Program-made: the position numbers and the translations under genes | Part shown: positions 1 to 64,000 of the stretch, piece after piece | Numbering within the stretch: position 1 is the first letter of the stretch | Layout: the number at the start of each line of letters is the position of its first letter | Notes under the pieces: model-generated | What the model was told of the DNA's origin: nothing | Databases searched by the model: none | Seen by the model: only the letters and a program-made list of their open reading frames with translations | NCBI GenBank assembly: GCA_030646915.1 | Contig: JAUSKT010000012.1 | Coordinates: 4,663-68,662 of the forward strand | Direction: 5' to 3' | From: a bacterium | GTDB lineage: Bacteria > Patescibacteriota > Minisyncoccia > UBA6257 > 02-FULL-45-10c | DNA length: 64,000 bases

Positions 1-151
1 GGTAGCTTAGCTCCCCTTTTTCTAATTTTCCTTTAGCAAAATTCCAATAGCCCCTGCCATGATAAAGTAAAAGATATTTTGTATCTATTTTCTCGTCCCT
101 ATCCTTTTCCCGCTTATATATAATTATCCCCGACGAAATCTCACGTGGCAT
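1..151 (-). CDS. NUDIX-family hydrolase, N-terminal part only (gene runs off window start)
   Basis: Manual minus-strand translation from the ATG at 149-151 gives MPREISSGIIIYKREKDRDEKIDTKYLLLYHGRGYWNFAKGKLEKGE..., which is the start of a Nudix box (G-x5-E). It is absent from the ORF track because there is no stop inside the window. Confidence 0.5.
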   Translation of the reverse strand, partial: MPREISSGIIIYKREKDRDEKIDTKYLLLYHGRGYWNFAKGKLEKGELSY

Positions 152-194
152 AAGAAATATAAAGAAGTTCTTTATAACTCTTATAGTATAACTC

Positions 195-1946
195 TTATTT
201 CAAAAATTTCAACATTTTTTCTAACGGCCAAGCATTTATAATATCCTCTTTTTCCGCCCAGCCCCGCCTTGCTTGCGCAATGCCATATTCTAGCCATTCA
301 AAATGAGATGTGTGATGCGCATCAGAATCAATAGCCATTTTTACTCCAGCTTCCGCGCATTTCCGGATATATTCATCTTTAAGATCAGAACGGTCTGAAG
401 CGTTTATTTCTAAAATCGTATTAGTCTTTTTAGCATGTTTTATTAATTCTTCAACATCCACATCATAAGGTTCACGCTTATTAAGAATCCTCCCAGTTGG
501 GTGGAAAATAATATCCACATGCGGATTAGACATAGCGCGCTTAATTCTTTCTGTCTGATCTTTTCTGGATAAATTAAAAAGTGAATGCACTGAGGCGCCA
601 ACCACTTCGCATTTTGCCAAAATTTCACCCGGCAAATCCATAGAACCATCTTTTAAAATATCACACTCAGTACCCTTAAGAACTTTAAACTTTAAACCTT
701 TAACTTTTAACTTATGATTTACTTCATCAATCTCTTTCCACTGCTTCTGAATTCTTATTTCATCTAGGCCGTGAGTCATTGCTAATCGCTTGGTATGGTC
801 TGTAATAGCAATATATTCTAATCCCATTTTCATCGCTACTTCTGCCATTTCTTGTATAGAATTTGCGCCATCAGTCCAATTAGTCTGAATCTGCAAATCA
901 CCCCTTAAATCTCCGTAACCGATAAGTTTTGGAAGTTTATTTTTTTGAGCAGCTTCAATTTCGCCCCGCATTTCTCTTAATTCCGGCTCAATATAATCCA
1001 TTCCTAAAGCTTTATATAATTCTTCTTCTGTTCTGCCGGCAATCTGTCTCCCTACGGGAGATCTCCCGTAGGGAGACTTTTTCATATCAAATAAACCGTA
1101 TTCGCTGAGTTTATAGCCCTTATTAAGGGCGATCCGCCTAAGTTCAATATTATGGTCTTTAGAACCGGTAAAATAATTAAGCGCCGCGCCATAAGATTCT
1201 GCCGAAACCACTCTTAAATCCACATCCAATCCATTTTTTAATTTAATTGCAGATTTAGTTTCACCATGAGCAAAAACTTGGGCTACTTCCGGCATAGAAA
1301 TAAAATAATCCATTATAGATTTTGGCTTTTTTGAAATAACTAAAATATCCGCATCGCCAATCGTATCTTTTCTTCGGCGGATTGATCCGGCAACCGCCAC
1401 CCGCTCCACTTCTTTTAATTTTTCCAGTCGAGATTCAATTTCCCTGACCTGCGGAATTGCTAATCCCAAAACAAACCGGCCGCCGATTTTTTTTAAAAAC
1501 TCTAAACCTTTTAAAATATTTTCTTCGCTCTTTATTCCAAATCCCTTCAAATTTCTTATTCTTCCACTTGCAAGTGCTTTTTCTAAATCTCTAAGGCCGA
1601 TAATTCCTAGTTCTTCATATAATTTTTTTAAAGTTTTAGACCCCAGCCCATTAATGCCTTCAAAATCTTTTAACCTAATGGGAATTTTCTTTTTAAAATC
1701 TTCATAATATTTTAAATGTCCAGTTTTAATCAGCTCCTCAATTTTTTCCGCAATAGAAATTCCAACTCCCGAAATCGCCCCTAAAGCTTTTAATCCGCCC
1801 TTTTTATAAATTTCTGAAGTTTTTTCTTCTAAATTTTCCAAAGCTTCCGCCACTTTTTCATAAGCCCGAGCTTTAAAAAACTCATTATCCATTTCAAGAT
1901 AAATCCCAATTTCTTTTAAAATTTTAACGATTTCCTGATTGTCCAT
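195..1946 (-). CDS. polX: Family X DNA polymerase with C-terminal PHP domain (PolX)
   Basis: 583-aa ORF with HhH motifs, a pol-beta-type nucleotidyltransferase core (GSIRRRKDTIGDADILV) and a C-terminal PHP domain (ITDHT..., DSDAHH). Contains a 32-nt palindrome at 1046-1077 and heptad repeats at 681-715. Confidence 0.9.
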   Translation of the reverse strand: MDNQEIVKILKEIGIYLEMDNEFFKARAYEKVAEALENLEEKTSEIYKKGGLKALGAISGVGISIAEKIEELIKTGHLKYYEDFKKKIPIRLKDFEGINGLGSKTLKKLYEELGIIGLRDLEKALASGRIRNLKGFGIKSEENILKGLEFLKKIGGRFVLGLAIPQVREIESRLEKLKEVERVAVAGSIRRRKDTIGDADILVISKKPKSIMDYFISMPEVAQVFAHGETKSAIKLKNGLDVDLRVVSAESYGAALNYFTGSKDHNIELRRIALNKGYKLSEYGLFDMKKSPYGRSPVGRQIAGRTEEELYKALGMDYIEPELREMRGEIEAAQKNKLPKLIGYGDLRGDLQIQTNWTDGANSIQEMAEVAMKMGLEYIAITDHTKRLAMTHGLDEIRIQKQWKEIDEVNHKLKVKGLKFKVLKGTECDILKDGSMDLPGEILAKCEVVGASVHSLFNLSRKDQTERIKRAMSNPHVDIIFHPTGRILNKREPYDVDVEELIKHAKKTNTILEINASDRSDLKDEYIRKCAEAGVKMAIDSDAHHTSHFEWLEYGIAQARRGWAEKEDIINAWPLEKMLKFLK

Positions 1947-2051
1947 CCCGTTTAGAAAATTAAAGCTAGCGTCTTTCGACTATAAAACTTCCGATAATAC
2001 TTGGGAGAATTTTTTCTATTAGTAAACATATTGGTTAATTTTCTAACGGGA
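1946..2051 (-). mobile_element. TIR element, long subfamily A (106 nt), on the polX start codon
   Basis: Ends are TCCCGTTAGA and TCTAACGGGA. A 4-bp direct repeat TGGA (gene sense) sits at 1942-1945 and 2052-2055. An internal 34-codon frame runs from ATG 2054-2056 to the TAA at 1952-1954. Confidence 0.85.
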
Positions 2052-2134
2052 TCCATTTTCATTATTTTACCTTAATTGACGAATAGAAAAAAATAAGCGA
2101 CAATAGATGCAGTTCACTTATAATTAAATAACAA

Positions 2135-2611
2135 ATGAAAGGGGTGTTTTCTTTATTTTTGGTGACAGCTTTATTTTTAAGCGGCTGCGGGATTAACAAG
2201 TCCATTCTCATTAAGGGAACTCCTTTTTATCAAAAAACTGATGACAGTCTTGATAGATTAGTTTTATATCTCAATAATGCCTGCAAAGAAAAATTTTCTA
2301 AAAAAGAGATTGCCAAGATTTTCCCAGAAAGACCGGAAAAGAAAATTGATGAAAAATCAGAAAGCTGGCACTATTCCCATTCTGAAACAAAAGGGAAATT
2401 AGTATTAAAACTTTCCCATCTCGAGAAAAAAGAAATAAAAGAGGCTGAAGAAATGGAATTAATTTTTAACCCGGAAGGCACTCTAGTGGCCTATAAAATT
2501 AAAATTAATCAACCTGAAGAATCCATTGAGCGAGTAGGTTATGCCTATGCAACGCTTCAAGGATTGATTATCGGCGGATCAGCTGGAGTAGCATTTAGCT
2601 TTATGAAATAA
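2135..2611 (+). CDS. Hypothetical lipoprotein
   Basis: 158-aa ORF with a signal peptide and lipobox (LFLSGCG). Confidence 0.6.
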   Translation: MKGVFSLFLVTALFLSGCGINKSILIKGTPFYQKTDDSLDRLVLYLNNACKEKFSKKEIAKIFPERPEKKIDEKSESWHYSHSETKGKLVLKLSHLEKKEIKEAEEMELIFNPEGTLVAYKIKINQPEESIERVGYAYATLQGLIIGGSAGVAFSFMK

Positions 2612-2633
2612 TTCCCATCTTTGATGGGAATTT

Positions 2634-3293
2634 TTATTTTAACCCCATCTGGATATGATCTCTTACTTGCGGCGGTCCGGAAGATTTTTTAGGCAAAATC
2701 AAATCTGGAACTAAAAGCAACATCCCGGCGCTTAAAAGCCCCATTAAGCCCACTAAAAGAAATAATAATTTAAAACCAAAAAAACTCGCTATAATCCCAC
2801 CAAGAAATCCAGCCGCCCCAATTCCAAAACTGACTGAACTGCTGCTTATTGCCCAATCATAAGCCGTATGATCTTTATCTAGGTGACGGGAAAAAATTGC
2901 AGACCAGGCTGGAATATAAAGGGCAAAACCAACGGCTTTTATAAATTGGATTAAATACACCTGCCAAATAGTATCTACTAGGATCAAGCTAAAAGCGCCA
3001 ACGCTCATTATCATTAAACCAAAAATCAAGGCGTAAAAATCATCCCGTTCGCCATCAGTTTTATCCAAAAAAAGCGAAATTGGTATCTGTAAAATACCTT
3101 TGCCAACCCAATAAATCGTGGCAAGAAGTCCAATAGACACCAATGTGGCGCCAGAAATTTTTTCAATCACAAAAATCGAAAAAAGTGGGTCTAGTAGCCC
3201 CCACCCTGACCACATAATCAGATCTCCAATAATAAAATAACGAACTATCCGATTAAGGGAAGGAATAAAGTTTAAATTTAATTTAATTATCAT
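2634..3293 (-). CDS. Hypothetical polytopic membrane protein (MFS-like half)
   Basis: 219-aa ORF with about 6 hydrophobic helices. Overlaps the next gene by 11 nt. Confidence 0.5.
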   Translation of the reverse strand: MIIKLNLNFIPSLNRIVRYFIIGDLIMWSGWGLLDPLFSIFVIEKISGATLVSIGLLATIYWVGKGILQIPISLFLDKTDGERDDFYALIFGLMIMSVGAFSLILVDTIWQVYLIQFIKAVGFALYIPAWSAIFSRHLDKDHTAYDWAISSSSVSFGIGAAGFLGGIIASFFGFKLLFLLVGLMGLLSAGMLLLVPDLILPKKSSGPPQVRDHIQMGLK

Positions 3294-5826
3294 GGCGGCT
3301 ATTAAATATTAATTCATTCCCGGAAAACTCAACTAAAATATTACTGCCCCGTTCAATTTCATTTTTTAAAATTTTCTCCGCGAGCACACTCCGAATTTTA
3401 TCAGAAATCACGCCCCTAAGAGGCCTTGCCCCGAATACAGGATCATATCCCCATTCAGCGATTTTTTTAACCGCTACGTCAGAAAACTGCATATCCATCC
3501 CCTGACTTTCTTTTAAATCGCCGGATAAATCCGCCAAAAGAATTTTTGCTACTGCAACCGTATCTTCAGGAGATAAACTTTTAAATACAATAATGCCCGA
3601 AAAACGGTTAATTAATTCCGGCCGGAAATAATCTGATAATTTCTTTTTTAGATTTTCGCTGACTTCAGACATTTCTTTTCCGGCTTCCAGCTCTTCTTTA
3701 ATAAAATTAGAATTCGCATTACTAGTAGCAATAATAATAGTATTTTGAAAATCAACCAGTTTGCCAAAATTATCAGTCAGCCTACCGTCATCAAATACCT
3801 GCAGAAAAATATTTAAAATGTCCGGATGAGCTTTTTCAAATTCGTCCAGTAATACCAAGCTATATGGTTTTTGAATTACAGCTTCCGTTAAACTGCCAGC
3901 CATTGTACCATCTGGTGAACCAATGAACCTAAAAAGGCTTTGCTTGTCTTGATATTCAGACATATCAAAACGAATCATTGAATCTTTAGAACCAAATTGG
4001 ATATTGGCTAAAATCTTGGAAAGTTCGGTTTTCCCCACGCCGGTCGGGCCGACAAAAAGAAAACTGGCAATTGGTCCTCCCTTCCTAGAAAGACCGCTCC
4101 GATATTCTCTAAGCGCTCGAGAAACTGCCCTAACAGCTTCCCCTTGATCTACTAAGCGCTGATGAATCAATTCTTCAAGATTTAATAATTTTTTAGCTTC
4201 CGCGTCTTTTGCCTGCCGAAGCGGGATACTAACCCGTCGCTGAGCAATATCTATGACATCGTCAATATTTAAAACTTTATCGCCCTTATCCTTGGCGTCA
4301 GATAAGGCTTCTTTTAAAAGTTCTTCCGCGCTTGAAGGCAATAATTTATCCCGAAAATATTTCGAAGCTAAAATTACTGCTTGCTTGATTGAACCAAAAG
4401 TAATCGTAATGCCAAATTGTTTTTCTAAAATTATGCTGTCATAAACCAAAAGCCGCGTGGCGTCTTGAATAGAAATTTCTTTAACCGGAATAACTTCAAA
4501 AACTTTTGAAAAATCAACTTGTGGTTCAATAGATTGTTTATATTCTTTGGCATAAGTGGCGCCGACTACAGAAAAAGCGCTGGAGGCAAATGCCGGCAGG
4601 AAAATATCAGCGGCATTTATTCCCAGCCTTCCGGAAGTTTTCATTAAATTATGGATGTCAGGTATAAATAAAATAATATTTCCCGCCTGGACAATTTCTT
4701 CAATAATTTTAGTGATCCGAGACTGCAATTCCCCGGATTCACTAGCGCCAGCCATTAAACTTCCTACCCGCAAAAGCACTAATCTTTTATCAAAAAGTTC
4801 CGGCGGCACATCGTCTTCGGTAATTTGATGAGCTAGGTGGCTTATTAAAGTTTCCTTTCCCGAACCTGGGTCGCCAACCAATAATACATTTGGCCGTGTC
4901 GGCCGGGATAAAACATCGGTCATCCGATCATATTCGTCTTCGTGGCCGACTAAAAAGCCAATTTGTTCCAGCCTTGCATAATCAGTAAGATCCTCGCTAA
5001 ATTGGTCAAGAATTGGCGTTGGGCGGGCACTCCAAGCGCGATTCATAGTACGATGCCTAATTTTATACGGCCTATAAACAAAACCACCAAGATTAACTGG
5101 TAAAGTTTTTAACCAGCCGAAGTAATCTTTATATCGGCTGAAAATCAAAGCGTTTTGAAGATCGCCGGAGTCAATATTAAAAAACTGCAAAACCTTTAAA
5201 ACTCCGCTGCTATCGCAATGGCTTAATGCCGCAAAAACGTCTTTCGGCTCAATAAACCGATTATCTGCCAAAATTGCCTGGCCTAAAGAAATCTTCAGGA
5301 TTTTTTCAATTTCCATCAATAAGTTTTTTGCCTGTTCTTTCGGATCGCCTAAATATTTTTCATCTCCTATGCTGGTTTTCAGCAATTCATCAACTTTGTT
5401 ATAAACCTCCTCCGGCTTGAGATCCATTCTTACTAATCCGACTTTAATATCCTTTCTATCAACCAGCCTTCTCATTAAAAAAAGATAAAAATTTCCCTTG
5501 GCAACCAGCGCTCGTTCAAATGCATATTCCAAAATTGCAAAAGTGCTGGGTGTAATATATTTCGCCAAATTAGAATTTTCTTTCAGTCCATCTCTCAACA
5601 ACGAACGGTCTGCCTGGCCGAAATGCTTTAACCTGTCCAATAGAATCAACAAAAGTAGGACTCCAGTCCAAAAAAGCCATTTAATATCCGATAATAAAAA
5701 AACTAGGCAGGCAGCGGCTAAAATTCCATAAGTGGCGTAAAAAACCGTCCTTAAAAAAAGCCGGCCGGCATGGGTCATTTGAAAACGCGGATCAGAAAAA
5801 TATAAATTTGAAATCGGCTGGCTCAT
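3283..5826 (-). CDS. ClpB/ClpC-like double AAA+ ATPase with N-terminal transmembrane segment
   Basis: 847 aa with two Walker A motifs (GDPGSGKET, GPTGVGKTE), a Clp D2-small C-terminus (GARPLRGVI) and two N-terminal hydrophobic helices. Confidence 0.85.
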   Translation of the reverse strand: MSQPISNLYFSDPRFQMTHAGRLFLRTVFYATYGILAAACLVFLLSDIKWLFWTGVLLLLILLDRLKHFGQADRSLLRDGLKENSNLAKYITPSTFAILEYAFERALVAKGNFYLFLMRRLVDRKDIKVGLVRMDLKPEEVYNKVDELLKTSIGDEKYLGDPKEQAKNLLMEIEKILKISLGQAILADNRFIEPKDVFAALSHCDSSGVLKVLQFFNIDSGDLQNALIFSRYKDYFGWLKTLPVNLGGFVYRPYKIRHRTMNRAWSARPTPILDQFSEDLTDYARLEQIGFLVGHEDEYDRMTDVLSRPTRPNVLLVGDPGSGKETLISHLAHQITEDDVPPELFDKRLVLLRVGSLMAGASESGELQSRITKIIEEIVQAGNIILFIPDIHNLMKTSGRLGINAADIFLPAFASSAFSVVGATYAKEYKQSIEPQVDFSKVFEVIPVKEISIQDATRLLVYDSIILEKQFGITITFGSIKQAVILASKYFRDKLLPSSAEELLKEALSDAKDKGDKVLNIDDVIDIAQRRVSIPLRQAKDAEAKKLLNLEELIHQRLVDQGEAVRAVSRALREYRSGLSRKGGPIASFLFVGPTGVGKTELSKILANIQFGSKDSMIRFDMSEYQDKQSLFRFIGSPDGTMAGSLTEAVIQKPYSLVLLDEFEKAHPDILNIFLQVFDDGRLTDNFGKLVDFQNTIIIATSNANSNFIKEELEAGKEMSEVSENLKKKLSDYFRPELINRFSGIIVFKSLSPEDTVAVAKILLADLSGDLKESQGMDMQFSDVAVKKIAEWGYDPVFGARPLRGVISDKIRSVLAEKILKNEIERGSNILVEFSGNELIFNSRHDN

Positions 5827-5838
5827 AATCTTAATATT

Positions 5839-6195
5839 CTACAAACTGCTGATAATTTTATAAATAACATATGGCGGCAATAAAGCCCATAAAATAAATA
5901 AGATGGAGGATAAAATTATAAATATTCCGTAAATAACAAGACTAGCAAAAATTCTTGCCGTCCTAAAAACAAAGCCCCAAAGATAGCCTATGATGCTGTA
6001 ATCCTGATAAAGGGGCTGAAACCAGTTTTTTGCGGTAATCTGAAGAGCAAAAATCTTATCTAATTTTTCTAAGATATTATAAGATACGTCAATAGCCCTT
6101 AAAAAACCATGAATATACCAATGCCTTAAAAAATCTAAAATCCGCCTGCCCAGATGAGCTAAAAGATAAACTATTGAAACATTATTAGCTTCCAT
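5839..6195 (-). CDS. Hypothetical membrane protein
   Basis: 118-aa ORF with a hydrophobic C-terminal half. No competing ORF. Confidence 0.45.
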   Translation of the reverse strand: MEANNVSIVYLLAHLGRRILDFLRHWYIHGFLRAIDVSYNILEKLDKIFALQITAKNWFQPLYQDYSIIGYLWGFVFRTARIFASLVIYGIFIILSSILFILWALLPPYVIYKIISSL

Positions 6196-6228
6196 TACTT
6201 TTATTATATCAGGAAATTGGCCTGCCCA

Positions 6229-7503
6229 TCATTTCTTCCTATCTTTTCCGCTAAAAATTTTAACCACTCCAAATTCTCCATCATAACCAGGCCGAATCGT
6301 TAATTTGCCCTCGCGCATCCGCCCGACTCCTTCGGCAATTTTTTGATTAGAAGCTGCGGCTATTTCTTTAATCGGCGCATCCCGAAGTACGGCAAATTCC
6401 GAACCAAGTGCCTTTATCAATTTTATATATTCTTTCATTACTGATTTAGTTGCCCTTCCAACATCCAGCGCTTCTCCAATAATCGAATCTAGAGTTACTA
6501 AATTTTTATAAGGAACTCTTTTGGAATCTTGATAACCTTCCGGCCGTTTTGGATCGGCCAGCTGATCTACTCGATAAACTACGCCTATGGTCATTTTTTT
6601 CTTGCACTTCGGGCATATATCTTTTAACTTTTTACTTTCTGCCGGCGACATCACTACTCCGCAAGCCCTATGCCCGTCATAGTGGTATTTTCCTTCTTCT
6701 GGAAAGAATTCGATCGTCTCGATAAAGCGAGATGATCGTCCTGAGTTTGTCGAAGGACTACTTTTTATCGCTTCTATAATTCCTTTATACGAAAGTTCTG
6801 CATTAAAAACATTTGCTTCCCGGCCAATCCGCTGAAGACTATGCGAATCAGAATTAGAAATAAAAGCGATTTTGTCCAGTTTTTTCACGCGCCAATTCAT
6901 TGCCGGATCAGACGAAAGCCCGGTTTCAATAGCAAAAATCTTACCAGTATATTTTCCAAAACATTCTTCCAGTGAATCAAATCCGGACATTGAACCAAAC
7001 ACCGAAAACCACGGCGTCCAGGCATGTGCCGGAATAATTACTGCTTCCGAATTCGCATTAAAAACAATATCTGCCAGTTTTTCTGAATCCAACCCTAAAA
7101 TCGGCCGGCCGTCAGAAGCCAATTTTCCAACCCAGCCAAGTTGAGTATTAATTTTTCCTGCAGTTTCCAAGTCCGGAGCTAAAATAATATGGTGCACTCG
7201 CCGAGTTTTACCGCCCCGAGAATAAATGCAGGAAATTTCCACTGAAAGCATAAATCGGGTTTCCGAAAAGGTGTTTTTTATTGTTTTAAGTTTTAATTTC
7301 TTTTTTAATTTAAAAAGCCCCTGTTCCGCGGGTTCTAATTTTTCTTTAATTTCTTTAAACCAGGCCGGATGGGTAAAATCACCCGTACCCATCACCAAAA
7401 TACCCTTATCATCCGCCCATCTGTCCAGCTCTTCCAAAACCATATTTTTTGAAACTGCGCGGGAATATTTAGAATGGATATGCAGATCAGCTACGAATTT
7501 CAT
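6229..7503 (-). CDS. PHP-domain protein of the endonuclease Q (EndoQ)/TIGR00375 type
   Basis: 424 aa with an N-terminal PHP motif (ADLHIHSKYSRA...GTGDFTHPAW) and a C-terminal Zn-finger-like CPKCKKKMTIGV. The length and layout match EndoQ. Confidence 0.65.
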   Translation of the reverse strand: MKFVADLHIHSKYSRAVSKNMVLEELDRWADDKGILVMGTGDFTHPAWFKEIKEKLEPAEQGLFKLKKKLKLKTIKNTFSETRFMLSVEISCIYSRGGKTRRVHHIILAPDLETAGKINTQLGWVGKLASDGRPILGLDSEKLADIVFNANSEAVIIPAHAWTPWFSVFGSMSGFDSLEECFGKYTGKIFAIETGLSSDPAMNWRVKKLDKIAFISNSDSHSLQRIGREANVFNAELSYKGIIEAIKSSPSTNSGRSSRFIETIEFFPEEGKYHYDGHRACGVVMSPAESKKLKDICPKCKKKMTIGVVYRVDQLADPKRPEGYQDSKRVPYKNLVTLDSIIGEALDVGRATKSVMKEYIKLIKALGSEFAVLRDAPIKEIAAASNQKIAEGVGRMREGKLTIRPGYDGEFGVVKIFSGKDRKK

Positions 7504-7948
7504 GTTTTTTAGATAATAAAATTGCCGCGCTTGGCAAAATTAGCATTTGTAAAATTGGCAAAAGGCCAATGCCAAAAATCAAAGGCATTGCCGGCGCATA
7601 TGCCCAGCGGTGATATAAATATACAGAATAATATTCAATAACAGCCTGCCACAATGGCAACAGAAGCCATAGCATTACCCAACCTAGATTAAAAGATTTA
7701 GACCAATCCTGTTCCTTCGGGACATCTCCCGTAGGGAGACAATTCCTAATTAAAAATCCAATTATTAAATATGCCGACATAATCATTAGGGCGTCTTTTA
7801 AAGAAACCGCCCAATGAATTTTTAAAAATTCTATATAATTATTCCTGATTCCCATGCCTAATTCTGAATAAAAAACCATCTGGGAAATTTCCCAGACAAA
7901 ATTCAAAAGAAAGCTGATAAAAAATAAATTGGCTAAAAATTTAAACAT
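7487..7948 (-). CDS. Hypothetical membrane protein
   Basis: 153-aa ORF with 4-5 hydrophobic helices. Contains a 15-nt palindrome at 7725-7739. Confidence 0.5.
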   Translation of the reverse strand: MFKFLANLFFISFLLNFVWEISQMVFYSELGMGIRNNYIEFLKIHWAVSLKDALMIMSAYLIIGFLIRNCLPTGDVPKEQDWSKSFNLGWVMLWLLLPLWQAVIEYYSVYLYHRWAYAPAMPLIFGIGLLPILQMLILPSAAILLSKKHEIRS

Positions 7949-7949
7949 G

Positions 7950-8021
7950 TGCCCTCGGCAAGAATCGAACTTGCATCACCTCCTTCGGAGGGAGGCGTCC
8001 TATCCATTGAACGACGAGGGC
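7950..8021 (-). tRNA. tRNA-Arg (anticodon CCG)
   Basis: Minus-strand cloverleaf read by hand: acceptor GCCCTCG/CGAGGGC, anticodon stem CCTCC/GGAGG with loop CTCCGAA, T arm GCAAG-TTCGATT-CTTGC. CCA is not encoded. Confidence 0.85.
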
Positions 8022-8043
8022 GGGTAATCTTTTTATGAAATAT

Positions 8044-9168
8044 TTATTTTATTATCGCATAAATTAAAGTCATTATAAAAACCAAAAGAAGGAATGGGGC
8101 GCTATTTTTCACTATCCGCCCTGGCAAAATTGGCGGCATTTCTAATTTTTTATTCGCCTTGAGCCACATAAAAATTATAAAAATGCTTTCTAATGGCAAA
8201 AAAATTGATCCAACAAAACCGACTAAACCGATAAAGCTTTGGAAACCGGCTAAATATAATCCGACCGGCGCAAAAATAACCAATAACCTGCTAACTAAAC
8301 TAGATAACGAAAGATCATATTCTAAAATTCTCCTTGCATTTAAGCCTATGACAATATAGGAACTAATTAAAGATAAAAAGCCTAAAATCCCAACAAGCGC
8401 CAATAACCAAATAGGCAGTCCGGCCACAAGGCCAGTTACCGCATCTTCGGTAACCAATTTTGATAATCCTAAAATTCCAATAACAAATCCGGCATAAATA
8501 AAAACAGGCGCCATTGCCCCGAGAAACAACGATTTTTTTAGAAAGGAAATGGGGGTATTAGTTTCTCTAAAATAACTGATTATCTCTGGGATTGCGATTG
8601 CTCCGGATAAAGAAAATAGTATCGGCCCAACAACTAAAAATTTGGAAATATCAATATTCCCCCAATAAATTCCTTTGGATAAAAATTCATTAAATCCAAA
8701 ACCAAAAATCAAAGCGATGATCGCAATAATTCCTCCGACAATTAAAAATTCCAGGAGGGCAACTCGTTTGGTATTAAATAAAATCGCTATTGATCCGATC
8801 AACCAAAAAACCAAAAAATGATAAAAATAACCGTTATTTATAAAAAGAAGAGAAAAGCTTGGGGCTAAGACTAAATAAATAGTGAGTACGAAAAATAGCT
8901 GGATTAGGCCAATAAAAAGCGCGGCCCAAAAACCGTTTATGCCAAGATAAATCTTTGCCAAACCGACAAAGCGGTGCTCGCCCGGAGTTCTAATAATTAA
9001 ATCCGCGTATAAAAAATATATAAAGAGGTAAACTAGCGAAAAAATCGCCAAATAAAAAAAGCTGGTAGAAAGGCCAACTTCTTTAAAAATAAACGGCAGG
9101 GAAAATATTCCCGCCCCAATAATAGTTCCTGCTAAGATGCTGGCTGGGAACAGTAAGTTTTTATACAT
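8044..9168 (-). CDS. Amino-acid permease-like transporter (Trp/Tyr-permease type)
   Basis: 374 aa with about 11 TM helices and an N-terminal GTIIGAGIFSLPF motif. Confidence 0.55.
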   Translation of the reverse strand: MYKNLLFPASILAGTIIGAGIFSLPFIFKEVGLSTSFFYLAIFSLVYLFIYFLYADLIIRTPGEHRFVGLAKIYLGINGFWAALFIGLIQLFFVLTIYLVLAPSFSLLFINNGYFYHFLVFWLIGSIAILFNTKRVALLEFLIVGGIIAIIALIFGFGFNEFLSKGIYWGNIDISKFLVVGPILFSLSGAIAIPEIISYFRETNTPISFLKKSLFLGAMAPVFIYAGFVIGILGLSKLVTEDAVTGLVAGLPIWLLALVGILGFLSLISSYIVIGLNARRILEYDLSLSSLVSRLLVIFAPVGLYLAGFQSFIGLVGFVGSIFLPLESIFIIFMWLKANKKLEMPPILPGRIVKNSAPFLLLVFIMTLIYAIIK

Positions 9169-9204
9169 TTTGAGGATTATTAAGATATAGAGAACCCATC
9201 TTAC

Positions 9205-9663
9205 TTAATCCGATCCTGAATCCCCTCCTCTTGAAAATCTTTTAATAAATTTTTGTTCGAGCGGCCACAATACGACAAAAACTAAAATAGTAAGAATAGT
9301 GGAAAAAATCGCAATATCATAAAATTTAAATCCAATTGCCATGCCAATAGCTGATGCCACCCAAACACCCGCTGCGGTAGTAAGCCCCTTAACCTTAGAC
9401 TGGTCAAAAACAATCAACCCAGCGCCCAAAAAGCCAATACCAGTCACAATCTGAGCGGCAATTCTAGTAGGATCAACGGTTGGGCCACTAACTGATTGGG
9501 AAACGATAGAAAAAAGCGCTGAACCAAGCGACACTAAAGCATGGGTCCGCATTCCAGCAGATTTATGGGCAACTTCTCTTTCAATTCCAATTAAAGACCC
9601 CAATAAAACCGCCAAAAGCAGCTGCCAAAAAACTTCTAAAGTTTGTTTATCTAAAAAATCCAT
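9205..9663 (-). CDS. mgtC: MgtC/SapB family membrane protein
   Basis: 152 aa carrying LLGSLIGIEREVAHKSAGMRTHALVSLGSALF, which is typical of the MgtC family. Confidence 0.8.
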   Translation of the reverse strand: MDFLDKQTLEVFWQLLLAVLLGSLIGIEREVAHKSAGMRTHALVSLGSALFSIVSQSVSGPTVDPTRIAAQIVTGIGFLGAGLIVFDQSKVKGLTTAAGVWVASAIGMAIGFKFYDIAIFSTILTILVFVVLWPLEQKFIKRFSRGGDSGSD

Positions 9664-9665
9664 TA

Positions 9666-9962
9666 CTAATTAAGATATACCTTATCTCCTTCCCGAACTT
9701 TATCTTTAACTTTAAGCCCGATCTCTTTTCCTTTTGGTGCAACAGAAACCTTCTTATGATCAAATTCCATAGAATTCAAATCTTGCGAAAAATCAGACGT
9801 AGATCCCTGAAAAGTGACATTCTTGCCCTCTGGCATATCCTGATGGAATTTTACTATGGCAACTCCAAGACCGCCATAATAATGGGTCACTTCCCCGACT
9901 GGCTTATCAGCCCTTGCCACCTTCTTGGAAAGTCCGAGCATTCTTAATAATTTTTTTAACAT
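9666..9962 (-). CDS. Hypothetical small beta-barrel protein
   Basis: 98-aa ORF tightly packed between neighbours. No family recognised with confidence. Confidence 0.45.
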   Translation of the reverse strand: MLKKLLRMLGLSKKVARADKPVGEVTHYYGGLGVAIVKFHQDMPEGKNVTFQGSTSDFSQDLNSMEFDHKKVSVAPKGKEIGLKVKDKVREGDKVYLN

Positions 9963-10004
9963 AATTTATAATTTTATCTTTTAATTTTGACCTTTATTAA
10001 TTAT

Positions 10005-10607
10005 TTATCCTTTAACGTAACGATTATTGCCGTGATTTTTTTTATCTTTTTCAATCTCTGCCACGACTTTATCTAATAATTCTTTTACATCTTTTGAATA
10101 AACTACCCTTCCCGGTCCGCGGTGCATTCTTCCCACTATATCGCGAAGTTCGTCGGCGGTGCCCCCAGTACCCTCTAATACTCCGATTGGCTTGCCATCT
10201 TCAAAGGCAATAGTAAATTCATTTAAGGTTCCCATCCGGCCGCAAATATTTATTACCGCATCCGCAGATCGGGTCAAAAGCAAATTTCTTCCAGAATATT
10301 CAAAACCGGTGTAAACAATGACGTCGTGATAATCGGTGGGTAATTTATAAGTTTTTATATGGGCTGCTTCTGATGCCGCTGGAGAAAGGCCGATTACCAT
10401 ACCACCCTCTTCTTTTGCGCCTTTTGCCGCCCAATAAGGAATTCCAATAGTCGCGCCGGTAACAAGCACCATTCCACGACGGGCAATTTCCCGCCCCATT
10501 TCCTCCGCTTTTTCCGACGCATCAATAGCGCAATGACCTGTGTCCGCGGCTCCGGAAATGCAAATTTTATATTTTAACTGGTGCCTTCGGCTAAGTTTAG
10601 TTGCCAT
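10005..10607 (-). CDS. LOG/SLOG (TIGR00725-type) Rossmann-fold protein
   Basis: 200 aa with ICISGAADTGHC...VTGATIGIPYWAAKGAKEEGGMVIGLSP, the pattern of DprA/LOG-like SLOG proteins. Confidence 0.55.
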   Translation of the reverse strand: MATKLSRRHQLKYKICISGAADTGHCAIDASEKAEEMGREIARRGMVLVTGATIGIPYWAAKGAKEEGGMVIGLSPAASEAAHIKTYKLPTDYHDVIVYTGFEYSGRNLLLTRSADAVINICGRMGTLNEFTIAFEDGKPIGVLEGTGGTADELRDIVGRMHRGPGRVVYSKDVKELLDKVVAEIEKDKKNHGNNRYVKG

Positions 10608-10634
10608 AAATATAAATTAATTACTTATATTATA

Positions 10635-11975
10635 TCATAATTCTTGGGTTTCTCCTTCTTTTGGAATTTCAACGCGTAACGCTAAATTATCCACTATTTT
10701 TTTTGCCAAAGCAGCACTTGCTTCTTCTTCCCCATGCACGATAAAAACTTTTTTTAAACTCATCCGCATGGGCGAAAGCCACCCTAAAAGCTGCGGCTGA
10801 TCAGCATGAGCTGAATAACCTTCTACATTTACAACTCGGCAACGAACCGGCACTTCTTCACCGAAAATTTTAACAGTCTTTGCTCCATCTAAAATTTTTC
10901 TTCCCAAAGTACCATTTGCCTGATAACCAATAAATAAAATTGTGCTTTTAGAATCTGGTAAATATCTTTTTTCGTGGTGAAGTATCCGTCCGCCATTAGA
11001 CATTCCGGAACCGGCAATAATTACCTTTGGCGGCGGGACTTCGTTAATTTTTTTAGATTCCTCTGCGGTTAAAGTTTTTTTAAGTCCTGGAAAATCGAAT
11101 AACATTTCATCACTTATTAATAAATCGGATGTTTCTTTATCAAAATAGTCTGTGTATTTTTTATAAACATCAGTGATTTTAATGGCTAGCGGGCTATCTA
11201 AAAAAATGGGGATCTTCGGTATTCGGCCATTTTCTGCCAACTCATTAATCTCAAAAAGAAGTTTTTGAGTTCGTTCCATCGCAAAAGCTGGAATCATCAG
11301 CGTTCCACCCGCCCCAACAGCTTCTTCAATTAAATTTTCAATAAATCCTTCGGGGGTTGGCTTATGAAATCGATTTCCATAAGTAGATTCAATTAGCGCG
11401 TAATCAGCTTCTTCTAAAAATTCTTTATTGCCAATAATCGGGGCTGGGCTATTTCCTAAATCGCCGGAAAAAACTATTTTCTTGCCCTCAACTTCTACTA
11501 ATACACTAGAAGATCCAAGTACGTGGCCAGCGTTGTATAAAGTAATTTTAAACGGACCAATATCAGTTTTTTGGTGATACAAGACGCCCTCCCAGCGAGC
11601 CATCAATTCTTCTATTTCCCGAACGCCATAAAGCGGCGGCATTTTAGTTCTTTCTGATTCTTGCAATAAAACATGTTCTGAATCTAATAATAAAAGATTG
11701 GAAAATTCTTTAGTTGGAGGAGTAGAATAAGCTTTTCCGATAAATCCATCTTTTACTAATTTCGGCAACCGACCAGTATGGTCAATGTGAGGATGGGTTA
11801 TAAAAACTGCACTTATAGACTTTGGTTCATAAGAAAAGGGGTCCCAATTATGATGGCTGGAAAAATGTCCGCCCTGTCGCAAACCGCAATCAATTAAAAT
11901 TTTCGTACTGCCGCTTTCTAATAAATAATTGGAGCCGGTCACCTCTCCAGCGCCTCCGCAAAAAGTTAAACGCAT
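10635..11975 (-). CDS. Beta-CASP metallo-beta-lactamase nuclease (CPSF/RNase J-like)
   Basis: 446 aa with the MBL motif THPHIDHTG, a beta-CASP region and C-terminal SAHADQ...VHGE motifs. Confidence 0.85.
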   Translation of the reverse strand: MRLTFCGGAGEVTGSNYLLESGSTKILIDCGLRQGGHFSSHHNWDPFSYEPKSISAVFITHPHIDHTGRLPKLVKDGFIGKAYSTPPTKEFSNLLLLDSEHVLLQESERTKMPPLYGVREIEELMARWEGVLYHQKTDIGPFKITLYNAGHVLGSSSVLVEVEGKKIVFSGDLGNSPAPIIGNKEFLEEADYALIESTYGNRFHKPTPEGFIENLIEEAVGAGGTLMIPAFAMERTQKLLFEINELAENGRIPKIPIFLDSPLAIKITDVYKKYTDYFDKETSDLLISDEMLFDFPGLKKTLTAEESKKINEVPPPKVIIAGSGMSNGGRILHHEKRYLPDSKSTILFIGYQANGTLGRKILDGAKTVKIFGEEVPVRCRVVNVEGYSAHADQPQLLGWLSPMRMSLKKVFIVHGEEEASAALAKKIVDNLALRVEIPKEGETQEL

Positions 11976-12026
11976 AAAATCATCTTAATTATATACAAAA
12001 ACAAGCTATAGCGATATAATTAAAAA

Positions 12027-12698
12027 ATGTTAAAAGAATCCTTTAAAGAAGGCGGTCAAAAAGAAAATAAGGCTGCCAACCTCCTAAAAACACTGGCAAT
12101 GTCGTTTGCCTTAGCTATGGGAGGAATAGCAGAGACTGGATTTGCAAAAGAACCAAAGGTGGAGAAACTTCAAGAATCAGTTATTAAAATAGAAACTCTT
12201 GTTAAAAAATCTCCTGATAAAAATGGGGAGAAATGGCTGAATGGAAAATCCATAGGAAAAGCTTATGAAAAAACTATTGGGGATTTTAATTTAGAATTAG
12301 AAAAACGTGGCCTATTTATTAAGGTTGATCTTACCAAAGATGATAAACCCCTAACTCAATTTTATTTTGACGAGGGAGGAGATGGTACCCTTGATGCGCT
12401 GGTTTCTATAAATAGGGAAATAAAATCTATTGGTCAAAGCGAAAATTTTAAAATAGATCTGACAGAAAAAGATTTTGACGTGCTTCAACAAAGAATGGAA
12501 TTAGAAAATATTAACCCTTCAAAAACCGTGCTTCAATATTTATTTTTTGACCACAATAAAAAAGAGGCTACAATGATAAATTCTCAAGAAGATAAGGTAA
12601 TTAAAGTTTCTAATCCAAAAATCCTTATAGAACACGCACAACAGCTCTATGGAACAGTTTTGAATGAGGTTTTAAAAGAATCTGAAAAGGGGAAATAA
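12027..12698 (+). CDS. Hypothetical secreted protein
   Basis: 223-aa ORF with an N-terminal hydrophobic signal-like segment. Confidence 0.5.
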   Translation: MLKESFKEGGQKENKAANLLKTLAMSFALAMGGIAETGFAKEPKVEKLQESVIKIETLVKKSPDKNGEKWLNGKSIGKAYEKTIGDFNLELEKRGLFIKVDLTKDDKPLTQFYFDEGGDGTLDALVSINREIKSIGQSENFKIDLTEKDFDVLQQRMELENINPSKTVLQYLFFDHNKKEATMINSQEDKVIKVSNPKILIEHAQQLYGTVLNEVLKESEKGK

Positions 12699-12702
12699 AA
12701 AA

Positions 12703-12880
12703 TCTAACCAAGCGAGCTATATCCTTTAAGCGAATATTGCGTAGCGATAGTTACAGAATAATGAGCGAGTAAGAAAAATTCCGGGTGCCCAGGAGGAACG
12801 ACTAGGGCGGAATTTTTCTGTTAAACGAGTGAATATATTTTGTTTATCGCGAAGCAGCTATGAGTGAAAAGGATATAACG
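12703..12880. repeat. About 180-nt structured hairpin repeat (copy 1 of 2) at a convergent gene junction
   Basis: Nested stems: agaaaaattccg/cggaatttttct, gcgtagcgata/tatcgcgaagc and ctatatccttt/aaaggatata around a GC-rich loop cccaggaggaacgactaggg. Homologous to the reverse complement of 51841-52013. Confidence 0.7.
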
Positions 12881-12882
12881 AG

Positions 12883-14097
12883 CTAAATCTCTATTCTCTC
12901 ATTATTCAAAATCTTCATAACAATTTCACGCTCATTCCAAGAGATTTTCTTTCCGCCCGCGACCCGCATAAACGGTTCTGATCCTTTTCCGGTAATAATT
13001 ACTGTGTCGTCTTTTTTGGCAATTTTAATTGCCGCGCGGATGGCTTCTTTCCTGTCTAAAATCTTTTTTACTTTTTTTCTTCCATCGCCCATTATTCCGG
13101 CTTCAATTTGATTTAAAATTTCCCCAGGATCTTCGTCAAATGGATCCTCATTAGTTAAAATTATCTGATCGCAATATTTAGCGGCAATTTCTCCCATTAC
13201 GGGGCGCTTCCACATATCCCGCCCGCCGCCCGCCGCTCCCAAAACACATAATAACCTTTGGCTCCCAGCCTTTGACTTTTTACTTTTCAATGTCTGATAA
13301 ACCTTTTCCAAAGAATCCGGTGTATGCGCATAATCAATAATTACTGAAAAAGGAATTTTCTGGATAAACTCTAATCTTCCGGGAACGCCGTCAAAGCTCT
13401 CTATTGAATTTTTAATAGTATCCCAATCAATGTTTCTCGCCCTGGCAAAAGCAACTGCGGCGGCAATATTTTCCAAATTAAACTCACCTAAGAGCTTGGT
13501 CTTAATTTTAATTTTAGAAACATCTTTCCTGCTATAAGGAAGATAGTGGCCGAATCCCTTGATGACTTGAAAAAAATAATCATGATCCTTTGCGTCTTTA
13601 TTAATAAAAAATAGTTTTGGGTTTTTATGGGAATTATGGGCAACATTCTCAAAAAAACTGGATTTACTTTTACGATAATTCTCAAAGGATCCATGAGCTT
13701 CAATATGTTCTGCCTCTAAATTAGTGAATAGCGCAGAATTAAAATCAATAAATTTATGCCGATGCTGCAGAATTCCCTGGGAAGTAACCTCAATTAAAAT
13801 ATAATCACAATCCTTTTCTACTGCCTCTCGCATAAAACGCTGAATAAAAAATCTTCCCGGCATCGTCATTCCGGTCAAATTCGGACGGTTAAAATTATCT
13901 ACCTTAAGGCGAACCGAAGAAATTAAAGCGGTTTTTTTGCCAGCAGCTTCCAAAATCGCATTAATTAATTCTAAAACTGTTGATTTGCCTTTTGTTCCGG
14001 TAACTCCTAAAACAAAAATTTCCTTGGAGGGATTCCGATAAATTAAACTTCCCAGCCAGGCCAATAAATAATGATACAAGGAGCGGAGTCGTATCAT
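12883..14097 (-). CDS. Mur ligase family protein (MurE-like, lacking the N-terminal domain)
   Basis: 404 aa with the P-loop GVTGTKGKST, a Mur ligase central domain and a C-terminal domain (DYAHTPDS). Confidence 0.75.
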   Translation of the reverse strand: MIRLRSLYHYLLAWLGSLIYRNPSKEIFVLGVTGTKGKSTVLELINAILEAAGKKTALISSVRLKVDNFNRPNLTGMTMPGRFFIQRFMREAVEKDCDYILIEVTSQGILQHRHKFIDFNSALFTNLEAEHIEAHGSFENYRKSKSSFFENVAHNSHKNPKLFFINKDAKDHDYFFQVIKGFGHYLPYSRKDVSKIKIKTKLLGEFNLENIAAAVAFARARNIDWDTIKNSIESFDGVPGRLEFIQKIPFSVIIDYAHTPDSLEKVYQTLKSKKSKAGSQRLLCVLGAAGGGRDMWKRPVMGEIAAKYCDQIILTNEDPFDEDPGEILNQIEAGIMGDGRKKVKKILDRKEAIRAAIKIAKKDDTVIITGKGSEPFMRVAGGKKISWNEREIVMKILNNERIEI

Positions 14098-14669
14098 GAT
14101 TTTAATATTTTTAAAGCGGTTTTAATTCGATCTTCCATTTTATTTATTTTTGCGTCAACTTTGCCAAGTGCCTCTTTAGCTTGACCCTTTGTATATCCTA
14201 AATTAGAAAGCGCTTCAACGATATCATGATCTGATTCCATTAAGCCGACAATTTTCCCGGAATCTTCTTGGGTCATTTTAGTACGCAATTCCAAGACAAC
14301 TCTTTCCGCGATTTTCTTGCCAATTCCAGAAGCCCTTGTTAAAAGCTCGGAGCGGCCCTCGCTGATTGCCGCTTTTAATTTTTCCGGCTTTTCTATGCCT
14401 AAAATTCCAAGAGCGGATTTCGGCCCTACTCCGGAAACGCTAATTAGCAGTTCAAAAAGTTTAAGCTCATCTTCATTTAAAAAACCGTATAATTCCAGCG
14501 CATCTTCCCGAACATGAAGATAAGTAAAAATATTAACCATTTCACCGGCTTGCGGCAAACTCTTCAAAACATTAAGAGATGATTTGATCTTAAAAGCCAA
14601 ACCATTTAAATCTACGACAAAAAAGTTTTCTTTTTTTGTTATTAATTTTCCTTTAATCGAATAAATCAT
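14094..14669 (-). CDS. ruvA: Holliday junction helicase subunit RuvA
   Basis: Canonical N-terminus MIYSIKGKL and HhH motifs (GVGPKSALGIL, GIGKKIAERV). The start was moved from track position 14720 to the internal Met at 14669. Confidence 0.85.
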   Translation of the reverse strand: MIYSIKGKLITKKENFFVVDLNGLAFKIKSSLNVLKSLPQAGEMVNIFTYLHVREDALELYGFLNEDELKLFELLISVSGVGPKSALGILGIEKPEKLKAAISEGRSELLTRASGIGKKIAERVVLELRTKMTQEDSGKIVGLMESDHDIVEALSNLGYTKGQAKEALGKVDAKINKMEDRIKTALKILKS

Positions 14670-14700
14670 TATTTTAAGTATAAGCCAAAGCATAAAAATA

Positions 14701-14738
14701 AGAAAAAAAGACCCCGACAAGTTTTACCTTGTCGGGGT
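14701..14738 (-). terminator. Rho-independent terminator of the GC-rich gene 14750-15289
   Basis: Hairpin accccgacaag/cttgtcggggt followed on the minus strand by a T-run. Confidence 0.7.
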
Positions 14739-14749
14739 TTGTTCCCGCC

Positions 14750-15289
14750 TTAAGCGGCGAGGGTTGCTTCGGGCTGGCTCACGGGCGCCGGCTCCTTCAC
14801 TGGCAATGCTTTGCCAGCGAGCTCCATCACTTCTTTGATGCGCGGAGCCCGGCCTTCTACGGCATCGATTTCGAGCTCGCTGAGCGCTGAGGTTCCCCGG
14901 CAACCCATCTTGTCGAGAACCTCTGCCATCTGCTTGCCGCGCCTGTAAGGAAGTTTGGGGTCTTTATGGGAGGAATATCCTTCCAGATATTTATCCATAA
15001 GGTCAGCCAAATATTCCTTAGAATTCTCGCTTCTGGCCTTATCCAGAAACGGCGCGACCCACCCTTCGCCCATCAAGGCAAAAAGGGTTTCAGTTCCCTC
15101 CTTGCCGTCATCATCCATGACGAGCGCCAAGCGGGCAGCTTCCAAAAAACCCTGATTCCGGATCGACTGAGTCAGAATATGCGCCCCTGTCTTGGTTATG
15201 GACTGGTGATCCTTGTTGCCGATGCCCTTGGACTTTTCGTTGCCCTTCTTTTTTTCCTCGTCACCTTTCTTCTTCTTTTTTCTTCCCAT
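14750..15289 (-). CDS. Hypothetical protein with Lys-rich N-terminus, in a GC-rich cassette
   Basis: 179-aa ORF with TAGGAGG upstream of the ATG, its own TTGACA-17-TAAAAT promoter and a terminator. It is visibly GC-richer than its surroundings. Confidence 0.65.
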   Translation of the reverse strand: MGRKKKKKGDEEKKKGNEKSKGIGNKDHQSITKTGAHILTQSIRNQGFLEAARLALVMDDDGKEGTETLFALMGEGWVAPFLDKARSENSKEYLADLMDKYLEGYSSHKDPKLPYRRGKQMAEVLDKMGCRGTSALSELEIDAVEGRAPRIKEVMELAGKALPVKEPAPVSQPEATLAA

Positions 15290-15333
15290 GACAGCCTCCT
15301 ATAAGCGAGTTTAAAGTCTAAGCTTCTAGATAT

Positions 15334-15362
15334 ATTTTACACTATAAATTGCTATTTGTCAA
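15334..15362 (-). promoter_or_regulatory. Sigma70-type promoter for 14750-15289
   Basis: On the minus strand: TTGACA (15357-15362), 17-nt spacer, TAAAAT (15334-15339). Confidence 0.55.
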
Positions 15363-15368
15363 TACTTG

Positions 15369-15418
15369 TCCCGTTAGAGGCAGAGGCGCGCTGCGTGTCC
15401 TCGTGGCCTCTAACGGGA
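15369..15418. mobile_element. TIR element, short GC-rich form (50 nt), intergenic between divergent promoters
   Basis: tcccgttagaggcagaggcgcgctgcgtgtcctcgtggcctctaacggga, flanked by TTG on both sides. The right-hand TTG is part of the rpsT -35 hexamer. Confidence 0.8.
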
Positions 15419-15447
15419 TTGACACCAACCTATAAAAGTAATAAAAT
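15419..15447 (+). promoter_or_regulatory. Sigma70-type promoter for rpsT (near-leaderless)
   Basis: TTGACA (15419-15424), 17-nt spacer, TAAAAT (15442-15447). The ATG lies at 15458. Confidence 0.55.
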
Positions 15448-15457
15448 AATAAATACT

Positions 15458-15715
15458 ATGATTACTAAATCTGCAAAAAAGGCTTACCGCCAGAACCTCC
15501 GAAGAAACGCGAGAAACCTTCAAGTAAAAAGCGCGCTTCAAAAGGTTTTAAAAAATTACAAAAAATTAGTCTTGGATAAAAAATTTGACGCCGCCAAGGG
15601 AGAACTTTCAAAAGTTTACCAGGCACTTGATAAAACCGCTAAAGCGGGAGTAATCAAAAAAAATAAAGCGTCTCGCTTAAAATCTCGATTAACTGCCCTA
15701 GTCAATAAAAAATAA
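15458..15715 (+). CDS. rpsT: 30S ribosomal protein S20
   Basis: MITKSAKKAYRQNLRRNARNLQVKS... is a typical S20. The track ORF start at 15356 reads through the repeat element and was rejected. Confidence 0.9.
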   Translation: MITKSAKKAYRQNLRRNARNLQVKSALQKVLKNYKKLVLDKKFDAAKGELSKVYQALDKTAKAGVIKKNKASRLKSRLTALVNKK

Positions 15716-15735
15716 TCCATAAATGGATTATTTTT

Positions 15736-16530
15736 TTAAAGAGACAGTTCTAAAAGGACTTCTTCATATTCCAATTTTCCAGATTTTATTGAGGCGTCGT
15801 AATCAGCAATTCTTTTTTTCCAATCAGCATCTGCGTAAGGAGAAACTGCCAGAATATTAAAAATCATTGCCGGGTCGCCGCTTTCTAATAACTTTTCTAA
15901 AATAGCCAGTCTTTGTCCGATATTTTCAGAATTCCTCATCTGGGGAATAAGGTAAAAAATATTAATCGGCAACGATGCATTAAGATGGTTTTCTAAAATT
16001 GCTTTGGTTATTTTCTTTTCGTCCAATAAAGAAAGTTTATCCAGTTCAGTAATTAATCCCCAGCTGTCGTTCCCATAAATTTGGGCTAATAAATTTTGGC
16101 TTTCTCTATCTAAAGATAATTTTCTTGCTTCGGATTCTTTTTCTAAAAAATTTTCTAGTTCTGCTCCGGTTAAATTTTCAAATTCCCAAACTACAACTGG
16201 TTTTTTTAAAAGAAAATTAAAATCTTTGGTCGGTTTTTTATCTTCGCTAATTATTAGAGTTAGGTCTTTGGATTCCAAGTTTTCCTTTAAAATTTCAATC
16301 ATTTCCTTTTTACTTTCCGCGTCTCCGATATTAAAAAGCATACCCAATTTAGAACTTTCAAAAAGCGATTTAGACCGGGAAAAATCTTTAAATTTAGCCC
16401 AATCCTCTTCCTGGCCAAAATCAAAATTGCTTAAAGAAAATGCTTCGTATTTCGCTTTATATCTCTCAATGTATTCTTTTAATTTTTGGCTACGCCGATA
16501 AGAATCGGATCCATATAAAAATATGATCAT
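15736..16530 (-). CDS. DNA polymerase III delta subunit-like protein
   Basis: 264 aa with an N-terminal MIIFLYGSDSYRRSQKL pattern and a helical C-terminus, typical of short HolA-like proteins. Confidence 0.5.
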   Translation of the reverse strand: MIIFLYGSDSYRRSQKLKEYIERYKAKYEAFSLSNFDFGQEEDWAKFKDFSRSKSLFESSKLGMLFNIGDAESKKEMIEILKENLESKDLTLIISEDKKPTKDFNFLLKKPVVVWEFENLTGAELENFLEKESEARKLSLDRESQNLLAQIYGNDSWGLITELDKLSLLDEKKITKAILENHLNASLPINIFYLIPQMRNSENIGQRLAILEKLLESGDPAMIFNILAVSPYADADWKKRIADYDASIKSGKLEYEEVLLELSL

Positions 16531-16570
16531 TTTATTTCAGTATATTACTTTTCAAAAAAGAAAAACACCG

Positions 16571-17296
16571 TTAAGGTGTTTTTTTATCTGGATTTTCTTT
16601 TTTTAATTCTTTGCCTAATTTAGTTTCGGAAATTAATTCTGTACAAAACTCGCAGCTAAGAACGTGCTTTTTGACATCATCTTCCAAATGATAATCGGGG
16701 TTGTTTTCAATTTCTTCTAATTCATGTGGGAGAAGACATTCGTCTATTGGAAATTTTGATGAATGTTTTTTTATTTCCTTTATTATGTCTGGAGGCAATC
16801 CTAATTCCCTAATCGATCTGAGCCTCAACATTCGCCCCAATTCATCTGGGGTGTGATAGGCTACAACCGATTTTATCACCAATAAAAGTTTCTCATGAGA
16901 TGCGGGCTGATATCTTTCTACTTCTTTTTTAATCTCTGCAAGAGCCAGCTCAAAGGCGATTCTCATATCATTAGGAGAAACAACTTTTACTTCCTGATGC
17001 TTAACAGATTCTAAGGCAATCAAATCCACTAAATTACTTAATTCTCTGAATAAAAGGCGGCTATATTCTAGAGATTCAGAACTATAACCGACAACGTCAC
17101 TGGCTGTCTTTTTTTCTTTTTTTACAAGAAAACTTAGAACGATATGAGCTAGAGAAAAATATATGATAACTACAATAATAGCAGCTAAAAATCCGGCCAA
17201 AGAAGCACTTAGATTTGAATAAGTAATAGTGAAAGCAGTCAACAAAAACGCAACAGCTACAAAAATTGTACCCTTCATTCTATTTCCAATTTTCAA
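16571..17296 (-). CDS. Hypothetical membrane-anchored protein
   Basis: 241-aa ORF with two N-terminal TM helices. A terminator hairpin overlaps its stop (about 16559-16585). Confidence 0.5.
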   Translation of the reverse strand: MKIGNRMKGTIFVAVAFLLTAFTITYSNLSASLAGFLAAIIVVIIYFSLAHIVLSFLVKKEKKTASDVVGYSSESLEYSRLLFRELSNLVDLIALESVKHQEVKVVSPNDMRIAFELALAEIKKEVERYQPASHEKLLLVIKSVVAYHTPDELGRMLRLRSIRELGLPPDIIKEIKKHSSKFPIDECLLPHELEEIENNPDYHLEDDVKKHVLSCEFCTELISETKLGKELKKENPDKKTP

Positions 17297-17343
17297 CTAA
17301 TCTACTCTAGATAATAGATTTATCTAAGATGATTGTCAATAAT

Positions 17344-18327
17344 TTATAGCTTCTGGCACTTTGGGCAAAAATGCGCAGAACGCCCACCCAACTTTACCCG
17401 AACGATAGCCGTTTTGCATCTTCGGCAAGGCTCATCCTCGCGCTGATAAACTAGACGATAATCCGCATATCCCCCCTCTTTTCCCGAAGTATCCCGATAA
17501 TCGCTATAAGAAGTGCCGCGCAATTTCAAGGCCTTTTCCAAAACTTTTCGTATTGCCTTATACAAACTTCCTAATTCCTGATTCCCCAACTTATTCGCCG
17601 GCTTGAATGGATGGATTTTCGCAGCCCATAAAATATCGTCAGAATAAATATTTCCGATTCCCGCAATAACTTCCGGATCCATTAAAACTTGCTTGATTTT
17701 GCGACGCTCGGACTTTATTAATTTTACAAACTCCGCGAATTTGAAACTTGGGTCTAATGGTTCCGGCCCCAAATTTTTTATCTCCGGCAAATTTTCAATC
17801 TGTTCTTTGGTGCCTAAAAGGGCTTTGGCAAATTTACGAAGATCAGAAAGCGCCAACATTGCACCATCATCCACCCCGTTAGAAGCCGCCCTCGCTTTTA
17901 GCGAGTGGCTACGGCCACCTTGGGGCGACCTGCTTCTAACGGGGTCAAGATAAAAAATTAAATGAATATATTGATTATAAGGATCCTCAACTACTTCTTT
18001 CGGCTCAAGCGGAATAGTTTTTTTGCCCACGACTTTCCACTTGCCAATTAGCAGATGCCCGGTCATTTTCAAATGAATCAGCAATAAAAAATCACCGCTT
18101 AAATAAATTAAAATATTTTTTGCCCGGCGGACTACTTTTAAAATTTTCTTTCCTTTAATTACTTTTTCAAAAATCGCCACGTGCTTATGGGCTATTTTAT
18201 TTTTCTGCTGGTCAAGCGGGTCTTTGAGCATTTTCGGCCAATCAAACCAAACGCCGACTATTCGTCGGCCAACTACTTTCTTATTCAGATCATTAACTAT
18301 GGTTTGTACTTCTGGAAGCTCTGGCAT
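17344..18327 (-). CDS. mutM: Formamidopyrimidine-DNA glycosylase (Fpg/MutM) with an in-frame repeat insertion
   Basis: N-terminal MPELPEVQT, H2TH region and C-terminal Zn finger CRRCKTAI...CPKCQ. A 23-codon GC-rich insert lies at 17875-17943. Confidence 0.9.
   Translation of the reverse strand: MPELPEVQTIVNDLNKKVVGRRIVGVWFDWPKMLKDPLDQQKNKIAHKHVAIFEKVIKGKKILKVVRRAKNILIYLSGDFLLLIHLKMTGHLLIGKWKVVGKKTIPLEPKEVVEDPYNQYIHLIFYLDPVRSRSPQGGRSHSLKARAASNGVDDGAMLALSDLRKFAKALLGTKEQIENLPEIKNLGPEPLDPSFKFAEFVKLIKSERRKIKQVLMDPEVIAGIGNIYSDDILWAAKIHPFKPANKLGNQELGSLYKAIRKVLEKALKLRGTSYSDYRDTSGKEGGYADYRLVYQREDEPCRRCKTAIVRVKLGGRSAHFCPKCQKL
17874..17944 (-). mobile_element. TIR element, short GC-rich form (71 nt), in frame inside mutM
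   Basis: ccccgttagaagc...gcttctaacgggg, translated as PVRSRSPQGGRSHSLKARAASNG. Flanks are TTGA/TGGA (gene sense). Confidence 0.75.
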
Positions 18328-18330
18328 ATT

Positions 18331-19557
18331 TTAACTTGCTTCTCCGTAAGCAACTTCTTTTTGGGGAATAAGTCTTGGATCGGTCGGCAAAGTAAAATGG
18401 AAAGTTGTGCCCCTTCCCATCACCGACTCCACCCAAACTTGTCCGCCATGCCTCCGGATAATATTTTTTACAATATAAAGCCCAAGTCCGGAACCTTCGG
18501 TCGCTTTGGTAATAACATTCTCCGCTCTGAAAAACTTACCAAAAAGCTTGTCCATTGCATCTTCCGGAATGCCTAAACCGGTATCGGAAATATTAACCTG
18601 AATAAAAGGGGCATCTGACCGGCGTTCAACGCTAAGAATAACTTGTCCGCTTGGCACATTATATTTGATTCCATTTTCCAAAAGATTGGAAACTGCGAGC
18701 CCTAATTTTTCCGAATCAACTTCCAGAAGAATCTGCGATTCCTGCGGGGGTTCCATATAAACTTTCACATTGTATTCTTTAGCTACTAAATCAGCCTGAT
18801 CCAAAATTGACTGTAAGAATTTCACTAAATCAATTTTTTGGAAATTATATCCAAACTTCCCTTCTTCAATTTTAGAAACATTCAGTAAATCTTCAACGAT
18901 TTTTAAAAGATTGCCGGAAGCAGCCAGGCCAGTATCCACTAATTCCTTCTGGCCGTCGCTTAAAGTTTCATTTTTTAAAGATTGGAACGTCCAGCTTACG
19001 GCAGAAAGCGGGGTCCGGAGCTGATGCGCCGCCACGGTAATAAAATCATTTTTAGATTTTATTAACTCTGCTTCCCTGGTGTGGTCGCTGACAATTTTTA
19101 AAAAACCAACTGCTTGTTTAGCCTCATTTAAAACCCGGTCAGTAATAACCCTAAGTTCCAGCCTTGGATTATCAAAAGAAATATCCACTACCTGCGGATA
19201 AACTCCCTCCGGAGACTGGCGAACTACTAAGGGAGCGAGGGATTGAAAAACGGTTTTTGCTAAAATTTCCAGTTTAGGATTCTTAATGCTTTCCGGAGAT
19301 AATTTCTGTCCGATAATTTCTTTTGCCGATAAATTAAAAATTGCTTCGGCGCCGCTATTGAAAATTTGGATTGTAAAATCTTGGTCGTATAAAATTACCC
19401 CGTCGCTCATACTGGCAATAATATTTTCCAGCTTTAATTTTTCTGCCTTAAATTTACCCAGCTCCTTAACTTGATCGCCGGCTTTGATAAATAAAAACAC
19501 TGCCGCGCTTCCGGCGATTAAAGTTAAAATTATTAATACAAAATTCAAAATCATCAT
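18331..19557 (-). CDS. Sensor histidine kinase (TM + PAS + HisKA + HATPase_c)
   Basis: 408 aa with the H-box AAHQLRTPL, plus N, G1 and G2 boxes (NLLENGIKYN, DTGLGI, GSGLGL). No adjacent response regulator. Confidence 0.9.
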   Translation of the reverse strand: MMILNFVLIILTLIAGSAAVFLFIKAGDQVKELGKFKAEKLKLENIIASMSDGVILYDQDFTIQIFNSGAEAIFNLSAKEIIGQKLSPESIKNPKLEILAKTVFQSLAPLVVRQSPEGVYPQVVDISFDNPRLELRVITDRVLNEAKQAVGFLKIVSDHTREAELIKSKNDFITVAAHQLRTPLSAVSWTFQSLKNETLSDGQKELVDTGLAASGNLLKIVEDLLNVSKIEEGKFGYNFQKIDLVKFLQSILDQADLVAKEYNVKVYMEPPQESQILLEVDSEKLGLAVSNLLENGIKYNVPSGQVILSVERRSDAPFIQVNISDTGLGIPEDAMDKLFGKFFRAENVITKATEGSGLGLYIVKNIIRRHGGQVWVESVMGRGTTFHFTLPTDPRLIPQKEVAYGEAS

Positions 19558-19568
19558 TTAAATAGGTT

Positions 19569-21047
19569 TTAGTTTAAATCTCCCCAATTCTTTCCAATTT
19601 TCACATTAACTCTTATAGGAACTTCAATTTCATAAACGCCCTCCATTAAGCGCTGAATGAGCTTGGTTGCTTCTTTTATTATATCATCGCTCATCTCAAA
19701 TATCAGTTCATCGTGAATGGTAAGAAGCATTCTTACTTTATCCTCCCATTTTCTTTTCTTAATCTCTTCAGCAATTTTCACCATGGCCATTTTAATAATA
19801 TCCGCTGCCAGTCCCTGCACCGGCATATTAATTGCTGCCCGCTCTGCCTCGGCCGCCTCGCCGCGGAACGTTGAAGTGGCTTCCAATAGCCAGCGTCTAC
19901 GGCCATTTAAATTAGTAACATAACCATGAGTTCTTGCCTGCGATTTTATTTCTTCCTGCCATTCTTTAATTTTTTTAAAGTCATTGAAATATTCTTCAAT
20001 AAACTTTTTTGCTTCGGAAAAATTCAGTCCGCTGGTTTTAGAAAAGGCGATCGCGCCCATTCCATAAACCACGCCGAAATTTAAAGTTTTTGCGAGCCGC
20101 CGCATTTCTGGCGTAACTTTTTCAAGCGGAACATTAAACACATTCGCCGCAGTCAATTTATGAATATCCAAATCATTATTAAAAGCTTCAATCATTTTTG
20201 GGTCGCCAGAAAGCGAAGCGAGAACTCGGAGCTCAATTTGAGAATAATCAAAAGAAGCTAGTTGGTATCCTTTTTCTGAAATAAAAGTCTGGCGCAATTT
20301 AGTCGCCCAATCGCTTCCAGTTGGGATATTCTGCAAATTTGGATTTTGCGAACTCAATCTTCCAGTAGAGGTTCCAGTTTGGATATAAGTTGTATGCACT
20401 CGCGCATCCTTATCTATTAGGTCTTGAAGTGGGCGGACATAAGTAGATTGCAATTTAAAAAGTTCCCGATATTCTAAAAGGTATTTTACAATCGGGTGAC
20501 GATTTTGAATCGTCATCAAAGTTCCTATATCAGTGGAGATTGCTCCGCCCCGGGTTTTTTTAACTCCAGTAATATCTATTTTTAAACTCTGAAATAAAAT
20601 CTGGCCGAGTTGTTTTGGTGAATTAATATTAAAAGTTTTTCCGGCTTCTTTATAAATGGCTTTTGTGAGTTTTTGCAGCTGGCCACCTAAATCCTTATCT
20701 AAACTCTTTAGACTTTGGACTTTTGACTTTATGCCTCTAATTTCCATATCTGCCAATACTTCCGCAAGCGGCATTTCTACATCATAAAAAAGCTTTTCTA
20801 ATTTATATTCTTTTAGCTTTTTTTGAGCGAATTTATAAAGCTCTTCATTACTCGCCCGCTCTTTGTGGAAAAATTTCTTACTTAAATATTCCGATGTATA
20901 TTCTTCCTCGTCCGGATTTATAAGCCAAAAAGCAACCCCTAGGTCAAAATAATCTTTTGGCAATTTTCCTGCCCTGAGCCCAGCCGAAGGGTTGCCTTCT
21001 TTTTTCAACTCCTTAAATTTTTCTTTAAGATTGAAATCAATTAGCAT
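19569..21047 (-). CDS. polA: DNA polymerase I, polymerase domain only
   Basis: 492 aa with family A motifs (DYSQIELRVLA, RRLAKTLNFGVVYG, QGLAADIIK..HDE). The start ATG directly follows the TAA of the 5'-3' exonuclease ORF in the same frame. Confidence 0.9.
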   Translation of the reverse strand: MLIDFNLKEKFKELKKEGNPSAGLRAGKLPKDYFDLGVAFWLINPDEEEYTSEYLSKKFFHKERASNEELYKFAQKKLKEYKLEKLFYDVEMPLAEVLADMEIRGIKSKVQSLKSLDKDLGGQLQKLTKAIYKEAGKTFNINSPKQLGQILFQSLKIDITGVKKTRGGAISTDIGTLMTIQNRHPIVKYLLEYRELFKLQSTYVRPLQDLIDKDARVHTTYIQTGTSTGRLSSQNPNLQNIPTGSDWATKLRQTFISEKGYQLASFDYSQIELRVLASLSGDPKMIEAFNNDLDIHKLTAANVFNVPLEKVTPEMRRLAKTLNFGVVYGMGAIAFSKTSGLNFSEAKKFIEEYFNDFKKIKEWQEEIKSQARTHGYVTNLNGRRRWLLEATSTFRGEAAEAERAAINMPVQGLAADIIKMAMVKIAEEIKKRKWEDKVRMLLTIHDELIFEMSDDIIKEATKLIQRLMEGVYEIEVPIRVNVKIGKNWGDLN

Positions 21048-21938
21048 TTACAATCTTTCAACTAATGATTTAAAACCCAATTCTTCAAAATATTTTTTAA
21101 GTCCATCTTTGTCTGGCGTCTCTTGTTTTAAATCGGCCAAAGTTAATTCTAATGGCACGTCCCGTTTTATCATTGCCAGTTTTTTTGATAAAAAAGCGCT
21201 TTCGCGGTTTTTTTCCAGTTTTTCTTGCAAAACTTTTTTTGGAATCAGACCGACTTCTTCATAAATTTTTTCCACTGATCCGTATTCCTTGATTAAATCT
21301 GTCGCGCCTTTCGGGCCAATGCCATTAACGCCAGGAATATTATCCGATACATCGCCGACTAAAGCTTTATAATCCACTAATTGTTCCGGTGAAAATCCGT
21401 ATTCCTGCAAAAATAAAACTTTATCATAAGAAATGGTCTTACTGACGCCGGTTCTTAAAAGCTCGACAATAACTTTATTATCATCAACCAATTGCAAATT
21501 ATCTTTGTCGCCAGAGAAAATGATAACTTTGAGTTCAAAGTTATCACCCTGAGCCCGCCGAAGGGTTCCCGAATCTTTAAACATTTCGGCTAAAGTTCCT
21601 ACAATATCATCTGCTTCAAAACCGGCTTTTTCCACCACTTTAATTCCAAATTTCTCAAAAGTATTGTGCGCTTCATGAAGCTGAGAAATCAATTCATTAG
21701 CAGTCGGCGGACGATGGGCTTTATATTCTTTATACATTTCCTTGCGAAAAGTCGGTTCTGGCCGGTCAAAGGCAGCGGCCGTATAATCCGGCTGATGTTC
21801 GCGCAAAATCTTTAAAAGAATGCTGGAAAGCCCATAAACTGCATTAATCGGTTCGCCCCTGGGAGTCGTCAGCGGCGGAAGCGCATGAAAAGAGCGGTGA
21901 ATCAAGGAGTTTGCGTCAATTAAAAGAAGTTTTTTCAT
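21048..21938 (-). CDS. 5'-3' exonuclease (FEN-like N-terminal domain of Pol I) as a separate ORF
   Basis: 296 aa with LLLIDANSLIHRSFHA, GFEADDIVGT and GDKDNLQL motifs plus an HhH region. Confidence 0.9.
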   Translation of the reverse strand: MKKLLLIDANSLIHRSFHALPPLTTPRGEPINAVYGLSSILLKILREHQPDYTAAAFDRPEPTFRKEMYKEYKAHRPPTANELISQLHEAHNTFEKFGIKVVEKAGFEADDIVGTLAEMFKDSGTLRRAQGDNFELKVIIFSGDKDNLQLVDDNKVIVELLRTGVSKTISYDKVLFLQEYGFSPEQLVDYKALVGDVSDNIPGVNGIGPKGATDLIKEYGSVEKIYEEVGLIPKKVLQEKLEKNRESAFLSKKLAMIKRDVPLELTLADLKQETPDKDGLKKYFEELGFKSLVERL

Positions 21939-22043
21939 CCCGTTTAGAAAATTAAAATAAGTGTCTTGCCGACTAAATACTTCCGATAGTGCTCTATAAA
22001 ATTTTTATTGCGATTAAACATGGTTATTAATTTTCTAACGGGA
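21938..22043 (-). mobile_element. TIR element, long subfamily A (106 nt), on the 5'-3' exonuclease start codon
   Basis: TIRs are intact and the TGAA duplication is at 21934-21937 and 22044-22047 (gene sense). A 34-codon internal frame starts at ATG 22046-22048, which overlaps the tsaE stop TGA. Confidence 0.85.
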
Positions 22044-22047
22044 TTCA

Positions 22048-22512
22048 TCACATTTCTATTATACGCTCTTTTTCGTTTTTGCCGTGCTTAAAATTAAGCA
22101 AAATCATATTTTTAGGCAAAATCTTTTTTGCTCTTTCCGGCCATTCAATTAAAACTATTACGCGCGGATCTTTAAGTATTTTTTTAAATCCTAAATCTAA
22201 AAGCTCTTTGGGCTTATTTATTCTGTATAAATCCAGATGATAAACATTAAAGAACATTTGACTTTTGACTTTTGACTTTTGACTTTTTAATTTATATTTC
22301 CTGCATATCACGAAGGTTGGGCTGGTAATCCGATTTTTCACGCCAAGCGCTTTCATAAAACCCTGCACGAAAGTAGTTTTCCCAGCGCCAAGTTCTCCGC
22401 GAAGAGCGACAATAGTAGCACCTCGTACTTGTTGTAAATGGCGAGCTTTTAATATTTTATTTACTAAGCCAACCGCTAACTTTTGAGTTTGGGTTTTGGA
22501 TTTACTTATCAT
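22048..22512 (-). CDS. tsaE: tRNA t6A biosynthesis ATPase TsaE (YjeE)
   Basis: 154 aa with the P-loop GELGAGKTTF and SPTF...YHLDLYRI. Contains a heptanucleotide tandem repeat at 22254-22288. Confidence 0.85.
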   Translation of the reverse strand: MISKSKTQTQKLAVGLVNKILKARHLQQVRGATIVALRGELGAGKTTFVQGFMKALGVKNRITSPTFVICRKYKLKSQKSKVKSQMFFNVYHLDLYRINKPKELLDLGFKKILKDPRVIVLIEWPERAKKILPKNMILLNFKHGKNEKERIIEM

Positions 22513-22534
22513 TAAAATAAGCTTATATCTAAAT

Positions 22535-23173
22535 TTATTTTTTAACTTTTTTAAAGCGATCTTCCAGTTCTTTCAGCCGCCGTTCGTCAAATTTAAAACT
22601 TTTTAGGGCTTGAAGTCCGGCAGTTAGGCGCTTTACGGTTTTAGTTTTATTAATTGAATCGGGGTCAGAATATCTTAATAATTTCTCCTCATTTTCTGTT
22701 AATGGCACCAGCTCGCCTTTTTCCATTGTTTTTGATTTTTTTAAAAGCTCTAGAGTTTCCAATTCATACTGCAATTCTTGAAAAGAATGTTCTAGCGCCT
22801 TCAGCCAATTTTCTTTATAAATTTGATCCCATAATTTTCTTTTTGATTCAGAATCCAAATCGTCTTTGGCATCCAAAAATTCACGGATAGAATTTTCTAA
22901 TTCGGCTTGTTTTTGAAAATCATCCATTTCATATTCCTCAGGCTTTTCATCTCTCTTTTGCCCACTATCTAGAGAAAACATTTTTATAAATCCGTCTAAA
23001 TCTAAACCCAATAAAGAGTCTTTAAATTTCTCCATTTTTTTCATAGACATAGATTCTTTCTTCAATTCTTCCCTAACGAGTTCTGATTTTTTTTCTAAAA
23101 GCCCGCGCAATTTTGCTAACGGATCTTCTTTTTTATTTTGTTCCGGTAATGGAATCTGTTCTGGTGATGTCAT
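22535..23173 (-). CDS. Hypothetical coiled-coil protein
   Basis: 212-aa charged, helical ORF. Its start overlaps the ruvB stop. Confidence 0.45.
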   Translation of the reverse strand: MTSPEQIPLPEQNKKEDPLAKLRGLLEKKSELVREELKKESMSMKKMEKFKDSLLGLDLDGFIKMFSLDSGQKRDEKPEEYEMDDFQKQAELENSIREFLDAKDDLDSESKRKLWDQIYKENWLKALEHSFQELQYELETLELLKKSKTMEKGELVPLTENEEKLLRYSDPDSINKTKTVKRLTAGLQALKSFKFDERRLKELEDRFKKVKK

Positions 23174-24189
23174 AAAAGTCCGCCTTCATCTTTTTGTTTA
23201 ATTCCCAGGTGCTTATAAGCCGCTGGCGTAACCAAGCGCCCGGCCGGCGTACGGTTTAAAAGACCGATACTCATTAAATACGGCTCATAGACATCCTCAA
23301 TAATTCCCCGGTCATCATTAAGTGCTGCGGCTAAAGTCTGGATGCCCACTGGTCCGCCGCGGAATTTTTCAATAATAATAGTCAAAAGCTGTCGGTCGGT
23401 CGGCTCCAAGCCAAGATGATCAATTTCAAGCATTGCCATAGTTTCTTGGGCGGCTTCTTCAGTAACCTCTTTTAAATTATTAACCTCTGCATAATCCCGA
23501 ACCCGGCGCAAAATGCGATTGGCAACTCTCGGAGTAAATCGGGAGGCTTTGGCAATTATATTAACAGCCGAATCTGCAACTTTCATTCCTAAAAGCCTGG
23601 CTGATCGCCGGACAATTGCTTCAATATCAGCTACTTCGTAATAATCTAGCTTAAAAGAGGCGCCAAAACGGGAACGAAGCGGGCCGGAAAGTAAATTCGC
23701 GCGGGTCGTAGCGGCAATTAAAGTAAATGGTGGGAGGTCTAAGGATAGAGTTCGCGCGCCCGGACCCTTGCCAACTATCAAATGCAACTTTCTCGATTCC
23801 AGCGCTGGATATAAAACTTCTTCAATTTGGCGATTCAACCGATGCGCCTCGTCAATAAATAAAATCTCTCCTTTGTCTAAATTGCTTAAAATAGCGGCGA
23901 GATCTCCCATCTTTTCCATTGTCGGTCCGGAAGTAATTTTAAAGCTTGCGCCCATTTCTTTTGCCACTAAATGCGCCAATGTAGTTTTTCCTAAGCCCGC
24001 CTGGCCATAAAATAAAAGATGATCGGCTGGCTCGCTCCGTTTTTTGGCAGCATCCAAAATTACACGCAAGTTTTTCTTTACTTTTTCCTGTCCGACGTAA
24101 TCACCCCACTGGGTCGGTCGAAGCGCCAAATCAATGTGCGTGTCGTCTTCAGTTTTATCAGTTTTAGCTGTAATTTTCTTTAATTCCAT
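23170..24189 (-). CDS. ruvB: Holliday junction helicase RuvB
   Basis: Walker A GQAGLGKTT, Walker B LFIDEAHRL and a winged-helix C-terminus. The start is set at MELKKITAK (24189). The track start at 24246 lies inside the repeat element. Confidence 0.93.
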   Translation of the reverse strand: MELKKITAKTDKTEDDTHIDLALRPTQWGDYVGQEKVKKNLRVILDAAKKRSEPADHLLFYGQAGLGKTTLAHLVAKEMGASFKITSGPTMEKMGDLAAILSNLDKGEILFIDEAHRLNRQIEEVLYPALESRKLHLIVGKGPGARTLSLDLPPFTLIAATTRANLLSGPLRSRFGASFKLDYYEVADIEAIVRRSARLLGMKVADSAVNIIAKASRFTPRVANRILRRVRDYAEVNNLKEVTEEAAQETMAMLEIDHLGLEPTDRQLLTIIIEKFRGGPVGIQTLAAALNDDRGIIEDVYEPYLMSIGLLNRTPAGRLVTPAAYKHLGIKQKDEGGLL

Positions 24190-24297
24190 CCCGTTTAGAA
24201 AAATAAATAATAATATCTTGTAACTAAAAAGCTTCCTATAATGCAATTATAATATTTTGACTTATTTATTGATACGGCTGTTATTTTTCTAACGGGA
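24189..24297 (-). mobile_element. TIR element, long subfamily B (109 nt), on the ruvB start codon
   Basis: Ends tcccgttagaaaaataa...ttatttttctaaacggga, with the TGGA duplication at 24185-24188 and 24298-24301 (gene sense). A 35-codon internal frame ends at a TAA 5 nt before the ruvB ATG. Confidence 0.85.
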
Positions 24298-24316
24298 TCC
24301 ATAAAATTTATTTAAC

Positions 24317-24345
24317 TTGACAGTTTAATTCTTTTATGCTATACT
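24317..24345 (+). promoter_or_regulatory. Strong sigma70-type promoter (extended -10) driving a non-coding transcript
   Basis: TTGACA (24317-24322), 17-nt spacer, TGcTATACT (-10 at 24340-24345). Confidence 0.6.
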
Positions 24346-24351
24346 ACTTAT

Positions 24352-24527
24352 AATCTTTGACTTTGGTATAGAAAGCTTTGTTCTGTGGGCGGGAATTACT
24401 TCTATATGGATGACTTGGCTCAGGCGAGGTCACTCCTTAGAATAATTCTAACCTTTTCTAAAATTTATTTTAGGAAAGTTCCACTTTTTCCCTGACGGGA
24501 TTTTTGCCCACAGAACAAAACTTTTTA
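24352..24527 (+). ncRNA. Candidate structured sRNA (about 175 nt), family unknown
   Basis: Lies downstream of the promoter. A 16-bp closing helix pairs gctttgttctgtgggc (24375-24390) with gcccacagaacaaaac (24506-24521) and is followed by a T-run. There are two internal hairpins (24393-24447, 24450-24480). No ORF is present, and it is antisense to both flanking genes. Confidence 0.45.
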
Positions 24528-24543
24528 TTAATAAGTTACTGTT

Positions 24544-26220
24544 TCATAATTCCAAAGCACCAGTTACTTTTTCGACCTCATCTAACGTAGTAACTCCGCT
24601 CATAACTTTTAAAATTCCGTCTTGCTGCATAGTGGCCATTCCTTCTTTCAGTGCAAATTCTTGGATTTCAATTTCTCCAGCCTCCTTATTCATAAGGAGT
24701 TCAATTTCTTTGGAAATCTGCATTAATTCATAAATCGCAATTCTGCCCTTATATCCGGAATTACCGCAATTCACGCAGCCTTTTGGTTTATAAATAAAAA
24801 TTTTTTCATAATCTTTTTTATCCACCCTCTCCGGCAAAGATTTTAATAATTTTTCCAATTTTATTTTTAATTCGGAATCTAATTTATCAGCAACTTTGCA
24901 TTTTTCGCACAAACGCTTAACCAGCCGTTGAGCAATCACCAAATTCAAAGCCGGACCGATACTATTCGGCTTTACTCCAAGATCAATAAGCCTGGGTATC
25001 GCGCCAGCCGCCCCATTGGCGTGAACAGTGGAAAAAACCAGATGGCCGGTAAGCGCCGCTTGAATTGCAATTTCTGCGGTTTCTTTATCCCGAACCTCGC
25101 CGATTAAAATAACGTCCGGATCCTGCCGCATCAAAGACCGGAGGCCGTTTACAAAAGTATAATTAGCTTCCGGATCAACCTGAGTCTGTTCAATCCCATC
25201 CAAATGATATTCAATCGGATCTTCAATGGTAATGATTTTTATATCTGAAGAGTTTTTGTGTTTTAAAAAGGCGTAAAGCGTGGTGGTTTTACCAGACCCA
25301 GTCGGGCCGGTATTTAAAACCATTCCATTCGGCCGTTTTAATTCCGCTTCAATTATTTTTAAATCGTCTTTTCGAAGGCCAAGGTCGGGCAAGCTTAAAT
25401 TAATCGCGTCCGGATCCAAAACCCGCATTACGATAACTTCTCCAAATTCCGATGGCGCCACCGCTACCCGGATTTCAATTTCTTTTTTTCCAAGGCCAAT
25501 GGTAAATCTCCCGTCTTGCGCTTCGTCTCGGACATTCAATTTTAAATTAGAAAGCAGTTTAATCCGCGAAGCTACGTGGAAATAATTTACGGATTTAAGA
25601 TCGTCTAAAACATCGTGTAAATCTCCGTCAATCCGATAACGAATCCTCGTTGCGGATTTAATCGGTTCAAAATGGATATCCGAAGCGCGGTTGCTTAAAG
25701 CGCCGGCTAAAATGATTTCTAAAATCTGAGCAGTGGAAAATTTTTTAAAATCAAAGTTTTCAATTTCTTCTTTAACCAATTCCAGCTTGGTTAATTTTTT
25801 AATCAGCCCCTCCACCCTTTCTTTATCAACATCAATCCGGCCGGTAATCGGTCCGGTTTTTTTTGTAACATATTTATAAAAATCCCAGGCTCGCTTGAGG
25901 CTAGTTAAAGAAACAACAAAAATTTTAAGCTTTAAGCCTTTTTTATTTAAATCTTCAATTAAGGATTTAGTTTTGGGGGCGGTCGGATCTAGGGCTACAA
26001 AAACCACCCGATCAGCTTTTTTTTCAACAGTGGCAACCCTAAGTGCCCTGGCAGTTTCTTCCGCAATAAGTTCCAGCGCATCGGTTTCCACCGGCTGAGT
26101 TGCCAAATTAATATAGGAAAATCCTATTTTAATAGCGAGACGTTCTGCTTCCCGTTCTTCTGATTCGCGCCCCGTCTTTTCTAAAACCCTTTTTAAATTG
26201 TCCTGAGCCATTATTAACAA
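24544..26220 (-). CDS. Type II/IV secretion / type IV pilus assembly ATPase (GspE/PilB family)
   Basis: 558 aa with Walker A GPTGSGKTT, Asp and His boxes and a tetracysteine motif CEKC...CVNC. Confidence 0.9.
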   Translation of the reverse strand: MLIMAQDNLKRVLEKTGRESEEREAERLAIKIGFSYINLATQPVETDALELIAEETARALRVATVEKKADRVVFVALDPTAPKTKSLIEDLNKKGLKLKIFVVSLTSLKRAWDFYKYVTKKTGPITGRIDVDKERVEGLIKKLTKLELVKEEIENFDFKKFSTAQILEIILAGALSNRASDIHFEPIKSATRIRYRIDGDLHDVLDDLKSVNYFHVASRIKLLSNLKLNVRDEAQDGRFTIGLGKKEIEIRVAVAPSEFGEVIVMRVLDPDAINLSLPDLGLRKDDLKIIEAELKRPNGMVLNTGPTGSGKTTTLYAFLKHKNSSDIKIITIEDPIEYHLDGIEQTQVDPEANYTFVNGLRSLMRQDPDVILIGEVRDKETAEIAIQAALTGHLVFSTVHANGAAGAIPRLIDLGVKPNSIGPALNLVIAQRLVKRLCEKCKVADKLDSELKIKLEKLLKSLPERVDKKDYEKIFIYKPKGCVNCGNSGYKGRIAIYELMQISKEIELLMNKEAGEIEIQEFALKEGMATMQQDGILKVMSGVTTLDEVEKVTGALEL

Positions 26221-26274
26221 AATAGCTTATTGTTTACCCCTACACAAGTAAAAATGTGAATAAGCATCCTGGGA

Positions 26275-26303
26275 TTGACTTATTACATATAATTTGTTAT
26301 AAT
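26275..26303 (+). promoter_or_regulatory. Sigma70-type promoter for the GC-rich lipoprotein gene
   Basis: TTGACT (26275-26280), 17-nt spacer, TATAAT (26298-26303). Confidence 0.6.
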
Positions 26304-26332
26304 ATAAAAAGATCTGCTAAAGGAGGAATTAA

Positions 26333-26833
26333 ATGAAAAGAATGGTGCTGATGATCGGAATAGTGGCAGTGCTTGGAAGCGGCTGTGCCACGCTTCCGCA
26401 AGGAAGCCTGGTAACAGTCCGGACCACGGGATTCACGTTCTTCCAGTCAAAGATAACCGCCTACAACAACGCAGGCCAAAACGTGACAATCCAACCGTTC
26501 TCAAGCGAAAAAGGATTCGTGGCCGAATACCAACTTGGAAAACGGGACTGGGCGTGCCTGTGGCTCTGCCGTAAGAAGATTCCGACGAAGGTGTTCGTAC
26601 TCAGACACGGCGACCACCTCCGGATTCCGATGCAAATGAACATGACCGGCCAATATCGCCAGGAAAGCATCGGGCTCCTGATAAAAGAACGTGGGCGAAT
26701 AATTGGAGCATACAGCTACTGCGTATACGTTCCGTATGACCGCGCCATCACAGAAGACATCGTCTTCGGCCCGCAAGAGCTTGCGGAGCTGAAACAAGGA
26801 AACAGTGGACGGCCATGCCGAAGCGGATGGTAA
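26333..26833 (+). CDS. Hypothetical lipoprotein, in a GC-rich cassette
   Basis: 166 aa with lipobox LGSGCA and AAGGAGG upstream of the ATG. The GC-rich body gives long antisense ORFs. Confidence 0.7.
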   Translation: MKRMVLMIGIVAVLGSGCATLPQGSLVTVRTTGFTFFQSKITAYNNAGQNVTIQPFSSEKGFVAEYQLGKRDWACLWLCRKKIPTKVFVLRHGDHLRIPMQMNMTGQYRQESIGLLIKERGRIIGAYSYCVYVPYDRAITEDIVFGPQELAELKQGNSGRPCRSGW

Positions 26834-26843
26834 TCAACAAACT

Positions 26844-26882
26844 CCCCGCATATTATGAAAATAATATGCGGGGAATTTTTTT
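26844..26882 (+). terminator. Rho-independent terminator
   Basis: ccccgcatattat-gaaa-ataatatgcgggg followed by a T-run. Confidence 0.8.
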
Positions 26883-26905
26883 ATAAAATTCTGTATAATA
26901 GAAAT

Positions 26906-35709: not shown

Positions 35710-36777
35710 TTATTCTAAACTAAGGCTATAAAGCTTATTATCGTATCTGTTTTTAAAGAGCAGTTTTCCGCCAGCGAATTCTAGATGTTCAGCGTCAATT
35801 ATGATATCGGAATTTTCTAATAATAATTTTGAAGCCGCAGTGGCTAGGTTTATTTCATACAAATTATCGTCAAAATATACAGATTTTTTAAAATAATCAT
35901 CTGGTAAAAGCACCCCCTCTTTTATAAGTTTTGGAATGGCGCAATAAATTTTTTCCTTTTCCACCAAGCATTTGCTTGGAAGGGTAATAAAAGAAAGGTT
36001 GGTCAGATCATCCCCGGCTTTATTGATAATGCCAGTAACCGGAGAACGATTTTCATTGTGGTTTTTAATGCCGAATTCTCCATTTGGATACCACTTTATC
36101 CACAAACCGGATTGATTCTTTGTAACCGGAACCAGGCTTTTGGTAGACAGATTTAATGACCAGAGCGAAGAAGGTGTATCTGCGCTGGGGGTTTCATATA
36201 GAAGCAAGGTGTCGCCGGAAACCCAATTTAAAACCAAGTCTTTTTGGGTTAATTTTAAAACATCTCTGGTTTTTTGAGTGTCCGGATTAAAAATTTTTAA
36301 TCCCTTATCATCAAGATAAATTATTTCTTGGTTAGTCGGAGACCAATCCGCCGCTGAAATATTAGGCGGCAAAGCCTGCCAATTGTTAGTGGCGGTATTG
36401 AAAATACTGAAGCTGATTGCATCCGGATAATTTAATTTTACCAAAGCTAAAACCCCGCTATTGGAAGCTTTTAAATTATTAAATTTATTAATAGTTTGAG
36501 AATTTACCAATTCTTCTCCGCCAGAGCCAATCTTAATTACTTGCCCTAAGGGATTGAGGTAATAAATAAAATTATTTACCCGATTTACCCAATAATCAGA
36601 GATTTCATTATTAGATAAAAGTTTTAATTTTTGCGGAAGCTCGGTTGGCTGGGTATTTTCGGTATCTGGAGAAATCAGTTTTTTAAATAAATTTTGCCAA
36701 AGAAAATATCCTCCAACGAGTATTCCAAGCGTTATTAAAATTCCTAAACCAGTTTTTAAATATTTTTTCCAGTTCAT
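35710..36777 (-). CDS. Membrane-anchored beta-propeller-like protein (TolB/PD40-like), last gene of the T4SS-like cluster
   Basis: 355 aa with an N-terminal TM helix and a repetitive beta-strand-rich body. Confidence 0.45.
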   Translation of the reverse strand: MNWKKYLKTGLGILITLGILVGGYFLWQNLFKKLISPDTENTQPTELPQKLKLLSNNEISDYWVNRVNNFIYYLNPLGQVIKIGSGGEELVNSQTINKFNNLKASNSGVLALVKLNYPDAISFSIFNTATNNWQALPPNISAADWSPTNQEIIYLDDKGLKIFNPDTQKTRDVLKLTQKDLVLNWVSGDTLLLYETPSADTPSSLWSLNLSTKSLVPVTKNQSGLWIKWYPNGEFGIKNHNENRSPVTGIINKAGDDLTNLSFITLPSKCLVEKEKIYCAIPKLIKEGVLLPDDYFKKSVYFDDNLYEINLATAASKLLLENSDIIIDAEHLEFAGGKLLFKNRYDNKLYSLSLE

Positions 36778-36882
36778 CCCGTTTAGAAAATTAAAATAAA
36801 CGTCTTGTCGACTGAAGACTTCCGATACTGCTCTATAAAATTATTGCTATGTATAAACATATTTATTAATTTTCTAACGGGA
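36777..36882 (-). mobile_element. TIR element, long subfamily A (106 nt), on the start codon of 35710-36777
   Basis: TIRs are intact. Flanks are TGCA/TGAA (3 of 4 match). The internal frame encodes MHPVRKLINMFIHSNNFIEQYRKSSVDKTFILIF. Confidence 0.85.
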
Positions 36883-36888
36883 TGCATA

Positions 36889-38022
36889 CTATTTAATTAC
36901 GCAGCGCCCGCCGTCATCCATAGAATAACCTTTATCAATGTCACAAACTGAACAATCAGATCCATAACGGCCAGTAGAACAAGTTAAGCAGACAATTTTT
37001 GATTTATTTTCGCCATTCACGATAACTGACACCTGCATACTTGTTGAACAAGCGCTGGCGTGTTCTGGATTAATTACTTCTCCCGGGACGGGGCTTTGTT
37101 CTTGGCCCGTGCTTTGATCTGTACCTTGATTTCCCCCAGGAAGATTTTCTATATTAATAATTTCTGCGTTTGGGTTTCGTAAGTTTACTAAATCCGGATT
37201 AATCGTATAAAGAACTATATAGGCTCCTAATAATAGCGCCAATCCTAGAATTGCCTGAGTGATTTGATCTTTGGCGTCTTGCTGGTTAGTAATACTTCCG
37301 GCCGACAAAATATACTTTACTGAGCCAAAAATAATAGAACCAAATGCCACAAGGCCGGCAATCATCAGTCCGAATTGATAAAGCCTGGCAATATAACCAG
37401 CTGGAGTCGCAGTTGTTGGACAAGCTCCGCCGGCGATATTGGGGTCGCAAGGAATTGGGACGGAAAGCTCGTATGGTTTTACGGTTCCGCTTATTTTGGG
37501 CAATTCCGGCGCCGTACCTTCTTTAATATCCCCAATTAAGGCATCCTTTTCTGATTTAGCAGCTACGCATGCCTTCATATATTTTCCTTCCCCTAGTGGC
37601 ATATCTATTGGTTGTATATGAGTACTTTCTTTTGGCCAAGTTAGTCCAAATACATCTTTTTCAACTCCAGTTGGACACTTGCCATCTGTCTGGGTAGTCA
37701 CAAAATAAGTTTTTTTATAAGTTTCAGGAATTTTACTGACGCTGAACGGAACCTCAATTTTGACTTGGCTGGCATCATCAATCTTTGTCCAAATAGTATT
37801 GCCATTATCGGACGGGATTGGGCAACTCTTTTCTTCACCTACTATAATCACTGGGATTGGATTTCTATCCAACCATTTTCCATTTTTATCCTGGGCGTAG
37901 CATTTTGTTTCAGCAAAAACTACCGTCATGGGCTGAATTAAAATAAATCCAGTTAATAAAATCACCGCCCAAAGTTTTTTATTTATGATGTTTATGTTTT
38001 GATGTTGCATTTTATTTAACAA
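36889..38022 (-). CDS. Secreted Cys-rich protein with an embedded T4SS-pilin-like (TrbC/VirB2-type) two-helix domain
   Basis: 377 aa with a signal/TM at the N-terminus. The central hairpin of two hydrophobic helices (LMIAGLVAFGSIIFGSVKYILSAG...AILGLALLLGAYIVLYTI) follows the CPR T4SS pilin pattern. Confidence 0.5.
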   Translation of the reverse strand: MLNKMQHQNINIINKKLWAVILLTGFILIQPMTVVFAETKCYAQDKNGKWLDRNPIPVIIVGEEKSCPIPSDNGNTIWTKIDDASQVKIEVPFSVSKIPETYKKTYFVTTQTDGKCPTGVEKDVFGLTWPKESTHIQPIDMPLGEGKYMKACVAAKSEKDALIGDIKEGTAPELPKISGTVKPYELSVPIPCDPNIAGGACPTTATPAGYIARLYQFGLMIAGLVAFGSIIFGSVKYILSAGSITNQQDAKDQITQAILGLALLLGAYIVLYTINPDLVNLRNPNAEIINIENLPGGNQGTDQSTGQEQSPVPGEVINPEHASACSTSMQVSVIVNGENKSKIVCLTCSTGRYGSDCSVCDIDKGYSMDDGGRCVIK

Positions 38023-38713
38023 TTAAATTTAAACTTTTTCCGGCCAACTCCAGCTGATTAAAAACATTTTGAATTGTGGCGCCGACACTAAGTTCGGTTT
38101 TAATTGGCGTTCCCTGGGAATTTAAATCAAGCTCCAATATTTCCGGATTTTCCGCAAAGCCGGAGACCTTTTTTCCGTTTAAAGACCAAGAAAAATTCAA
38201 ATTTTTTAAATTATTCACATTAAAAAAGTATGGCTGGGCGACAATTCTGCGCAAGCCGGTTCTAATTTCTTTATAAGGGACCTTCGCATCAATTACCACG
38301 CTTGGGCTGGCAACTGGGATGGAAAATAAATAATCAAGGTCGTTGCCCTTATAACCAACAGTTATTCTTATTAATTGGCTAGTTCCGCCGGATTTGATTT
38401 CTTGGAATTTTATTGATTTTAATCCAGTTCCAGAAGATATTAATTGTTCGTCTTGATACCACCGGATATTGCTGGCGGATAAATCTACCACTTTATTTTT
38501 ATCAATTAAATCAAAACCGGCCTCAATAAAGCTATTTTTAGTTGGAAAAATTTTGCCAAGATAATTTGCCGGCACATAACTGCTGGCTTTCCAAGAAACT
38601 AAAAATTCCGGAGTAGTTTGGGCGGAAGCACTAATAAGTAAAAAGCAAAAAGTCAAAAGTAGAAATAAGATTAAGCCAAGAATTATTTTAAATTTTATAC
38701 TTTGAGTTTGCAT
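38012..38713 (-). CDS. Hypothetical secreted protein (T4SS-like cluster)
   Basis: 233 aa with an N-terminal signal peptide. Overlaps the downstream gene by 11 nt. Confidence 0.5.
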   Translation of the reverse strand: MQTQSIKFKIILGLILFLLLTFCFLLISASAQTTPEFLVSWKASSYVPANYLGKIFPTKNSFIEAGFDLIDKNKVVDLSASNIRWYQDEQLISSGTGLKSIKFQEIKSGGTSQLIRITVGYKGNDLDYLFSIPVASPSVVIDAKVPYKEIRTGLRRIVAQPYFFNVNNLKNLNFSWSLNGKKVSGFAENPEILELDLNSQGTPIKTELSVGATIQNVFNQLELAGKSLNLIVK

Positions 38714-39079
38714 TTATTTTATCGGTTTAGTAAATTTAGTTGCTTTTCCAACCGCCTCTTTTGCTTTTGGCGGGAGGTTGTCTTCTACTATAGTAGCGAT
38801 TATTGCGAGAGTATAAAACGGAAGGGCATTAAGAATGGGTATAAGCTCGCCAATGCCTCCACCCAAAAGCCATTTAACACTCACCCCCTTCATATTAAGC
38901 CAAAAAAGCAGTATTAACCAAATGGCAATGCCACAAAACCAAGCAATTATGGGGAACATAACACCAACCAAAGGAATGGCTAGGCCGGCAATCCCAGCGA
39001 CTCCGGACACATCAGCTATTACTGCAAGAATAAGCATAAACATTCCCTCAACAACATTAATTTTTGAATTTTTCTCCAT
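38714..39079 (-). CDS. Small polytopic membrane protein (T4SS-like cluster)
   Basis: 121 aa with 3-4 TM helices. Abuts the next gene with no gap. Confidence 0.5.
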   Translation of the reverse strand: MEKNSKINVVEGMFMLILAVIADVSGVAGIAGLAIPLVGVMFPIIAWFCGIAIWLILLFWLNMKGVSVKWLLGGGIGELIPILNALPFYTLAIIATIVEDNLPPKAKEAVGKATKFTKPIK

Positions 39080-39148
39080 ATGTAAAATTCCTAATTTCTA
39101 AATTTTAAATATTTCATTAGGAATTAGATATTAGGTATTAGAAATTAT

Positions 39149-40864
39149 TTATCCCCTTTGTTCCAATATTTGTTCGGGCTTGGTGGTGACAATTTTATCT
39201 TCAAGATAAGAGGCTATAACTTGGATTGCCACATGATTTAATCCGGCAAAAAACAGCCCCTCCCCAATTTTTGCTTCCAAGAGAAGGCTTTTTTCTCCCT
39301 CGGTTAAATTAAAAGTTTTAGCAACCATATCAATCATTGCCGGGGCCTGTTTTAAAAGAAGCTGTAAAGATGAGTTGGTAATAATCGGCCGGCCATATGG
39401 AGATTTTAAGAAATCTTCCACATCTTGAGTAATAGTAGTTACGCCCATAAAATATTTCCGGCATCGTTTTACCAATCCAAATAAGAAAGTGGCGCCATCT
39501 TCATGTTTCATAATTACCCAAGCTTCATCAATAACCAGCACTCGTTTTTTAAGATTGGCGCGGATTAAGTTCCAGATGAAATTCAAAACAATATACATTG
39601 CAATCGGCCGGAGTTCGTCTTCCAGGTCTCGGATAGAAAAAACAATCAAACGATTTTTAATATCCACATTAGTCGGTTGATTGGTAAATCCTCCATAGCT
39701 GCCTTGGGTATATTTATATAATCTTTCCGCAAGTCCCCGCCCGCCCTCCATATTTTCCATAACTTTTTGGAGGTCTTCTAAAAGCGGAGGCGCGGCATTA
39801 GAAAAATCTTTTCCGGGAATAATATCGTGGGAAGCGTAAGTTTCTGAAAGCGCCCTGTCTAAAATCGCATCTTCTTCGGGAGTAATTTTTCCAAGCATTA
39901 TTTTTAAAAGTCCGGCTAAGTTTACGATATGGGAACGAAGAACATCACTAGGATCTTCGTCTGTAGGAATTATCGGAATATCAAAAGGATTGACGTGGTG
40001 ATCAGATGCTAAAGAAATTTTAAAATAGCTTCCGCCGACGGCGGCAGTAAGATTTTCATATTCATTTTCCGGATCAATAACAATGACATCTATTCCAAGC
40101 ATCAAAAGCCTTAAAATTTCCAGTTTAGTGGCATAAGATTTTCCACTTCCAGATTTGGCGAAAATCACCATATTGGCATTTTCTAAAGAAAATCGGTCGA
40201 AAATTACAAGCGTATTATTAAGCCGGTTAATGCCATACATAAGGCCGTCATTTGAAGTAAGTTCAGAGGAGGTAAAGGGAAAGACAGAAGAAAGCGGGCC
40301 GGAATTCAATGGTGAATGGATTAATAATTTATCTTGGCCGATAGGCAGAGTTGATCCAAAGCCTTCTAATTGTTGAAAAAGCGCCGGTTTGACATAGATC
40401 AGGCGGCTTTCGAGTAAAGAGGTTATTTTATTTTCTAATTTATGGAGAGCTTCTATAGTATCGGCATAAACAGTGATATAGACGCCGACATTAAATAAAT
40501 GTTCTCTTGATTGCTGTAAAGAATCCCGCAAAGATTCAATGTCTTGAAAGGCGGTTTCTAGCATAGGATCGCGCACCATTCCCTTCTCCTGCCTTTCAAT
40601 TACTTGAGATTCTACTTGAGCAGCCTTTTTACGGAGTCTTTTAAGGGCCATTGGCGTTTCTACTGGATGAATAAAGATGGAAATATCCAGAAGTTCCGGC
40701 ATATCAATAATTCCGGAAAACCAGCCAGTGGCCAAATATCTGGGATAAGTAAAAATGAAAATAGTTTTTACAAACTTATCTCCAAGTTTTAAATAATTGG
40801 AATTCACTTCCAGCGCCGGTGGCGCAATTGCATTGATTAAATTTTTATTTTGTTCTTCAGCCAT
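39149..40864 (-). CDS. virB4: VirB4/TrbE/PrgJ-type conjugation/T4SS ATPase
   Basis: 571 aa with Walker A AKSGSGKSY, Walker B VLVIDEAW and a C-terminal TTITQDVEDF region. Confidence 0.8.
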   Translation of the reverse strand: MAEEQNKNLINAIAPPALEVNSNYLKLGDKFVKTIFIFTYPRYLATGWFSGIIDMPELLDISIFIHPVETPMALKRLRKKAAQVESQVIERQEKGMVRDPMLETAFQDIESLRDSLQQSREHLFNVGVYITVYADTIEALHKLENKITSLLESRLIYVKPALFQQLEGFGSTLPIGQDKLLIHSPLNSGPLSSVFPFTSSELTSNDGLMYGINRLNNTLVIFDRFSLENANMVIFAKSGSGKSYATKLEILRLLMLGIDVIVIDPENEYENLTAAVGGSYFKISLASDHHVNPFDIPIIPTDEDPSDVLRSHIVNLAGLLKIMLGKITPEEDAILDRALSETYASHDIIPGKDFSNAAPPLLEDLQKVMENMEGGRGLAERLYKYTQGSYGGFTNQPTNVDIKNRLIVFSIRDLEDELRPIAMYIVLNFIWNLIRANLKKRVLVIDEAWVIMKHEDGATFLFGLVKRCRKYFMGVTTITQDVEDFLKSPYGRPIITNSSLQLLLKQAPAMIDMVAKTFNLTEGEKSLLLEAKIGEGLFFAGLNHVAIQVIASYLEDKIVTTKPEQILEQRG

Positions 40865-40968
40865 CCCGTTAGAAAATTAAATTAAACATCTTGCCGACTA
40901 AAGACTTCCGATATTGCTCTATAAAATTTTGGTTTAGTTTAAACATATTTATTAATTTTCTAACGGGA
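40864..40968 (-). mobile_element. TIR element, long subfamily A (105 nt), on the virB4 start codon; supplies the stop codon of the upstream gene
   Basis: TIRs are intact and no flanking duplication is seen. The TAG of ORF 40960-41631 (40960-40962) lies inside the element terminus cccgTTAGaaaa. Confidence 0.85.
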
Positions 40969-41631
40969 TTCTTCTCCGCCTATTTCCACTCCTCTTTTTT
41001 CGGTGGTGGCTGGATTATAAAGATTATAAAAAAGTTCAATTAATTCATCGTCGTTTAAGGGGACGGCTCGGAGGCCAATTTGATTTAAACCGTCAATTAC
41101 TTGATCTACTCTTTGATCGAGCTGTTCCTGGATTTCTTTAAGATTTTCTTTTTGAGCTTCGCCCTCACCGGCGCTTTTAGATTTGAACCAGCCGGTGATT
41201 TTTTCCGCGACATCCAGCCCGGCCTGGGGAATTTGGATTGGATCGTAAGGCACCACCAAAAAAAACCTCTTTTGCATAATGGCATTTTGAGAAACAAAAG
41301 CTTTGATGAATTCCCTGTATTCCACGATTTGATTCCGCAAAAGCTCGTTTTCTTCCTGGGTTTCCCGCTCTTCAAGCTTGGAAAGATACTCCTCTATATT
41401 TAATTTTCTGGAATGGATAAAAATTTGAATCGAGAAATCCAGAGAGTTTAAAAACCCCTGAAAGGCATAAGTAATTATTCCCTGCTCTTCTTCGGATTTC
41501 AGGGCAAAATTAGTGCCGGAAACTAAAAGGATTTTTCTAAGCGTTCCGCTTTTTAATTTAATTACCCCATCTTCTATCGATTGGATATCGATAAATTCTT
41601 GTGTAGGCAATGATTCAGATTTTTGCATCAT
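40960..41631 (-). CDS. Hypothetical soluble protein (T4SS-like cluster; weak resemblance to VirB4 N-terminal domains)
   Basis: 223 aa. The pattern GTLRKILLVSGTNFALKSEEEQ...IQIFIH parallels the N-terminal part of the following VirB4. Confidence 0.5.
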   Translation of the reverse strand: MMQKSESLPTQEFIDIQSIEDGVIKLKSGTLRKILLVSGTNFALKSEEEQGIITYAFQGFLNSLDFSIQIFIHSRKLNIEEYLSKLEERETQEENELLRNQIVEYREFIKAFVSQNAIMQKRFFLVVPYDPIQIPQAGLDVAEKITGWFKSKSAGEGEAQKENLKEIQEQLDQRVDQVIDGLNQIGLRAVPLNDDELIELFYNLYNPATTEKRGVEIGGEESR

Positions 41632-41645
41632 AAGCTTATTATATA

Positions 41646-42161
41646 TTATCTATAGTCTACTCTTTTAGCTATTTCCCTTTCTCCGGTGATTTTCCGCATC
41701 ATTTCAAAGCGTTCCTTGCTGCTTTTTTCTCGGTCAGTGATTGCTGGGGCGAAAGCTTTTTCTCTTTTTGGAACCGGCTGTTTGCTGGTTTTTAATTGAT
41801 CCCAAAGATTATCAAGCAGCGATTTCGCCTGAGTTATTTTAAATCCGCCGGTTTTTAATTTCGGTTCAGCTATTTTGGGAGCAGCCTCCCTTCTCCAGAG
41901 ATAAAATCTTGGCTTCCAATAAAAATTAAAAGCCGCAAACACGATTATTGATAATGGCCGCCCATTTACTTTTATAAAGGCAAAAGATAAAGAAATAACA
42001 GCCAATACGAAAGTTATTAATATCCAAAGCCAGAGCTGTAAAAAGAAGAAAAGAAAAAAACTTATTCCGCCCGCAGTTGCAACGTATAAAAACTGCTTCA
42101 GGGTAAGCGGTCCAATAATCCTGTCTTCGGTTTCTATAAATTGCGGGACTTGAAAGTTCAT
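41646..42161 (-). CDS. PrgI/VirB3-like membrane protein
   Basis: 171 aa with an N-terminal VPQFIETEDRIIGPLTLKQF followed by two TM helices, the PrgI family pattern. Confidence 0.6.
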   Translation of the reverse strand: MNFQVPQFIETEDRIIGPLTLKQFLYVATAGGISFFLFFFLQLWLWILITFVLAVISLSFAFIKVNGRPLSIIVFAAFNFYWKPRFYLWRREAAPKIAEPKLKTGGFKITQAKSLLDNLWDQLKTSKQPVPKREKAFAPAITDREKSSKERFEMMRKITGEREIAKRVDYR

Positions 42162-42268
42162 CCCGTTAGAAAAATAAATTATAACGCCTTACGACTAACA
42201 GGTTTTCTATAATGCAATTATAAAATTTTGAATTATCTTTACACATGATTGTTATTTTTCTAACGGGA
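42161..42268 (-). mobile_element. TIR element, long subfamily B (108 nt), on the start codon of 41646-42161
   Basis: TGAA duplication on both sides. The internal frame encodes MNPVRKITIMCKDNSKFYNCIIENLLVVRRYNLFF and ends at a TAA 4 nt before the ATG. Confidence 0.85.
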
Positions 42269-42272
42269 TTCA

Positions 42273-42301
42273 TCCCTTCGTTAGTATTGTCTCTAACGGG
42301 A
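42273..42301 (-). mobile_element. 29-nt stub of a TIR element in tandem with the previous copy
   Basis: Gene sense reads tcccgttagagacaatactaacgaaggga between two further ATGAAT repeats. It is 9 codons long and in frame with the downstream element frame. Confidence 0.6.
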
Positions 42302-42305
42302 TTCA

Positions 42306-43220
42306 TTATTTATTTTTTAAATCAATAATGTTATCGCCTGATTTTTCGAATTTCCGCAAATCAATCCTGTTTTGATCCGCGGGATTTTTTGGCGTTCCAA
42401 TATTAGTAATTGGGGTTCTTGGGCCGCTGTAGTGAACTACTCTAGCAGCCGGATTATTTTCGGGTGTTTCCAGTCTTACTGATACTGCCTTAGAAGCAGA
42501 TTTTTTTTCTTCAGAAGCCGGCCGCGAATAGTTTTGAATTTTAATAGAAAGATCCGGCCTAGCATTAAAAGTTGGCTTAGGGGAAGAAACTTCTGTTTCT
42601 TGATGTAAGATAAATGGAGAAGATGGCGCTTCCAAAGATTGGAGATCAATTTTAGCTTCCTCTTTTTTAGGAGCAAGAGATGGCTCTAAAAAATCTTTAA
42701 ATGATTTTTGTACGCTAGCTTGTCCTAGTGATGAGGCTGGTCCCGTTAGAGACTCCGCCCGCGCTTGCGCGCCCGAAGGGCCTATGGGGCGGGCTGTCTC
42801 TAACGGGATGGCTGCTGATTGTGTCGCTGGTTCAGTTGCAGGTTTTTGCGCGGCAGAAGCTGATCCTGGCTTGCCAAAATAAATTAATTTTACATCCACG
42901 CCAACATCCCGCCTTAATTCATTTTCAATTGGTTTTAAAATTTTATTTTCAATATCTTCGGCGATGGATTTTGCGGTTGTAAAACTAACCATAAGTTCGT
43001 GACTTAGGGCATTTATAAACTCCGTAGGTTCAATATCTTGGGTTACAAGCCTAAATATTAGCTTCGGTATAATTATTCCCCGTTCATTCTTTATTCCCAG
43101 TCTTTGGTTTATTTCAGTAACTAGATAAGTAGTTTGTAGGGAAGAAAGCCGCTCTTTAACGTTTGGGGGCAATGACTCAAATGCAGCCCCCAAATTTTTA
43201 AATTCTTTAGTGTCGTCCAT
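42306..43220 (-). CDS. Hypothetical protein with Ala/Ser/Pro-rich linker (T4SS-like cluster), carrying an in-frame repeat insertion
   Basis: 304-aa ORF. A 22-codon GC-rich insert lies at 42742-42807. Confidence 0.5.
   Translation of the reverse strand: MDDTKEFKNLGAAFESLPPNVKERLSSLQTTYLVTEINQRLGIKNERGIIIPKLIFRLVTQDIEPTEFINALSHELMVSFTTAKSIAEDIENKILKPIENELRRDVGVDVKLIYFGKPGSASAAQKPATEPATQSAAIPLETARPIGPSGAQARAESLTGPASSLGQASVQKSFKDFLEPSLAPKKEEAKIDLQSLEAPSSPFILHQETEVSSPKPTFNARPDLSIKIQNYSRPASEEKKSASKAVSVRLETPENNPAARVVHYSGPRTPITNIGTPKNPADQNRIDLRKFEKSGDNIIDLKNK
42741..42808 (-). mobile_element. TIR element, short GC-rich form (68 nt), in frame inside 42306-43220
   Basis: tcccgttagagac...gtctctaacggga with a TGG duplication. 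It is read in a different frame from the other intragenic copies (IPLETARPIGPSGAQARAESLTG). Confidence 0.75.
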
Positions 43221-43223
43221 GGT

Positions 43224-45107
43224 TTATAAATTTATGACTTCTACAAAGTCTCCTGGCTCAGTATAAGATTGAAGAGCAACATTATTTTTAATAAACTCCC
43301 TTTTCTCATTTAATGAAGTCAACGGCCCCCTTCTTTGGTCTTTATCATTTATTTGTGCGACGTCTACTATTGCTTTCTTAAGCGCCCTGACTATAGCCAC
43401 TTTTTGTTCATTAGTGCCAAATTTAGTTATTTGTTCTATATGGCCAGTGCTTAAACTTAAGAATACTTCAGGATTTTCTAGCGCTTTTGCCGAAATGTCA
43501 TCTGCCTCTTTAACTTTTATTTTTTCTACTATTTTTTTAATGCCCCCCCCTATTCGTTTTGCCAAATCCGGCCTTGCCTTTGTTATTTCTTTATCAGTTC
43601 CAAATTTTTGGGCGATTTTCATTAATTCAGTAATTCGATCATCGCTGATTTTAATATTTGGACTGCCTTCAATAATTCCTTTCTCTCCAAGGGCTGCGGC
43701 AATTGCTGCGGTTTTAGCAGGATTAGTTAGGGCAGTTGTGCTATTTGCTAAAGAAGCTAAGCCATCAGGAGATAAATTACTAAATCCTTTTTTATAATTG
43801 GCGACATCTTCTTTTGCCGTTGTAGTGGCGTACTCATTAATTTTTTGGCCCAGCGTTGAAAGTCCAGTTGAAAACAGGGGCACTGCTCGGCTTTGGGCCA
43901 GATAAGACCCAGCTCTCTGTAAATAACTTTCTTTCTTTTCTGCTGGATTAGCTCCAAGATTAACCGCCCTATCCCTTATCCAACTTCCAACTCCTCCACC
44001 TACATATTTTCCAGCCCCAATCGGTGCCCCTATAATCATATTTTTTGCTCCTTGCGCCGCTTGCATAGTTAACGCTGCGCCTTCAATTCCCATATCATTT
44101 GCCACTTTTAAGCCGATACTTAAAAGTCCAATTACCGCGATCATTTGGCCGATAACTTCTGGAGCATTTGCCTGGAGGGGTAAAAATTGTTCTGCGCCTG
44201 GTATCGAAACATTGGTTACCGCGCTAGTTCCTTTTTTATCTACTAGCGCCAGAGCAAGATAAACAAATAAAGAAGTTGCCGGAGCAAACCAGACCCATTT
44301 GAAAAATTCGCCCCACCATTTACTCCAGCTGCCCGCGGTTTCCGGCCAGATCCAAAGCAGGCAGGCAATCGGCATTATAACCAGTAAAATATTCAGCATT
44401 ACATATCTTATAAAAAGCATTAAAGAGAGTCCCATGAGAGAAATGCCCGCGATAACGGTAAAAAAGGTTGCAAAAAACATTGAGCCCAGGAAAACTACGA
44501 AAGTATTAAAATCTGTAAGACCGCTGGTTAAATTTCTTAAAGTTTCTACACTACCAGATGGCTGGGTAAGATTTTGAACCCTAAATGCCCCCGCAAGTTC
44601 TGCGCCAAGATTTCCTATATTGCCGCCAGTAGCCTTGCTGATAAAAAAGTCAGTCATTACGCCGGAAAAATCAATAAATACTCCGGCAATCACCAAGCTG
44701 AAATTTACTAGGAGCGCGGCGGCGATTAATTTCCAGAGAGTTTGCTTCATTGCGTAGCTTTCAATCCTAAGAATAGTGGCAAAAGAAATTAAAATTATTG
44801 CAAGAACAAATCCTAAATTGGCAAGATCTCTTGAAATTACCCAGCCTATTTTAACCGTGCTGCTTTGTAAGATATTACTGTTTAAATTTAAAGACCAATT
44901 AGCTAAAGTGCCGCCAAATTGGACAAAAACTCCCCCAACATAGCCAATTAAATAAGTGATGACGGACGCCCCCTTAGAAAAGAAAGTCAAAGATGCGCCT
45001 TCTAAAAAGCTCATTTCTGCAAAGGCTGGCCGAACAATTAACAATGTTAAAACTACAACAGCCAGAGCTATAAGAAAGAATTTTTGTTTATTGTGGATTA
45101 TCGTCAT
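43224..45107 (-). CDS. VirB6/TrbL-like polytopic membrane protein with a soluble C-terminal domain
   Basis: 627 aa with a signal/TM, about 7 further TM helices, and then a hydrophilic tail of about 230 aa. Confidence 0.5.
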   Translation of the reverse strand: MTIIHNKQKFFLIALAVVVLTLLIVRPAFAEMSFLEGASLTFFSKGASVITYLIGYVGGVFVQFGGTLANWSLNLNSNILQSSTVKIGWVISRDLANLGFVLAIILISFATILRIESYAMKQTLWKLIAAALLVNFSLVIAGVFIDFSGVMTDFFISKATGGNIGNLGAELAGAFRVQNLTQPSGSVETLRNLTSGLTDFNTFVVFLGSMFFATFFTVIAGISLMGLSLMLFIRYVMLNILLVIMPIACLLWIWPETAGSWSKWWGEFFKWVWFAPATSLFVYLALALVDKKGTSAVTNVSIPGAEQFLPLQANAPEVIGQMIAVIGLLSIGLKVANDMGIEGAALTMQAAQGAKNMIIGAPIGAGKYVGGGVGSWIRDRAVNLGANPAEKKESYLQRAGSYLAQSRAVPLFSTGLSTLGQKINEYATTTAKEDVANYKKGFSNLSPDGLASLANSTTALTNPAKTAAIAAALGEKGIIEGSPNIKISDDRITELMKIAQKFGTDKEITKARPDLAKRIGGGIKKIVEKIKVKEADDISAKALENPEVFLSLSTGHIEQITKFGTNEQKVAIVRALKKAIVDVAQINDKDQRRGPLTSLNEKREFIKNNVALQSYTEPGDFVEVINL

Positions 45108-45138
45108 AATTTTCCAATATTATTTAAACCGATGGCGT

Positions 45139-46581
45139 TTACGGGCAGGAGCTTTGGGCGCTTGGCAATTTTGCTTCCACGTCAGTTTTAATTTCATCTC
45201 TTTCTGCTTCGGCATCAGTTAATAATTTTTCCGCAGCTAACCCATCTAAAATTGGCTGGAGATTTGAAAATTGGGAAGCAAGTAAAAGAGAATCAGTATT
45301 TTCCGGATCGCTAAGATTGTCCACTGCTGTTTGCAGCTGGTCTAGCGCGCTTTGATTGTTATCAAATTCTTCATTTAACGCGGCGAGAGTGGCTTCTTCA
45401 ATTGACCTGTCAGTAATATTTGGAGGCAGGGTAGTGCAGTTCTCTATCGCGTTAACTAATTGATTTTGTAAATTCAGAGATTCAGTTATAAATTCCTGCG
45501 CTTTTTGCCTTGGTTCCAATGAAGTATTGATTTGAGTTAACATCGAGAATTTATCATTTTGATTTGAGGCATTATTTGCAATCTGCAATCTTGAGCAAGC
45601 AATAAATGCATCGCCAGTTAAGCCGGCGCACGGCGAAGAAAGAGTTGTTTTTGCCGGCGGCTTACTTAGGTCTTGGAGCCAGCTGATTCCTTGCTTGATA
45701 ACAAATTGATTAATTGCCGCGTTGGTAATGGCGGTAACATAAGTTGCAAAACGTTGGGCGCCGATAATTCGGTCAATTGGCGTTTTAATTGCAACAGTTT
45801 TTGCTGCCTCACCAACTATTCCTCCTGGAGTAGTAGTTACACAATGCGTTCCGTCTGGATCACATTTTTTAAAATTAAGAAATCCACCTCCCGCCATTGC
45901 TTCATTTTGAGCTGCTGATTTTGCATCAGCTTTTTTAGTCTCTAGTTCATCAAGAGCAATTAAGGTTGCTCCATAAAAGTTATTTACCGGCCTCCATGAT
46001 TCTTGATAAGCAATCCAGCCTCCTTTTTGAAAATCCTGGTAAAAATTTTCAATATTTTCAGTGATATCATCTAGCGTGCAAGTAATTTTGTTTTCGAAAT
46101 CCGTAACCGGCAAAAGCGCCAGCTGAATCTGAAGATTAAACGGCTTACACAAAACCCCTTTGCCGAGTTGCTGGGCGAATAATCCTACCGCTTTTTGCTC
46201 TGCGTCTTTCAGATAAGCATCCCAATCCACAACAAAGCTTCCTTTTCCGCCATTTTGAATCCAGCGGATCATTTGATTTACGATTTGATCCAGAACCGCA
46301 CTCCGAAGAGCTTCAAGGGCAGCTTCTGTGGCAAGAGTTCCCAACTCTTTTATCCATGTGCCATAAGTATTGAGATTAATCGCTGTTTGTTCAAAGCTTT
46401 GTTTTGGAATAGCAGGGATAGATAAGTTACTGAAAGCTACAAAATTAGGATCAGTAATGGAATTAATATTTGAACTAAATTGGGCCAATGCAGCTTTATT
46501 TTCAAAAAGAAAAGAAATTGGCGAATAAATTACCGAAGTTGCTACCAATAAGCTTAATATTTTAGAAATATTTTTTTTCAT
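45139..46581 (-). CDS. Hypothetical secreted protein (T4SS-like cluster)
   Basis: 480 aa with a signal peptide and a helical C-terminal part. Confidence 0.5.
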   Translation of the reverse strand: MKKNISKILSLLVATSVIYSPISFLFENKAALAQFSSNINSITDPNFVAFSNLSIPAIPKQSFEQTAINLNTYGTWIKELGTLATEAALEALRSAVLDQIVNQMIRWIQNGGKGSFVVDWDAYLKDAEQKAVGLFAQQLGKGVLCKPFNLQIQLALLPVTDFENKITCTLDDITENIENFYQDFQKGGWIAYQESWRPVNNFYGATLIALDELETKKADAKSAAQNEAMAGGGFLNFKKCDPDGTHCVTTTPGGIVGEAAKTVAIKTPIDRIIGAQRFATYVTAITNAAINQFVIKQGISWLQDLSKPPAKTTLSSPCAGLTGDAFIACSRLQIANNASNQNDKFSMLTQINTSLEPRQKAQEFITESLNLQNQLVNAIENCTTLPPNITDRSIEEATLAALNEEFDNNQSALDQLQTAVDNLSDPENTDSLLLASQFSNLQPILDGLAAEKLLTDAEAERDEIKTDVEAKLPSAQSSCP

Positions 46582-46584
46582 AAA

Positions 46585-47400
46585 TTATCCGTTAATTCCG
46601 GACTTCTTAATAAAAATTCCCAATTCTTCGCTTAAAGCCGTAAATTCTTTTTGCAATCCACCCAATTCTTGAGTAGCTAGAATTGCCACCATCGGATCTT
46701 CTTGGTAATTTTTGATGTTTTTATAAATATTGGCGCTAGTTCCCAAAAGCCCCATTTCCTTTTTATGTATAGCAAGAACCGAAGAAGGAACTCCTATTTT
46801 TTTAAATTCATCAAAACTAGATTGATAAATATTCGCTAAAATTTCGAAGGTTTTTGTATTAACGCTAGACGGGTCTGTGAAAATTTCAGGCGGAAATTTT
46901 CCCGCAGCATCATCAATGATTTTATTAAAAGCTAAAAGATAATTTATAAGCGCAGCCTTGCTATTGTCAGTAGAAATTTTTAAATCACTATTTTGGATTA
47001 TCGGCCGGAGAGATTTTGGATCAAAGTTTTTTTGGGCTTCAGTGATTAAATCATTGGAAATTTGATCCGGGTCAGGAGTATTAAGCCATGGTTCTCCGTC
47101 TAAAATTTCCGGACCATTGGGATTTGCCTCCACAATAGTTTGGGCAAGTTTGTTTGTAAATAAAGTGGTAAGATTTTTTGTTTCTTGGATTGAAGCCTGG
47201 GAAAGATTAGTCAATTTTTCAGTAGAGCCGGGGGTTTCTTGGATAATTTGATTTTGAGCAAGCTCTGGAGGTTTTGGAGTCGGATTTTGATTTAAAACCT
47301 GGGACTGATTAAGCCTATTATTATTTTGAATAACAAAAACCGCCCCGGCGATCCCGAGAGATATAATCGCGGTCACGGTAAAAGTTTTTATTAAACCCAT
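46585..47400 (-). CDS. Hypothetical membrane-anchored protein, first gene of the T4SS-like cluster
   Basis: 271 aa with a single N-terminal TM helix. Confidence 0.5.
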   Translation of the reverse strand: MGLIKTFTVTAIISLGIAGAVFVIQNNNRLNQSQVLNQNPTPKPPELAQNQIIQETPGSTEKLTNLSQASIQETKNLTTLFTNKLAQTIVEANPNGPEILDGEPWLNTPDPDQISNDLITEAQKNFDPKSLRPIIQNSDLKISTDNSKAALINYLLAFNKIIDDAAGKFPPEIFTDPSSVNTKTFEILANIYQSSFDEFKKIGVPSSVLAIHKKEMGLLGTSANIYKNIKNYQEDPMVAILATQELGGLQKEFTALSEELGIFIKKSGING

Positions 47401-47489
47401 TTTGCAGCTTCTTTATTATAAGTTATAAAAAAGAAGCCTAATTAGATTATACAGCCTTTTATTTATGGGTACTAGCCTAGTTAGTGGAT

Positions 47490-47695
47490 AAATGGAGGGC
47501 GTTCGCTATCTTATCTGCCTACCGGCACCGGCGTCGCTCTGCTCCTGCGGCAGAGCGCGCCTACCCCTCGGCGCTAAAACCGAGCACATAAAATTTATGT
47601 GCTCGGACCAAGCTTTTAGCGCCTCCGTAGTTGTCGCACGGCAGATAAATAGCTCACTTAGGCAGGTGTTGGCGAGAGAGTTGGTTGAGCGGAAT
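47490..47695. other. GC-rich highly structured intergenic segment (possible ncRNA or leader)
   Basis: Outer stem gctatcttatctgcc/ggcagataaatagc. Inner hairpins are cgctctgc/gcagagcg and ggcgctaaaa-ccgagcac...gtgctcgg-ttttagcgcc. Its 3' block gttggcgagagagttggttgagcg recurs (reverse complement) at 51812-51835. Confidence 0.5.
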
Positions 47696-47700
47696 TGTAG

Positions 47701-48543
47701 TTATCGGAAAATATTAGCCAGAGACTTTATTTGTTCCAGTGATAAATTTTGCGGACGATCTAGGGGGTTGATATTCAGAAATTGCAGGCTTTTTTTAATA
47801 TCTTCTTCTTTGGTTTTAAGACCAGTCCTAAGGTTATTAAAGATTGTTTTTCTCGGTTGTTTAAAAAGAATGTGGATTAATTTGTAGTAATTTTGCTGTA
47901 GTTGTCTGTGGTTATTTGTAGTTGTTTGTGGTTTTGTCGTTAGTTTAATTACTGCAGAATCTACTTCCGGCGGCGGATTAAAATCCGCCGGTTTTAAGCT
48001 AAAAAGTATTTTAGGTTCTGCCCAGAATTGGACAGCAGCTGCCAGCAGATTCATCCCGTTAGAGGCAGAGGCGCGCTGCGGGCCCTCGCGGCCTCTAACG
48101 GGATTCATTCTCCGGGGTTGGGAAACAATTCTTTCCGCAACTTCTTTTTGAATCATTAAAACAGAAATATTAGGCTTATTATTTAATTCACTTAAAACCC
48201 TTAGCAGTTTACCGGTAATATAGTAGGGAATGTTTCCTACAAGTTTAAAACTTGAAGAATCAAGTTTAAAGCAAATTTTTGACAATTCTTTTAGGGCATC
48301 TCCGTGGATAACTTCTATTTTTTCTTCATGTTTAATAAGTTTTACCGCAAGATCTCGGTCTTTTTCAATTGCAATTAATTTGCAGCCAACCTTTTTACAT
48401 TCTTCTAAAAGCGGAAAAGTCAGCGCTCCATCGCCTGGACCAATTTCAATAATTGTTTCTCCGGATTTTAAATCTAAATCAGCAATTATTTTTTTAATTG
48501 CAGATTTATTTGTAAGAAAATGCTGGCCTAATTGTTTATTCAT
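47701..48543 (-). CDS. rsmA: 16S rRNA (adenine1518/1519-N6)-dimethyltransferase RsmA/KsgA with an in-frame repeat insertion
   Basis: 280 aa with LGQHFL, the SAM motif EIGPGDGALT and NIPYYIT. An 18-codon insertion lies at 48049-48102. Confidence 0.9.
   Translation of the reverse strand: MNKQLGQHFLTNKSAIKKIIADLDLKSGETIIEIGPGDGALTFPLLEECKKVGCKLIAIEKDRDLAVKLIKHEEKIEVIHGDALKELSKICFKLDSSSFKLVGNIPYYITGKLLRVLSELNNKPNISVLMIQKEVAERIVSQPRRMNPVRGREGPQRASASNGMNLLAAAVQFWAEPKILFSLKPADFNPPPEVDSAVIKLTTKPQTTTNNHRQLQQNYYKLIHILFKQPRKTIFNNLRTGLKTKEEDIKKSLQFLNINPLDRPQNLSLEQIKSLANIFR
48054..48103 (-). mobile_element. TIR element, short GC-rich form (50 nt), in frame inside rsmA
   Basis: Flanked by the direct repeat ATGAAT (gene sense; 48049-48054 and 48103-48108). 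Translated as PVRGREGPQRASASNG. Confidence 0.85.
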
Positions 48544-48665
48544 CCCGTTAGAGACAGGTCATCTTTAGATGACCGTAACTCGGCCGCCTAAACGACTCCT
48601 GACGATTAATTATTGATTCTGATTTTATATATATATTAAACATAGTTTAGTTGTCTCTAACGGGA
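48543..48665 (-). mobile_element. TIR element, long subfamily C (123 nt), on the rsmA start codon
   Basis: Ends tcccgttagagac...gtctctaacggga with TGAA duplications. The internal frame has an early TAA at codon 8, then an in-frame ATG leading to the terminal TAA. Confidence 0.85.
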
Positions 48666-48676
48666 TTCATAATTCT

Positions 48677-50470
48677 TTACTCAATATAAATTGTTTCATC
48701 GTCCCAATCGGCATCCCTGGTTCCATAAGAAGTTATTTTTTTAAATTCAATTAATTCTGGGGGTATTTCTCCTAAAAATCTGGATGGCAGATTATAAAAA
48801 CTTATATATAAATTTTGTCTGGCTCTGGTCATGGCAACATACATCAATCGGCGCTCCTCTTCTATGTCGTGGCTTTTAAAGAAAGATCGTTCGTGCGGCA
48901 AAAGTCCGTCATTGGTTCCGATAATAAATACTTGGTTGAACTCCAGTCCTTTTGCGAGATGTATGGTCATCAATTTTACCGCATTTTCCTGCAATTTCGG
49001 CCGCCCATCCAGGCTTGATACCAAGGCAACTTGCTCTAAAAATTCATGGGCATCTTTGAAAGACGAAGCGAAATTAATCAATTCCCGGATGTTTTCTCTC
49101 CGTTCCTCCGGATTTTTAAAGTGTTTTTCCAGATATTCCAGATAATTGGTGTTTTCCAGAAAAAAATTTATTAATTCCACGATAGATAATTCTCCGGCAA
49201 GCCTCGGCAGTTCCGAAAGGAGGGCTGCGTTTTGGGGCTTGGTAAAAGTTTTTTTAAGCCGTTCAATGCTGGCGGCATCTTTCGGATTAAAGGCGTACCG
49301 GAGGCCGGCGATGATATCTTTGATTTCTTTTCTTGCGTAGAATTTTAATCCGCCGAAAATTTCGTAAGGAATTCCGCTTTGAATGAAGGCTTGTTCAATT
49401 GCCCGGGATTGCGCATTGGTTCTGTAAAGGATTGCTATTTCTTTTACGGTTTCGCCATTTTTAATGAGCTCTAAAATTTTATCTGCGACTCCAAACGCCT
49501 CTTCTTCGGCACTTGAAAATGCGGATAATTTTATTAATTCCCCTTCTTGATTTTGGGTCCAGAGGTCTTTTGGTTTTTGCAGCTTATTATTTTTAATCAG
49601 TTCGGAAGCGGCTCGGATTATATTTTTAGTGGATCGATAATTTTCTTCCAGTTTTATTACGGTTGCATCCCAATCTTTTTCAAAATTAAGAAAATTTCGG
49701 AAATCAGATCCTCGGAAAGCATAAATGCTTTGGGCGTCGTCCCCGATTACAAAAAGATTTTTATGCTTTCCGGCAAGCAGTTTAATCAAAAGGTACTGGC
49801 TGGTATTAACGTCCTGGAATTCATCTACTAAAATATGCTGCCATTTATTCTGGTATTTTTCCAAAATCTCTTTATCAGATTGGAAAATTTTAACTGGTTT
49901 TTCAATCAAGTCGTCAAAATCAAAAGCGTTGCTTTTTAAAAGCTCATCTTCATATTTTTTGAAAGCGGTTATTACTACTTTGTCGTAATGGCTTTCAGAT
50001 GCTAAATCCTCAATTTCTAAAAGTTCATTTTTAATTTGAGAAATTTTAGCCATTACGGTTAGTGGGCTAAAACGGTCTTTTGATAAATTCATTTCGAGCA
50101 GAATTTTTTTCAATAAGCTTAGGGCGTCATCTTCATCAAAAATTGTGAAGTTTTTAGCGCGCCCGACTTTCTCCGCTTCTTCTTTTAAAATTTGAACTCC
50201 TAGGGAGTGGAAGGTGCCAATAAATGGACTAATGGCAAGTGTTTTATGGCTGGCGACCCTGCTTCTCATTTCTTTCGCTGCTTTATTAGTAAAGGTAATG
50301 GCGATAATATTTTCCGGTTTTATGCCATTTTCCAATAAATAAATTAATCGGTTGGTAAGAGTTTTAGTTTTTCCTGATCCGGCGCCGGCGGCAATTAAAA
50401 TCGGGCCCCCGCTATGCGCGGCAGCCCTTTTTTGAACCTCATTTAATTCAGTAGTTTTTTTAGTATTCAT
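48677..50470 (-). CDS. UvrD/PcrA/Rep-family DNA helicase (short form)
   Basis: 597 aa with motifs I (AGAGSGKT), Ia, II (VDEFQD), III, V and VI (VAMTRAR). Confidence 0.9.
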   Translation of the reverse strand: MNTKKTTELNEVQKRAAAHSGGPILIAAGAGSGKTKTLTNRLIYLLENGIKPENIIAITFTNKAAKEMRSRVASHKTLAISPFIGTFHSLGVQILKEEAEKVGRAKNFTIFDEDDALSLLKKILLEMNLSKDRFSPLTVMAKISQIKNELLEIEDLASESHYDKVVITAFKKYEDELLKSNAFDFDDLIEKPVKIFQSDKEILEKYQNKWQHILVDEFQDVNTSQYLLIKLLAGKHKNLFVIGDDAQSIYAFRGSDFRNFLNFEKDWDATVIKLEENYRSTKNIIRAASELIKNNKLQKPKDLWTQNQEGELIKLSAFSSAEEEAFGVADKILELIKNGETVKEIAILYRTNAQSRAIEQAFIQSGIPYEIFGGLKFYARKEIKDIIAGLRYAFNPKDAASIERLKKTFTKPQNAALLSELPRLAGELSIVELINFFLENTNYLEYLEKHFKNPEERRENIRELINFASSFKDAHEFLEQVALVSSLDGRPKLQENAVKLMTIHLAKGLEFNQVFIIGTNDGLLPHERSFFKSHDIEEERRLMYVAMTRARQNLYISFYNLPSRFLGEIPPELIEFKKITSYGTRDADWDDETIYIE

Positions 50471-50561
50471 TTGTTATAATTCTTATATTATTAATATTTT
50501 ATATCAACAACTAGATAAAGCTAAATTATTTCTGGATTTTTTAAAAGATTGGACAACCGCA

Positions 50562-51539
50562 ATGACGGTTGTTTTTGTTGTGGCGATGTCTGCCTTTAAT
50601 TTAATCTTTATTGGGTATCTTAATCAATCAACAAGGATATCCGGAACGAGTCTTTTAAATCAAGATTTATTTCAGGAAAATTTAACTTATACCGGACTTG
50701 CTTCGGCAGAGGGATTGGGAATGGTGGATTCCAGTTTTGGCGGCGAAGCTAAAGAAACAAGATTTATTATTATTGAAAGCGATTCGCTTTTAAATTCAGG
50801 AAATCCCTTAAGTAACATCTTGCCTACCAGGGAAGGGCTTATAATTTATAAAATTCAAAAAGGCGACAATCTTTCCAGGATTGCCGCGAACTTTGGAATT
50901 TCTTTAAATACTATTTTGTGGGCGAATAATGATTTGAAAGTTAATTCCTTAAAGCCGGGACAGGAAATTGTTATTTTGCCGGTAACCGGCATTTTGCACC
51001 AAGTTCAGGAAGAAGAGACTTTAGAAAGCATCTCCGCTAAATATGAAGTTGCTTTGCAAAGAATTTTAAATGCCAATCCTGTTTTAGTTCCAGCAAAACT
51101 TTCGGCCGGCGCTACGATTATTATTCCCGATTCCAGTCCGATCCGCAATAATCAATCCAGCTTGACCAAGCTCCCGAATCTCGCAGGTTATTTTTCAATC
51201 CCGACTACCGGCTGGAATTGGGGCCAGCTCCATAATTATAATGCCGTGGATATTGCCAATGCCTGCGGTACGCCGATTTATGCGGCCGCAGAAGGATTAG
51301 TAGTGGAAGAATCTTCTGGCGGCTGGGGAGAGGGATATGGAACTTATATTGTTATTGAACATCCGAATGGCACAAAAACTAAATATGGCCATAATCAGAA
51401 AAATTTAGTTTCGGTCGGAGATTATGTTTTGAAGGGCGATCAAATCGGCACCATTGGAAATACTGGCTTAACTCACGGCCCGACCGGCTGTCATCTGCAT
51501 TTCGAAGTAAAAGGAGCTAAGAACCCTTTTTCTAAATAA
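50562..51539 (+). CDS. LysM-domain M23 family peptidoglycan endopeptidase
   Basis: 325 aa with an N-terminal TM, two LysM repeats (YKIQKGDNLSRIA, HQVQEEETLESIS) and M23 motifs (HLHFEV). Confidence 0.88.
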   Translation: MTVVFVVAMSAFNLIFIGYLNQSTRISGTSLLNQDLFQENLTYTGLASAEGLGMVDSSFGGEAKETRFIIIESDSLLNSGNPLSNILPTREGLIIYKIQKGDNLSRIAANFGISLNTILWANNDLKVNSLKPGQEIVILPVTGILHQVQEEETLESISAKYEVALQRILNANPVLVPAKLSAGATIIIPDSSPIRNNQSSLTKLPNLAGYFSIPTTGWNWGQLHNYNAVDIANACGTPIYAAAEGLVVEESSGGWGEGYGTYIVIEHPNGTKTKYGHNQKNLVSVGDYVLKGDQIGTIGNTGLTHGPTGCHLHFEVKGAKNPFSK

Positions 51540-51540
51540 T

Positions 51541-51840
51541 TTACTAACGCGATACAAGCCAATTTTATTCAGAACCAGGCAGGAGGAGCGAAATGTATCT
51601 TTAGATACACGAGCGACAACTAACGCAGTTATGGATAAAATTGGCTGTATCCCGGAGGGTTGCGATTAAATTTACTTATTACTTCGTTGCTCGTCGGAAA
51701 GGCAGCTATGGCTGCGATTTCCTCCTCGCGCCTTGTACTAACTAAATTTAATTTGCAACGCGTTTAGAAATTTTTTAGAAAAAGGGTTCTAGAACCCTTT
51801 TGCAAAATAACTTTCGCTCAACCAATTCTCTCGCCAACCG
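51541..51840. other. Intergenic block of dense nested/interleaved inverted repeats
   Basis: Paired segments include ctaacgcg/cgcgtttag, acaagccaattttat/ataaaattggctgt, gttgcgattaaattta/taaatttaatttgcaac, gcagc-tatg-gctgc, gtatc-ttta-gatac and aaagggttctagaaccctt. Confidence 0.5.
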
Positions 51841-52013
51841 CTGCTCTAGCATAAACAAAACTAATTCGCTCATAGCGGAAATTTATCACCCTAGTCATTC
51901 TTCCTGGGTATCCCGATAAATTTCCTATTCGCTCAAAGTTTTGTAATATGCCTATGCAATGTTGGCTTAAAAATTGGTTTCGCTTACTGGTTTTAACTTG
52001 GTTTGTAAAATAA
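51841..52013. repeat. About 175-nt structured hairpin repeat (copy 2 of 2, inverted relative to copy 1)
   Basis: The reverse complement aligns with 12703-12880. The same stems are present but with different base pairs (aggaaatttatc/gataaatttcc, ACCC/GGGT in place of GCCC/GGGC). Confidence 0.7.
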
Positions 52014-52062
52014 TTTTTTAAAAATAAAAAAGCCCCAATTTACGTTTCCGTAAACTGGGGCT
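52014..52062 (-). terminator. Rho-independent terminator of the beta-CASP gene
   Basis: Hairpin agccccaatttacg/cgtaaactggggct followed on the minus strand by a long T/A run. Confidence 0.7.
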
Positions 52063-52074
52063 AAAGATAATTTA

Positions 52075-53550
52075 TTAGTCTATCTGAATTTCTTTAAGAT
52101 GAACTGCTCTTTTGGCTGGAATATTCAAGTTGGCCGCTTTTATCCGCCGCTCGAAGCCGTTGTAGCTATCAGTATCGCCATGGTGGCCGATGACTAATTC
52201 TACCGGACAGTATTCTTCGTGCATGCGAACAATGCGCTCAACCAATTTATCCGCGGGATCATGTCCTGAGAGGGAAAAATGAGCAACCTCGCAGCTTACC
52301 GGTATGTTTTTGGTTATTTCCCGGCGCTCTTTGGCGTCCCAAGTATTCATTTTGACGTTGCCGCCCTTTTGAACCTTGAGAACCTGTTCGCCAACGCTAT
52401 TCGGGAAAACATAGCCAGTAAAAGCTACAGCCGCATTTCGATTGGGAAGAATCCTTTCCGCATGCACCACGCTCATTCCTTTATCCATCATTGCCGATGA
52501 GCTGATGATCGGAGAGGGCTTTCCCATCCCACAGCAGTTTCCAAGGTCAGTATCGTGCCGGTGAATTTCTTCGCCAACTCGATCTTCTTGGGCGCTTTCA
52601 GCTCCGAGTTTCTTATAGGGAATTGCCAATTTATTTTTAATCAATGCGTCCAGTTCCAACTTGATGTCTTGAGGACACCAAGTGTAATTTTGGTACATTT
52701 GGCAGAATTCTCTGACCATTCCATCTACGTGGCAGGCAATCCCAATATCTGTAAGATCTTTCAGGGTTCCCGGGCCGCGATCTCCGAAGGATGGCAGGAG
52801 TAAGGGCATTCTTTTTTCTATCCGGTCTTTTGCCCACTCTCGGAATTCCTTCCGAAGATTAGCCATCGGAGCTTTGAGCTCGCGGTTGCCATAGGTAGTT
52901 TCCGTGATAATGATTATCTTCCGATTTTTCAGCCGATCGCCGAAAAATTCTTTCGGCGGAAGCATTACGCCTTTTATCAGCGGCTGATCGTGGGAAGAAA
53001 TATCACCGGTCACAAGATAAGCAAGCCCATCGGGCGGAAGAATGATGATCATTGTTGCGCCGCGAGTGTGGCCAGCAGAATAGAATCCAAATTCCCATCC
53101 AGGCCAGATTTGATACCAGCCGGGCTTAGGGATTTTTTGTGAACGCTTGAATAATGAGCTTATATCTTCTTCGTTATAGAAAAACTGCTTTGCTTCGCCG
53201 CCAGCGCGGATAATCGCTTTTTGTTCATTATTATGGATTTTGAGAGAATCCTTAAGCATGATTTCAGCGCCTCTGCCGGTCGGCTCAGTCATAGCAATTA
53301 TTGCATTCGGATTCATCTTGGCGATAAACGGCAATCCGCCGGAATGATCCAGGTGATGATGAGTTAGAAGAATCAAATCCAGCTTAGTTGAGAGTTCGGT
53401 CATTTTTGAAAGATAATTGGCTTCGCCAGCGGCTTTGTTGCCGATGGCCATGCCAAAATCAATGCAGATATTTTTTCCAGAAATAGAAAGTAAGGTATTA
53501 GTATTGCCAGGAGCCAGCCTTTGTTCACCAGCCTGCATTATAAGGCTCAT
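52075..53550 (-). CDS. Beta-CASP metallo-beta-lactamase nuclease (second, divergent copy) in an accessory island
   Basis: MBL motif LTHHHLDHSG, with beta-CASP motifs after ITETTYG, HFSLSGH and GHHGD. The start is set at MSLIMQ (53550), which is preceded by AAGGAGG. The track start at 53616 has no SD. Confidence 0.8.
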   Translation of the reverse strand: MSLIMQAGEQRLAPGNTNTLLSISGKNICIDFGMAIGNKAAGEANYLSKMTELSTKLDLILLTHHHLDHSGGLPFIAKMNPNAIIAMTEPTGRGAEIMLKDSLKIHNNEQKAIIRAGGEAKQFFYNEEDISSLFKRSQKIPKPGWYQIWPGWEFGFYSAGHTRGATMIIILPPDGLAYLVTGDISSHDQPLIKGVMLPPKEFFGDRLKNRKIIIITETTYGNRELKAPMANLRKEFREWAKDRIEKRMPLLLPSFGDRGPGTLKDLTDIGIACHVDGMVREFCQMYQNYTWCPQDIKLELDALIKNKLAIPYKKLGAESAQEDRVGEEIHRHDTDLGNCCGMGKPSPIISSSAMMDKGMSVVHAERILPNRNAAVAFTGYVFPNSVGEQVLKVQKGGNVKMNTWDAKERREITKNIPVSCEVAHFSLSGHDPADKLVERIVRMHEEYCPVELVIGHHGDTDSYNGFERRIKAANLNIPAKRAVHLKEIQID

Positions 53551-53660
53551 CTTTACTACCTCCTTTTTTTTGCAAACAAAATTTTGCGGGTTGTCTTTCT
53601 CGTGTTGAATTTGCAAAGAACTTATCTGAAAAAACTTTTAATTTTCTCGGATAAATTCTC

Positions 53661-53718
53661 TGTTTTAAAAATTGAGCCCGGGCCCCGATACGATTTTCAT
53701 CGTACCGGGGCTCCGGGC
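53661..53718 (-). terminator. Long GC-rich terminator hairpin after 53742-54455
   Basis: gcccgggccccgatacgat-tttc-atcgtaccggggctccgggc, followed on the minus strand by an A/T run. Confidence 0.65.
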
Positions 53719-53741
53719 TTCTGTCCTGGCGCCGGTTACCC

Positions 53742-54455
53742 TTAGCGCGTGTGGCCGCCACGTCGGGTCAGCTTCTCGGGCTTCGCGCTGGTCTGAGCCG
53801 ACGCGACTTCCGTTACGCCGAGGCTCTGCCCCATGGTGAACGGCTTGGACGACTGCTCCCGAGGCTTGAGCCACCCGAGCGACCGCTCGGCCGTGGCGTA
53901 CTGATCATTGAACTTGATCGCCTTGGCCTTGTCCTGGGTCTTCTTGATGAGCTCATCCAGCTTTCGGAGGCCGAACTGGACGGAGTTGTAGTTCATCCCG
54001 CCCTGGGGAACCACGCTTCCATCCTCGTGGACATTGAAGAGTTCGGCGAACATCTTCGCGCTGAATCCGCGCTTGCCGATCTCCTTCGTCCGTTCGTCTT
54101 CCGAACCCTTATTCACGGCCTTCAGGGCGTTCTTCAAGCTCAGGTACATGCTGGTCGCCTTCGAGGCGATCCGCTTGTCCCACTTGCTCTTGCCCTTGCC
54201 GAGGATGGCGACCGGTTCGTGGCTGACGCGGTACTGCAGGTGGTTGCAGAGTTCGACGATCTTGGACTTGTCGTAGTCCCTGACCGCGTTGCCCACCGTT
54301 TCCAGCGCCGTGACCTCTTCCATCCGGGCCTTACTGATCACGTCTTCCTTCCCGCTTTTCTCCACGGCGCGTACGTTGCCGTAGGCGGTGACGTGCTTTA
54401 CGAGGAGATCGGTCACCCGATCTCTTTCTTCCACGGACAGTGTCCTGTTGTTCAT
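53742..54455 (-). CDS. Hypothetical protein, the most GC-rich gene of the window
   Basis: 237 aa with AGGAGAG upstream of the ATG and promoter and terminator on the minus strand. Its composition is K/E-rich and protein-like, unlike the R/L/G-rich antisense ORF 53751-54479. Confidence 0.65.
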   Translation of the reverse strand: MNNRTLSVEERDRVTDLLVKHVTAYGNVRAVEKSGKEDVISKARMEEVTALETVGNAVRDYDKSKIVELCNHLQYRVSHEPVAILGKGKSKWDKRIASKATSMYLSLKNALKAVNKGSEDERTKEIGKRGFSAKMFAELFNVHEDGSVVPQGGMNYNSVQFGLRKLDELIKKTQDKAKAIKFNDQYATAERSLGWLKPREQSSKPFTMGQSLGVTEVASAQTSAKPEKLTRRGGHTR

Positions 54456-54532
54456 TTTTCTATACTCTCCTTGCCTTGATAGGCAGTGCGTCTATGTCGT
54501 TGCTTTATTCATGATGCAGGGTACTAAAATAA

Positions 54533-54588
54533 ATATTATCATAAAAAAAGACCCTTGTCAATACCCGCGTAGCAGGATTAACAAGGGT
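54533..54588 (-). promoter_or_regulatory. Terminator hairpin of 54601-55296 overlapping a TTGACA-17-TAATAT promoter for 53742-54455
   Basis: Hairpin acccttgt...acaagggt (54551-54588) plus a T-run. The minus-strand -35 is at 54556-54561 and the -10 at 54533-54538. Confidence 0.5.
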
Positions 54589-54600
54589 TAATGATTGAAA

Positions 54601-55296
54601 TTAGAGAGGAAAAGTCGGGGTATTTTTCAAAAATTCCGGAACATCAGTTGCCGTTATCCGTGAAACCATTACGACGATATTTCTTTTTTCATCGAAATTC
54701 GCGTCAATTTTGAGATAGCCGAATTCTTGAGATCTGAATGCCGGCGCTCCAAACTTGAGACGATACTTCACGAGAAGCGGATTCCAGCATTCGGTTTTGG
54801 AATACCAGTCTAGCCAGATATCACCATGAATTTCGTTTTCGGTTTGGTTTTGGTGCTGGATGGAAAATGCGGATTTTTCTTCGCGATCCGGAAACATAGT
54901 AAATCGGCCACAAAGAAGCCCGAGGACTGGCAGCGCTTTTTGGGTATGCCGGAAATGCATCCGCTGGAAAAGATAATCCAGGTCATCCGGAATTTTAGGA
55001 AAGGTAACGATGAGTGGTTTCGCGTCGGTCGACATCGAAAAAAGAAGTTCCTTTTCCAATTCAACTTCATTGCGAGTTCCAAGATGGCGGAGATAAATCG
55101 TTTTAGCTTCTGGCTTGCTGCCATCGGCATTCGGATCAAAAGCTGATATGCCATCCGGAAGAATTAAGCCGTTCTTTAGCGCGATTTCAAATTCAGATTT
55201 TAGGACCGTAGTTTCCAATCCCAGTTTCAATGCCTTTCCAATAATTCCCGCAAATCGCCTTTCAGGAGTTTGTTTGGGTGCGATGGCCGTTTCCAT
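54601..55296 (-). CDS. Hypothetical protein (accessory island)
   Basis: 231 aa with AAGGAGG upstream of the ATG. No recognisable family. Confidence 0.6.
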   Translation of the reverse strand: METAIAPKQTPERRFAGIIGKALKLGLETTVLKSEFEIALKNGLILPDGISAFDPNADGSKPEAKTIYLRHLGTRNEVELEKELLFSMSTDAKPLIVTFPKIPDDLDYLFQRMHFRHTQKALPVLGLLCGRFTMFPDREEKSAFSIQHQNQTENEIHGDIWLDWYSKTECWNPLLVKYRLKFGAPAFRSQEFGYLKIDANFDEKRNIVVMVSRITATDVPEFLKNTPTFPL

Positions 55297-55325
55297 GACG
55301 CCTCCTTATTCAAATGTGAACGAGC

Positions 55326-55381
55326 TTGTAACTTACAATATATTGTACACTATTTTTTTAATTTTGTAAAGGGCTTTACAA
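55326..55381. promoter_or_regulatory. Operator-like palindromes built on the TTGTAA/TTACAA half-site
   Basis: ttgtaacttacaa (55326-55338), ttgtaca (55343-55349) and ttgtaaagggctttacaa (55364-55381), lying between divergent genes. Confidence 0.35.
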
Positions 55382-55403
55382 AAATTTTTACTAATAATAA
55401 ACT

Positions 55404-55754
55404 TTGAGCATGCCTAATTTAAATGAAAAACAATTACAGGAATTAAAAGAACAATTAGAAAAAGAAGCTGGAGAGCTTGAGGCCCAGATGGGTTCAGTTA
55501 AAAAAACTCCAGAATTCGGCAGCGATGTTGAGAGCGATCTTTCAGAAGAGGCGGATGAGGCGGAAGAATTTTCCAATAATTTAGGAACAAAAGACGTTCT
55601 TAAAGAAAGGCTTCGTGATATTGAAGCTGCTTTGGATAAAATAATTAAAGGAGGATATGGAAAATGTGAAAAGTGCGGAATGGATATAGAATCAGAAATT
55701 TTGAAAGTAAATCCGGAATCCAGGCTTTGTAAAATGTGTAAGGCGGGAAAATAA
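55404..55754 (+). CDS. DksA/TraR-family C4 zinc-finger protein
   Basis: 116 aa with a coiled-coil N-terminus and C-terminal CEKCGMDI...CKMCK. Confidence 0.8.
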   Translation: MSMPNLNEKQLQELKEQLEKEAGELEAQMGSVKKTPEFGSDVESDLSEEADEAEEFSNNLGTKDVLKERLRDIEAALDKIIKGGYGKCEKCGMDIESEILKVNPESRLCKMCKAGK

Positions 55755-55758
55755 TGAA

Positions 55759-55881
55759 TCCCGTTAGAGACAACCAAACTATGTTTTATATATATCCAAA
55801 ATTTGAATCAATAATTAATAATCAGAAGTCAGTTAGGTGGCCGAGTTACGGTCATCTAAAGATGACCTGTCTCTAACGGGA
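55759..55881 (+). mobile_element. TIR element, long subfamily C (123 nt), on the comM start codon
   Basis: TGAA duplications at 55755-55758 and 55882-55885. The upstream ATG (55754-55756) overlaps the dksA-like stop TAA. The internal frame is 40 codons (MNPVRDNQTMFYIYPKFESIINNQKSVRWPSYGHLKMTCL). Confidence 0.88.
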
Positions 55882-57416
55882 TGAATCTTTCTAAAGTTTT
55901 TTCCGCCTCAATTGATGGCATTGAGGCTAAATTAATTGAAATTGAGACCGACGTTCACGTCGGTCTTCATAGTTTTAATATCGTCGGGCTGGCGGATAAA
56001 TCTTTATCAGAAGCAAAGGAGCGGGTCAGTTCAGCTTTGAAAAATAGCGGAGTAAAGCCGCCGACTAAAGAAAATCGGAAAATCGTGGTAAATCTTGCTC
56101 CGGCAGATTTAAAGAAAACCGGATCGCATTATGATTTGGGAATTGCAGTCGGCTATCTTTTGGCGACAAAACAAATAAAAGAATTTAATGCAAAAGATAA
56201 AATTTTTGTTGGAGAATTAGCGCTGGATGGCTCGCTTCGCCCGATTGGCGGAGTTTTGAATATTTCCCGCATGGCAGAGAAAGAAAAATTTAAAGAAGTT
56301 TTTGTGCCAAAAGAAAATGGAGTGGAAGCGGCGATTGTTGAGGGTGTAAAAGTTTTTCCTGTGAATAATTTATTGGAATTAATAAATCATTTAGAAAATC
56401 GGACTTTGATAAAACAGCAGCCAAAAACAGAAATTGAGCCGTCAATATCTTCCGAGCATAATTTAGTGGATATTTCTGATATCAAGGGCCAGGAAAATGC
56501 TAAGCGCGCTTTAATGATTGCTGCAGCCGGCGGGCATAATCTTTTAATGCAAGGAACGCCAGGCGCCGGTAAAACCATGCTTGCCCAAGCCTTGAATTCA
56601 ATTCTGCCCCCTCCGGATCTGGATGAAATTATGGAAATTACTCAAATCTACAGCGCGGCCGGACTTTTAAAAAATAATTCTTTTATTAATTGGCGCCCAT
56701 TTCGGGCTCCGCATCAGACCGCGTCTCCTGTCGCGGTTTTCGGCGGCGGGCAGAATCCGCGCCCCGGAGAAATCAGCTTGGCGCACCGGGGAATTTTATT
56801 TCTGGATGAACTTCCGGAATTCCGGAGAGATTTATTGGAATCCCTCCGCCAGCCGCTAGAAAGCGGGAAAGCAGTAATTTCCAGAATAAAAAATAATTTA
56901 GTTTTTCCAGCTAAGTTTACATTAGTAGCGGCAATGAATCCCTGCCCTTGCGGATATTATGGAGACGAAGAAAAAGACTGCAAATGTTCTGCGTTTGAAG
57001 TTTTCCGTTATCAAAAGAAAGTTTCCGGCCCGCTTTTAGACAGGATTGATTTGCAGATTAATGTGCCTCGGGTAAAAATAGAACATTTGCAGAATAAAAC
57101 TAGGGATGAAAAATCTGCCAATGAAATGCGGAAAAAAGTGGCAAATACCCGGAATATCCAAAAGGCCAGGTTGAAGAAATTTAAGATTTTAACTAACTCA
57201 GAAATGAGTTCCAAGATGTGTGATGAAATGATTGAACTTAATAAGGAAGCGGATAAATTCTTAAAAGATATTTTTGAAAAATCTTTAATTTCTGCCCGCG
57301 GTTATTACCGGATTTTAAAAACCGCCCAGACAATCGCTGATTTGGAAGAAGTTAAAAATGTGGATGTTGGGCATTTAGCTGAAGCATTTCAATATCGTTT
57401 AAGGGAGAATAGCTAA
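55881..57416 (+). CDS. comM: YifB/ComM Mg-chelatase-like AAA+ ATPase
   Basis: 511 aa with a Lon-protease-like N-domain, Walker A GTPGAGKT and Walker B LFLDELPEF. Confidence 0.9.
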   Translation: MNLSKVFSASIDGIEAKLIEIETDVHVGLHSFNIVGLADKSLSEAKERVSSALKNSGVKPPTKENRKIVVNLAPADLKKTGSHYDLGIAVGYLLATKQIKEFNAKDKIFVGELALDGSLRPIGGVLNISRMAEKEKFKEVFVPKENGVEAAIVEGVKVFPVNNLLELINHLENRTLIKQQPKTEIEPSISSEHNLVDISDIKGQENAKRALMIAAAGGHNLLMQGTPGAGKTMLAQALNSILPPPDLDEIMEITQIYSAAGLLKNNSFINWRPFRAPHQTASPVAVFGGGQNPRPGEISLAHRGILFLDELPEFRRDLLESLRQPLESGKAVISRIKNNLVFPAKFTLVAAMNPCPCGYYGDEEKDCKCSAFEVFRYQKKVSGPLLDRIDLQINVPRVKIEHLQNKTRDEKSANEMRKKVANTRNIQKARLKKFKILTNSEMSSKMCDEMIELNKEADKFLKDIFEKSLISARGYYRILKTAQTIADLEEVKNVDVGHLAEAFQYRLRENS

Positions 57417-57422
57417 ATAAAA

Positions 57423-57456
57423 CCGCCCCAATACACATCGGGGCGGTAATTTTTTA
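57423..57456. terminator. Bidirectional rho-independent terminator
   Basis: accgcccc-aatacacatc-ggggcggt with A-runs before and T-runs after, lying between convergent genes. Confidence 0.75.
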
Positions 57457-57467
57457 ATAAAAATATT

Positions 57468-58544
57468 TTATGGGACGAGGCTGCTGAGAACTTTTTTAAG
57501 TCCGTTATAGGAAGTGCTTAGTACTAATTTGTCTCCAGACCAAACTATATTGAGTCCGGCGCCTTTTTTGGAATAGGTTAAATAACGAGTTGAAAGCCCG
57601 TTTAATTGTCCAGTTTTAAATCCGCTTGCACTTGGCGTTCCGGGAGAAGTTAGAAAAAGATTCTGGAGATTTGTAGAGGTTTCTAAAATAGTTGAGAAAG
57701 TCTGGCCGTCTGCAAGATTTGCATTAGGAGCAAGTTTTAAAATATAGGCCGGCCAAACACCATCTTGGTCGTAAAAAAGTCCAGTAGTAAAGTCTTCGCC
57801 AAAAAGGCTTTTTATATTATCCATGGATAATTCTGGAAAAACAGCCGATAAAAATTTGGAAGCATCTAGCGGGCCGTTGGCATCGCTTAAAGAAACCTCT
57901 ATCAAATTTCCAGAAGGATTGGATTTTTGGGCTTCTTGATTTAAAGCGTTAGTTAAAGATGTTAAGTCGGAACTCGCTAAATTTACTTCAACTGCGCTAT
58001 CTGAAGATTGCAAAAGAGATTGGTGAATGCGCCCCTCATTTTCCGTTGTTGCGACTGGAACCTCTGGGGTTTCTGTAGTTGTTGGCGGAGTTACGGCTGG
58101 GGGTGGGGGCGGAGTTTGTGTTGGAAAAAGCATTGGAAAGAGTACAAAGTAGCTTAGCAGTCCAACTCCAACCGCAACAACAACTACCCCTCCCCAAAGT
58201 AAAAGCTTTTTTCCTCTTCCACTGGCAGCCGGCTCTTCTTCAATAACTGGCGCCATTTCTTTTTCCATTTCTGCCTTTAGATTTTCTCTTGGAGAGCCAA
58301 AATCAGCAGGAGTAATTTTAGGCGGCGGCGGAGGCGGGGTTGTTGGCGCGGACCATTCTTTTTTTAGTTCCGGAGGAGTAAATGGTTTTGGCGCCGGGCC
58401 AGATCCGCCGGTTTCTTTTAGGGATTCCAAATCAGACTTCATAGTTCGAAGCGTAATTTCTGGAGGAGGTGGAGGCAGAGGCATAGTCGGCCGTCCGCCA
58501 GGTGGCGGAGGAAAACTAGATGGCTGCGGATTTAAATCATCCAT
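57468..58544 (-). CDS. Hypothetical proline-rich single-pass membrane protein
   Basis: 358 aa with PPPPP tracts, one TM helix and an extracytoplasmic C-terminal domain. Confidence 0.55.
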   Translation of the reverse strand: MDDLNPQPSSFPPPPGGRPTMPLPPPPPEITLRTMKSDLESLKETGGSGPAPKPFTPPELKKEWSAPTTPPPPPPKITPADFGSPRENLKAEMEKEMAPVIEEEPAASGRGKKLLLWGGVVVVAVGVGLLSYFVLFPMLFPTQTPPPPPAVTPPTTTETPEVPVATTENEGRIHQSLLQSSDSAVEVNLASSDLTSLTNALNQEAQKSNPSGNLIEVSLSDANGPLDASKFLSAVFPELSMDNIKSLFGEDFTTGLFYDQDGVWPAYILKLAPNANLADGQTFSTILETSTNLQNLFLTSPGTPSASGFKTGQLNGLSTRYLTYSKKGAGLNIVWSGDKLVLSTSYNGLKKVLSSLVP

Positions 58545-58649
58545 CCCGTTTAGAAAATTAAATTAAACGTCTTGCCGACTGAAGACTTCCGATAATGCTC
58601 TTTAAGACAATTTAGTACTATAATCATATTTGTTAATTTTCTAACGGGA
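58544..58649 (-). mobile_element. TIR element, long subfamily A (106 nt), on the start codon of 57468-58544
   Basis: TGGA duplications on both sides (ATGGAT/ATGGAT). The internal frame encodes MDPVRKLTNMIIVLNCLKEHYRKSSVGKTFNLIF. Confidence 0.88.
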
Positions 58650-58721
58650 TCCATATTTTTTATTGTAACATAAACAAAATCCCCGGCTTTTTAGGCTGGG
58701 GATAAAAGAACCTATTTGATT

Positions 58722-60830
58722 CTATTTATTTAACTGCTTTATAGAAAGCCCGATTTTTCCGTTTTCTGATTTTATAATTTTTGCTCGGACAAAATCTCCA
58801 ATTTTCACCACATCTTCCACTTTTTTAACAAAACCTTCTTTTAATTCGGAAACGTGAATCATACCGTCTTTGCCGCCACCAAACTCTACGATAGCGCCGA
58901 ATTCCAAAATTTTAACCACATTTCCTTCCACAATATCTCCGATTTTATATTCTTTAACTATTGCCATTACTTGTTCCAGCGCTTTTCTACCAGTTTCTTG
59001 GTTTGGAGCAGTGATAAATACTTGGCCATCGTCTTCTATATCAATAGAAGTAGCGCCAGTTTTTTCAATGATTCCATTTATAACTTTTCCTCCAGAGCCG
59101 ATAACGTCGCCGATTTGAGATGGATTAATTTTTAAGCTTAAAATACTTGGCGCAAATGGGGATAATTCTTTTCTTGCTTCGGGAAGAGCTTTAACAATAG
59201 TTTTTAATATATGAAGACGGGCTTCTTTTGCCTGCGCTAAAGTTCTATCCAGCATTTCTTCTGTAATTCCCTGAATTTTTACGTCCATTTGGATTGCGGT
59301 TACTCCAGAATCAGTTCCGGCTACTTTAAAATCCATATCTCCATGATGGTCTTCCGGCCCTTGAATGTCAGTCAGGATTTTATATTTATTTCCTTTCTCA
59401 TCAAGCATTAATCCCATAGCAATTCCCGCTGCTGGTTTTCTAATTGGCACTCCGGCATCCATTAAAGATAAGCTTCCGGCACAAACTGTCGCCATTGAAG
59501 ATGATCCATTAGAAGATAAAATTTCTGAAACTAATCTAATTGTGTAAGGAAATTCTTCCTGAGTTGGAAGTAAAGCGTTAAGGGCTTTATGGGCGAGATT
59601 TCCATGGCCAATATCTCTCCTGCTTGGACCGCGGAATGGTCCGATTTCGCCCACTGAATATGGAGGGAAATTATAATGGAGTAAAAATCTTTTTTTGCCG
59701 GAAAATTCTACAGTTTCCACTAATTGTTGGTCGCCGGGACCGCCAAGCGTGGTAACGGCGAGCGATTGAGTATTGCCGCGGACAAATAAGGCTGAGCCAT
59801 GGACTCTTGGTAGAATCGCGACTTCGGCGTGGAGATCCCGCACCTCATCTAATTTTCTGCTATCCGGACGTTTTTCCTCTTTAAGGACTTTTTCATGGAC
59901 TAAGGCATTTACTTCTTCTTCAAAAATAGCCTCAACTTCTTTTAAGTCGTCTTCGGCGTGCTTTTCCAAAACCAAAAATTCTTTTAAAGATTCTCTTAGG
60001 GCGGCCATATTGTTATACATTTCAGTTTTATTGGGATTATAAACTGCCTTTTCTAATTTTCCTTTTAAGAAAGTTACAATTTTTTTCTTTAATTCTTGGC
60101 TTGGATTAGCAAGCTGAATTTTAGTCTTGGGTTTTCTGATTTCTTTTATAACGGATTCTTGCCAGGAAATTAATTTTTGGATTTCTTTATGGCCTTGGGT
60201 AAAAGCGCTGACCACATTTTTTTCTGGAGCTTCATCGCCTTCAAGTTCAATCATATTGATCCTTTCTTTGGTTCCGGAAACAAAAGCATTAAATTCCACT
60301 TTATTGCCGGCTATTTCTGAAAAAGTCGGATTAAATTTAGCTGAAGAATCGTCTTTGAATTTTACGATTTTTATTCCTGCTACCGGGCCGTCCCAAGGAA
60401 TAGGAGAAATGGCGATTGCAGTTGAGGCGCTTAAAAGCCCGATAAAATCCGGGTCATTTTCATTATCTACAGAAAGCACCGTCACTACTATTTGCACTTC
60501 CCTGCGGATTCTTTGGTCAAAAAGCGGGCGGATAGTCCGGTCAATCAATCTTCCGCTTAAAATCGCTTCATCAGAAGACCTTCCTTCCCGGCGCATAAAC
60601 CGGCTGCCTAGAATTTTTCCGGCGGCATAAAATTTTTCTTCATAATTAACCATTAACGGAAAATAATTACTATCTTTATCTTTTCCGCCCATAACTGCGG
60701 TGGCAAGCACGGTTGTTCCGCCGTAAGTTCCGATTACCGCGGCGTCAGCAAACTCAGCAATTCTGGAAACTTCCAGGGTTAATGGTTTTCCCGCAAATTC
60801 AGTTTTAAATTGTTTTCTTTGTAAATCCAT
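58722..60830 (-). CDS. pnp: Polyribonucleotide nucleotidyltransferase (PNPase)
   Basis: 702 aa with two RNase PH domains, a KH domain and an S1 domain. Confidence 0.95.
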   Translation of the reverse strand: MDLQRKQFKTEFAGKPLTLEVSRIAEFADAAVIGTYGGTTVLATAVMGGKDKDSNYFPLMVNYEEKFYAAGKILGSRFMRREGRSSDEAILSGRLIDRTIRPLFDQRIRREVQIVVTVLSVDNENDPDFIGLLSASTAIAISPIPWDGPVAGIKIVKFKDDSSAKFNPTFSEIAGNKVEFNAFVSGTKERINMIELEGDEAPEKNVVSAFTQGHKEIQKLISWQESVIKEIRKPKTKIQLANPSQELKKKIVTFLKGKLEKAVYNPNKTEMYNNMAALRESLKEFLVLEKHAEDDLKEVEAIFEEEVNALVHEKVLKEEKRPDSRKLDEVRDLHAEVAILPRVHGSALFVRGNTQSLAVTTLGGPGDQQLVETVEFSGKKRFLLHYNFPPYSVGEIGPFRGPSRRDIGHGNLAHKALNALLPTQEEFPYTIRLVSEILSSNGSSSMATVCAGSLSLMDAGVPIRKPAAGIAMGLMLDEKGNKYKILTDIQGPEDHHGDMDFKVAGTDSGVTAIQMDVKIQGITEEMLDRTLAQAKEARLHILKTIVKALPEARKELSPFAPSILSLKINPSQIGDVIGSGGKVINGIIEKTGATSIDIEDDGQVFITAPNQETGRKALEQVMAIVKEYKIGDIVEGNVVKILEFGAIVEFGGGKDGMIHVSELKEGFVKKVEDVVKIGDFVRAKIIKSENGKIGLSIKQLNK

Positions 60831-60832
60831 AA

Positions 60833-60939
60833 TTTTAGCTTCTTAGGTTTTAGCTTATTAGCTTTTTAGATTTGATAATATTTTGTTTAACATTTTCATT
60901 ATTCCCAATAAGCTAAGAAGCTAACTGGCTAAAAAGCTA
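60833..60939 (-). promoter_or_regulatory. Long imperfect hairpin in the pnp 5' leader
   Basis: About 34-nt arms built from tagcttNttag words (60833-60869 versus 60906-60939) around a loop of about 36 nt, immediately upstream of the pnp ATG. Confidence 0.5.
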
Positions 60940-61437
60940 TTTCTTTAATAATATTTTTGGCAATTTTTCCAAATCAATGAATTCATCCGCCGCTTCTTTT
61001 ATTTTTCCGGATCCGCTTCTTCCGAAAGCCGCTACCTCCACCGTTCTGCCCATTCCCCATTTTAGATATTCCACTAACGGGACAAAATCTCCGTCGCCAG
61101 TTACTAAAATTACTACATCTAAAAGATTAGACATTCGGATTGCGTCTACTGCCATGCCGACATCCCAATCAGCTTTTTTCATTCCGCCTGGATAAATTTG
61201 AAGATCCTTACTGCGAAGTTCTAATCCGGCTTTTTCCAGGGCGTCAAAAAATTCCGCTTCTCCTTTGGCGGTATCGCTTTTTACTACATAGGCCATGGCG
61301 ATTACAAGCTGCCGGCCGCTCACAAGCTCTTTCATCAATTCTTTATAATTGACCCGAGCGTGATATAAATTTTTAGAAGAGTGGTAAAGATTTTGAATAT
61401 CAACAAATATTCCCACTCTCTGATCTTTTCGTTTCAT
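60937..61437 (-). CDS. NYN/LabA-like domain protein
   Basis: VGIFVDIQNLYHS...VILVTGDGDFVPLVEYL. The start is set at MKRKDQ (61437) rather than the track position 61479. Confidence 0.7.
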   Translation of the reverse strand: MKRKDQRVGIFVDIQNLYHSSKNLYHARVNYKELMKELVSGRQLVIAMAYVVKSDTAKGEAEFFDALEKAGLELRSKDLQIYPGGMKKADWDVGMAVDAIRMSNLLDVVILVTGDGDFVPLVEYLKWGMGRTVEVAAFGRSGSGKIKEAADEFIDLEKLPKILLKK

Positions 61438-61560
61438 TACTGATTGCGCTTCGCAAAGCCAAGATACAAATGCACACAAATGATACCAATTTTATCCCAG
61501 TATCATTTGTATGAATTCGTACTTTAGATGGGGAAGCGCTTAATTAATTTAGTTTATAAT

Positions 61561-61827
61561 TTATTTTTTCAATCCCAATTTTTTAATAGTTGAGCTGTAA
61601 GATTTAGGATTTTTCTTTGAAAGATAATCCAATAATCTTTTTCTTTTGCCGACCATTTTTAATAACCCTCTTCGGGAATGGTTGTCTTTCCGGTGTTTTT
61701 TAAGGTGGCCGGTTAATTCCTCGATTTGCCTGGTTAAAAGCGCAACTTGAACAGCCGGAGATCCGGTATCTTTATCATGTTCCTGATGTTCTTTTAAAAC
61801 GTTAATTTTTTGCCTGACACTTAACAT
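61561..61827 (-). CDS. rpsO: 30S ribosomal protein S15
   Basis: 88 aa with [37 protein letters not shown]. Confidence 0.93.
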
Positions 61828-61895
61828 TGTTGTCTATTATAGACTATTTGTTTAAAAAAATCAACCCCCCCATTTTATTAATTAAAAAACCGGCA

Positions 61896-62162
61896 TTATT
61901 CTGCCGGTTTGAATTTATCTGCAAGCCATTCAAGATCAGATCCGTCTGCTCCTAAAACTTCTTCAAGATATACCAAGCCGCATTTCCATTCTTCTAGAAC
62001 TTTTCCTTTCAGCCACCAATCGGATTTGAGATGCCGTTTTTGATATTCTTCTAAAGAAACATGTTCTTTTATGGTATAGATTTTATTAGTGCTGAACATT
62101 GCCTTATCCATAAAATCTAGTTTGCCTTCAATGCAAACTACTCGATCGCCTGGTTTGAACAT
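61896..62162 (-). CDS. Hypothetical small protein
   Basis: 88-aa ORF. A terminator hairpin aaaccggc/gccggttt overlaps its stop. Confidence 0.45.
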   Translation of the reverse strand: MFKPGDRVVCIEGKLDFMDKAMFSTNKIYTIKEHVSLEEYQKRHLKSDWWLKGKVLEEWKCGLVYLEEVLGADGSDLEWLADKFKPAE

Positions 62163-62263
62163 TTTAGCTTTTTAATTGAATAAGTTCTAAAAAGATATTA
62201 GCAGAAGCTTCCAGAAAAAACAACACTTACCTGTCGCAAAATGTTAAATGGTATAATTAGTTT

Positions 62264-63214
62264 ATGGCAGCCATTGAAAAATCCTTAAAAGACTACTTAG
62301 ATTATCTGGAAATTGAAAAAAACCGTTCGCCGAAGACGCGAGAAAATTATGAACGATATTTAAAAGCCTTTATTGATTTTTCTAGAATTAAAAAACCGGA
62401 AGATATTACAATGGAGACGGTGAAAGAATTCCGGATATGGTTAGCGCGCAGTCCCGTTAGAGGCCGCGAGGGCTCGAAGCGCGCCTCTGCCTCTAACGGG
62501 ATAAAAAAAGTTACCCAGACTTATTACGCCATTGCCATCCGGAATTTTTTAAAATACTTGATTAAAAACGATTTTGAAGTTTTGTCTCCGGATAAAATTG
62601 AATTGCCGAAAATTCCCCGCCGGCAGATAGATATTATTGAATACGCGGATTTGGAAAGGTTTTTAAGCGCGCCGGCGCAAAATACTTTGCGCGGACTTAG
62701 AGACAGAGCTATCCTGGAAATGTTTTTTTCCACCGGACTCCGGATTTCCGAACTTTGCAATTTAGATAGGTATATTAATTTGGATAGAGGAGAAATCACG
62801 GTAAGAGGCAAGGGCGAAAAATTGCGGGTGGTTTTTCTTTCAGATCGGGCAAGAGCGGCTATAAAAAATTATCTGGATAAAAGAAGTGATACCACAGAAC
62901 ATTTATTTATCAGCCTTTCCAAGCAAACTTCTCCATTGAAAGAGCCGAAAGTTATTGGAAAAATCACTTCGCGAGCAGTCCAGCGGTTGGTAGAATTTTA
63001 CCGGCGGAAAGCTGGCATCGCCAAAAAAATAACTCCGCATCAGATCCGCCATCAGTTCGCGACTGATTTATTAATAAATGGCGCAGACCTCCGCTCGGTG
63101 CAGGAGCTTCTTGGCCATAGCAATATTTCCACCACTCAAATTTATACCCACATTACTAATAAAGAACTTCGGGAAATTCATAAATCTTTCCACGCAGCCA
63201 GGCGGAGAAAATAA
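62264..63214 (+). CDS. XerC/XerD-type tyrosine recombinase with an in-frame repeat insertion
   Basis: 316 aa with an N-terminal SAM-like domain (LEIEKNRSPKTRENYERYL) and catalytic R...HQIRH...LLGH...Y residues. A 16-codon insert lies at 62453-62500. Confidence 0.88.
   Translation: MAAIEKSLKDYLDYLEIEKNRSPKTRENYERYLKAFIDFSRIKKPEDITMETVKEFRIWLARSPVRGREGSKRASASNGIKKVTQTYYAIAIRNFLKYLIKNDFEVLSPDKIELPKIPRRQIDIIEYADLERFLSAPAQNTLRGLRDRAILEMFFSTGLRISELCNLDRYINLDRGEITVRGKGEKLRVVFLSDRARAAIKNYLDKRSDTTEHLFISLSKQTSPLKEPKVIGKITSRAVQRLVEFYRRKAGIAKKITPHQIRHQFATDLLINGADLRSVQELLGHSNISTTQIYTHITNKELREIHKSFHAARRRK
62452..62501 (+). mobile_element. TIR element, short GC-rich form (50 nt), in frame inside the Xer recombinase gene
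   Basis: 46 of 48 core positions are identical to the rsmA copy, in the same orientation and frame (PVRGREGSKRASASNG). No flanking duplication is recognisable. Confidence 0.8.
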
Positions 63215-63216
63215 TT

Positions 63217-63237
63217 TGGTGCCCTCGGGAGGATTTG
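63217..63237 (-). repeat. Duplicated 3' end of tRNA-Leu (with encoded CCA)
   Basis: The 19-nt segment gtgccctcgggaggatttg at 63219-63237 is identical to 63345-63363, the T-arm and acceptor 3' strand of tRNA-Leu. There is no matching 5' half, so it is not a gene. Confidence 0.7.
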
Positions 63238-63345
63238 CCTCTCCTTTCAGTCGAGACCTCATCACTTCGTGATTTCGGCCTTCGGTTCAATATCCTCAAA
63301 ACAAAAAATAATAAAAACCGAACAAACTTCAGTTTTTATTATTTG

Positions 63346-63427
63346 TGCCCTCGGGAGGATTTGAACCTCCAATCCTTGCGGAACATGGTCCTAAGCCATG
63401 CGCGTCTGCCAGTTTCGCCACGAGGGC
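63346..63427 (-). tRNA. tRNA-Leu (anticodon UAG)
   Basis: Minus-strand cloverleaf: acceptor GCCCTCG/CGAGGGC, anticodon stem CATGG/CCATG with loop CTTAGGA, a long variable arm, and T arm GGAGG-TTCAAAT-CCTCC. Confidence 0.88.
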
Positions 63428-63544
63428 AAATTCTCATACTAGTTTAGCTTAAATTAGCGTCGTTGACAAATAGATTTTTTTATGATATTTTATGATTAGT
63501 ATAAAAGTCCGCTAAAGCGGGCTAGTTTGAAAAAGGAGGCAGAG

Positions 63545-64000
63545 ATGACAAGTCTGATAGTTCTTTCAGTATTAATAATTCTTGTAGCAATACTTTTTTT
63601 CATTTCAGGATTAGTTCTTAGCTGGGCATATGAGCCGCCTCTTGATCCGCCAACGGCGATCGTCAAAAGGAGATTTGGCAAAATTGTTTGGGTAAAAATT
63701 GCCAGGGAATGGATTTTTGTCATTCCCAATATTGAATCTTTAGAAACACTTCCTATTCAAAGAAGTTCTTTAAAGGTCTCTCCCGCAGAAGTCCGGACTC
63801 CGGATAATGTGGCATTGGCTATGGAAGTTACTTTGTATTTGATTCCTGATTCGGATAATTCGGATAATTTAATGAATTATGTAAAATCTGGAAAAGAAGA
63901 AGGCGTTAAGAAAATTCTAAATGATATTACCGAACAAGAAATCCGCCAATGGGCAAGCGACCCAGGACAGACTCCGAAAACATGGGAAGAAGCCCGAAGT
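63545..64000 (+). CDS. SPFH/band-7-like membrane protein, N-terminal part (runs off window end)
   Basis: Manual translation from ATG 63545, preceded by AAGGAGG, gives MTSLIVLSVLIILVAILFFISGLVLSW... followed by ...VRTPDNVALAMEVTLYLIP.... The frame stays open to the end of the window. Confidence 0.55.
   Translation, partial: MTSLIVLSVLIILVAILFFISGLVLSWAYEPPLDPPTAIVKRRFGKIVWVKIAREWIFVIPNIESLETLPIQRSSLKVSPAEVRTPDNVALAMEVTLYLIPDSDNSDNLMNYVKSGKEEGVKKILNDITEQEIRQWASDPGQTPKTWEEARS

Follow-up and report, generated by a model that had tools for sequence, protein, structure and literature searches.

Mobile repeats at start codons in a Patescibacteria genome and a small GIY-YIG nuclease gene with the same termini

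The window analysed here, a stretch of 64,000 nucleotides from a Patescibacteria (CPR) genome, carries 16 copies of a repeat family with inverted termini (Table 1). All 16 had been listed in a preliminary description, and every one was found at the coordinates and lengths given there; a relaxed search for further terminus pairs yielded no extra convincing copies in the window. The terminus TCCCGTTAGA has 23 exact matches, counting both strands, whereas shuffled sequences predict 0.10 (shuffle maximum 2). A 1-nt bulge is present at seven copy ends (TCCCGTTTAGA / TCTAAACGGGA), and the tips of copy 17874 are C/G, as already described. The earlier tally of flanking repeats (ten perfect over 4 bp, four partial, two absent) was also reproduced.

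Table 1. Repeat copies in the window, referred to in the text by their first position
Form	Coordinates	Strand	Location	Flanks	Flanking repeat	Other features
Subfamily A, 106 nt	1946..2051	-	start of PolX gene (195-1946)	ATGGA/…/TGGA	perfect	34 codons open from upstream ATG to TAA of right terminus
Subfamily A, 106 nt	21938..22043	-	start of 5'-3' exonuclease gene (21048-21938)	ATGAA/…/TGAA	perfect	old ATG overlapped by TGA of upstream gene (TGATGAA)
Subfamily A, 106 nt	35025..35130	+	start of R3H-domain gene (35130-35555)	ATGGA/…/TGGA	perfect	
Subfamily A, 106 nt	36777..36882	-	start of 355-aa gene (35710-36777)	ATGCA/…/TGAA	partial (TGCA/TGAA)	
Subfamily A, 105 nt	40864..40968	-	start of VirB4-like ATPase gene (39149-40864)		absent	TAG within left terminus now terminates upstream gene
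Subfamily A, 106 nt	58544..58649	-	start of 358-aa gene, downstream of PNPase gene	ATGGA/…/TGGA	perfect	TGTTACAAT box 6-7 nt upstream of old ATG
Subfamily B, 109 nt	24189..24297	-	start of ruvB (23170-24189)	ATGGA/…/TGGA	perfect	
Subfamily B, 108 nt	42161..42268	-	start of PrgI-family gene (41646-42161)	ATGAA/…/TGAA	perfect	tandem with 29-nt stub
29-nt stub, termini only	42273..42301	-	directly upstream of copy 42161		perfect	in-frame reading MNPVRDNTNEG-M
Subfamily C, 123 nt	48543..48665	-	start of ksgA/rsmA (47701-48543)	ATGAA/…/TGAA	perfect	N-terminal nuclease coding remnant MNPVRDN*TMFNIYI retained
Subfamily C, 123 nt	55759..55881	+	start of Mg-chelatase/ComM-like gene (55881-57416)	ATGAA/…/TGAA	perfect	retains MNPVRDNQTMFYIY…; tblastn against nuclease consensus E=7e-5
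50-nt GC-rich hairpin	15369..15418	+	TTG start of rpsT (ribosomal protein S20)	CTTG/…/TTGA	partial (TTG)	DNA hairpin -19.1 kcal/mol, z -6.2
50-nt GC-rich hairpin	48054..48103	-	internal ATGAA of ksgA	TGAA repeat	perfect	hairpin z -5.0
50-nt GC-rich hairpin	62452..62501	+	within XerC/D-like recombinase gene		absent	in-frame SPVRGREGSKRASASNGI
68-nt GC-rich hairpin	42741..42808	-	within 304-aa ORF (42306-43220)		partial (TGG)	in-frame read-through
71-nt GC-rich hairpin, C/G tips	17874..17944	-	within fpg (17344-18327)		partial (3/4 bases)	hairpin z -7.3

The subfamilies had been said to share essentially only their ends. The ends are indeed shared, but "only" is a slight overstatement: A, B and C can also be aligned at a conserved ATGTTTAA block and at further stretches in common (mean column identity 69%), and these shared stretches are remnants of one ancestral ORF. 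Copies of the same subfamily are 77-94% identical, so that none in the window can be very recent. Copies 21938 and 35025 are 94% identical and carry TGAA and TGGA, respectively, which shows that the duplication derives from the target. The odd base flanking copy 36777 is a mutation of the repeat, and the stub at 42273 inserted at the ATGAA rebuilt by copy 42161, or vice versa. No Rfam family, including ribozymes and introns, matches the repeats, and the terminus sequence was not found in a relevant context in the literature searched.

Empty orthologous sites were found for three copies in relatives whose PNPase is 78-79% identical. At copy 58544 the intergenic spacer measures 67 nt in relatives L001 and L005 and 177 nt here (67+106+4). 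At copy 55759, relatives L001, L002 and L005 have an uninterrupted ATGAAT(T/C)TATC, and the N-terminus MNLSKV is unchanged. Copy 48054 plus its TGAA repeat amounts to exactly 18 extra in-frame codons of ksgA (NPVRGREGPQRASASNGM), and BLASTP against the L003 ortholog leaves a clean 18-residue gap. Therefore, the repeats are insertions. The earlier MITE-like reading holds in its main points (inverted termini, a short target-derived duplication, empty sites and one identical deletion form present at six separate loci), and on these comparisons we regard the 16 repeats as confirmed mobile DNA.

All intragenic copies in the window are in frame and free of stops. The Xer-like recombinase has a 13-14-residue insertion at copy 62452 and there only, in an alignment with three orthologs, while copy 17874 contributes 25 in-frame codons to fpg (71+4 nt) and stretches the Pfam match of the Fpg N-terminal domain. 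We take the GC-rich hairpin copies inside KsgA and the Xer-like recombinase to be translated in frame, and the Fpg copy probably likewise. In this they resemble the Rickettsia palindromic elements (RPEs), reportedly described by Ogata and co-workers in 2000 as short palindromes lying in frame within conserved protein-coding genes and translated with them. RPEs differ in sequence and host clade, and only the short GC-rich CPR forms behave in an RPE-like manner; we know of no description of a start-codon preference, a rebuilt ATG or a coding parent element for RPEs. The same codons flanking a structured insert, the strong hairpins and the size of exactly 50 nt, which is reminiscent of T4 gene 60, could suggest that the sequence between the ATGRA copies is spliced out of the RNA or bypassed by the ribosome, as in T4 gene 60 or the Magnusiomyces byp elements. 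We consider this highly improbable: nothing needs skipping, since every intragenic copy preserves the frame without a stop, the long copies precede the rebuilt ATG and so lie outside the protein, Rfam offers no ribozyme or intron match, and full-length copies (see below) contain a conserved ORF under selection.

The preliminary description missed the target of insertion, and could not reveal the existence of a coding partner in other genomes or the product of this partner, a 95-aa GIY-YIG nuclease. Ten window copies lie exactly at the start codon of a gene, whose ATG is rebuilt from the last A of the element and the duplicated TG, and all ten long copies point in the same direction as the gene. 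Among the 26 window genes starting with ATGRA, 9 are occupied; the window holds 325 ATGRA sites in total. Beyond the window, an independent genome sample gave about 88 matched against 9 mismatched flank pairs (n=97; TGAA/TGAA 68, TGGA/TGGA 20, unmatched about 9). An ORF of at least 60 codons after the rebuilt ATG, together with no more than 20 open codons before the old one, was present at 76 of the 97 sampled sites (78%) and at 8.5% of random ATGRA sites in the same loci. In a second sample based on right ends only, 111 of 124 right flanks start with TG and 97 are followed by an ORF of at least 60 codons. The hairpin end adjoins the gene in 36 cases against 4, and gene-sense orientation prevails by about 9:1 to 20:1. 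A TANNNT box 6-7 nt upstream of the ATG was seen at 27% of sites and a Shine-Dalgarno (SD) core at 4.6%, the enrichment of leaderless-type sites being modest (OR 1.5, p=0.018). The host genes number dozens and are unrelated to each other. These counts establish, at the level of sequence, that the target is ATGRA, in practice the start codon, with TGRA as its duplicated tail, and that surviving insertions lie overwhelmingly at start codons in sense orientation. The bias may be due entirely to selection rather than to targeting.

Scans of sequence collections located the same termini throughout Patescibacteria, in size classes of about 120, 190 and 274-280 bp. One pair of termini 1,500 bp apart, considered as a larger element, turned out to be two separate copies flanking a host gene. 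The 274-280-bp class codes for a 95-aa single-domain GIY-YIG nuclease (Pfam GIY-YIG, E=1e-17). A longer coding copy with the same ends exists in other genomes, but its product is not a classical transposase. The inverted repeats TCCCGTTAGA…TCTAACGGGA enclose the nuclease ORF and code for both extremities of the protein, MNPVR… and …SLTG. In many copies the ORF opens with the host's own ATG, in others some 8 codons downstream of it, and it closes with a TGA that shares bases with the rebuilt ATG (ATGA). Among 31 full-length copies, 25 (81%) have an intact ORF with this terminal overlap. A homolog search returned 3,320 protein clusters. The motifs MNPVRD and KRFLSLTG are almost without variation, and the catalytic Tyr, Arg, His and Glu residues are likewise conserved. 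The AlphaFold2 model (pLDDT 87) is less confident in the first and last ten-residue blocks, where the terminus-encoded residues fall. The closest structures are UPF0213 BH0048 and Slx1, the nearest sequence relatives are UPF0213/YazA-type proteins, and similarity to intron endonucleases in NCBIfam is weak. By tblastn, remnants of this ORF are present in the long window copies, and neither a nuclease nor a transposase gene of full length that is related to the family lies in the window; a helper in the source genome is therefore assumed.

Perfect inverted termini with a 4-bp target-derived duplication are the classical signature of a DDE transposase. GIY-YIG enzymes hydrolyse DNA, with no strand-joining or strand-transfer activity known to us, and we know of no GIY-YIG system that produces a 4-bp duplication. 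The copies could then be ordinary MITEs mobilised by a DDE-type transposase, so far unseen, with specificity for these termini, and with the nuclease gene a passenger or accessory of one size class. We judge this quite unlikely: across about 240 loci, with more than 230 copies, no segment larger than about 280 bp is enclosed by paired termini, the nuclease ORF overlaps them with its first and last codons in all full-length copies, most of which keep the ORF intact, and deleted forms retain pieces of it. With Correia elements and IS630/IS5-derived MITEs and their parent ISs, the family shares inverted termini, short target duplications, high copy number, internal-deletion size classes and a coding partner whose termini match. 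It differs in the size of this partner (the smallest autonomous IS elements known to us measure about 0.6-0.7 kb), in its translated termini and strong gene-sense orientation, and in an enzyme that is GIY-YIG, not DDE, HUH, serine or tyrosine.

Among described systems, the Ssn nucleases and their NTS/SRM hairpin repeats (for example SsnA of Neisseria meningitidis) come closest. Chenal et al. (Nat Commun 2025; PMC11893778) report that a 94-aa Ssn-type GIY-YIG nuclease cuts single-stranded DNA beside its own hairpin repeat and that SsnA, with the NTS repeats, modulates natural transformation; they remark on the IS-like architecture of the system and propose domestication of an NTS-ssnA-NTS unit. 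Both nucleases are single-domain proteins of about 94-95 aa, both genes are bracketed by an inverted repeat that is also very multicopy across a compact or symbiont genome, and both repeats have a …TCCCG–stem–CGGGA… core (NTS, CGTCATTCCCGCG…GCGGGAATC; antisense strand of the CPR family, TTCATCCCGTTAGA…). The CPR gene, however, lies within one split inverted repeat that codes for the protein ends, not between two complete hairpins, and the 4-bp duplication, empty sites, start-codon sites and stop/start overlap are found in the CPR family and not reported for Ssn (PMC11893778). The published SRM search pattern has no match in the window, and the main text of PMC11893778 does not mention CPR.

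The repeats may also be a host-domesticated system like NTS/SsnA or REP/RAYT, of ancient spread, with possible roles in the control of incoming single-stranded DNA, recombination, mRNA stability or translation. The Neisseria precedent, the type IV pilus and competence genes of Patescibacteria (a PilB gene lies in the window) and the age implied by within-subfamily identity speak for it. Nevertheless, we hold it unlikely, since presence varies among relatives at three loci, the sites are start codons and interiors of conserved enzymes, in unrelated host genes with no gene-specific regulatory pattern, and thousands of diverged nuclease copies, together with copies sharing one common frameshift, resemble a selfish family. 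The selfish and domesticated views are not mutually exclusive.

Two other kinds of system invite comparison. REP/BIME-RAYT and IS200/IS605 "peel and paste" elements likewise have hairpin repeats that flank a small nuclease gene and are either spread by it or tied to it, and they insert with fixed orientation adjoining a short specific sequence. Their enzyme is a Y1 HUH protein, their insertion leaves no target duplication, and in place of true inverted termini they have subterminal hairpins; the CPR family has a target-derived duplication and a GIY-YIG enzyme. Free-standing GIY-YIG homing genes (T4 seg, I-TevI relatives) are, like the CPR gene, selfish genes that sit between genes of the host, where stop and start codons often overlap. 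In homing enzymes the DNA-binding domain is separate, and they are copied, with no duplication, into the same locus of a naive genome; the CPR protein has 95 aa only, and its family occupies dozens of unrelated target genes with inverted termini and a 4-bp duplication.

The GIY-YIG cassette is widespread in Patescibacteria, and we assign its nuclease to the UPF0213/SLX1/Ssn type. The element inserts after ATGRA and duplicates TGRA, its terminal A restoring the ATG. In the mechanism we propose, ribosomes would initiate at the original AUG, which lacks an SD and is often leaderless, read across the element while opening the stem of the termini, and initiate anew at the host gene. In any frame the right end would offer either a stop adjoining the ATG (TAA or the ATGA overlap) or an in-frame continuation. 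Short stop-free GC-rich hairpins that, with 4 nt added, come to a whole number of codons could survive within genes as translated insertions. Of 165 derivatives, 116 have an ATG-started ORF that reaches the rebuilt ATG, and the antisense control gives 64 (p=1e-8), though such open sense frames could be leftovers of the ancestral ORF instead of being maintained by selection. About 60% of derivatives have an early stop after the old ATG, so coupling from there is not general and internal ATGs must be invoked. The nuclease itself would be the mover, acting on the hairpin or cruciform of the termini and mobilising full-length and deleted copies alike. The 16 copies are probably non-autonomous, internally deleted derivatives of a 274-280-bp selfish GIY-YIG cassette and would be moved by its nuclease; with read-through and restart, insertion at start codons would be nearly silent in a genome that is 90% coding.

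The sixteen repeat copies of the window are insertions. The motif is absent altogether from five syntenic loci of relatives. Between the PNPase gene and its downstream neighbour, the relatives' loci L001 and L005 have a spacer of 67 nt where the window has 177 nt, i.e. 67 + 106 + 4, and at this site the flanks align base for base with those of the two relatives as far as ATGGA. The start of the ComM-like gene reads, unbroken, ATGAAT(T/C)TATC in L001, L002 and L005, with the same MNLSKV N-terminus. Compared with its ortholog in L003, KsgA has exactly 18 extra codons, located at an internal ATGAA, and the Xer-like recombinase carries an insert of 13-14 residues that is missing from three of three orthologs. 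The empty sites of the gene downstream of PNPase, the ComM-like gene and KsgA carry a single TGRA, which is how the preliminary description had pictured the target before insertion. Two copies of the long subfamily A, A_21938 and A_35025 (copies are named by their start coordinate), are 94% identical, with TGAA flanking the former and TGGA the latter; the duplication therefore derives from the target, and the possibility that the tetranucleotide is carried as part of the element, as in IS608, is ruled out.

Printing the intervals with their flanks reproduced all sixteen copies with the lengths and subfamilies first described (A, 105-106 nt; B, 108-109 nt; C, 123 nt; short GC-rich forms of 50, 68 and 71 nt; a 29-nt stub at 42273), and the tally of flanks was confirmed, with a perfect repeat at ten copies, a partial one at four and none at two. 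The terminus TCCCGTTAGA has 23 exact matches on the two strands of the window, where shuffled sequences lead one to expect 0.10 and never gave more than 2; the inverted repeat is exact over 10 nt and reaches 13-24 nt in many copies. A relaxed search of the window gave no further convincing copy. A lone terminus with no partner near it, lying inside an NYN-domain gene (see table), is probably a chance occurrence or an old remnant. The alternative raised in the preliminary description, that the termini belong to a known RNA family, was addressed with Rfam 15 at gathering score, which detected only two tRNAs in the window; the repeats match no structured RNA family. The copies, sixteen in 64 kb and 29-123 nt in size, hold ORF remnants only, with no complete coding capacity. 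That they reside in a compact CPR genome follows from the gene content (PolX, Clp ATPase, PNPase, PBP1A, PilB, a VirB4-like ATPase and a split DNA polymerase I among the ORFs), from a crude call of 62 genes at 90% coding density, and from the relatives of PNPase: an identical protein (100%) occurs in a MAG labelled 'bacterium', and the next relatives, at no more than 78-79% identity, include named Patescibacteria of the Harrison-/Wolfebacteria neighbourhood.

Read in the sense of the following gene, ten of the sixteen copies have the layout ATGRA-TCCCGTTAGA … TCTAA(A)CGGGA-TGRA, so the 4-bp repeat is the tail of ATG-RA, and a start codon is rebuilt from the terminal A of the element plus the duplicated TG. 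An eleventh copy with this type of flank, 36777, reads ATGCA-…-TGAA, one repeat base being changed. The extra A in TCTAAACGGGA was considered as a frame keeper and rejected, since it sits 3' of TAA and alters only the spacing. Ten copies lie exactly at gene starts, those of PolX, the 5'-3' exonuclease, R3H, RuvB, the VirB4-like ATPase, the PrgI-family protein, KsgA, the ComM/Mg-chelatase-like protein and two unnamed genes. Nine of the 26 genes starting with ATGRA are occupied, plus one with another start, in a window that contains 325 ATGRA sites in all, and the ten long copies all have one orientation relative to the gene. This bias needs no special targeting, because at 90% coding density almost all other ATGRA insertions would be lethal; direct targeting of start codons is possible. 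At copy 21938 the TGA of the upstream gene overlaps the old ATG, the host start codon 5' of the element (TGATGAA), so the insertion split a coupled stop-start junction. Copy 40864 supplies a stop as well as a start, since the gene upstream of it now ends at a TAG in the left terminus.

Some features of the window and of related loci are collected in the table. DNA polymerase I is split in two, the polymerase-domain gene having its ATG directly after the stop of the exonuclease gene, which bears an element at its own start. A conjugation or type IV secretion-like cluster, with a CD1110-family VirB4-like ATPase, a PrgI-family protein and a 627-aa protein that had no NCBIfam match, holds four of the sixteen copies. 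An odd left junction recurs at four unrelated loci; it does not fit a TGRA duplication, and its copy in the window lies at the start of rpsT, a TTG.

Coordinates of features in the window and in related loci
Feature	Locus	Position (nt)	Strand	Sequence
Element with flanks, TGAA type				ATGAA-TCCCGTTAGAG…CTCTAACGGGA-TGAA
Extended -10 box region	window	58650-58721	-	TGTTACAAT / TGCTATAAT
Extended -10 box region	L001	5907-5973		TGTTACAAT / TGCTATAAT
Extended -10 box region	L005	9822-9888		TGTTACAAT / TGCTATAAT
Odd left junction	window	15361-15368		AYACTTG-TCCCGTTAGA
Odd left junction	L025	~6892		AYACTTG-TCCCGTTAGA
Odd left junction	L069	~4804		AYACTTG-TCCCGTTAGA
Odd left junction	L048	~3300		AYACTTG-TCCCGTTAGA
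Lone terminus, one mismatch	window	61073-61082	-	TCCCGTTAGT
Split DNA polymerase I	window	19569-21938
5'-3' exonuclease gene	window	21048-21938
Polymerase-domain gene	window	19569-21047
Conjugation / type IV secretion-like cluster	window	39149-45107
Stop in left terminus of copy 40864	window	40960-40968		TCC CGT TAG
ORF called with its start inside an element	window	23170-24246
GC-rich copy nested in longer copy	L048	3211-3358
GC-rich copy nested in longer copy	L059	4633-4804
GC-rich copy nested in longer copy	L097	1659-1805
GC-rich copy nested in longer copy	L040	4620-4774

The family extends well beyond the window. When one genome per species was scanned for the left junction ATGRATCCCGTTAGA, at least 119 stretches came up, and nearly all matches listed are Patescibacteria of many classes, as judged from the titles of 80 loci and the locus list. 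Since about 2,000 matches to such a 15-mer are expected by chance in this collection (our own estimate, with equal base frequencies), lone matches mean little; among the matches listed, however, the opposite terminus lies 25-200 nt away in most loci. At least 111 bounded elements were obtained, most commonly 116-123 nt in size. The flank on the right, not covered by the query, agreed with the left in the matches listed (TGAA/TGAA 68, TGGA/TGGA 20, about 9 of 97 unmatched), and 76 of these 97 sites (78%) have a long ORF after the rebuilt ATG together with at most 20 open codons before the old one, against 8.5% of random ATGRA sites of the same loci. A second scan, of metagenomes, used the right-end 18-mer alone with no flank in the query. 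It retrieved 124 copies, of which 118 have the unqueried left terminus, 111 are followed by TG and any two bases (TGAA in 65, TGGA in 24), and 97 have an ORF of at least 60 codons after the rebuilt ATG. These copies fall into size classes of about 116-132, about 186-199 and 274-280 nt, the middle one with about 20 of the 124 copies, e.g. L129 with 196 nt. Carriage by phages was rejected, as the same 18-mer had 0 matches in viral contigs. Bounded ATGAA/TGAA copies are also present on contigs whose bins are assigned to Omnitrophota, Planctomycetota, Pirellulales and Sedimentisphaerales (L055, L058, L074, L076, L077, L083 and L105), reflecting either real spread beyond Patescibacteria or mis-binning; three of them (L058, L077, L105) have the terminus extension TCCCGTTAGACCT in common with a Saccharimonadales locus, L091.

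The preliminary description had called for a longer copy with the same ends that encodes a transposase. Longer copies exist in other genomes, at 274-280 bp, and what they encode is a GIY-YIG nuclease; no larger, transposase-bearing copy was found among the paired termini, and a terminus pair 1,500 bp apart in L087 was rejected as a larger element because what lies between its ends is an ATPase gene of the host. A single ORF, running in the same direction as the host gene, is present in the 274-280-nt copies, e.g. ATG AAT CCC GTT AGA … CTA TCT CTA ACG GGA TGA A, translated as MNPVRD…KRFLSLTG*. The ORF thus spans both termini, which contribute PVR on the left and SLTG on the right, and its TGA overlaps the rebuilt host ATG. 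GIY-YIG is the sole Pfam domain above gathering score (E=1e-17), and a match to the related T5orf172 domain overlaps it. A database search returned 3,320 clusters, most of 95 aa and some of 86 aa owing to an internal ATG chosen by annotators, named in the sources only as 'GIY-YIG nuclease family protein' or 'excinuclease ABC subunit C'; of a library clustered at 50% identity, 1,124 representatives gave a match at E≤1e-10. In an alignment of 28 sequences the ends encoded by the termini and the catalytic residues Y14, Y25-T-G27, R35, H39 and E59 are invariant or nearly so. An AlphaFold2 model (pLDDT 87) predicts one compact GIY-YIG fold in the order β-β-α-β-α-α of such domains, with lower confidence in the first and last ten-residue blocks, where the residues encoded by the termini are found. 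The nearest solved structures are UPF0213 BH0048 and Slx1, EF2693 and YazA joining them among the nearest solved or annotated relatives overall, and the nearest annotated plasmid gene is yazA of B. subtilis. In an unbiased sample, the ORF is intact up to the overlapping TGA in 25 of 31 full-length copies, and starts at the host ATG in 10 and at an ATG 20-27 nt further in in 15; the host genes behind full-length copies, about 30, are all different. At three different loci, L131, L182 and L199, copies of 278 nt with TGGA flanks carry an identical frameshift where the two halves of the nuclease ORF meet; the explanation is either a pseudogene lineage that spreads or programmed frameshifting.

The window has no full-length copy, and its copies bear traces of the nuclease ORF. 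Subfamily C retains MNPVRDNQTMFYIY…, a match to the N-terminus of the nuclease (E=7e-5), subfamilies A and B retain the MNPVRK… start, the ATG-TTT of the first β-strand is kept in most A/B copies and in both C copies, and subfamily A also has a weaker echo of the C-terminus. The six A copies, 77-94% identical, share a common deletion structure at six loci; the deleted form itself must therefore have spread, which rules out in-situ decay as the sole source of short copies. The short GC-rich forms are strong DNA hairpins (z -4.3 to -7.3) with lengths n ≡ 2 (mod 3), so that together with the 4-nt repeat they add whole codons, free of stops. In the window they are found in KsgA, the Xer-like recombinase, Fpg and a 304-aa ORF, and at the start of rpsT. 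The 50-nt form is near-identical across unrelated MAGs and is also nested in longer copies; short GC-rich copies nested in this way (see table) occur even in the 3' end of the nuclease ORF, in which case the protein (P0148, P0185) ends in …KRFLSRLE…SNGTCL.

Insertion orientation is strongly biased to the sense of the gene (36:4 by position of the hairpin end, 111:~5 by flanks). Whichever of its three frames is read, the right end, TCTAACGGGATGAA, leads to something useful: a TAA 4 nt before the ATG, the TGA of ATGA, or an open run-on in frame. In the left terminus, the remaining two frames meet a stop immediately (TGA, TAG). A promoter carried by the element was rejected, because among 83 copies TGNTANNNT occurs 12 times in sense against 16 in antisense, and TAYAWT 28 against 32. 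The SD core is present at 4.6% of element sites against 10% of control gene starts, and 27% of sites, against 20% of controls, have a -10-like TANNNT box 6-7 nt ahead of the ATG, a leaderless-mRNA geometry; over about 1,360 gene starts in the CPR loci examined, the frequencies are 20% for TANNNT at this spacing and 10% for the SD core. A clear case is the gene after PNPase, which has an extended -10 box 6-7 nt before its ATG in the window and in relatives (see table), implying a putative leaderless mRNA. We propose that ribosomes, after initiating at the old AUG or some internal AUG, would translate through the element, melt the terminus stem, at whose foot the new AUG lies, terminate, and restart on the host gene. 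In line with this, 116 of the 165 deleted copies have an ATG-started ORF that reaches the rebuilt ATG, compared with 64 of 165 in antisense (p=1e-8), and the frame ending at the terminal TAA has a median of 24 open codons against 10, although this open-frame signal may in part be inherited from the ancestral ORF. The nuclease, for its part, may move the element via a hairpin or cruciform formed by the termini, by analogy with Slx1, which cuts branched DNA, and with Ssn (the GIY-YIG nuclease group with NTS/SRM repeats, such as SsnA of Neisseria), which cuts single-stranded DNA beside its own hairpin. Both the mobilising role and the translational hand-over are what we infer from sequence.

Several known systems resemble these elements in part. 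IS200/IS605 and REP/RAYT systems use a Y1 HUH transposase and leave no target duplication; here the enzyme is of the GIY-YIG type and a 4-bp duplication is present. Free-standing GIY-YIG homing endonucleases join a nuclease to a DNA-binding domain and occupy one cognate locus with no duplication; the protein described here has 95 aa and no second domain, the full-length copies precede about 30 different host genes, and a duplication is present. In bypass elements, such as T4 gene 60 and the byps of yeast mitochondria, an untranslatable gap with stops or frameshifts separates matched take-off and landing codons; the intragenic copies studied here are stop-free and in frame, which rules out a bypass or an intron. 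The short GC-rich forms are like Rickettsia palindromic elements in being translated in frame. The MITE-like reading of the preliminary description holds on every structural count, the window copies being small, multicopy and devoid of complete coding capacity, with inverted termini and a target-derived duplication (at 10 of 16 copies); the parent would be the 274-280-bp partner of other genomes, with the same termini and an intact GIY-YIG ORF, whose product is proposed by analogy as the mobilising enzyme. The closest described system is Ssn with its NTS/SRM repeats. Ssn is a 94-aa single-domain GIY-YIG enzyme that cuts single-stranded DNA beside a hairpin repeat, and this repeat flanks its own gene and fills the genome, in a layout that its authors remark is IS-like (PMC11893778). 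The proteins are alike in domain content and size (95 aa against about 94); unlike in Ssn, the gene here lies inside one split inverted repeat with translated halves and not between two complete hairpins, and the family has a 4-bp duplication, empty sites, start-codon insertion, stop-start overlap and CPR hosts. The published SRM pattern, HGTCWYN(0-2)YYVSBRHN(0-5)WNVSBRGN(0-2)RNCYNB, had 0 matches in the window against 0.25 in shuffled sequences, and the nearest relatives found for the nuclease are of the UPF0213 type, the Ssn clade being defined as CDD cd10448. A literature search returned no paper on the termini, on MITEs in CPR, on GIY-YIG transposons or on a GIY-YIG gene within inverted repeats with a target duplication, the Ssn paper (PMC11893778) being the only close item.

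The repeats form a new family of MITE-like elements whose parent is unorthodox and which are linked to an Ssn-like nuclease. It is a serious but tentative possibility, falling a little short of probable, that the 274-280-bp cassette constitutes a new class of its own among autonomous DNA transposons, with a 95-aa GIY-YIG nuclease as its only protein. If true, the cassette would be by far the smallest self-mobilising element known, and selfish DNA would have a third way, besides introns and inteins, of hiding in essential genes: to land on the start codon, borrow the promoter and AUG of the host, and return the ribosome via the ATGA overlap. A mobilising nuclease would be a new enzyme class in DNA transposition and would set the lower size limit of an autonomous element at about 280 bp. 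The Ssn/NTS repeats could then be explained in their origin, as possibly could the gene-internal translated palindromic elements of other reduced genomes, and there would be a likely evolutionary origin for the recently described Ssn single-strand nucleases. Nuclease/hairpin pairs, diverged and numbering in the thousands, might also be mined for sequence-specific cutters of single-stranded DNA. The elements matter for annotation too, as they affect the gene starts of thousands of CPR genomes: in the window an element sits at the ATG of 10 of 62 genes, gene callers start the host gene inside the element (see table) or trim the nuclease to 86 aa, and some conserved proteins bear translated inserts of 14-25 residues. 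For the host, a genome of about 1 Mb and 90% coding density tolerates one insertion per 4 kb, the element restoring the start codon and probably the flow of ribosomes, and so achieving silence by a route other than splicing.

Follow-up and report, generated by a model that had tools for sequence, protein, structure and literature searches.

A palindromic, probably mobile element lies in frame within the fpg gene of a member of the Patescibacteria

Introduction

The described systems that come closest, by analogy, to the elements reported here appear to be the Rickettsia palindromic elements (RPEs) and the GC clusters of mitochondria. RPEs, which are short palindromic repeats of a reduced genome, sit in frame in housekeeping genes unrelated to one another; translation runs through them, and the extra peptide segments that they encode, like those of the elements treated below, are compatible with the protein fold (PMC10969869). 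Their length (about 100-150 bp) and restriction to Rickettsia set them apart from the intragenic forms here, which measure 48-75 nt and are found in Patescibacteria and other phyla; also unlike RPEs, the present elements have a 9-11 nt terminal motif that recurs across several phyla, a T-NN-A target, insertion hot spots that are reused and sister subfamilies that sit on start codons. In-frame insertion of the RPE type is seen in Fpg, RsmA, XerD and a 304-aa open reading frame (ORF), with read-through presumed. The element in fpg, compared with RPEs by description, is not filed under RPE-1 to RPE-10.

The GC clusters of yeast and other fungal mitochondria, which include the in-frame insertions of var1 and the ‘byp’ elements, are GC-rich palindromic mobile hairpins of an AT-rich genome with terminal repeats of 2-3 nt that are interpreted as duplications of the target; for these clusters too, a protein gene is polymorphic for in-frame insertions, and sequence variation is found mainly in the loops (PMC8811140). 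They differ in being organellar and in targeting AG/TAG, and those of Magnusiomyces are bypassed and not translated, whereas the multiple-of-three rule described below argues for translation.

The mycobacterial MIRUs of Supply et al. 1997 are reportedly intergenic repeats whose small ORF overlaps or abuts the stop and start codons of its neighbours, allowing translational coupling; they are, however, direct tandem units without terminal inverted repeats, and lie between operon genes, not on a duplicated start codon. The consensus of integron attC sites is 5'-RYYYAAC ... GTTRRRY-3', and this identity was rejected because the hexamers here come in the opposite order, 5'-GTTAGA...TCTAAC-3'. The REP/BIME repeats associated with RAYT (Y1) transposases are likewise GC-rich hairpins in many dispersed copies. 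REPs lie outside genes and bear a 5' GTAG/CGTC tag (PMC3733652), while many of the copies here are intragenic and their RTNNAY flanks lack that tag.

The insert in fpg and its host protein

The element lies in a 64-kb window, the whole stretch of Patescibacteria DNA that was analysed (Table 1). Its host ORF matches the Pfam families Fapy_DNA_glyco, H2TH and zf-FPG_IleRS and keeps all residues that are invariant over 70 aligned orthologues. The two arms are perfectly complementary 13-mers, ccccgttagaagc and gcttctaacgggg, set 45 nt apart, and the core that runs from CCCGTTAGA to TCTAACGGG (17875-17943, 69 nt) gives PVRSRSPQGGRSHSLKARAASNG when translated in frame 0, placed after ...IFYLD and before VDDGAMLAL. 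On the coding strand it is flanked by cTTGAc and gTGGAt; the TTGA of the window and the TGGA of four other lineages are one synonymous Leu-codon change apart. A sequence-only reading had proposed a variant inverted-repeat element in frame inside mutM, with a hairpin of its own in the interior and TTGA/TGGA flanks. Its coordinates, frame and flanks were all borne out, and the interior holds not only the expected hairpin (CTCGC-loop-GCGAG, 17891-17905) but also a second (GTGGC-loop-GCCAC, 17905-17918), with covariation in support of an alternative hairpin on the sense strand. Folded as a 75-nt RNA, the element reaches -50.7 kcal/mol (z = -7.9). Allowing up to two mismatches, the 13-mer occurs eight times in the window against 1.24 expected. 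Identity with a known structured RNA family was rejected, since none of 4227 Rfam covariance models matched an element at gathering threshold anywhere in the window, and none matched at E ≤ 1 over 17840-17980.

The AlphaFold model of the insert-bearing Fpg has a mean pLDDT of 86 and falls below 50 only at residues 132-151, between strands 121-127 and 157-162; Foldseek comparison with MutM-DNA complexes gave TM scores of 0.88-0.90. The model shows the insert as a disordered loop in an Fpg fold that is confidently predicted elsewhere. The loop is placed where the beta-hairpin just ahead of the DNA-intercalating RKF loop makes its turn, and the Fpg fold stays intact. The 69-nt element is most likely translated, giving a flexible surface loop of 25 residues.

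Table 1. Features of the window discussed in the text.
Feature	Position	Strand	Remark
Host gene fpg/mutM	17344-18327	-	327 aa, intact
fpg-type element	17874-17944	-	13-bp terminal inverted repeats and 45-nt GC-rich interior
Left arm of fpg element	17874-17886		ccccgttagaagc
Right arm of fpg element	17932-17944		gcttctaacgggg
Flank TCCA (coding strand TGGA)	17870-17873		one copy of imperfect 4-bp duplication
Flank TCAA (coding strand TTGA)	17945-17948		second copy of imperfect 4-bp duplication
Two interior hairpins of fpg element	17891-17918		
104-nt AT-rich long form at ATG of PolX	1947-2050	-	
104-nt long form at ATG of 5'-3' exonuclease	21939-22042	-	orthologous L007 site empty
107-nt long form at ATG of RuvB	24190-24296	-	orthologous L007 site empty
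104-nt long form at ATG of R3H-domain (Jag-like) gene	35026-35129	+	
104-nt long form at ATG of 355-aa ORF	36778-36881	-	
103-nt long form between two genes	40865-40967	-	
106-nt long form at ATG of PrgI-family gene	42162-42267	-	
27-nt degenerate remnant, in tandem with 106-nt copy	42274-42300	-	ATGAAT flanks again
121-nt long form at ATG of RsmA	48544-48664	-	
121-nt long form at ATG of ComM/Mg-chelatase-like gene	55760-55880	+	
104-nt long form at ATG of 358-aa ORF	58545-58648	-	
48-nt member in RsmA	48055-48102	-	in frame, PVRGREGPQRASASNG; ATGAAT flanks both sides
48-nt member in XerD-like recombinase	62453-62500	+	in frame, PVRGREGSKRASASNG
66-nt member in 304-aa protein, family not known	42742-42807	-	IPLETARPIGPSGAQARAESLTG
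48-nt member upstream of rpsT (S20)	15370-15417	+	not in coding sequence

Filled and empty sites among Fpg orthologues

The 25-residue segment is absent from 114 of 120 Fpg orthologues; the six that have it carry it at the same codon together with the inverted repeat, and are scattered over the gene tree. The nearest relatives of one carrier (P0001), at 83% identity, are empty, and P0002, also a carrier, shares 92% identity with P0027, which is empty. The sequence of an empty site is TTT TAT TTA GAT AAY and that of a filled one YTNGAC[69 nt]GTGGAY, a difference of 75 nt, and filled/empty comparisons at three sites (fpg, ruvB and the exonuclease) each add a core plus 6 nt. A conserved lineage-specific loop in such an alignment had been named in advance as what would speak against an element, and none appeared: by this comparison the segment is an insertion.

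A dispersed family with a probable short palindromic target

The 9-nt core CCCGTTAGA, shared by both ends of the elements, has 25 occurrences in the window where 0.31 would be expected; none of 100 shuffles gave more than two. There are 15 paired elements with these termini and one remnant, ranging from 27 to 121 nt; the 64 kb of the window thus hold 16 copies, whereas 20.9 kb of L007, a syntenic relative, hold none. Similar elements are found in Patescibacteria, Omnitrophota, Planctomycetota and other phyla. Flank rules were computed over 163 elements. In 153 of them the bases that immediately flank the element are complementary; 74% have T at -5 and 77% have A at +5, and the central dinucleotide is directly repeated in 87, where some 6% would be expected on the estimate that the 16 dinucleotides are equally likely. 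A plain 6-bp duplication was rejected, because the element-proximal flank bases are 98% Y/R and their distal copies only about 65%, and because of a mismatch at start codons, where in six of nine cases the upstream flank copy ends in T and the gene does not. The flanks fit a short duplication (2 or 4 bp) inside a T-NN-A target.

Terminal inverted repeats, a target duplication, multiple copies with presence/absence variation and a size too small for a transposase give the family the characters of a MITE. Bacterial MITEs (Correia, RUP, Nezha and others) likewise come as small elements in multiple copies, lack a gene for a transposase, end in inverted repeats and duplicate a short target, but they are mostly intergenic, whereas the termini here double as codons (PVR/SNG) or stops (TAG/TAA). 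No parent insertion sequence was found: a long element bounded by CCCGTTAGA-type termini turned up neither in the window nor in loci L001-L128. A Pfam scan of 64 ORFs in the window that reach 70 aa found no transposase, only the XerD-like recombinase, and a Y1/RAYT transposase beside rsmA in another locus (L250) was rejected as the mobiliser because a different palindrome flanks it. In the literature searched, the CCCGTTAGA string occurs only in unrelated primer and construct contexts, and nothing was found on MITEs in the Candidate Phyla Radiation or at start codons.

Start-codon and intragenic copies

All ten long AT-rich copies in the window adjoin a start codon, behind a duplicated ATG, and nine are open from the duplicated ATG to a TAA that lies 4-5 nt before the native ATG. 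In the copy that separates two genes (40865-40967), the upstream ORF stops at a TAG inside the inverted repeat, and the element end is the start of the downstream TraG/VirB4-like ORF. What might the long form do for its host? Promoter cargo was rejected, as no sigma-70-like site is present in or around the 104-nt element at 21939-22042, the one element scanned. A functional micro-peptide was also rejected: substitutions fall evenly over codon positions (166 non-synonymous and 12 synonymous codon differences), and only length and the openness of the frame are kept. Nor does the extra A in TCTAAACGGG compensate the frame, since the TAA lies upstream of it; it only alters the stop-to-start spacing, from 4 to 5 nt. 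By analogy with the logic of MIRUs, we infer that the small ORF would pass ribosomes to the native ATG by stop-restart coupling.

The short copies mostly lie inside genes. The one in the 304-aa protein uses the second open frame (IPLE...SLTG) and is the fourth intragenic copy of the window; the one near rpsT is outside the gene, the true S20 start being downstream of it at MITKSA. The sequence-only reading had singled out three DNA-transaction enzymes, MutM, Xer and RsmA, each with one insert. The three inserts are there, but RsmA is an rRNA methyltransferase, the 304-aa protein adds a fourth, and in-frame hosts outside the window include RsmH, UvrC, HolA, GatB and SecA, so the pattern is not special. 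The interior type seen in fpg recurs in RsmH (L012), RsmA and XerD, and in opposite orientation in other genes; by a hand count over two sequences, the RsmA copy of L249 is about 88% identical to it, with paired stem changes. One loop of RsmA and one of XerD each hold four or five different subfamilies, depending on lineage, most orthologues being empty there and one XerD bearing a tandem double insert; this alignment pattern marks both loops as insertion hot spots reused by different subfamilies.

A length divisible by three is found in 33 of the 37 elements that have coding sequence on both sides, compared with 45 of the 112 located elsewhere (Fisher p = 1e-7). All elements in an intragenic context are open, the TAG-containing frame is never used, and no element of other length was found to split a gene. 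Because intragenic copies are multiples of three, they are presumably read through rather than removed. The earlier claim of translation within Fpg stands as an in-frame reading, with this length rule as indirect evidence for translation itself.

Origin and fate of the fpg insert

Together, these observations make it quite probable that the fpg segment is a copy of a non-autonomous palindromic mobile element, MITE- or RPE-like, and most likely a translated, tolerated passenger. The family, whose mobility is suggested by its distribution, has (A)Y-CCCGTTAGA...TCTAACGGG-R(T) as its defining termini and would enter short palindromic T-NN-A targets (fuller consensus RTNNAY), duplicating 2-4 bp. 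In fpg, entry into the Leu-Asp codon pair TTRGAT would lengthen the gene by exactly 75 nt, of which 69 are the core. The terminal repeat reads as Pro-Val-Arg on one side of the element and as Ser-Asn-Gly on the opposite side, and the gene stays open because the core is a multiple of three, the termini read PVR/SNG and the GC-rich interior is free of stops. The product would be a disordered 25-residue loop rich in Arg, Ser, Gly and Pro, and translated junctions would yield peptides such as IFYLDPVR and AASNGVDDGAMLALSDLR. A candidate enzyme for transposition is a 2-bp-stagger DDE transposase of the IS30 kind; alternatively, a serine-recombinase-like enzyme could act on a circular palindromic junction. 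We regard the insert as a selfish passenger with no demonstrated benefit and presumably neutral, with a very stable mRNA hairpin (predicted at -50 kcal/mol) as a possible side effect.

Could the segment be an ordinary lineage-specific loop built by local indels, with an inverted repeat arising by chance, or an assembly artefact? Fpg surface loops vary in length, and further extensions are present in this region of the Patescibacteria enzymes, but a perfect 13-bp inverted repeat common to 15 other window loci, absence from 114 orthologues and recurrence in six independent assemblies from different projects leave this next to no probability; repeat enrichment, orthologue counts and filled/empty sites effectively refute it. 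It is also very unlikely that the segment goes untranslated, whether excised from the mRNA in the manner of an intervening sequence or skipped as in T4 gene 60 and ‘byp’ by a ribosome that takes off and lands at the matching Asp codons GAC...GAT on either side. In programmed bypass elements the coding gap can have a length that is not a multiple of three, and the take-off codon is followed by a stop or a hungry codon. The hairpin is indeed very stable, matching codons flank the insert in RsmA (AAT/AAT) as well as in fpg (GAC/GAT), and yeast mitochondrial GC clusters are bypassed in translation (PMC8811140). Yet neither removal nor bypass needs the open frames and multiple-of-three lengths of the intragenic copies or explains why copies of other lengths never split a gene; the putative take-off codon is followed not by a stop but by CCC GTT AGA, and Rfam gave no ribozyme or intron match.

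An improbable alternative is that a single ancient insertion was domesticated, its hairpin or peptide serving fpg (by setting mRNA stability or translation rate, for example), and was kept in some lineages and precisely lost elsewhere. The six carriers share subfamily, orientation and GTG right junction, which could point to one old insertion under selection instead of repeated insertion. Insert DNA is 92-97% identical among five lineages, while the adjoining 60 nt are 68-71% identical and third codon positions beside the insert 36-56%, with neighbouring synonymous sites near saturation; such strong conservation could reflect hairpin function and not recent spread. Spread by gene conversion was rejected, since identity beside the insert is not above that of distant flanks. 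Substitutions in the insert are confined to loops, G.U pairs and compensated pairs, so that pairing is kept, and one invariant G.U works only on the sense strand; template-switch correction within palindromes can mimic compensatory change. Against domestication, the carriers are polyphyletic on the Fpg tree, the 92%-identical pair differs in presence, the loop is predicted to be disordered, interiors in the opposite orientation in other genes argue against a general sense-strand RNA role, and the RsmA and XerD sites have been entered repeatedly by different subfamilies.

Beyond the passenger reading of the fpg copy, a broader proposal is tentative and, in our judgement, rather doubtful: a single cross-phylum family with CCCGTTAGA ends, conserved termini that have evolved to pass unnoticed by translation at any landing site, a start-codon subfamily and insertion by a 2-bp-crossover recombinase. 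The termini would read PVR...SNG or PLE...LTG in two frames and give a stop in the third, and the terminal AT would restore the start codon upon entry into ATG-NA, which is why a subfamily could live on start codons; copies there would be a sequence-unconstrained spacer ORF that delivers ribosomes to the native ATG 4-5 nt downstream. A recombinase acting on the circular junction TCTAACGGGRT-NN-AYCCCGTTAGA would account for the way in which conserved genes of different lineages are entered repeatedly at the same hexamers.

Implications

The genomes of Patescibacteria are very small, and every gene in them is thought to count. If the passenger reading is correct, they hold an abundant family of protein-invading elements that was not found described in the literature searched, and several co-occurring phyla carry it as well. 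It would explain puzzling inserts of 16-25 residues in the conserved enzymes Fpg, RsmA, XerD, SecA, GatB and UvrC, inserts that could mislead alignment, phylogeny and structure prediction in these lineages. The reused sites would amount to a natural insertion scan, marking loops that tolerate disordered inserts, and reuse of the same hexamer across lineages would point to a site-selective insertion enzyme. The start-codon forms would provide a natural, testable example of a mobile element that persists through stop-restart translational coupling.

The fpg element and its empty sites

The element in fpg is bounded by two 13-mers, ccccgttagaagc and gcttctaacgggg, that are perfectly complementary and 45 nt apart, within an ORF with matches to the three Pfam domains of Fpg/MutM and to many solved Fpg structures. 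Its 69-nt core, CCCGTTAGA...TCTAACGGG, lies in frame 0 on the fpg coding strand and reads as PVRSRSPQGGRSHSLKARAASNG between ...IFYLD and VDDGAMLAL. The sequence-only reading, which had described an inverted-repeat element in frame at this point of mutM, was accurate. CCCGTTAGA occurs 25 times in the 64-kb window against 0.31 expected, far beyond chance. As RNA, the 75-nt fpg segment is predicted to fold into a 14-bp closing stem with two inner hairpins (-50.7 kcal/mol, z = -7.9).

Among the best 120 Fpg orthologues, all Patescibacteria-like and 60-83% identical, 114 read ...FYL-DNGK... with no residues in between, and six (the window protein P0001 and its orthologues P0002, P0003, P0034, P0036 and P0062) have a near-identical 25-residue segment at exactly the same position. 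These carriers are dispersed across a neighbour-joining tree. The closest relatives of the window Fpg are empty, at 81-83% identity with the insert removed, and the carrier P0002 is 92% identical to the empty orthologue P0027. When DNA from all six carriers and three empty sites is compared, the empty sites read TTT TAT TTA GAT AAY and the filled ones TAT YTN GAC [CCCGTTAGAAGC...GCTTCTAACGGG] GTG GAY, so that exactly 75 nt have been gained. One arm mismatch (CCCATTAGA) is present in two of the six, with the inverted-repeat signal otherwise kept.

The insert DNA is 92-97% identical among five lineages and about 80% identical in the sixth carrier, locus L006, where a hairpin swap is compensated; at third codon positions of the flanks, identity is only 36-56%. 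In a codon alignment of the carriers, the insert reaches an identity of 0.89 and the 20 codons beside it 0.68-0.71, and identity is no higher in fpg next to the insert than far from it. The rise is confined to the insert, so what is conserved is the element alone, not a stretch of transferred gene. By these comparisons the 25-residue segment is an insertion, not a conserved loop of the lineage, and elements with the same ends occur in other genomes. The claim that a variant of a repeated element had inserted into fpg is thus supported by its absence from most orthologues and by six scattered carriers that retain the inverted repeat.

Reused insertion sites

Could a single old insertion in fpg, followed by losses, account for this patchy distribution? 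Such a history is possible, and the likeness of the six copies in subfamily, orientation and GTG junction is in its favor. At the RsmA and XerD sites, however, different elements have inserted repeatedly and independently. The RsmA site, before MNLLAAA (ATGAAT in DNA), holds the 48-nt type in about five lineages and the fpg-type interior (PVRSRSPQDDRSHSPKARTASNG) in two; single lineages have the fpg type inverted, a longer derivative (25-residue insert) and another type, and about 110 of 120 orthologues have nothing there. The DNA of two RsmA copies bears out the fpg-type interior. One of them, at locus L249, shares about 88% identity with the fpg copy (manual count from the two sequences), has paired stem changes (GGTGGC/GCCAC to GATGAC/GTCAC) and sits between ATGAAT and ATGAAT. 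The XerD loop after WLAR contains the 48-nt type, the fpg type, two others, a tandem double insert or a remnant. Permissive targets in conserved genes have therefore been struck repeatedly and independently, which makes repeated insertion a reasonable reading of the fpg distribution as well.

Position of the loop in Fpg

An AlphaFold2 model of the window Fpg, built on an alignment of 70 orthologues, is confident overall (mean pLDDT 86, pTM 0.82) and superposes on MutM/Fpg-DNA complexes with target-normalised TM scores of 0.88-0.90. The only stretch with pLDDT below 50, residues 132-151, is the insert, which lies between strands 121-127 (YIHLIFY) and 157-162 (MLALSD). From the alignment we take the site to be the ADGQ turn of Lactococcus Fpg, 7-8 positions ahead of the Arg/Phe with which the (V/L)RKFG loop intercalates. 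Known Fpg structures suggest that this turn faces away from the DNA. Every residue invariant across the 70 orthologues is kept, including the N-terminal PELPEV and the four zinc-finger cysteines. We regard the fpg copy as a selfish insertion that the host tolerates and probably translates into a disordered loop where a hairpin turns.

Reading frame and hairpins

Elements with common termini in the window amount to fifteen paired copies and one 27-nt remnant. The short GC-rich forms lie in RsmA (48 nt, read as PVRGREGPQRASASNG, ATGAAT on either side), in the XerD-like recombinase (48 nt), in a 304-aa ORF (66 nt, in a second open frame, IPLE...SLTG), in Fpg (69 nt) and upstream of rpsT (48 nt); the last is noncoding, because orthologues place the S20 start downstream, at MITKSA. 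The remainder of the window consists of ordinary housekeeping genes, including dnaA-dnaN and rnpA-yidC, and the XerD-like gene is the only recombinase in its gene content.

Elements in a coding context, with 80 or more open codons to either side on the one strand, have lengths that are multiples of three in 33 of 37 cases, against 45 of 112 elsewhere (Fisher p = 1e-7). The remaining four mark junctions between genes, the upstream one stopping at a TAG within the terminal repeat, and elements of any other length never split a gene. Hosts in other genomes include RsmH, UvrC, HolA, GatB, SecA, a pseudouridine synthase and a glycosyltransferase. Reading is confined to two frames, mostly PVR...SNG and sometimes PLE...LTG, and the third contains a TAG in the family termini. 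Splicing or ribosomal bypass would impose neither the length rule nor the frame rule. Of the claim that the insert is translated inside mutM, the open in-frame read stands; translation itself, there and in the other intragenic copies, we infer from these rules.

An alignment of ten fpg-type copies, representing four kinds of site, gives 97% pairing in the closing stem, where four pairs are compensated, and 98.6% in a sense-strand hairpin (columns 16-22 with 27-33 of the alignment), where two pairs are compensated and a G.U is invariant; slid-partner controls reach only 32-53%. The hairpins are maintained. The copies occur in both orientations relative to host genes, and template-switch repair within palindromes can also produce paired changes, so the pairing is not read as proof of RNA function.

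Features with coordinates in the window, in other loci and in orthologues
Position	Feature	Reading
17344-18327 (-)	fpg/mutM ORF, 327 aa
17874-17886; 17932-17944	13-mers of the fpg element (17874-17944, -; core 17875-17943)
1046-1077	32-nt perfect palindrome GTCTCCCTACGGGAGA|TCTCCCGTAGGGAGAC inside the PolX ORF, read as SPYGRSPVGRQ	may be an in-frame hairpin insert of another family
15356-15460	rpsT-upstream copy; ATTGACA directly after, TAAAAT about 17 nt further	may be positioned at the S20 promoter's -35 box or have rebuilt it
21939-22042	104-nt element; no sigma-70-like promoter in or around this one scanned copy
28199-28238	perfect 19-bp inverted repeat (AAAACAACACGCCCCGGCA / TGCCGGGGCGTGTTGTTTT) between convergent genes	looks like an ordinary bidirectional terminator
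30806-35555	dnaN, dnaA, rnpA, yidC and a jag-like gene, adjacent	by this adjacency, window probably spans the replication origin, near 33.5-33.9 kb
40960-40967	223-aa ORF upstream of the TraG/VirB4-like gene, ending ...GGEESR at a TAG in the terminal repeat	element gives the upstream gene its stop codon and abuts the next gene's start
42274-42300	27-nt degenerate mini-element in tandem with a 106-nt element at the PrgI start; ATGAAT flanks each	start codon apparently struck twice
47514-47589	GC-rich island in AT-rich surroundings just downstream of rsmA, without CCCGTTAGA termini or a called ORF	could be a further hairpin repeat type
L250 (other genome) 2780-3760	233-aa Y1_Tnp (RAYT-like) gene adjoining rsmA, palindrome TTGTGAGGTCCGACCTCACAA on both sides	looks REPtron-like and unrelated to the CCCGTTAGA family
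P0283 (XerD orthologue) residues 86-133	inserts of two different subfamilies in tandem in one loop, PVRGRSSQDDRSHSPSARTASNG then PVRNRARAQARSEGPSGRAISNG
L015 (other genome) 3903-3969	example of minimal or composite units

Long forms on start codons

The most unusual feature of the family is the placement of its long forms. All ten AT-rich elements of 103-121 nt in the window abut a real gene's start codon in a single orientation relative to the gene, and their neighbors include PolX, 5'-3' exonuclease, RuvB, a Jag-like R3H protein, a TraG/VirB4-like ATPase, PrgI, RsmA and ComM. Pfam matches place the N-terminal domain at or near the protein start (residues 1-5 in PolX, 5'-3' exonuclease, PrgI and RsmA). 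A duplicated ATG-N-A stands just upstream of nine of the ten, its variable base co-varying in eight of those nine; the syntenic element-free relative L007 has a plain ATGGAG start at ruvB and ATGAAA at the exonuclease.

The frame from the upstream ATG is open through the element in nine of ten. It closes after 96, 99 or 114 nt, each divisible by three, at a TAA in the 3' terminal repeat, which leaves 4-5 nt to the native ATG. The terminal repeats are predicted to fold so as to draw the two ATGs together. Six copies of the 104-nt type, 69-94% identical, show no indels; frame 0 has the terminal stop only and the other five frames 1-6 stops each. Substitutions are even over codon positions, and codon differences are non-synonymous in 166 cases and synonymous in 12. 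What selection maintains is therefore an open frame of fixed length, not the peptide. Stop-restart translational coupling would require just this, and in that logic the long forms resemble MIRUs.

In the window, 14 gene starts and 23 other intergenic positions offer an unoccupied ATGRA site, and long elements occupy ten starts and no other intergenic site (hypergeometric p = 4e-4). The behavior is weaker in other genomes. There, the duplicated start is seen in 19 of 25 start-abutting copies; reading ends at the terminal-repeat TAA or in an ATGA overlap in 8-9, continues in frame in three and meets an early stop in thirteen. Among long forms from metagenomes, 104 copies could be evaluated and 32 of them lie directly against a start, mostly AT-ended and at ATGAAT; AC...GT-ended copies lie at GTTTAC-, GTAAAC- or GTTGAC-type sites. 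The start-codon habit is therefore real but limited to a subfamily.

Other genomes and the target site

A scan of GTDB species genomes (596 Gb) for CCCGTTAGA-N28-58-TCTAACGGG returned at least 120 loci. About 270 chance matches are calculated for the whole 596 Gb, so single matches need caution; the matches are not random, since their flanks obey one rule throughout and several genomes are matched twice among the matches listed. Hosts among these include many Patescibacteria classes, Omnitrophota, Planctomycetota (Pirellulales, Phycisphaerae), Cloacimonadota, Bacteroidales, Desulfobacteria and Syntrophaceae. Ten IMG/VR viral contigs (L251-L260) match the short-form pattern, and may be vehicles of spread across phyla or else cellular contigs wrongly classed as viral. 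Other genomes (L015, L017, L031, L021) contain minimal units that consist of the hairpin alone (CCCGTTAGAGAACGAAGTTCTCTAACGGG), as well as composites in nested or tandem arrangement, which suggests that elements insert into each other or shuffle interiors.

Across 163 elements, 98% have Y just outside the left arm and R just outside the right, the first outside bases are mutually complementary in 153 and the next pair in 122; position -5 is T in 74% and position +5 is A in 77%. A direct repeat of the two central flank bases is present in 87 of the 163, against roughly 6% expected, an estimate that assumes 16 equally likely dinucleotides. Several elements in other genomes have in common the left flank ACTTGT. 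Filled and empty pairs at fpg, ruvB and 5'-3' exonuclease each gain the core plus 6 nt. The best reading of these flanks would be an element ending (A)Y...R(T), a palindromic T-NN-A target (fuller consensus RTNNAY) and a 2-4 bp duplication. On this reading, fpg would pass from TT GG AT to TT GG [AC...GT] GG AT with no extra mutations.

Mechanism and comparison with known systems

The analysis establishes the family's inverted repeats, its short duplication at a palindromic target, sites both filled and empty, the reuse of hot spots, the frame rules and the position of the loop. A trans-acting enzyme would make a 2-bp (or 4-bp) staggered exchange, and the element, if circularised, would have the junction TCTAACGGGRT-NN-AYCCCGTTAGA, a perfect palindrome. 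This is the architecture of small serine-recombinase sites or IS30 inverted-repeat junctions, and it would explain why targets resemble the element's own ends. No such enzyme was found.

None of REP/RAYT elements, attC sites, bypass elements or known RNA families fits the CCCGTTAGA-ended family. Rickettsia palindromic elements insert in frame and are read through (PMC10969869), a likeness in both in-frame insertion and inferred read-through. In behavior the family also resembles yeast mitochondrial GC clusters, GC-rich palindromes in AT-rich DNA with 2-3 nt terminal repeats and in-frame polymorphism in var1 (PMC8811140). No prior description of the CCCGTTAGA-ended family was found in the literature searched, whose coverage leaves out most subscription journals.

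Overall, the observation in the sequence-only reading is confirmed and its interpretation supported. The in-frame fpg copy by itself is of modest novelty; more noteworthy is the family to which it belongs, with its presence in several phyla, its reuse of hot spots and its subfamily on start codons.

Follow-up and report, generated by a model that had tools for sequence, protein, structure and literature searches.

At three gene junctions in the window (the whole 64-kb stretch of DNA that was analyzed), a repeat lies between the stop codon of one gene and the start codon of the next. On the minus strand, the stop codon TGA (22050-22048) of tsaE (ORF 22048-22512, minus strand, with a Pfam TsaE match) shares a base with an ATG at 22048-22046 (TGATGAAT); this ATG leads into the element, which is followed by ATGAAAAAA of the 5'-3' exonuclease gene (21048-21938). 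On the plus strand, the TAA at 55752-55754 of a dksA-like ORF ending at 55754 overlaps an ATG at 55754-55756 (TAATGAAT); next come the element and the ATGAAT of comM/YifB at 55881. The third junction is again on the minus strand: the TAA (42308-42306) of ORF 42306-43220 overlaps an ATG at 42306-42304, and a mini copy of 27 nt, in tandem with a longer copy of 106 nt, precedes the ATGAAC of a prgI-like (PrgI-family) gene (41646-42161).

At each junction the upstream ATG opens a short ORF that bridges the element. The first (22048..21944, minus strand, 34 codons) has its ATG on the tsaE TGA and closes with TAA, followed by ACGGG and the exonuclease ATG at 21938. The second (55754..55876, plus strand, 40 codons) has its ATG on the dksA-like TAA and closes with TAA, followed by CGGG and the comM ATG at 55881. 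The third (42306..42166, minus strand, 46 codons) spans both the mini copy, which adds 11 in-frame codons, and the longer copy. The first base of each closing TAA lies 7 to 8 nt before the ATG of the gene, leaving a spacer of 4 to 5 nt. An earlier note on this DNA had claimed that the stop of the upstream gene overlaps the upstream ATG at 22043-22050, 55752-55759, and 42301-42308, and all three sites do read this way; the layout it described as a relay (gene stop, upstream ORF, and TAA 4 to 5 nt before the downstream ATG) is also present at all three.

Judged by its sequence, the repeat at these junctions is a nonautonomous, MITE-like mobile element. Its ends have the form (T/C)CCCGTTAG...CTAACGGG(A/G), with terminal inverted repeats (T/C)CCCGTTAGA...TCTAACGGG(A/G), and the end sequence is clearly nonrandom: CCCGTTAG occurs 26 times versus the 1.1 expected. 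The 64-kb window holds 16 copies of 27 to 121 nt, about 1 copy per 4 kb. The family has three size classes: AT-rich copies of ∼100 to 107 nt, copies of 121 nt, and GC-rich hairpins of 45 to 72 nt. Among 49 aligned copies the terminal 10 to 20 bp are invariant and the interior is poorly conserved. The target duplication is 4 bp of the form TNNA (TGAA or TGGA here), and perfect repeats flank 10 of the 16 window copies. Two larger sets of copies, 121 from metagenomes and 88 from genomes, gave the same register. The bases just outside CCCG and CGGG are complementary in 115/121 and 87/88 copies, respectively; this terminal pair is C..G in 85 and T..A in 30 of the metagenome copies and T..A in 82 and C..G in 5 of the genome copies. 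Outside the pair, an exact 4-bp direct repeat was found in 88/121 metagenome and 57/88 genome copies, and a control register (the next 4 nt outward) gave 0 exact matches. Models with a repeat of 5 to 6 bp (ATGAA) or 2 bp (GA, with AT-extended ends) gave way to the 4-bp model when short copies at sites other than start codons became available. The ATG is not the duplicated unit that the earlier note took it to be; the true direct repeat is the 4-bp TGAA, and the element itself ends with the A of the gene-side ATG. Terminal inverted repeats, a duplication of fixed length, small size, many copies, and empty orthologous sites, which are described below, together make up the character of a MITE.

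The element at the tsaE/exonuclease junction (21938..22043, minus strand; core CCCG..CGGG at 21939-22042; terminal pair T..A) is of the long class Fam1 and lies between TGAA repeats at 22044-22047 and 21934-21937. That at the dksA-like/comM (YifB) junction (55759..55881, plus strand) is of Fam2, with a 121-nt core and TGAA repeats at 55755-55758 and 55882-55885. Directly before the PrgI-family gene, a Fam1 element (42161..42268, minus strand) has TGAA repeats, and the mini copy (42273..42301, minus strand, 27-nt core) sits inside its upstream repeat. Six other Fam1 elements occupy gene starts. Three have TGGA repeats on the minus strand: that before the PolX gene (1946..2051), with a 34-codon short ORF, lies downstream of a promoter-like TAAAAT box, and no gene precedes it on its own strand; that before ruvB (24189..24297) has a 35-codon short ORF; and that before ORF 57468-58544 (58544..58649) has a TACAAT box 8 nt before its upstream ATG. 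A fourth, on the plus strand (35025..35130), also has TGGA repeats and separates yidC (stop, 1 nt, ATG) from a jag-R3H gene. The fifth, between ORF 36889-38010 and ORF 35710-36777 (36777..36882, minus strand), has repeats TGCA/TGAA with one mismatch, and the sixth, between the halves of a VirB4/TraC-like ATPase (40864..40968, minus strand), has decayed repeats; the upstream VirB4/TraC-like ORF now terminates at a TAG inside CCCGTTAG of this copy. A second Fam2 element stands between uvrD and ksgA (48543..48665, minus strand, TGAA repeats); its short ORF is broken at codon 8, with an in-frame ATG two codons further on.

The remaining window copies are short hairpins, and four of these lie in frame within genes. 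In ksgA, a GC-rich copy with a 48-nt core (48054..48103, minus strand) entered a native Met-Asn (ATGAAT) and adds 18 residues, with PVRGREGPQRASASNG among the peptides predicted within KsgA. In fpg, a copy with a 69-nt core and a C..G pair (17874..17944, minus strand) adds 25 residues; in an XerC/D-like recombinase gene, one with a 48-nt core (62452..62501, plus strand) adds 14 amino acids; and ORF 42306-43220 carries one with a 66-nt core (42741..42808, minus strand). A further hairpin copy is intergenic (15369..15418, plus strand) and abuts a TTGACA box upstream of rpsT.

The copies are insertions, because close relatives lack the element at the orthologous sites examined. Relatives whose flanking proteins are 83% to 91% identical have empty sites at a minimum of nine positions (tsaE/exonuclease, dksA-like/comM, ORF 42306-43220/prgI, ruvB, yidC/jag, and the VirB4 halves, and inside fpg, ksgA, and the xerC/D-like gene), as the earlier note had supposed in treating the elements as inserted. 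For example, the comM element is absent from three related loci (L109, whose ComM is 91% identical [GCGTAATATGAATGTT], L110, and L111), and the ruvB site is empty in L002, L003, and L005. The 42741..42808 copy has an orthologous 87-nt copy in L113 and L114 and is absent from L112. We also considered whether the VirB4 gene had been split by the copy at 40865-40967, but in most relatives the same two ORFs are present and no element lies between them (in L112 the halves overlap by 8 nt), and the split is by this comparison ancestral. More than 220 loci outside the window carry the family, which extends over Saccharibacteria, Paceibacterota, Liptonbacteria, Sungiibacteriota, Harrisonbacteria, and others and is found in many groundwater and sediment metagenomes.

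What the sites of long copies have in common is a start codon (A|TGRA), not an overlapping stop and start. An ATG directly follows one end in 82/91 copies, and in 77/87 cases such an ATG begins an ORF 60 or more codons long. In the window, gene starts make up 26 of the 325 ATGRA sites; 9 of the 26 genes starting with ATGRA have a copy, versus 1 of the remaining 35 (Fisher P = 0.0013). With respect to the gene, copies are oriented one way by 30:0. Five copies between divergent genes have an ATG on both outward strands, an arrangement that needs two events. Several consequences follow from the sequence: insertion at A|TGAA gives A-TGAA-[T...A]-TGAA, the native ATG with its upstream context remains on the far side of the element, and the last base of the element together with the repeat rebuilds ATGAA before the gene.

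Short copies, in contrast to long ones, insert at TNNA sites anywhere. Their length is divisible by three in 87/124 cases, and in 43/46 of those inside long ORFs, and none uses the TAG frame; besides the fpg, ksgA, and xerC/D-like copies, many metagenomic ORFs contain in-frame copies. Intron-like or other RNA-level excision was rejected because the constraints on frame and on divisibility by three indicate that the copies are translated.

A ribosome entering a long copy at the original ATG has one open frame (ATG AAT CCC GTT AGA); the other two reach TGA or TAG at once. At the far end, the sequence offers three exits: TAA 4 to 5 nt before the gene's ATG, the TGA of ATGA, or read-through in frame. 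No stop interrupts the bridging frame in 44/66 copies, versus 4/66 and 8/66 for the remaining two frames and 30/198 for the reverse strand, although copies within one genome share ancestry, and these counts, like those of orientation and site, are not fully independent. Openness depends on what the frame leads to: it is retained in 42/51 copies whose length brings it to a built-in stop and in 2/15 that would give in-frame fusions. The eight window Fam1 copies all keep the frame at 66% to 92% identity; the indels inside their short ORFs sum to 3 nt, the sole 1-nt indel falls after the TAA, and the chance of such retention under random substitution is ∼0.02. In 22/66 copies, including the uvrD/ksgA copy, the bridging frame has a premature stop, so the relay need not be uninterrupted. 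The presence of TAA, TAG, and TGA at the ends is unavoidable given the palindromic end sequence and the TGAA repeat, and these stops need not be adaptations; in particular, the TAA close to the ATG invariably belongs to the terminal inverted repeat, and its presence is by itself no evidence of design.

We think it probable that a family of small MITE-like transposons inserted at these junctions and that the short frame hands ribosomes on to the gene. The hand-over would be a translational relay by termination and reinitiation. Ribosomes would start or restart at the original ATG and translate the short ORF, thereby melting the terminal stem of 15 to 20 bp, which is predicted to take in the first two bases of the gene's AUG. 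They would then terminate beside this AUG and reinitiate, and the gene would stay expressed in a genome mostly without Shine-Dalgarno sites. Insertions elsewhere would be purged, except that short copies of a length divisible by three would survive in frame inside genes. The premise that native genes lack Shine-Dalgarno sequences, which the earlier note had put absolutely, is borne out insofar as motifs are at the background level (8/61 genes versus 8.7% at random ATGs) but goes too far, since five genes have strong AGGAGG sites. Many genes have TATAAT 6 to 10 nt before the ATG.

The broken frames are also what would be expected if the copies were ordinary selfish MITEs tolerated outside coding sequence, with a functionless frame and downstream genes expressed independently from the rebuilt ATG or an internal promoter. 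The end stops would then simply follow from the palindromic ends, and the genome initiates mostly without Shine-Dalgarno sites in any case. The AT-rich interior does contain TATA-like strings, and the copy at 36778-36881 has a weak promoter-like match in the sense direction; however, it was the only one of four long copies in the scanned region to have one. Promoter-like matches were not enriched (35 versus 28.8 ± 5.9 expected), with no consistent site inside elements and no promoter motif conserved across copies. Nor would a functionless frame be expected to stay open 5 to 10 times more often than the others, in dependence on a length leading to the built-in stop, with frame-preserving indels and a one-sided orientation, and the gene's AUG would be partly buried in the predicted stem. 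On balance we consider this explanation unlikely.

The predicted folding of the element bears on a further alternative, that it is a host-beneficial cis-regulatory RNA module (for instance, a structured switch, a site of RNase III processing, or a stabilizing element) recruited before many genes. Predicted folds have energies between −29 and −55 kcal/mol (z-scores, −3.5 to −7.4), and the long perfect stem could instead be cut by RNase III or block translation. Only a motif-anchored stem test brought out a subterminal hairpin, with GTCG in its loop and stems that covary, in 30/49 long copies; stems of at least 5 bp occurred in 20/30 versus 21% in shuffled controls. Fixed orientation and the extreme conservation of the ends across deep lineages would also suit an RNA module. 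However, a consensus fold recovered the terminal stem only, the free energy of the 46-nt subterminal region with the GTCG hairpin was not below that of shuffled controls (mean z, ∼0), and no Rfam 15 family matched the element at the gathering score, the matches in the window being two tRNAs only. The poorly conserved interior and the copies inside coding sequence fit a module badly, close relatives do without the element at the same sites, and the flanking genes (PolX, RuvB, exonuclease, Jag, type IV secretion parts, KsgA, and ComM) are functionally unrelated. Together these points make a recruited module improbable.

The earlier note had described the elements as inserted into formerly overlapping TGATG/TAATG junctions, with the coupling geometry preserved, and had stated that removing the element restores a 1-nt overlap. 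Deletion in silico of the element plus one repeat copy did yield TGATGAAAAAAC, TAATGAATCTT, and TAATGAACTTT, all 1-nt overlaps, and native TAATG overlaps exist in relatives (yidC/jag in L112 and, as TAATGAAT, uvrD/ksgA in L111, without the element). The orthologous junctions are compact (−4 to +11 nt) but not identical: +3 and +2 nt at tsaE/exonuclease (stop, 3 nt, and ATG in L003 and L004; L115 also lacks the element), +1 and +2 nt at dksA-like/comM, and −4 and +11 nt at prgI (an ATGA overlap in L112 and short gaps in L113 and L114, again without the element). An ATGA overlap in L112 also joins the orthologs of ORF 36889-38010 and ORF 35710-36777, and no element-free junction of the window has a −1 overlap. 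The restored −1 state is thus a reconstruction at three sites, not an observed ancestor. As a general target, such overlaps do not hold up. In a census of 87 gene-adjacent copies, 4 were at 1-nt overlaps (3 of these in the window), 8 at ATGA overlaps, and 20 at gaps of 1 to 7 nt; in 11 the upstream ORF stops at the TAG in the element end, and 44 have no upstream ORF on the same strand. Only 3 of the 10 start-codon copies in the window are on overlaps, and three or four are downstream of promoter-like regions; the 8-mer TRATGAAT is not enriched (11 versus 9.5 expected), and short copies enter TNNA sites anywhere. Targeting of overlaps is accordingly very improbable. Least likely of all is that the short ORF (MNPVRKL...LIF) encodes a functional small protein and the repeat is a small gene family, for although the N-terminal MNPVRK and C-terminal LIF are conserved in window copies, these residues come from the inverted repeats, copies from different genomes have unrelated interiors, and 14 copies end in another frame (the TGA of ATGA); the GTCG hairpin motif, which is conserved as DNA, is read in different frames in different copies, and the frame is therefore kept open without a conserved peptide.

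Returning to the hand-over of ribosomes, if this model is true, it shows how a transposon can colonize the start of a gene, the one noncoding position common to all genes, and leave that gene unsilenced, and the elements provide a natural system in which to study reinitiation and Shine-Dalgarno-free initiation in these organisms. A wider reading, which we hold tentatively and rate somewhat below an even chance, is that the family is adapted to start codons: it would rebuild the ATG (GTG in the C..G subfamily), its ends would act as a stop-and-restart cassette in three frames, and its interior would be open in one frame, making insertion nearly silent for translation, and lengths divisible by three would add peptide segments to conserved proteins across the radiation. 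Genomes of the CPR/Patescibacteria are small and ∼90% coding, and mobile DNA is regarded as scarce in them. In this window, one element family attains about 1 copy per 4 kb, and the family is present in many lineages. If it is adapted to start codons, it would represent an as yet undescribed means by which a mobile element and an extremely streamlined genome can coexist, and gene starts in CPR annotations would be systematically miscalled because of it. Gene callers extend or shift starts through elements; in this window, mechanical ORF calls entered them at ruvB and at the virB4 half that lies upstream, and ran through the copy that is in frame in ksgA. Elements are also points where assemblies break (locus L001 begins inside one), and conserved proteins gain inserts of 14 to 25 residues from in-frame copies.

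Pfam scans of the window and a nonexhaustive search of ∼230 fetched loci found no transposase or autonomous copy, and no distant pair of ends in the loci encloses a transposase-like ORF; therefore, the case for mobility rests on the repeats, the ends, and the empty sites. Unpaired ends in the loci proved to be degenerate copies or host genes (for example, those for glycosyltransferases and DnaA), and the viral matches were three single ends inside one phage gene, by our estimate about the number expected by chance. A literature search of incomplete coverage found no description of such an element in CPR, and a 4-bp TNNA repeat with CCCG ends fits no transposon family known to us. Two kinds of element were ruled out directly. 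PATEs derived from IS200/IS605 and REP/RAYT elements have no inverted terminal repeats or target duplication and insert next to a fixed tetra- or pentanucleotide, whereas the family here has clear inverted ends and a 4-bp duplication. Integron attC sites occur in cassette arrays beside an integrase and have a GTTRRRY core; the copies here are at housekeeping genes syntenic with those of relatives, and their GTTAGAA and GTTAGAG misfit that core.

We know of no report of start-codon specificity or a frame-dependent architecture for ERIC/IRU and BOX/RUP repeats. These are similar to the family here in being transcribed palindromic repeats that may hold small ORFs, and they are occasionally intragenic (PMC10969869). 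The Correia elements of Neisseria (CREE/NEMIS) are abundant, gene-adjacent, cotranscribed MITEs with long terminal stems, as here; they differ in that they duplicate TA, not a 4-bp TNNA. Correia stems are RNase III substrates, Correia ends can affect expression, and the elements act through promoters and processing; rebuilding of a start codon or a bridging frame has not, to our knowledge, been described for them. The proposed hand-over also resembles termination-reinitiation coupling (ATGA and TAATG), in which a stop lies a few nucleotides from the next AUG with no Shine-Dalgarno site, except that the geometry here comes from a mobile element with an extra ORF of 34 to 46 codons.

The Rickettsia palindromic elements (RPEs), reportedly the subject of a study by Ogata et al. 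in 2000, recall the short class with its in-frame insertion in fpg, ksgA, the xerC/D-like gene, and many metagenomic ORFs. One account describes RPEs as palindromic repeats of ∼150 bp, in frame in unrelated housekeeping genes to which they add a peptide segment (PMC10969869). The likeness is one of description, and there are differences: the host here is a member of the Patescibacteria, the short copies are 45 to 72 nt versus ∼150 bp, and the family has clear ends, 4-bp repeats, and a long start-codon class. Prokaryotic MITEs in general, nonautonomous elements of DDE type, are likewise short, without a transposase, and numerous, with inverted repeats, a fixed duplication, and variation in presence and absence. 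The elements here differ from these in that neither the window nor the loci yielded a cognate insertion sequence and in that almost every long copy is placed precisely at a start codon, where its last base and the repeat together restore the ATG.

The window contains 16 copies of the element: 8 AT-rich long copies with cores of 103 to 107 nt, 2 copies of 121 nt, 5 GC-rich hairpins of 48 to 69 nt, and 1 mini copy of 27 nt. All 16 have the ends CCCGTTAGA...TCTAACGGG. Ten copies immediately precede the ATG of a gene; the adjoining genes encode PolX, the 5′-3′ exonuclease, RuvB, Jag/R3H, ORF355 (35710-36777), the C-terminal half of VirB4, PrgI, KsgA, ComM, and ORF358 (57468-58544). Four hairpin copies are in frame within genes (fpg, ksgA, the gene for an XerC/D-like recombinase, and ORF 42306-43220), and the fifth is intergenic, 5′ of rpsT. 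One long copy lies between yidC and jag in the dnaN-dnaA/rnpA-yidC-jag cluster (30806-35555), the probable replication origin region.

The flanking proteins identify the host as a member of the Patescibacteria (CPR) near Candidatus Harrisonbacteria. The start-codon elements were absent from the syntenic contigs of relatives with 83 to 91% identical proteins; the sites at ruvB, tsaE/exo, dksA/comM, ORF304 (42306-43220)/prgI, virB4N/virB4C, yidC/jag, and ORF373 (36889-38010)/ORF355 are empty there. The inserts in fpg, ksgA, and the xerC/D-like gene were missing from every relative examined, and that in ORF 42306-43220 was missing from one fetched locus (L112), while two others (L113 and L114) share this copy, identically placed and framed, with a difference of 21 nt (7 codons). 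The insertion point in KsgA is a native in-frame Met-Asn (ATGAAT) that is also present in relatives. Given these empty orthologous sites and this presence/absence variation, the copies are insertions. The VirB4/TraC-like ATPase of this clade is encoded by two ORFs of about 220 and 571 amino acids (39149-41631; L112, 5346-7716; L113, 5312-7716), whereas other relatives have it as a single protein of about 780 to 790 amino acids; the split predates the element.

Searching species-representative genomes with an 18-nt end pattern gave more than 100 loci, mostly in Patescibacteria of many lineages (among them Saccharibacteria, Paceibacterota, Liptonbacteria, Sungiibacteriota, Brennerbacteria, Giovannonibacteria, and Vogelbacteria). 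A minority were single ends in unrelated taxa, interpreted here as chance matches. For the short class, a pattern covering both ends matched at least 120 metagenome loci. A gene beginning MAYDPVRKLNT, common to three viral contigs (L116, 10058-10075; L117, 3905-3922; L118, 6232-6249), contains an exact 18-nt match to the element end, probably by chance, as no second end is nearby. Neither Pfam scans of the window nor the surroundings of the fetched copies revealed a transposase.

The long copies had at first suggested that ATGAA was duplicated, which the short copies overturned; these are not confined to start codons and settled the size of the duplication. The base outside CCCG is complementary to the base outside CGGG (C..G in 85 and T..A in 30 of the 121 copies of the metagenome set; T..A in 82 and C..G in 5 of the 88 copies of the genome set), and because of this complementarity the outer bases belong to the element. 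Beyond this terminal pair, an exact 4-bp direct repeat was present in 88/121 and 57/88 copies, respectively; the adjoining 4-nt register farther out, used as a control, gave no exact match in any copy. The repeats have the form TNNA (TTTA/TAAA, TGAA/TTCA, and TCAA/TTGA, with TGGA additionally in the long class). The product at a start codon is therefore A-TGAA-[T...A]-TGAA: the original ATG remains upstream, and the gene-side ATG consists of the last base of the element plus the repeat. Members of the C..G subfamily rebuild a GTG, as in fetched locus L130. Copies between divergent genes (L017, 1598-1703; L052, 5810-5914; L102, 1860-1961; L094, 1205-1304) are bounded on each side by an ATG that reads outward (TTCAT|...|ATGAA). 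Their flanks are inverted, not direct, which could result from two insertions followed by deletion between inverted repeats.

An ATG is present at one end of 82/91 copies, and in 77/87 cases it is the start of an ORF of 60 codons or more. Of the window's genes, 9 of the 26 that start with ATGRA have a copy versus 1 of the 35 others (P = 0.0013). Since only 26 of the window's 325 ATGRA sites are gene starts, this suggests that insertions are strongly filtered once made.

The earlier note proposed that elements had inserted into formerly overlapping stop/start junctions. The three octamers on which it drew are present as described. The TGA of tsaE (22048-22512, minus strand, a Pfam TsaE match), at 22050-22048, shares its A with an ATG; the last A of the TAA (55752-55754) of a DksA/TraR-type zinc-finger ORF on the plus strand likewise begins an ATG; and the TAA (42308-42306) of ORF 42306-43220, minus strand, overlaps an ATG likewise. 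At each junction a short ORF crosses the repeat and ends in a TAA 4 to 5 nt ahead of the ATG of the next gene (5′-3′ exonuclease, ComM/YifB, and a PrgI-family protein, respectively). The octamer TRATGAAT is not itself enriched (11 found versus 9.5 expected); CCCGTTAG is in excess (26 versus 1.1). The elements do lie in compact junctions, but a 1-nt overlap is not the rule: it occurs in 4/87 copies, 3 of them in the window. In 8/87 the upstream same-strand stop is the TGA of ATGA, in 11/87 it is the TAG of the element end, in 20/87 it lies 1 to 7 nt before the upstream ATG, and 44/87 have no upstream same-strand ORF. Element-free orthologous junctions in relatives measure +3 and +2 nt (tsaE/exo), +1 and +2 nt (dksA/comM), and −4 and +11 nt (prgI). 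The former 1-nt overlap is a reconstruction for these three copies and not a general rule.

The tsaE coding sequence contains a perfect 7-nt tandem repeat (TTTGACT, 4.4 units, 22257-22287), and its Pfam match is about 20 residues longer than the profile. Separate genes, adjoining with a gap of 0 nt, encode the 5′-3′ exonuclease and the polymerase domain of DNA polymerase I (19569-21938), a split also seen in relatives, sometimes with other genes between the parts. An independent assembly of the same genome (L001, 1-102; Logan SRR13727527) begins within the tsaE/exo element, which suggests that the repeats break short-read assemblies.

The frame opened by the upstream ATG was free of interior stops in 44/66 copies, versus 4/66 and 8/66 in the other forward frames and 30/198 on the reverse strand, counts in which copies of one genome are related by descent. 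Openness varied with length: 42/51 copies that by their length run into the built-in TAA or the TGA of ATGA were open, as against 2/15 of those that would extend the protein in frame by about 35 residues. The window's eight long copies, 66 to 92% identical, all retain a frame of 34 to 37 codons; their in-frame indels total 3 nt, and the sole 1-nt indel follows the TAA. Under random substitution at the observed divergence, the probability that all six 104-nt copies would be open is about 0.02. Some caution about this frame is called for: it is broken in a third of copies, and the stop codons at the ends are inherent to the palindrome and the TGAA repeat.

The earlier note's statement that native genes show no Shine-Dalgarno sequence goes too far. 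A GGAG/GAGG/AGGA core at −18 to −4 was found in 8/61 genes, level with the 8.7% at random ATGs, but five of the eight have strong AGGAGG sites, which the genome otherwise lacks: the genes at 14750-15289 and 26333-26833 and three consecutive ones at 52075-55296 (52075-53550, 53742-54455, and 54601-55296). Many window genes have TATAAT 6 to 10 nt 5′ of the ATG. In L002 (9597-10000) and L005 (9584-10000), fetched loci of two relatives with extra small genes between tsaE and the exonuclease gene (one UPF0150/HicB-like), a TAAAAT box lies 3 to 8 nt before the exonuclease ATG, and the gene looks leaderless.

The elements have predicted folds of −29 to −55 kcal/mol, well below shuffled controls. In the terminal stem, codon 2 of the short ORF is paired with the A and U of the gene AUG. 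Direct initiation at that AUG would compete with the stem; a ribosome on the short ORF would unwind the stem and reach its stop beside the AUG. Transcription may instead start inside the element; a promoter scan found promoter-like matches neither enriched nor consistently placed in the elements. Removal of the copies from RNA is ruled out: short-class lengths are divisible by three in 87/124 copies (43/46 within long ORFs) and none uses the TAG-containing frame, so the frame and length constraints argue that copies are translated.

Of the 49 long copies, 30 have a subterminal hairpin whose loop is a conserved GTCG and whose stems, of 5 to 8 bp, covary (21944-21990, equivalent positions of other long copies, and L011, L031, L034, L037, L054, L088, L098, and other fetched loci). 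In all 30 it occupies the gene-proximal side of the sense strand (30:0) and ends about 22 to 24 nt from the gene-proximal end; it may serve in transposase binding or act as an RNA element. It is read in different frames across copies, so the frame is kept open without a conserved peptide.

The observation behind the earlier note is thus confirmed and its interpretation supported in part. We are confident of the mobile-element anatomy and lean only slightly toward a functional relay. The copies belong to a MITE-like family that extends across the CPR, has its niche at start codons, and shows a frame architecture consistent with translational hand-over. The searchable literature, the coverage of which is incomplete, yielded no description of this family or of any MITE that rebuilds start codons. 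The 4-bp TNNA repeat excludes Correia elements, which duplicate TA, as well as IS200/605-derived repeats and REPs. Apart from lacking a known parent element, the family has the anatomy by which MITEs are defined, and the in-frame short copies behave like the Rickettsia palindromic elements (PMC10969869).

Follow-up and report, generated by a model that had tools for sequence, protein, structure and literature searches.

Gene content and organization of the cluster

Between positions 35710 and 47400 of the window, the 64-kb stretch of DNA analyzed here out of a 115.8-kb contig, lie 11 minus-strand ORFs, all intact and all running in one direction, at coordinates agreeing with those in an earlier note on this DNA. 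The genome is Parcubacteria/Harrisonbacteria-like. The intergenic gaps within the block measure 0–145 nt, the longer ones being filled by repeat copies. The first gene of the block is g11 and the last is g01. Reading of the sequence alone places TGTATAAT, which resembles an extended -10 element, ~40 nt upstream of g11, and a terminator-like hairpin after ksgA. The GC content of the block is 0.37–0.41 compared with ~0.38 in its surroundings, and no integrase, att-like boundary, or compositional break was found at the cluster. The only tyrosine recombinase seen (62264–63214) lies 15 kb away and was judged to be Xer-like. Beside the uvrD-ksgA-T4SS block, on the plus strand, Pfam identifies a LysM-LysM-Peptidase_M23 wall hydrolase (50562–51539).

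VirB4, its separate N-terminal domain, and the PrgI-like protein

The 571-aa body of the VirB4 ATPase (g05; 39149–40864, minus strand) matches the NCBIfam model NF045971 (conju_CD1110) with an E-value of 1e-114 and a score of 384 bits (cut-off 325), and Pfam P-loop_TraG with an E-value of 1.5e-27; AAA_10 and CagE_TrbE_VirB also match. The Walker A (KSGSGKS) and Walker B (VLVIDEAW) motifs, read from the translation, predict that the ATPase is catalytically intact. Its identity to the VirB4 proteins of 80 CPR loci is 46–89%. By NCBIfam profiles the family is nearest to the MPF-FATA types of ICEs and plasmids (the CD1110 and Mycoplasma ICE models), and the scores for CedB and CedD are far under cut-off.

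The 223-aa ORF upstream (g06; 40960–41631, minus strand), which the earlier note had missed as a part of VirB4, is by profile match the TrsD-like N-terminal domain of this protein. It aligns to profile positions 2–117 of NF045971 and 10–184 of TIGR00929, and it matches TrsD/TraD (NF041427) with an E-value of 2e-6. The split is taken to be ancestral and conserved because the TrsD-like part and the ATPase occupy separate ORFs at 58 of 65 related loci, being fused at seven.

The 171-aa two-helix membrane protein g07 (41646–42161, minus strand) is PrgI/VirB3-like, with a score of 35.1 bits to PF12666 (PrgI; E-value 2e-8; gathering score 27) and two hydrophobic segments within residues 25–63. Its orthologues adjoin VirB4 in 62 loci. 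Both the VirB4-type ATPase at 39149–40864 and the PrgI-like protein proposed in the earlier note are thus backed, the former by NF045971, the Pfam profiles, and the Walker motifs and the latter by PF12666 above its gathering score.

VirB6-like platform and pilin-domain protein

The polytopic membrane protein g09 (43224–45107, minus strand; 627 aa) is VirB6/TrbL-like and of the "extended" type, with ~7 hydrophobic segments and a helical C-terminal domain. A precomputed Pfam assignment on exactly this 627-aa protein gives TrbL_3 (PF19590); when the window protein by itself was scanned against the current Pfam, no family matched, and TrbL (PF04610) matches 5 of 37 orthologues. The AF2 model has a pLDDT of 84.6, and the best four Foldseek matches in the PDB are chains of the R388 stalk complex (TrwJ/VirB5-TrwI/VirB6), with probabilities of 0.99–1.0, TM-scores by target of 0.46–0.50, and E-values of 0.1–0.3, which are weak yet top-ranked. 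From their lengths of 260–272 residues these chains are taken to be TrwI/VirB6.

The 377-aa exported protein g02 (36889–38022, minus strand) has 12 cysteines and an N terminus that resembles a signal. Embedded in it at residues 211–272 is a T4SS pilin hairpin, VirB2-like, with two hydrophobic helices within residues 217–272. Conservation is confined to this pilin core, which is flanked by variable N- and C-terminal extensions. The window protein itself scores 20.8 bits to T4SS_pilin (PF18895), under the gathering score of 26.6, and the family is matched by 42 of 45 positional orthologues (best E-value 2.7e-9). One orthologue matches TrbC (PF04956), and one carries Peptidase_M23. The earlier description of a VirB6/TrbL-like polytopic protein therefore stands on TrbL_3, PF04610 in the orthologues, and the fold match, and that of a Cys-rich protein with an embedded pilin module on PF18895 in the orthologues.

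Other members of the cluster

No role could be assigned to 6 of the 11 cluster proteins (g11, g10, g08, g04, g03, and g01), all of which are conserved: g01 is a TolB-like propeller, g04 is small and polytopic, g08 is soluble, and the other three are exported. The N terminus of g11 (46585–47400, minus strand; 271 aa) is a membrane anchor or signal with one hydrophobic segment at residues 6–24, and the domain that follows is probably helical as judged from its sequence. Orthologues occupy the same position in 29 loci, and g11 gave no Pfam or PDB-profile match. The secreted or anchored g10 (45139–46581, minus strand; 480 aa, 8 cysteines) consists of a conserved N-domain, with the invariant residues Cys-145, Cys-168, Asn-200, Gly-233, and Pro-252, and a C-terminal helical bundle. 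No family was found for g10, and its AF2 model is poor (pLDDT 55) and confident only for the helices at 330–480; the fold search returned only generic helical bundles. The probably cytoplasmic g08 (42306–43220, minus strand; 304 aa) has no membrane segment and is made up of a conserved N-domain of ~115 aa, a Pro-rich linker that carries an in-frame repeat copy, and C-terminal RVVHYS..TP and VDLR motifs; it gave no family and no PDB match. No family was found for the conserved small polytopic membrane protein g04 (38714–39079, minus strand; 121 aa). The secreted g03 (38012–38713, minus strand; 233 aa), with orthologues in 46 loci, is probably beta-rich as read from the sequence and has the invariant residues Trp-41, Trp-85, Gly-97, Pro-133, and Trp-176, with no Pfam or PDB-profile match. 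Finally, g01 (35710–36777, minus strand; 355 aa) has an N-terminal anchor with one hydrophobic segment (residues 9–27) and is present in 46 loci, Doudnabacteria among them. Its orthologue profile matches TolB chains and propellers in the PDB with an E-value of 3e-11, in agreement with the terminal TolB-like propeller recognized before.

Repeat copies in the block

The window holds 16 copies of a repeat, five of them inside 35710–47400. This count agrees with the earlier note, but its description of the block as heavily colonized does not hold, since 5 of 16 copies in 18% of the window is no significant excess (binomial P = 0.15) and none of the five disrupts an ORF. A short GC-rich palindromic copy (42741–42808) lies in frame in the g08 linker, where it encodes IPLETARPIGPSGAQARAESLTG; the RNA hairpin has a folding energy of -45 kcal/mol (z -5.4), and L001, the closest relative, has the same insertion. 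A long copy (42161–42268), which terminates in the PrgI start codon, and a mini copy (42274–42310) fill the g08/PrgI junction (42161–42310). Another long copy (40864–40968) lies where TrsD meets VirB4: its 5' arm supplies the TAG stop codon of TrsD, and the VirB4 ATG falls within its last bases; its terminal stem has -30 kcal/mol (z -4.8). L001 and most relatives lack the repeat here and have a gap of -16 to +50 nt. The long copy at the g02/g01 junction (36776–36882) ends in the ATG of g01, and two relatives (L008 and L024) have copies with different interiors at the same junction. The repeats would be later, tolerated insertions, which coincide precisely with start codons or keep the reading frame and leave the operon uninterrupted.

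Position at the origin and conservation of the locus

The genes dnaA and dnaN lie at 30.8–33.5 kb, and the cumulative GC3 skew is lowest at 30.8–34.3 kb. The skew places the origin in this interval, with the block in the right replichore and on its lagging strand, and backs the earlier proposal that the cluster is oriented head-on to replication from an origin at ~33.6 kb. The earlier note had also suggested a comparison of synteny, which was run across CPR loci and shows the arrangement to be lineage-wide and not peculiar to this genome. The order uvrD-ksgA-g11...g01-(jag, yidC, rnpA)-dnaA-dnaN is identical, orientation included, in ~40 other CPR species-level genomes, and the VirB4-TrsD-PrgI-VirB6 core is found also in Doudnabacteria, Moranbacteria, and Microgenomates. 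The median identity of VirB4 is 72% compared with 62% for DnaA, and VirB4 exceeds DnaA in all 38 loci compared; the exported components of the cluster are fast-evolving, with identities of 31–42%. Because the gene order recurs in ~40 species and VirB4 is more conserved than DnaA, the cluster is regarded as a vertically inherited core machine and not a mobile element.

The kinship of VirB4 with ICE and plasmid types, its division over two ORFs, and the five repeat copies would also fit an integrated conjugative element that is decaying after the loss of its relaxase and coupling protein. This is highly improbable, as the same origin-adjacent order is kept in ~40 species, the division of VirB4 is ancestral and conserved, all ORFs are intact, the repeats spare the reading frames, and VirB4 is conserved beyond DnaA, with neither integrase nor att-like boundary nor break in GC content at the locus. 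The cluster is instead very probably a chromosomal, origin-adjacent T4SS of CPR bacteria, vertically inherited and with an ancestry in conjugation of the monoderm (MPF-FATA) type. On a more speculative view, the conserved head-on placement near the origin and the start-codon-sequestering repeat hairpins might add lineage-specific control of expression.

Missing conjugation components and proposed function

Pfam and NCBIfam scans of all window ORFs of ≥230 aa and some shorter ones found no T4CP, relaxase, or VirB11 in the cluster proteins or the other scanned ORFs, and the only match to T4SS-DNA_transf was a sub-threshold P-loop inside VirB4 itself (E-value 0.044). The absence of a coupling ATPase, VirB11, and relaxase described earlier thus held among the scanned ORFs of the 64-kb window, which likewise contain no relaxase or T4CP that would make up the conjugative module just outside the cluster considered in the earlier note. 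The scan covered 64 kb of the contig, and a T4CP gene may lie in another part of the genome. With neither a T4CP nor a relaxase among the scanned ORFs, the system is taken to be non-conjugative. Identity as a conjugative MPF-FATA plasmid or ICE was rejected, as the scanned ORFs include no relaxase or VirD4/TcpA-type T4CP and the origin-side position is fixed in ~40 species. Pfam scans of the orthologues and orthologue profiles against PDB sequences found no VirB8-like (PrgL/TraM/TcpC) or VirB1-like (PrgK/TrsG) protein among g03, g10, and g11, the model of g10 being poor. The LysM-M23 peptidase, 3 kb from the cluster and similarly placed in at least 16 loci, is a candidate functional substitute for a VirB1-type wall hydrolase. 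M23/LysM-containing matches to VirB1 profiles are associated with virB4 in Paceibacteria, according to PMC12102498.

The ultra-small Patescibacteria probably use the cluster to interact with host cells. In the R388 and VirB systems pilus biogenesis requires VirB4 and not VirD4, and on this ground a pilus-building mechanism can be proposed here. VirB4, seated on VirB3 and VirB6, would pull the pilin-domain subunits out of the membrane, and these would polymerize, with VirB6 as the platform, to form a pilus or a conduit that crosses the wall to the host cell. Parts that span the wall and touch the host would be supplied by the fast-evolving exported proteins, and the LysM-M23 peptidase encoded nearby may make the opening in the wall. 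The cluster most likely moves macromolecules between episymbiont and host or just builds a contact pilus. Tubular structures, possibly T4SS pili, have been described at a parasite-host interface (bioRxiv 10.64898/2026.06.21.733656). In Ca. Southlakia epibionticum, Tn-seq found the T4SS genes and the pilin array to be essential for epibiotic growth (PMC10633639). Essentiality has been demonstrated only in Saccharibacteria, a class other than that of this genome.

What would be moved, and in which direction, can be read in two ways. The cluster may be a T4CP-independent conduit that imports host DNA or RNA as a source of nucleotides, by analogy with ComB of H. pylori or Ced of Sulfolobales, a reading that is possible but on the unlikely side. 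It accords with the lack of a T4CP or relaxase among the scanned ORFs, with the nucleotide synthesis reported in the literature to be missing in CPR bacteria, and with the genes for PNPase (58722–60830) and an RNase J-like beta-CASP protein in the same window. Uptake of DNA or other macromolecules was proposed in 2025 (PMC12102498), and a 2026 preprint ties feeding on host RNA to the monophyly of VirB4 and PNPase and to possible T4SS pili (bioRxiv 10.64898/2026.06.21.733656). However, the sequence itself is silent on the direction of transport, VirB4 falls far short of the Ced models, and ComEC, which carries out DNA uptake in S. epibionticum, is dispensable there, whereas the T4SS is essential. 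Alternatively, the system may deliver effector proteins to the inside or the surface of the host, or may serve solely to assemble an adhesive pilus that transfers no substrate; this too is possible but on the unlikely side. From the missing coupling protein and relaxase, Wang et al. suggest that the system exports proteins or has another role (PMC10633639); Bordetella Ptl and Brucella VirB operate without a T4CP, and the low identity of the exported proteins would suit host-contact parts. Against this, no effector-like or toxin genes were recognized in or beside the cluster, and the known T4CP-less exporters use diderm periplasmic substrates, with no clear monoderm equivalent. A more speculative and rather doubtful proposal is that g11, g10, g08, g04, g03, g01, and the pilin-domain protein make up an envelope-spanning and host-contact module specific to Paceibacteria that replaces VirB8, VirB1, and the T4CP, which would make the system a distinct T4CP-independent subclass of monoderm T4SS, for example for the uptake of host nucleic acids.

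Comparison with known systems

The system was already described in 2023–2025 (PMC12102498, PMC10633639), and this locus is a further example; the likeness to clusters of CPR episymbionts drawn in the earlier note is correct according to both papers. For Paceibacteria, Quinonero-Coronel et al. 2025 (PMC12102498) describe the same components, the lack of a relaxase, and a location close to dnaA, dnaN, rnpA, and ksgA. As in the T4SS of the Patescibacteria clade, virB4 is accompanied here by genes for a separate TrsD-like protein, PrgI/VirB3, VirB6, and a VirB2-like pilin, with no relaxase or adjacent T4CP among the scanned ORFs, and the cluster lies near dnaA, dnaN, rnpA, and ksgA, the Paceibacteria pattern. 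It differs from S. epibionticum (SEML1_0006-0019) in having a single 377-aa pilin-domain protein with Cys-rich extensions where that organism has an array of six small pilins. The accessible text of PMC12102498 and PMC10633639 names neither the conserved TolB-like propeller nor the other five unassigned members, and it does not discuss the head-on orientation or repeat insertions seen here.

Among the monoderm MPF-FATA systems (pCF10 Prg/Pcf, pGO1/pSK41 Trs with TrsC-TrsD-TrsE, and C. difficile CTn2 CD1110), VirB4 passes the cut-off of the CD1110 family and the separate TrsD-like N-domain is as in the pGO1 subclass. A PrgI-family VirB3, a VirB6-type polytopic protein, and the lack of an outer-membrane core are shared as well. 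In contrast to these systems, no relaxase, T4CP, PrgK/TrsG-type hydrolase, VirB8-like PrgL/TraM, or adhesin was recognized in the cluster, which is not on a mobile element and possesses a VirB2-like pilin, a component missing from Gram-positive systems. The VirB2-type pilin domain and the VirB3-VirB4 inner-membrane module are shared with A. tumefaciens VirB and R388 Trw, and the modeled fold of VirB6 resembles the R388 stalk chains taken as TrwI, but the VirB7, VirB9, and VirB10 core, VirB11, and VirD4 of these diderm systems are absent from the cluster and no VirB5 was recognized. H. pylori ComB, which takes up DNA, Bordetella Ptl, and Brucella VirB likewise have no coupling protein and serve a role other than conjugation. 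Unlike the cluster described here they are diderm systems with VirB7–10 cores.

Composition of the cluster

Eleven minus-strand ORFs with short or absent gaps were recovered at 35710-47400, the same tightly packed block that the earlier note had described from the sequence alone; its genes are referred to as g11 (first) to g01 (last). The co-directional run extends past the block through ksgA (47701-48543) to a gene for a UvrD/PcrA helicase (48677-50470). The window derives from a CPR/Patescibacteria genome that belongs to the Parcubacteria (Paceibacteria), and the nearest named relatives, with VirB4 at most 89% identical, are Candidatus Harrisonbacteria MAGs. In NCBI records two of the cluster proteins appear as hypothetical proteins (Q7S73_01460 and Q7S73_01465).

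The VirB4 ATPase (g05, 39149-40864, minus strand) matches the NCBIfam VirB4-like CD1110 family with an E-value of 1e-114 and 384 bits (cut-off 325), covering profile positions 184-732. Pfam matches to P-loop_TraG, AAA_10 and CagE_TrbE_VirB agree with this assignment, as had been proposed from the sequence, and the Walker A (KSGSGKS) and Walker B (VLVIDEAW) motifs are seen in the translation. The 223-aa ORF g06 (40960-41631, minus strand), previously left unassigned, aligns with the N-terminal positions of VirB4 profiles and with the TrsD/TraD family, indicating that VirB4 is encoded as two pieces, the first of them TrsD-like. A copy of a palindromic repeat sits exactly between both ORFs, so the split could have been caused by the repeat, or it could be a pseudogene lesion; the former is rejected and the latter ruled out by the related loci, of which 58 of 65, nearly all free of the element, encode the two parts as distinct ORFs and the other 7 have them fused; the split is therefore ancestral. 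Fusion ORFs of ~780-795 aa occur in the related CPR loci L008, L014, L015, L017, L020, L048 and L061; either the split or fused state has changed repeatedly, or some of these cases are assembly or frameshift differences.

The PrgI/VirB3 protein (g07, 41646-42161, minus strand) scores 35.1 bits against a Pfam PrgI gathering score of 27, which upholds the earlier PrgI-like assignment, and its hydrophobicity shows the expected two-helix hairpin. For the 627-aa VirB6-like protein (g09, 43224-45107, minus strand), a current Pfam scan of the window protein gave no match; a precomputed TrbL_3 (PF19590) match exists for the exact protein, and TrbL/VirB6 (PF04610) is matched by 5 of its 37 positional orthologues. 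The AlphaFold2 model, from an alignment of 106 homologues, is confident (pLDDT 84.6), and its four best PDB matches are all chains of the R388 stalk complex (260-272 residues), with probabilities of 0.99-1.0, TM-scores by target of 0.46-0.50 and weak E-values of 0.1-0.3. Judged by their lengths, these chains are taken to be TrwI/VirB6, and the VirB6/TrbL-like reading of the protein thus stands.

The N terminus of the 377-aa pilin-domain protein (g02, 36889-38022, minus strand) is signal-like; the protein contains 12 cysteines, and residues 217-272 hold two hydrophobic helices. The window copy remains under threshold for T4SS_pilin (PF18895; 20.8 against 26.6 bits), and 42 of 45 positional orthologues match this family (best E-value 2.7e-9), bearing out the embedded pilin module that had been read in this Cys-rich protein. 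Conservation among the orthologues is limited to the pilin core. In one of the 45, taking the ORF call as predicted, a Peptidase_M23 domain is also present (E-value 1.4e-34), a hint that the pilin protein is functionally connected to M23 wall hydrolases like the one at 50562-51539. The last gene of the block, g01 (35710-36777, minus strand), encodes an anchored protein; a profile built from its orthologues retrieves TolB beta-propellers from the PDB (E-value 3e-11), as expected for the terminal TolB-like propeller.

The remaining five proteins are g11 (271 aa, anchored), g10 (480 aa, exported, with 8 cysteines, a conserved N-domain and a helical bundle), g08 (304 aa, without membrane segment), g04 (121 aa, polytopic) and g03 (233 aa, exported). 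Pfam searches with the window proteins and every orthologue gave no family for any of them, nor did an NCBIfam scan of the window proteins g03, g04, g08 and g10, and searching PDB sequences with orthologue profiles of g03, g08, g10 and g11 gave no credible match. The AlphaFold2 model of g10 is poor (pLDDT 55, 15-sequence alignment), and Foldseek returned generic helical bundles only, suggesting no role. Together with the propeller, these are six conserved accessory proteins that make obvious targets for structural work.

Components outside the cluster

No coupling protein, relaxase or VirB11 was found in the cluster or among the other ORFs scanned, which comprised all window ORFs of at least 230 aa plus some shorter ones, and no lytic transglycosylase was found within the cluster; the absences listed in the earlier note, including that of a VirD4-like coupling ATPase, hold over this range. 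The only other secretion-type ATPase in the window (24544-26220, minus strand) was considered as a VirB11 candidate and rejected, as the 558-aa protein has a full-length T2SSE match and is PilB/GspE-like, of the type IV pilus. The gene is placed ~8 kb to the left of the origin, near which type IV pilus machinery is therefore also encoded; small plus-strand ORFs (26333-27909) adjoin the gene. A hydrolase with the architecture LysM-LysM-Peptidase_M23 is encoded 3 kb from the cluster (50562-51539), a position kept in relatives.

The 300-bp spacer between ksgA and g11 (47401-47700) is GC-rich and contains a hairpin resembling a terminator (CCGAGCACAT...ATGTGCTCGG, with TTTT after it), a second GC hairpin, and TGTATAAT ~40 nt 5' of the g11 ATG. 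An Rfam search of this spacer gave no match beyond a chance-level hit. In general, consensus scans for sigma-70 promoters and terminators did no better than the shuffled expectation. A 33-nt motif at 47662-47694 is repeated in inverted orientation at 51812-51844, 3' of the M23 gene. GC content is 0.44-0.49 across 51000-55000 compared with ~0.38 elsewhere in the window; this stretch holds a beta-CASP/RNase J-like gene (52075-53616) and a pair of ORFs, 53742-54455 and 53751-54479, that overlap completely on opposite strands, for the minus-strand member of which a Pfam scan found no family.

Gene order, conservation and orientation

VirB4 relatives were sought in one genome per species, giving 80 loci, against which all window proteins were run by tblastn. 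The shared order is uvrD-ksgA-g11-g10-VirB6-g08-PrgI-TrsD-VirB4-g04-g03-pilin-propeller; next come jag-yidC-rnpA, encoded on the opposite strand, and after them dnaA-dnaN. This complete order is common to ~40 Paceibacteria, Harrisonbacteria and Jorgensenbacteria genomes, and the TrsD-VirB4-PrgI-VirB6 core is also present in Doudnabacteria, Moranbacteria and Microgenomates. Where a locus also includes dnaA, dnaN and yidC (38 loci), median identity to the window protein is 72% for the VirB4 ATPase, 62% for DnaA and 55% for DnaN, with VirB4 more identical than DnaA in all 38, whereas the exported cluster proteins are at 31-42%. On comparative sequence grounds, this pattern is the signature of a core machine that is inherited vertically under strong constraint and whose surface parts evolve fast, and not that of a mobile element or decaying remnant. 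Synteny and conservation likewise contradict an ICE remnant. The stronger constraint on the ATPase than on DnaA, alongside fast-evolving exported parts, is a contribution of this window.

The minus strand carries dnaN and dnaA at 30.8-33.5 kb, and rnpA-yidC-jag is divergent from both. Whichever strand they lie on, genes to the left have negative plus-strand GC3 skew (-0.15 and -0.09) and genes to the right have positive skew (+0.07 and +0.08); the cumulative minimum falls at 30.8-34.3 kb, placing the origin where the earlier note had put it (~33.6 kb) and the T4SS block, transcribed toward the origin, head-on to replication. The placement relies on GC3 skew because the E. coli DnaA-box consensus (TTATCCACA, one mismatch) shows no cluster in the dnaA-rnpA spacer. 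Right of the origin (33600-64000) the lagging strand carries 20 of 26 genes, and 25 of the 31 genes to its left are co-directional; this asymmetry is unusual and extends beyond the T4SS block. Since gene order is conserved across relatives, the head-on orientation is old, and this origin-adjacent arrangement is conserved across species. The published gene-dosage argument for T4SS does not, in its available text, treat head-on orientation.

The palindromic repeat element

The window contains 16 copies of a MITE-like palindromic element with shared termini, TCCCGTT(T)AGA...TCTAACGGGA, at 1945-2051, 15369-15418, 17874-17944, 21937-22043, 24188-24297, 35025-35131, 36776-36882, 40864-40968, 42161-42268, 42274-42310, 42741-42808, 48054-48103, 48543-48665, 55759-55881, 58543-58649 and 62452-62501. 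Within the block, long AT-rich copies occupy the pilin/propeller, TrsD/VirB4 and g08/PrgI junctions, the last of which also has a mini copy, and a short GC-rich copy lies in frame within the g08 linker. The block had been called heavily colonised; the count of 5 of 16 copies is correct, but in 18% of the window this is no significant excess (P = 0.15).

Long copies open with ATGRATCCCG and end with ...CGGGATG, the final ATG serving as start codon for the gene downstream; ATGRA(T) looks like a duplicated target. Short GC-rich copies sit in frame in ksgA, g08, a Fpg/Nei-like gene and a tyrosine recombinase gene, the product of which is judged Xer-like. The ksgA copy inserts 18 residues directly ahead of the conserved MNLLAAA motif; the insertion is missing from four orthologues, and a fifth species holds a different copy at the same site. 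Copies fold with terminal stems of 18-25 bp (z -4.4 to -5.4), to which the AU of the start codon belongs, and no copy disrupts a reading frame. The elements are tolerated as passengers, possibly with an effect on translation initiation, and are no indication of decay.

Elements with the same termini but very unlike interiors are also present elsewhere in Paceibacteria and in Doudnabacteria (L008:13604-13722; L024:13735-13842 and 2790-3111; L023:2100-2169 and 15044-15141; L046:17515-17634; L061:16315-16436; L054; L066:17089-17190), some of them sharing the pilin/propeller junction or the ksgA MNLL site with the window, which suggests target-specific recurrent insertion over a wide phylogenetic span. 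We take the family to be reminiscent of Rickettsia palindromic elements. Among the papers listed by a literature search, none linked MITEs or palindromic elements with CPR bacteria.

Comparison with known systems

The likeness to CPR episymbiont clusters raised in the earlier note corresponds to a published system. In the Patescibacteria survey of Quinonero-Coronel et al. 2025 (PMC12102498), VirB4 forms a distinct clade related to the monoderm MPF-FATA class, TrsD homologues are abundant beside virB4, PrgI/VirB3, VirB6 and VirB2-like pilins are present, VirB8 and VirB1 are scarce, T4CP homologues are mostly distant from virB4, relaxases are almost absent, and Paceibacteria T4SS lie close to dnaA, dnaN, rnpA and ksgA. 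Wang et al. 2023 (PMC10633639) describe a Saccharibacteria T4SS without coupling protein or relaxase, and their Tn-seq showed its genes (SEML1_0006-0019), including a pilin array, to be essential when a saccharibacterium grows epibiotically. No T4SS had been shown to be essential to its bearer before that of Saccharibacteria. A 2025 review (PMC12857230) regards these systems as unique among monoderms in essentiality and possible pili, and a 2026 preprint (bioRxiv 10.64898/2026.06.21.733656) reports a monophyletic VirB4 and tubular structures, possibly T4SS pili, at the parasite-host interface.

By analogy with the established R388/VirB paradigm, VirB4 seated on VirB3 and VirB6 would power the steps by which the pilin-domain protein is extracted and polymerised to form a pilus or conduit across the wall. 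The exported proteins without family and the propeller would build envelope and host-contact parts, and the LysM-M23 peptidase may stand in for VirB1. Nucleic-acid import, protein export and adhesion only are comparably likely as functions; the Patescibacteria T4SS is one of few candidate machines for uptake by ultra-small episymbionts from their hosts.

The observation in the earlier note is confirmed and its interpretation supported, with corrections. The parts list, intactness, conservation pattern and genomic fixation are established here, and the window, which brings no new kind of system, provides an example from Paceibacteria that is clean and complete and in which the gene boundaries are exact. 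What novelty remains is found in the six conserved members that have no assignment, in the head-on orientation, which is conserved, and in the palindromic element that targets start codons and merits separate evaluation. The cluster is a well-preserved new instance of an already published system: in the ORFs scanned it has neither the relaxase nor the coupling protein that define a conjugative element, its position is fixed, and it shows every sequence-testable defining feature of the Patescibacteria T4SS.
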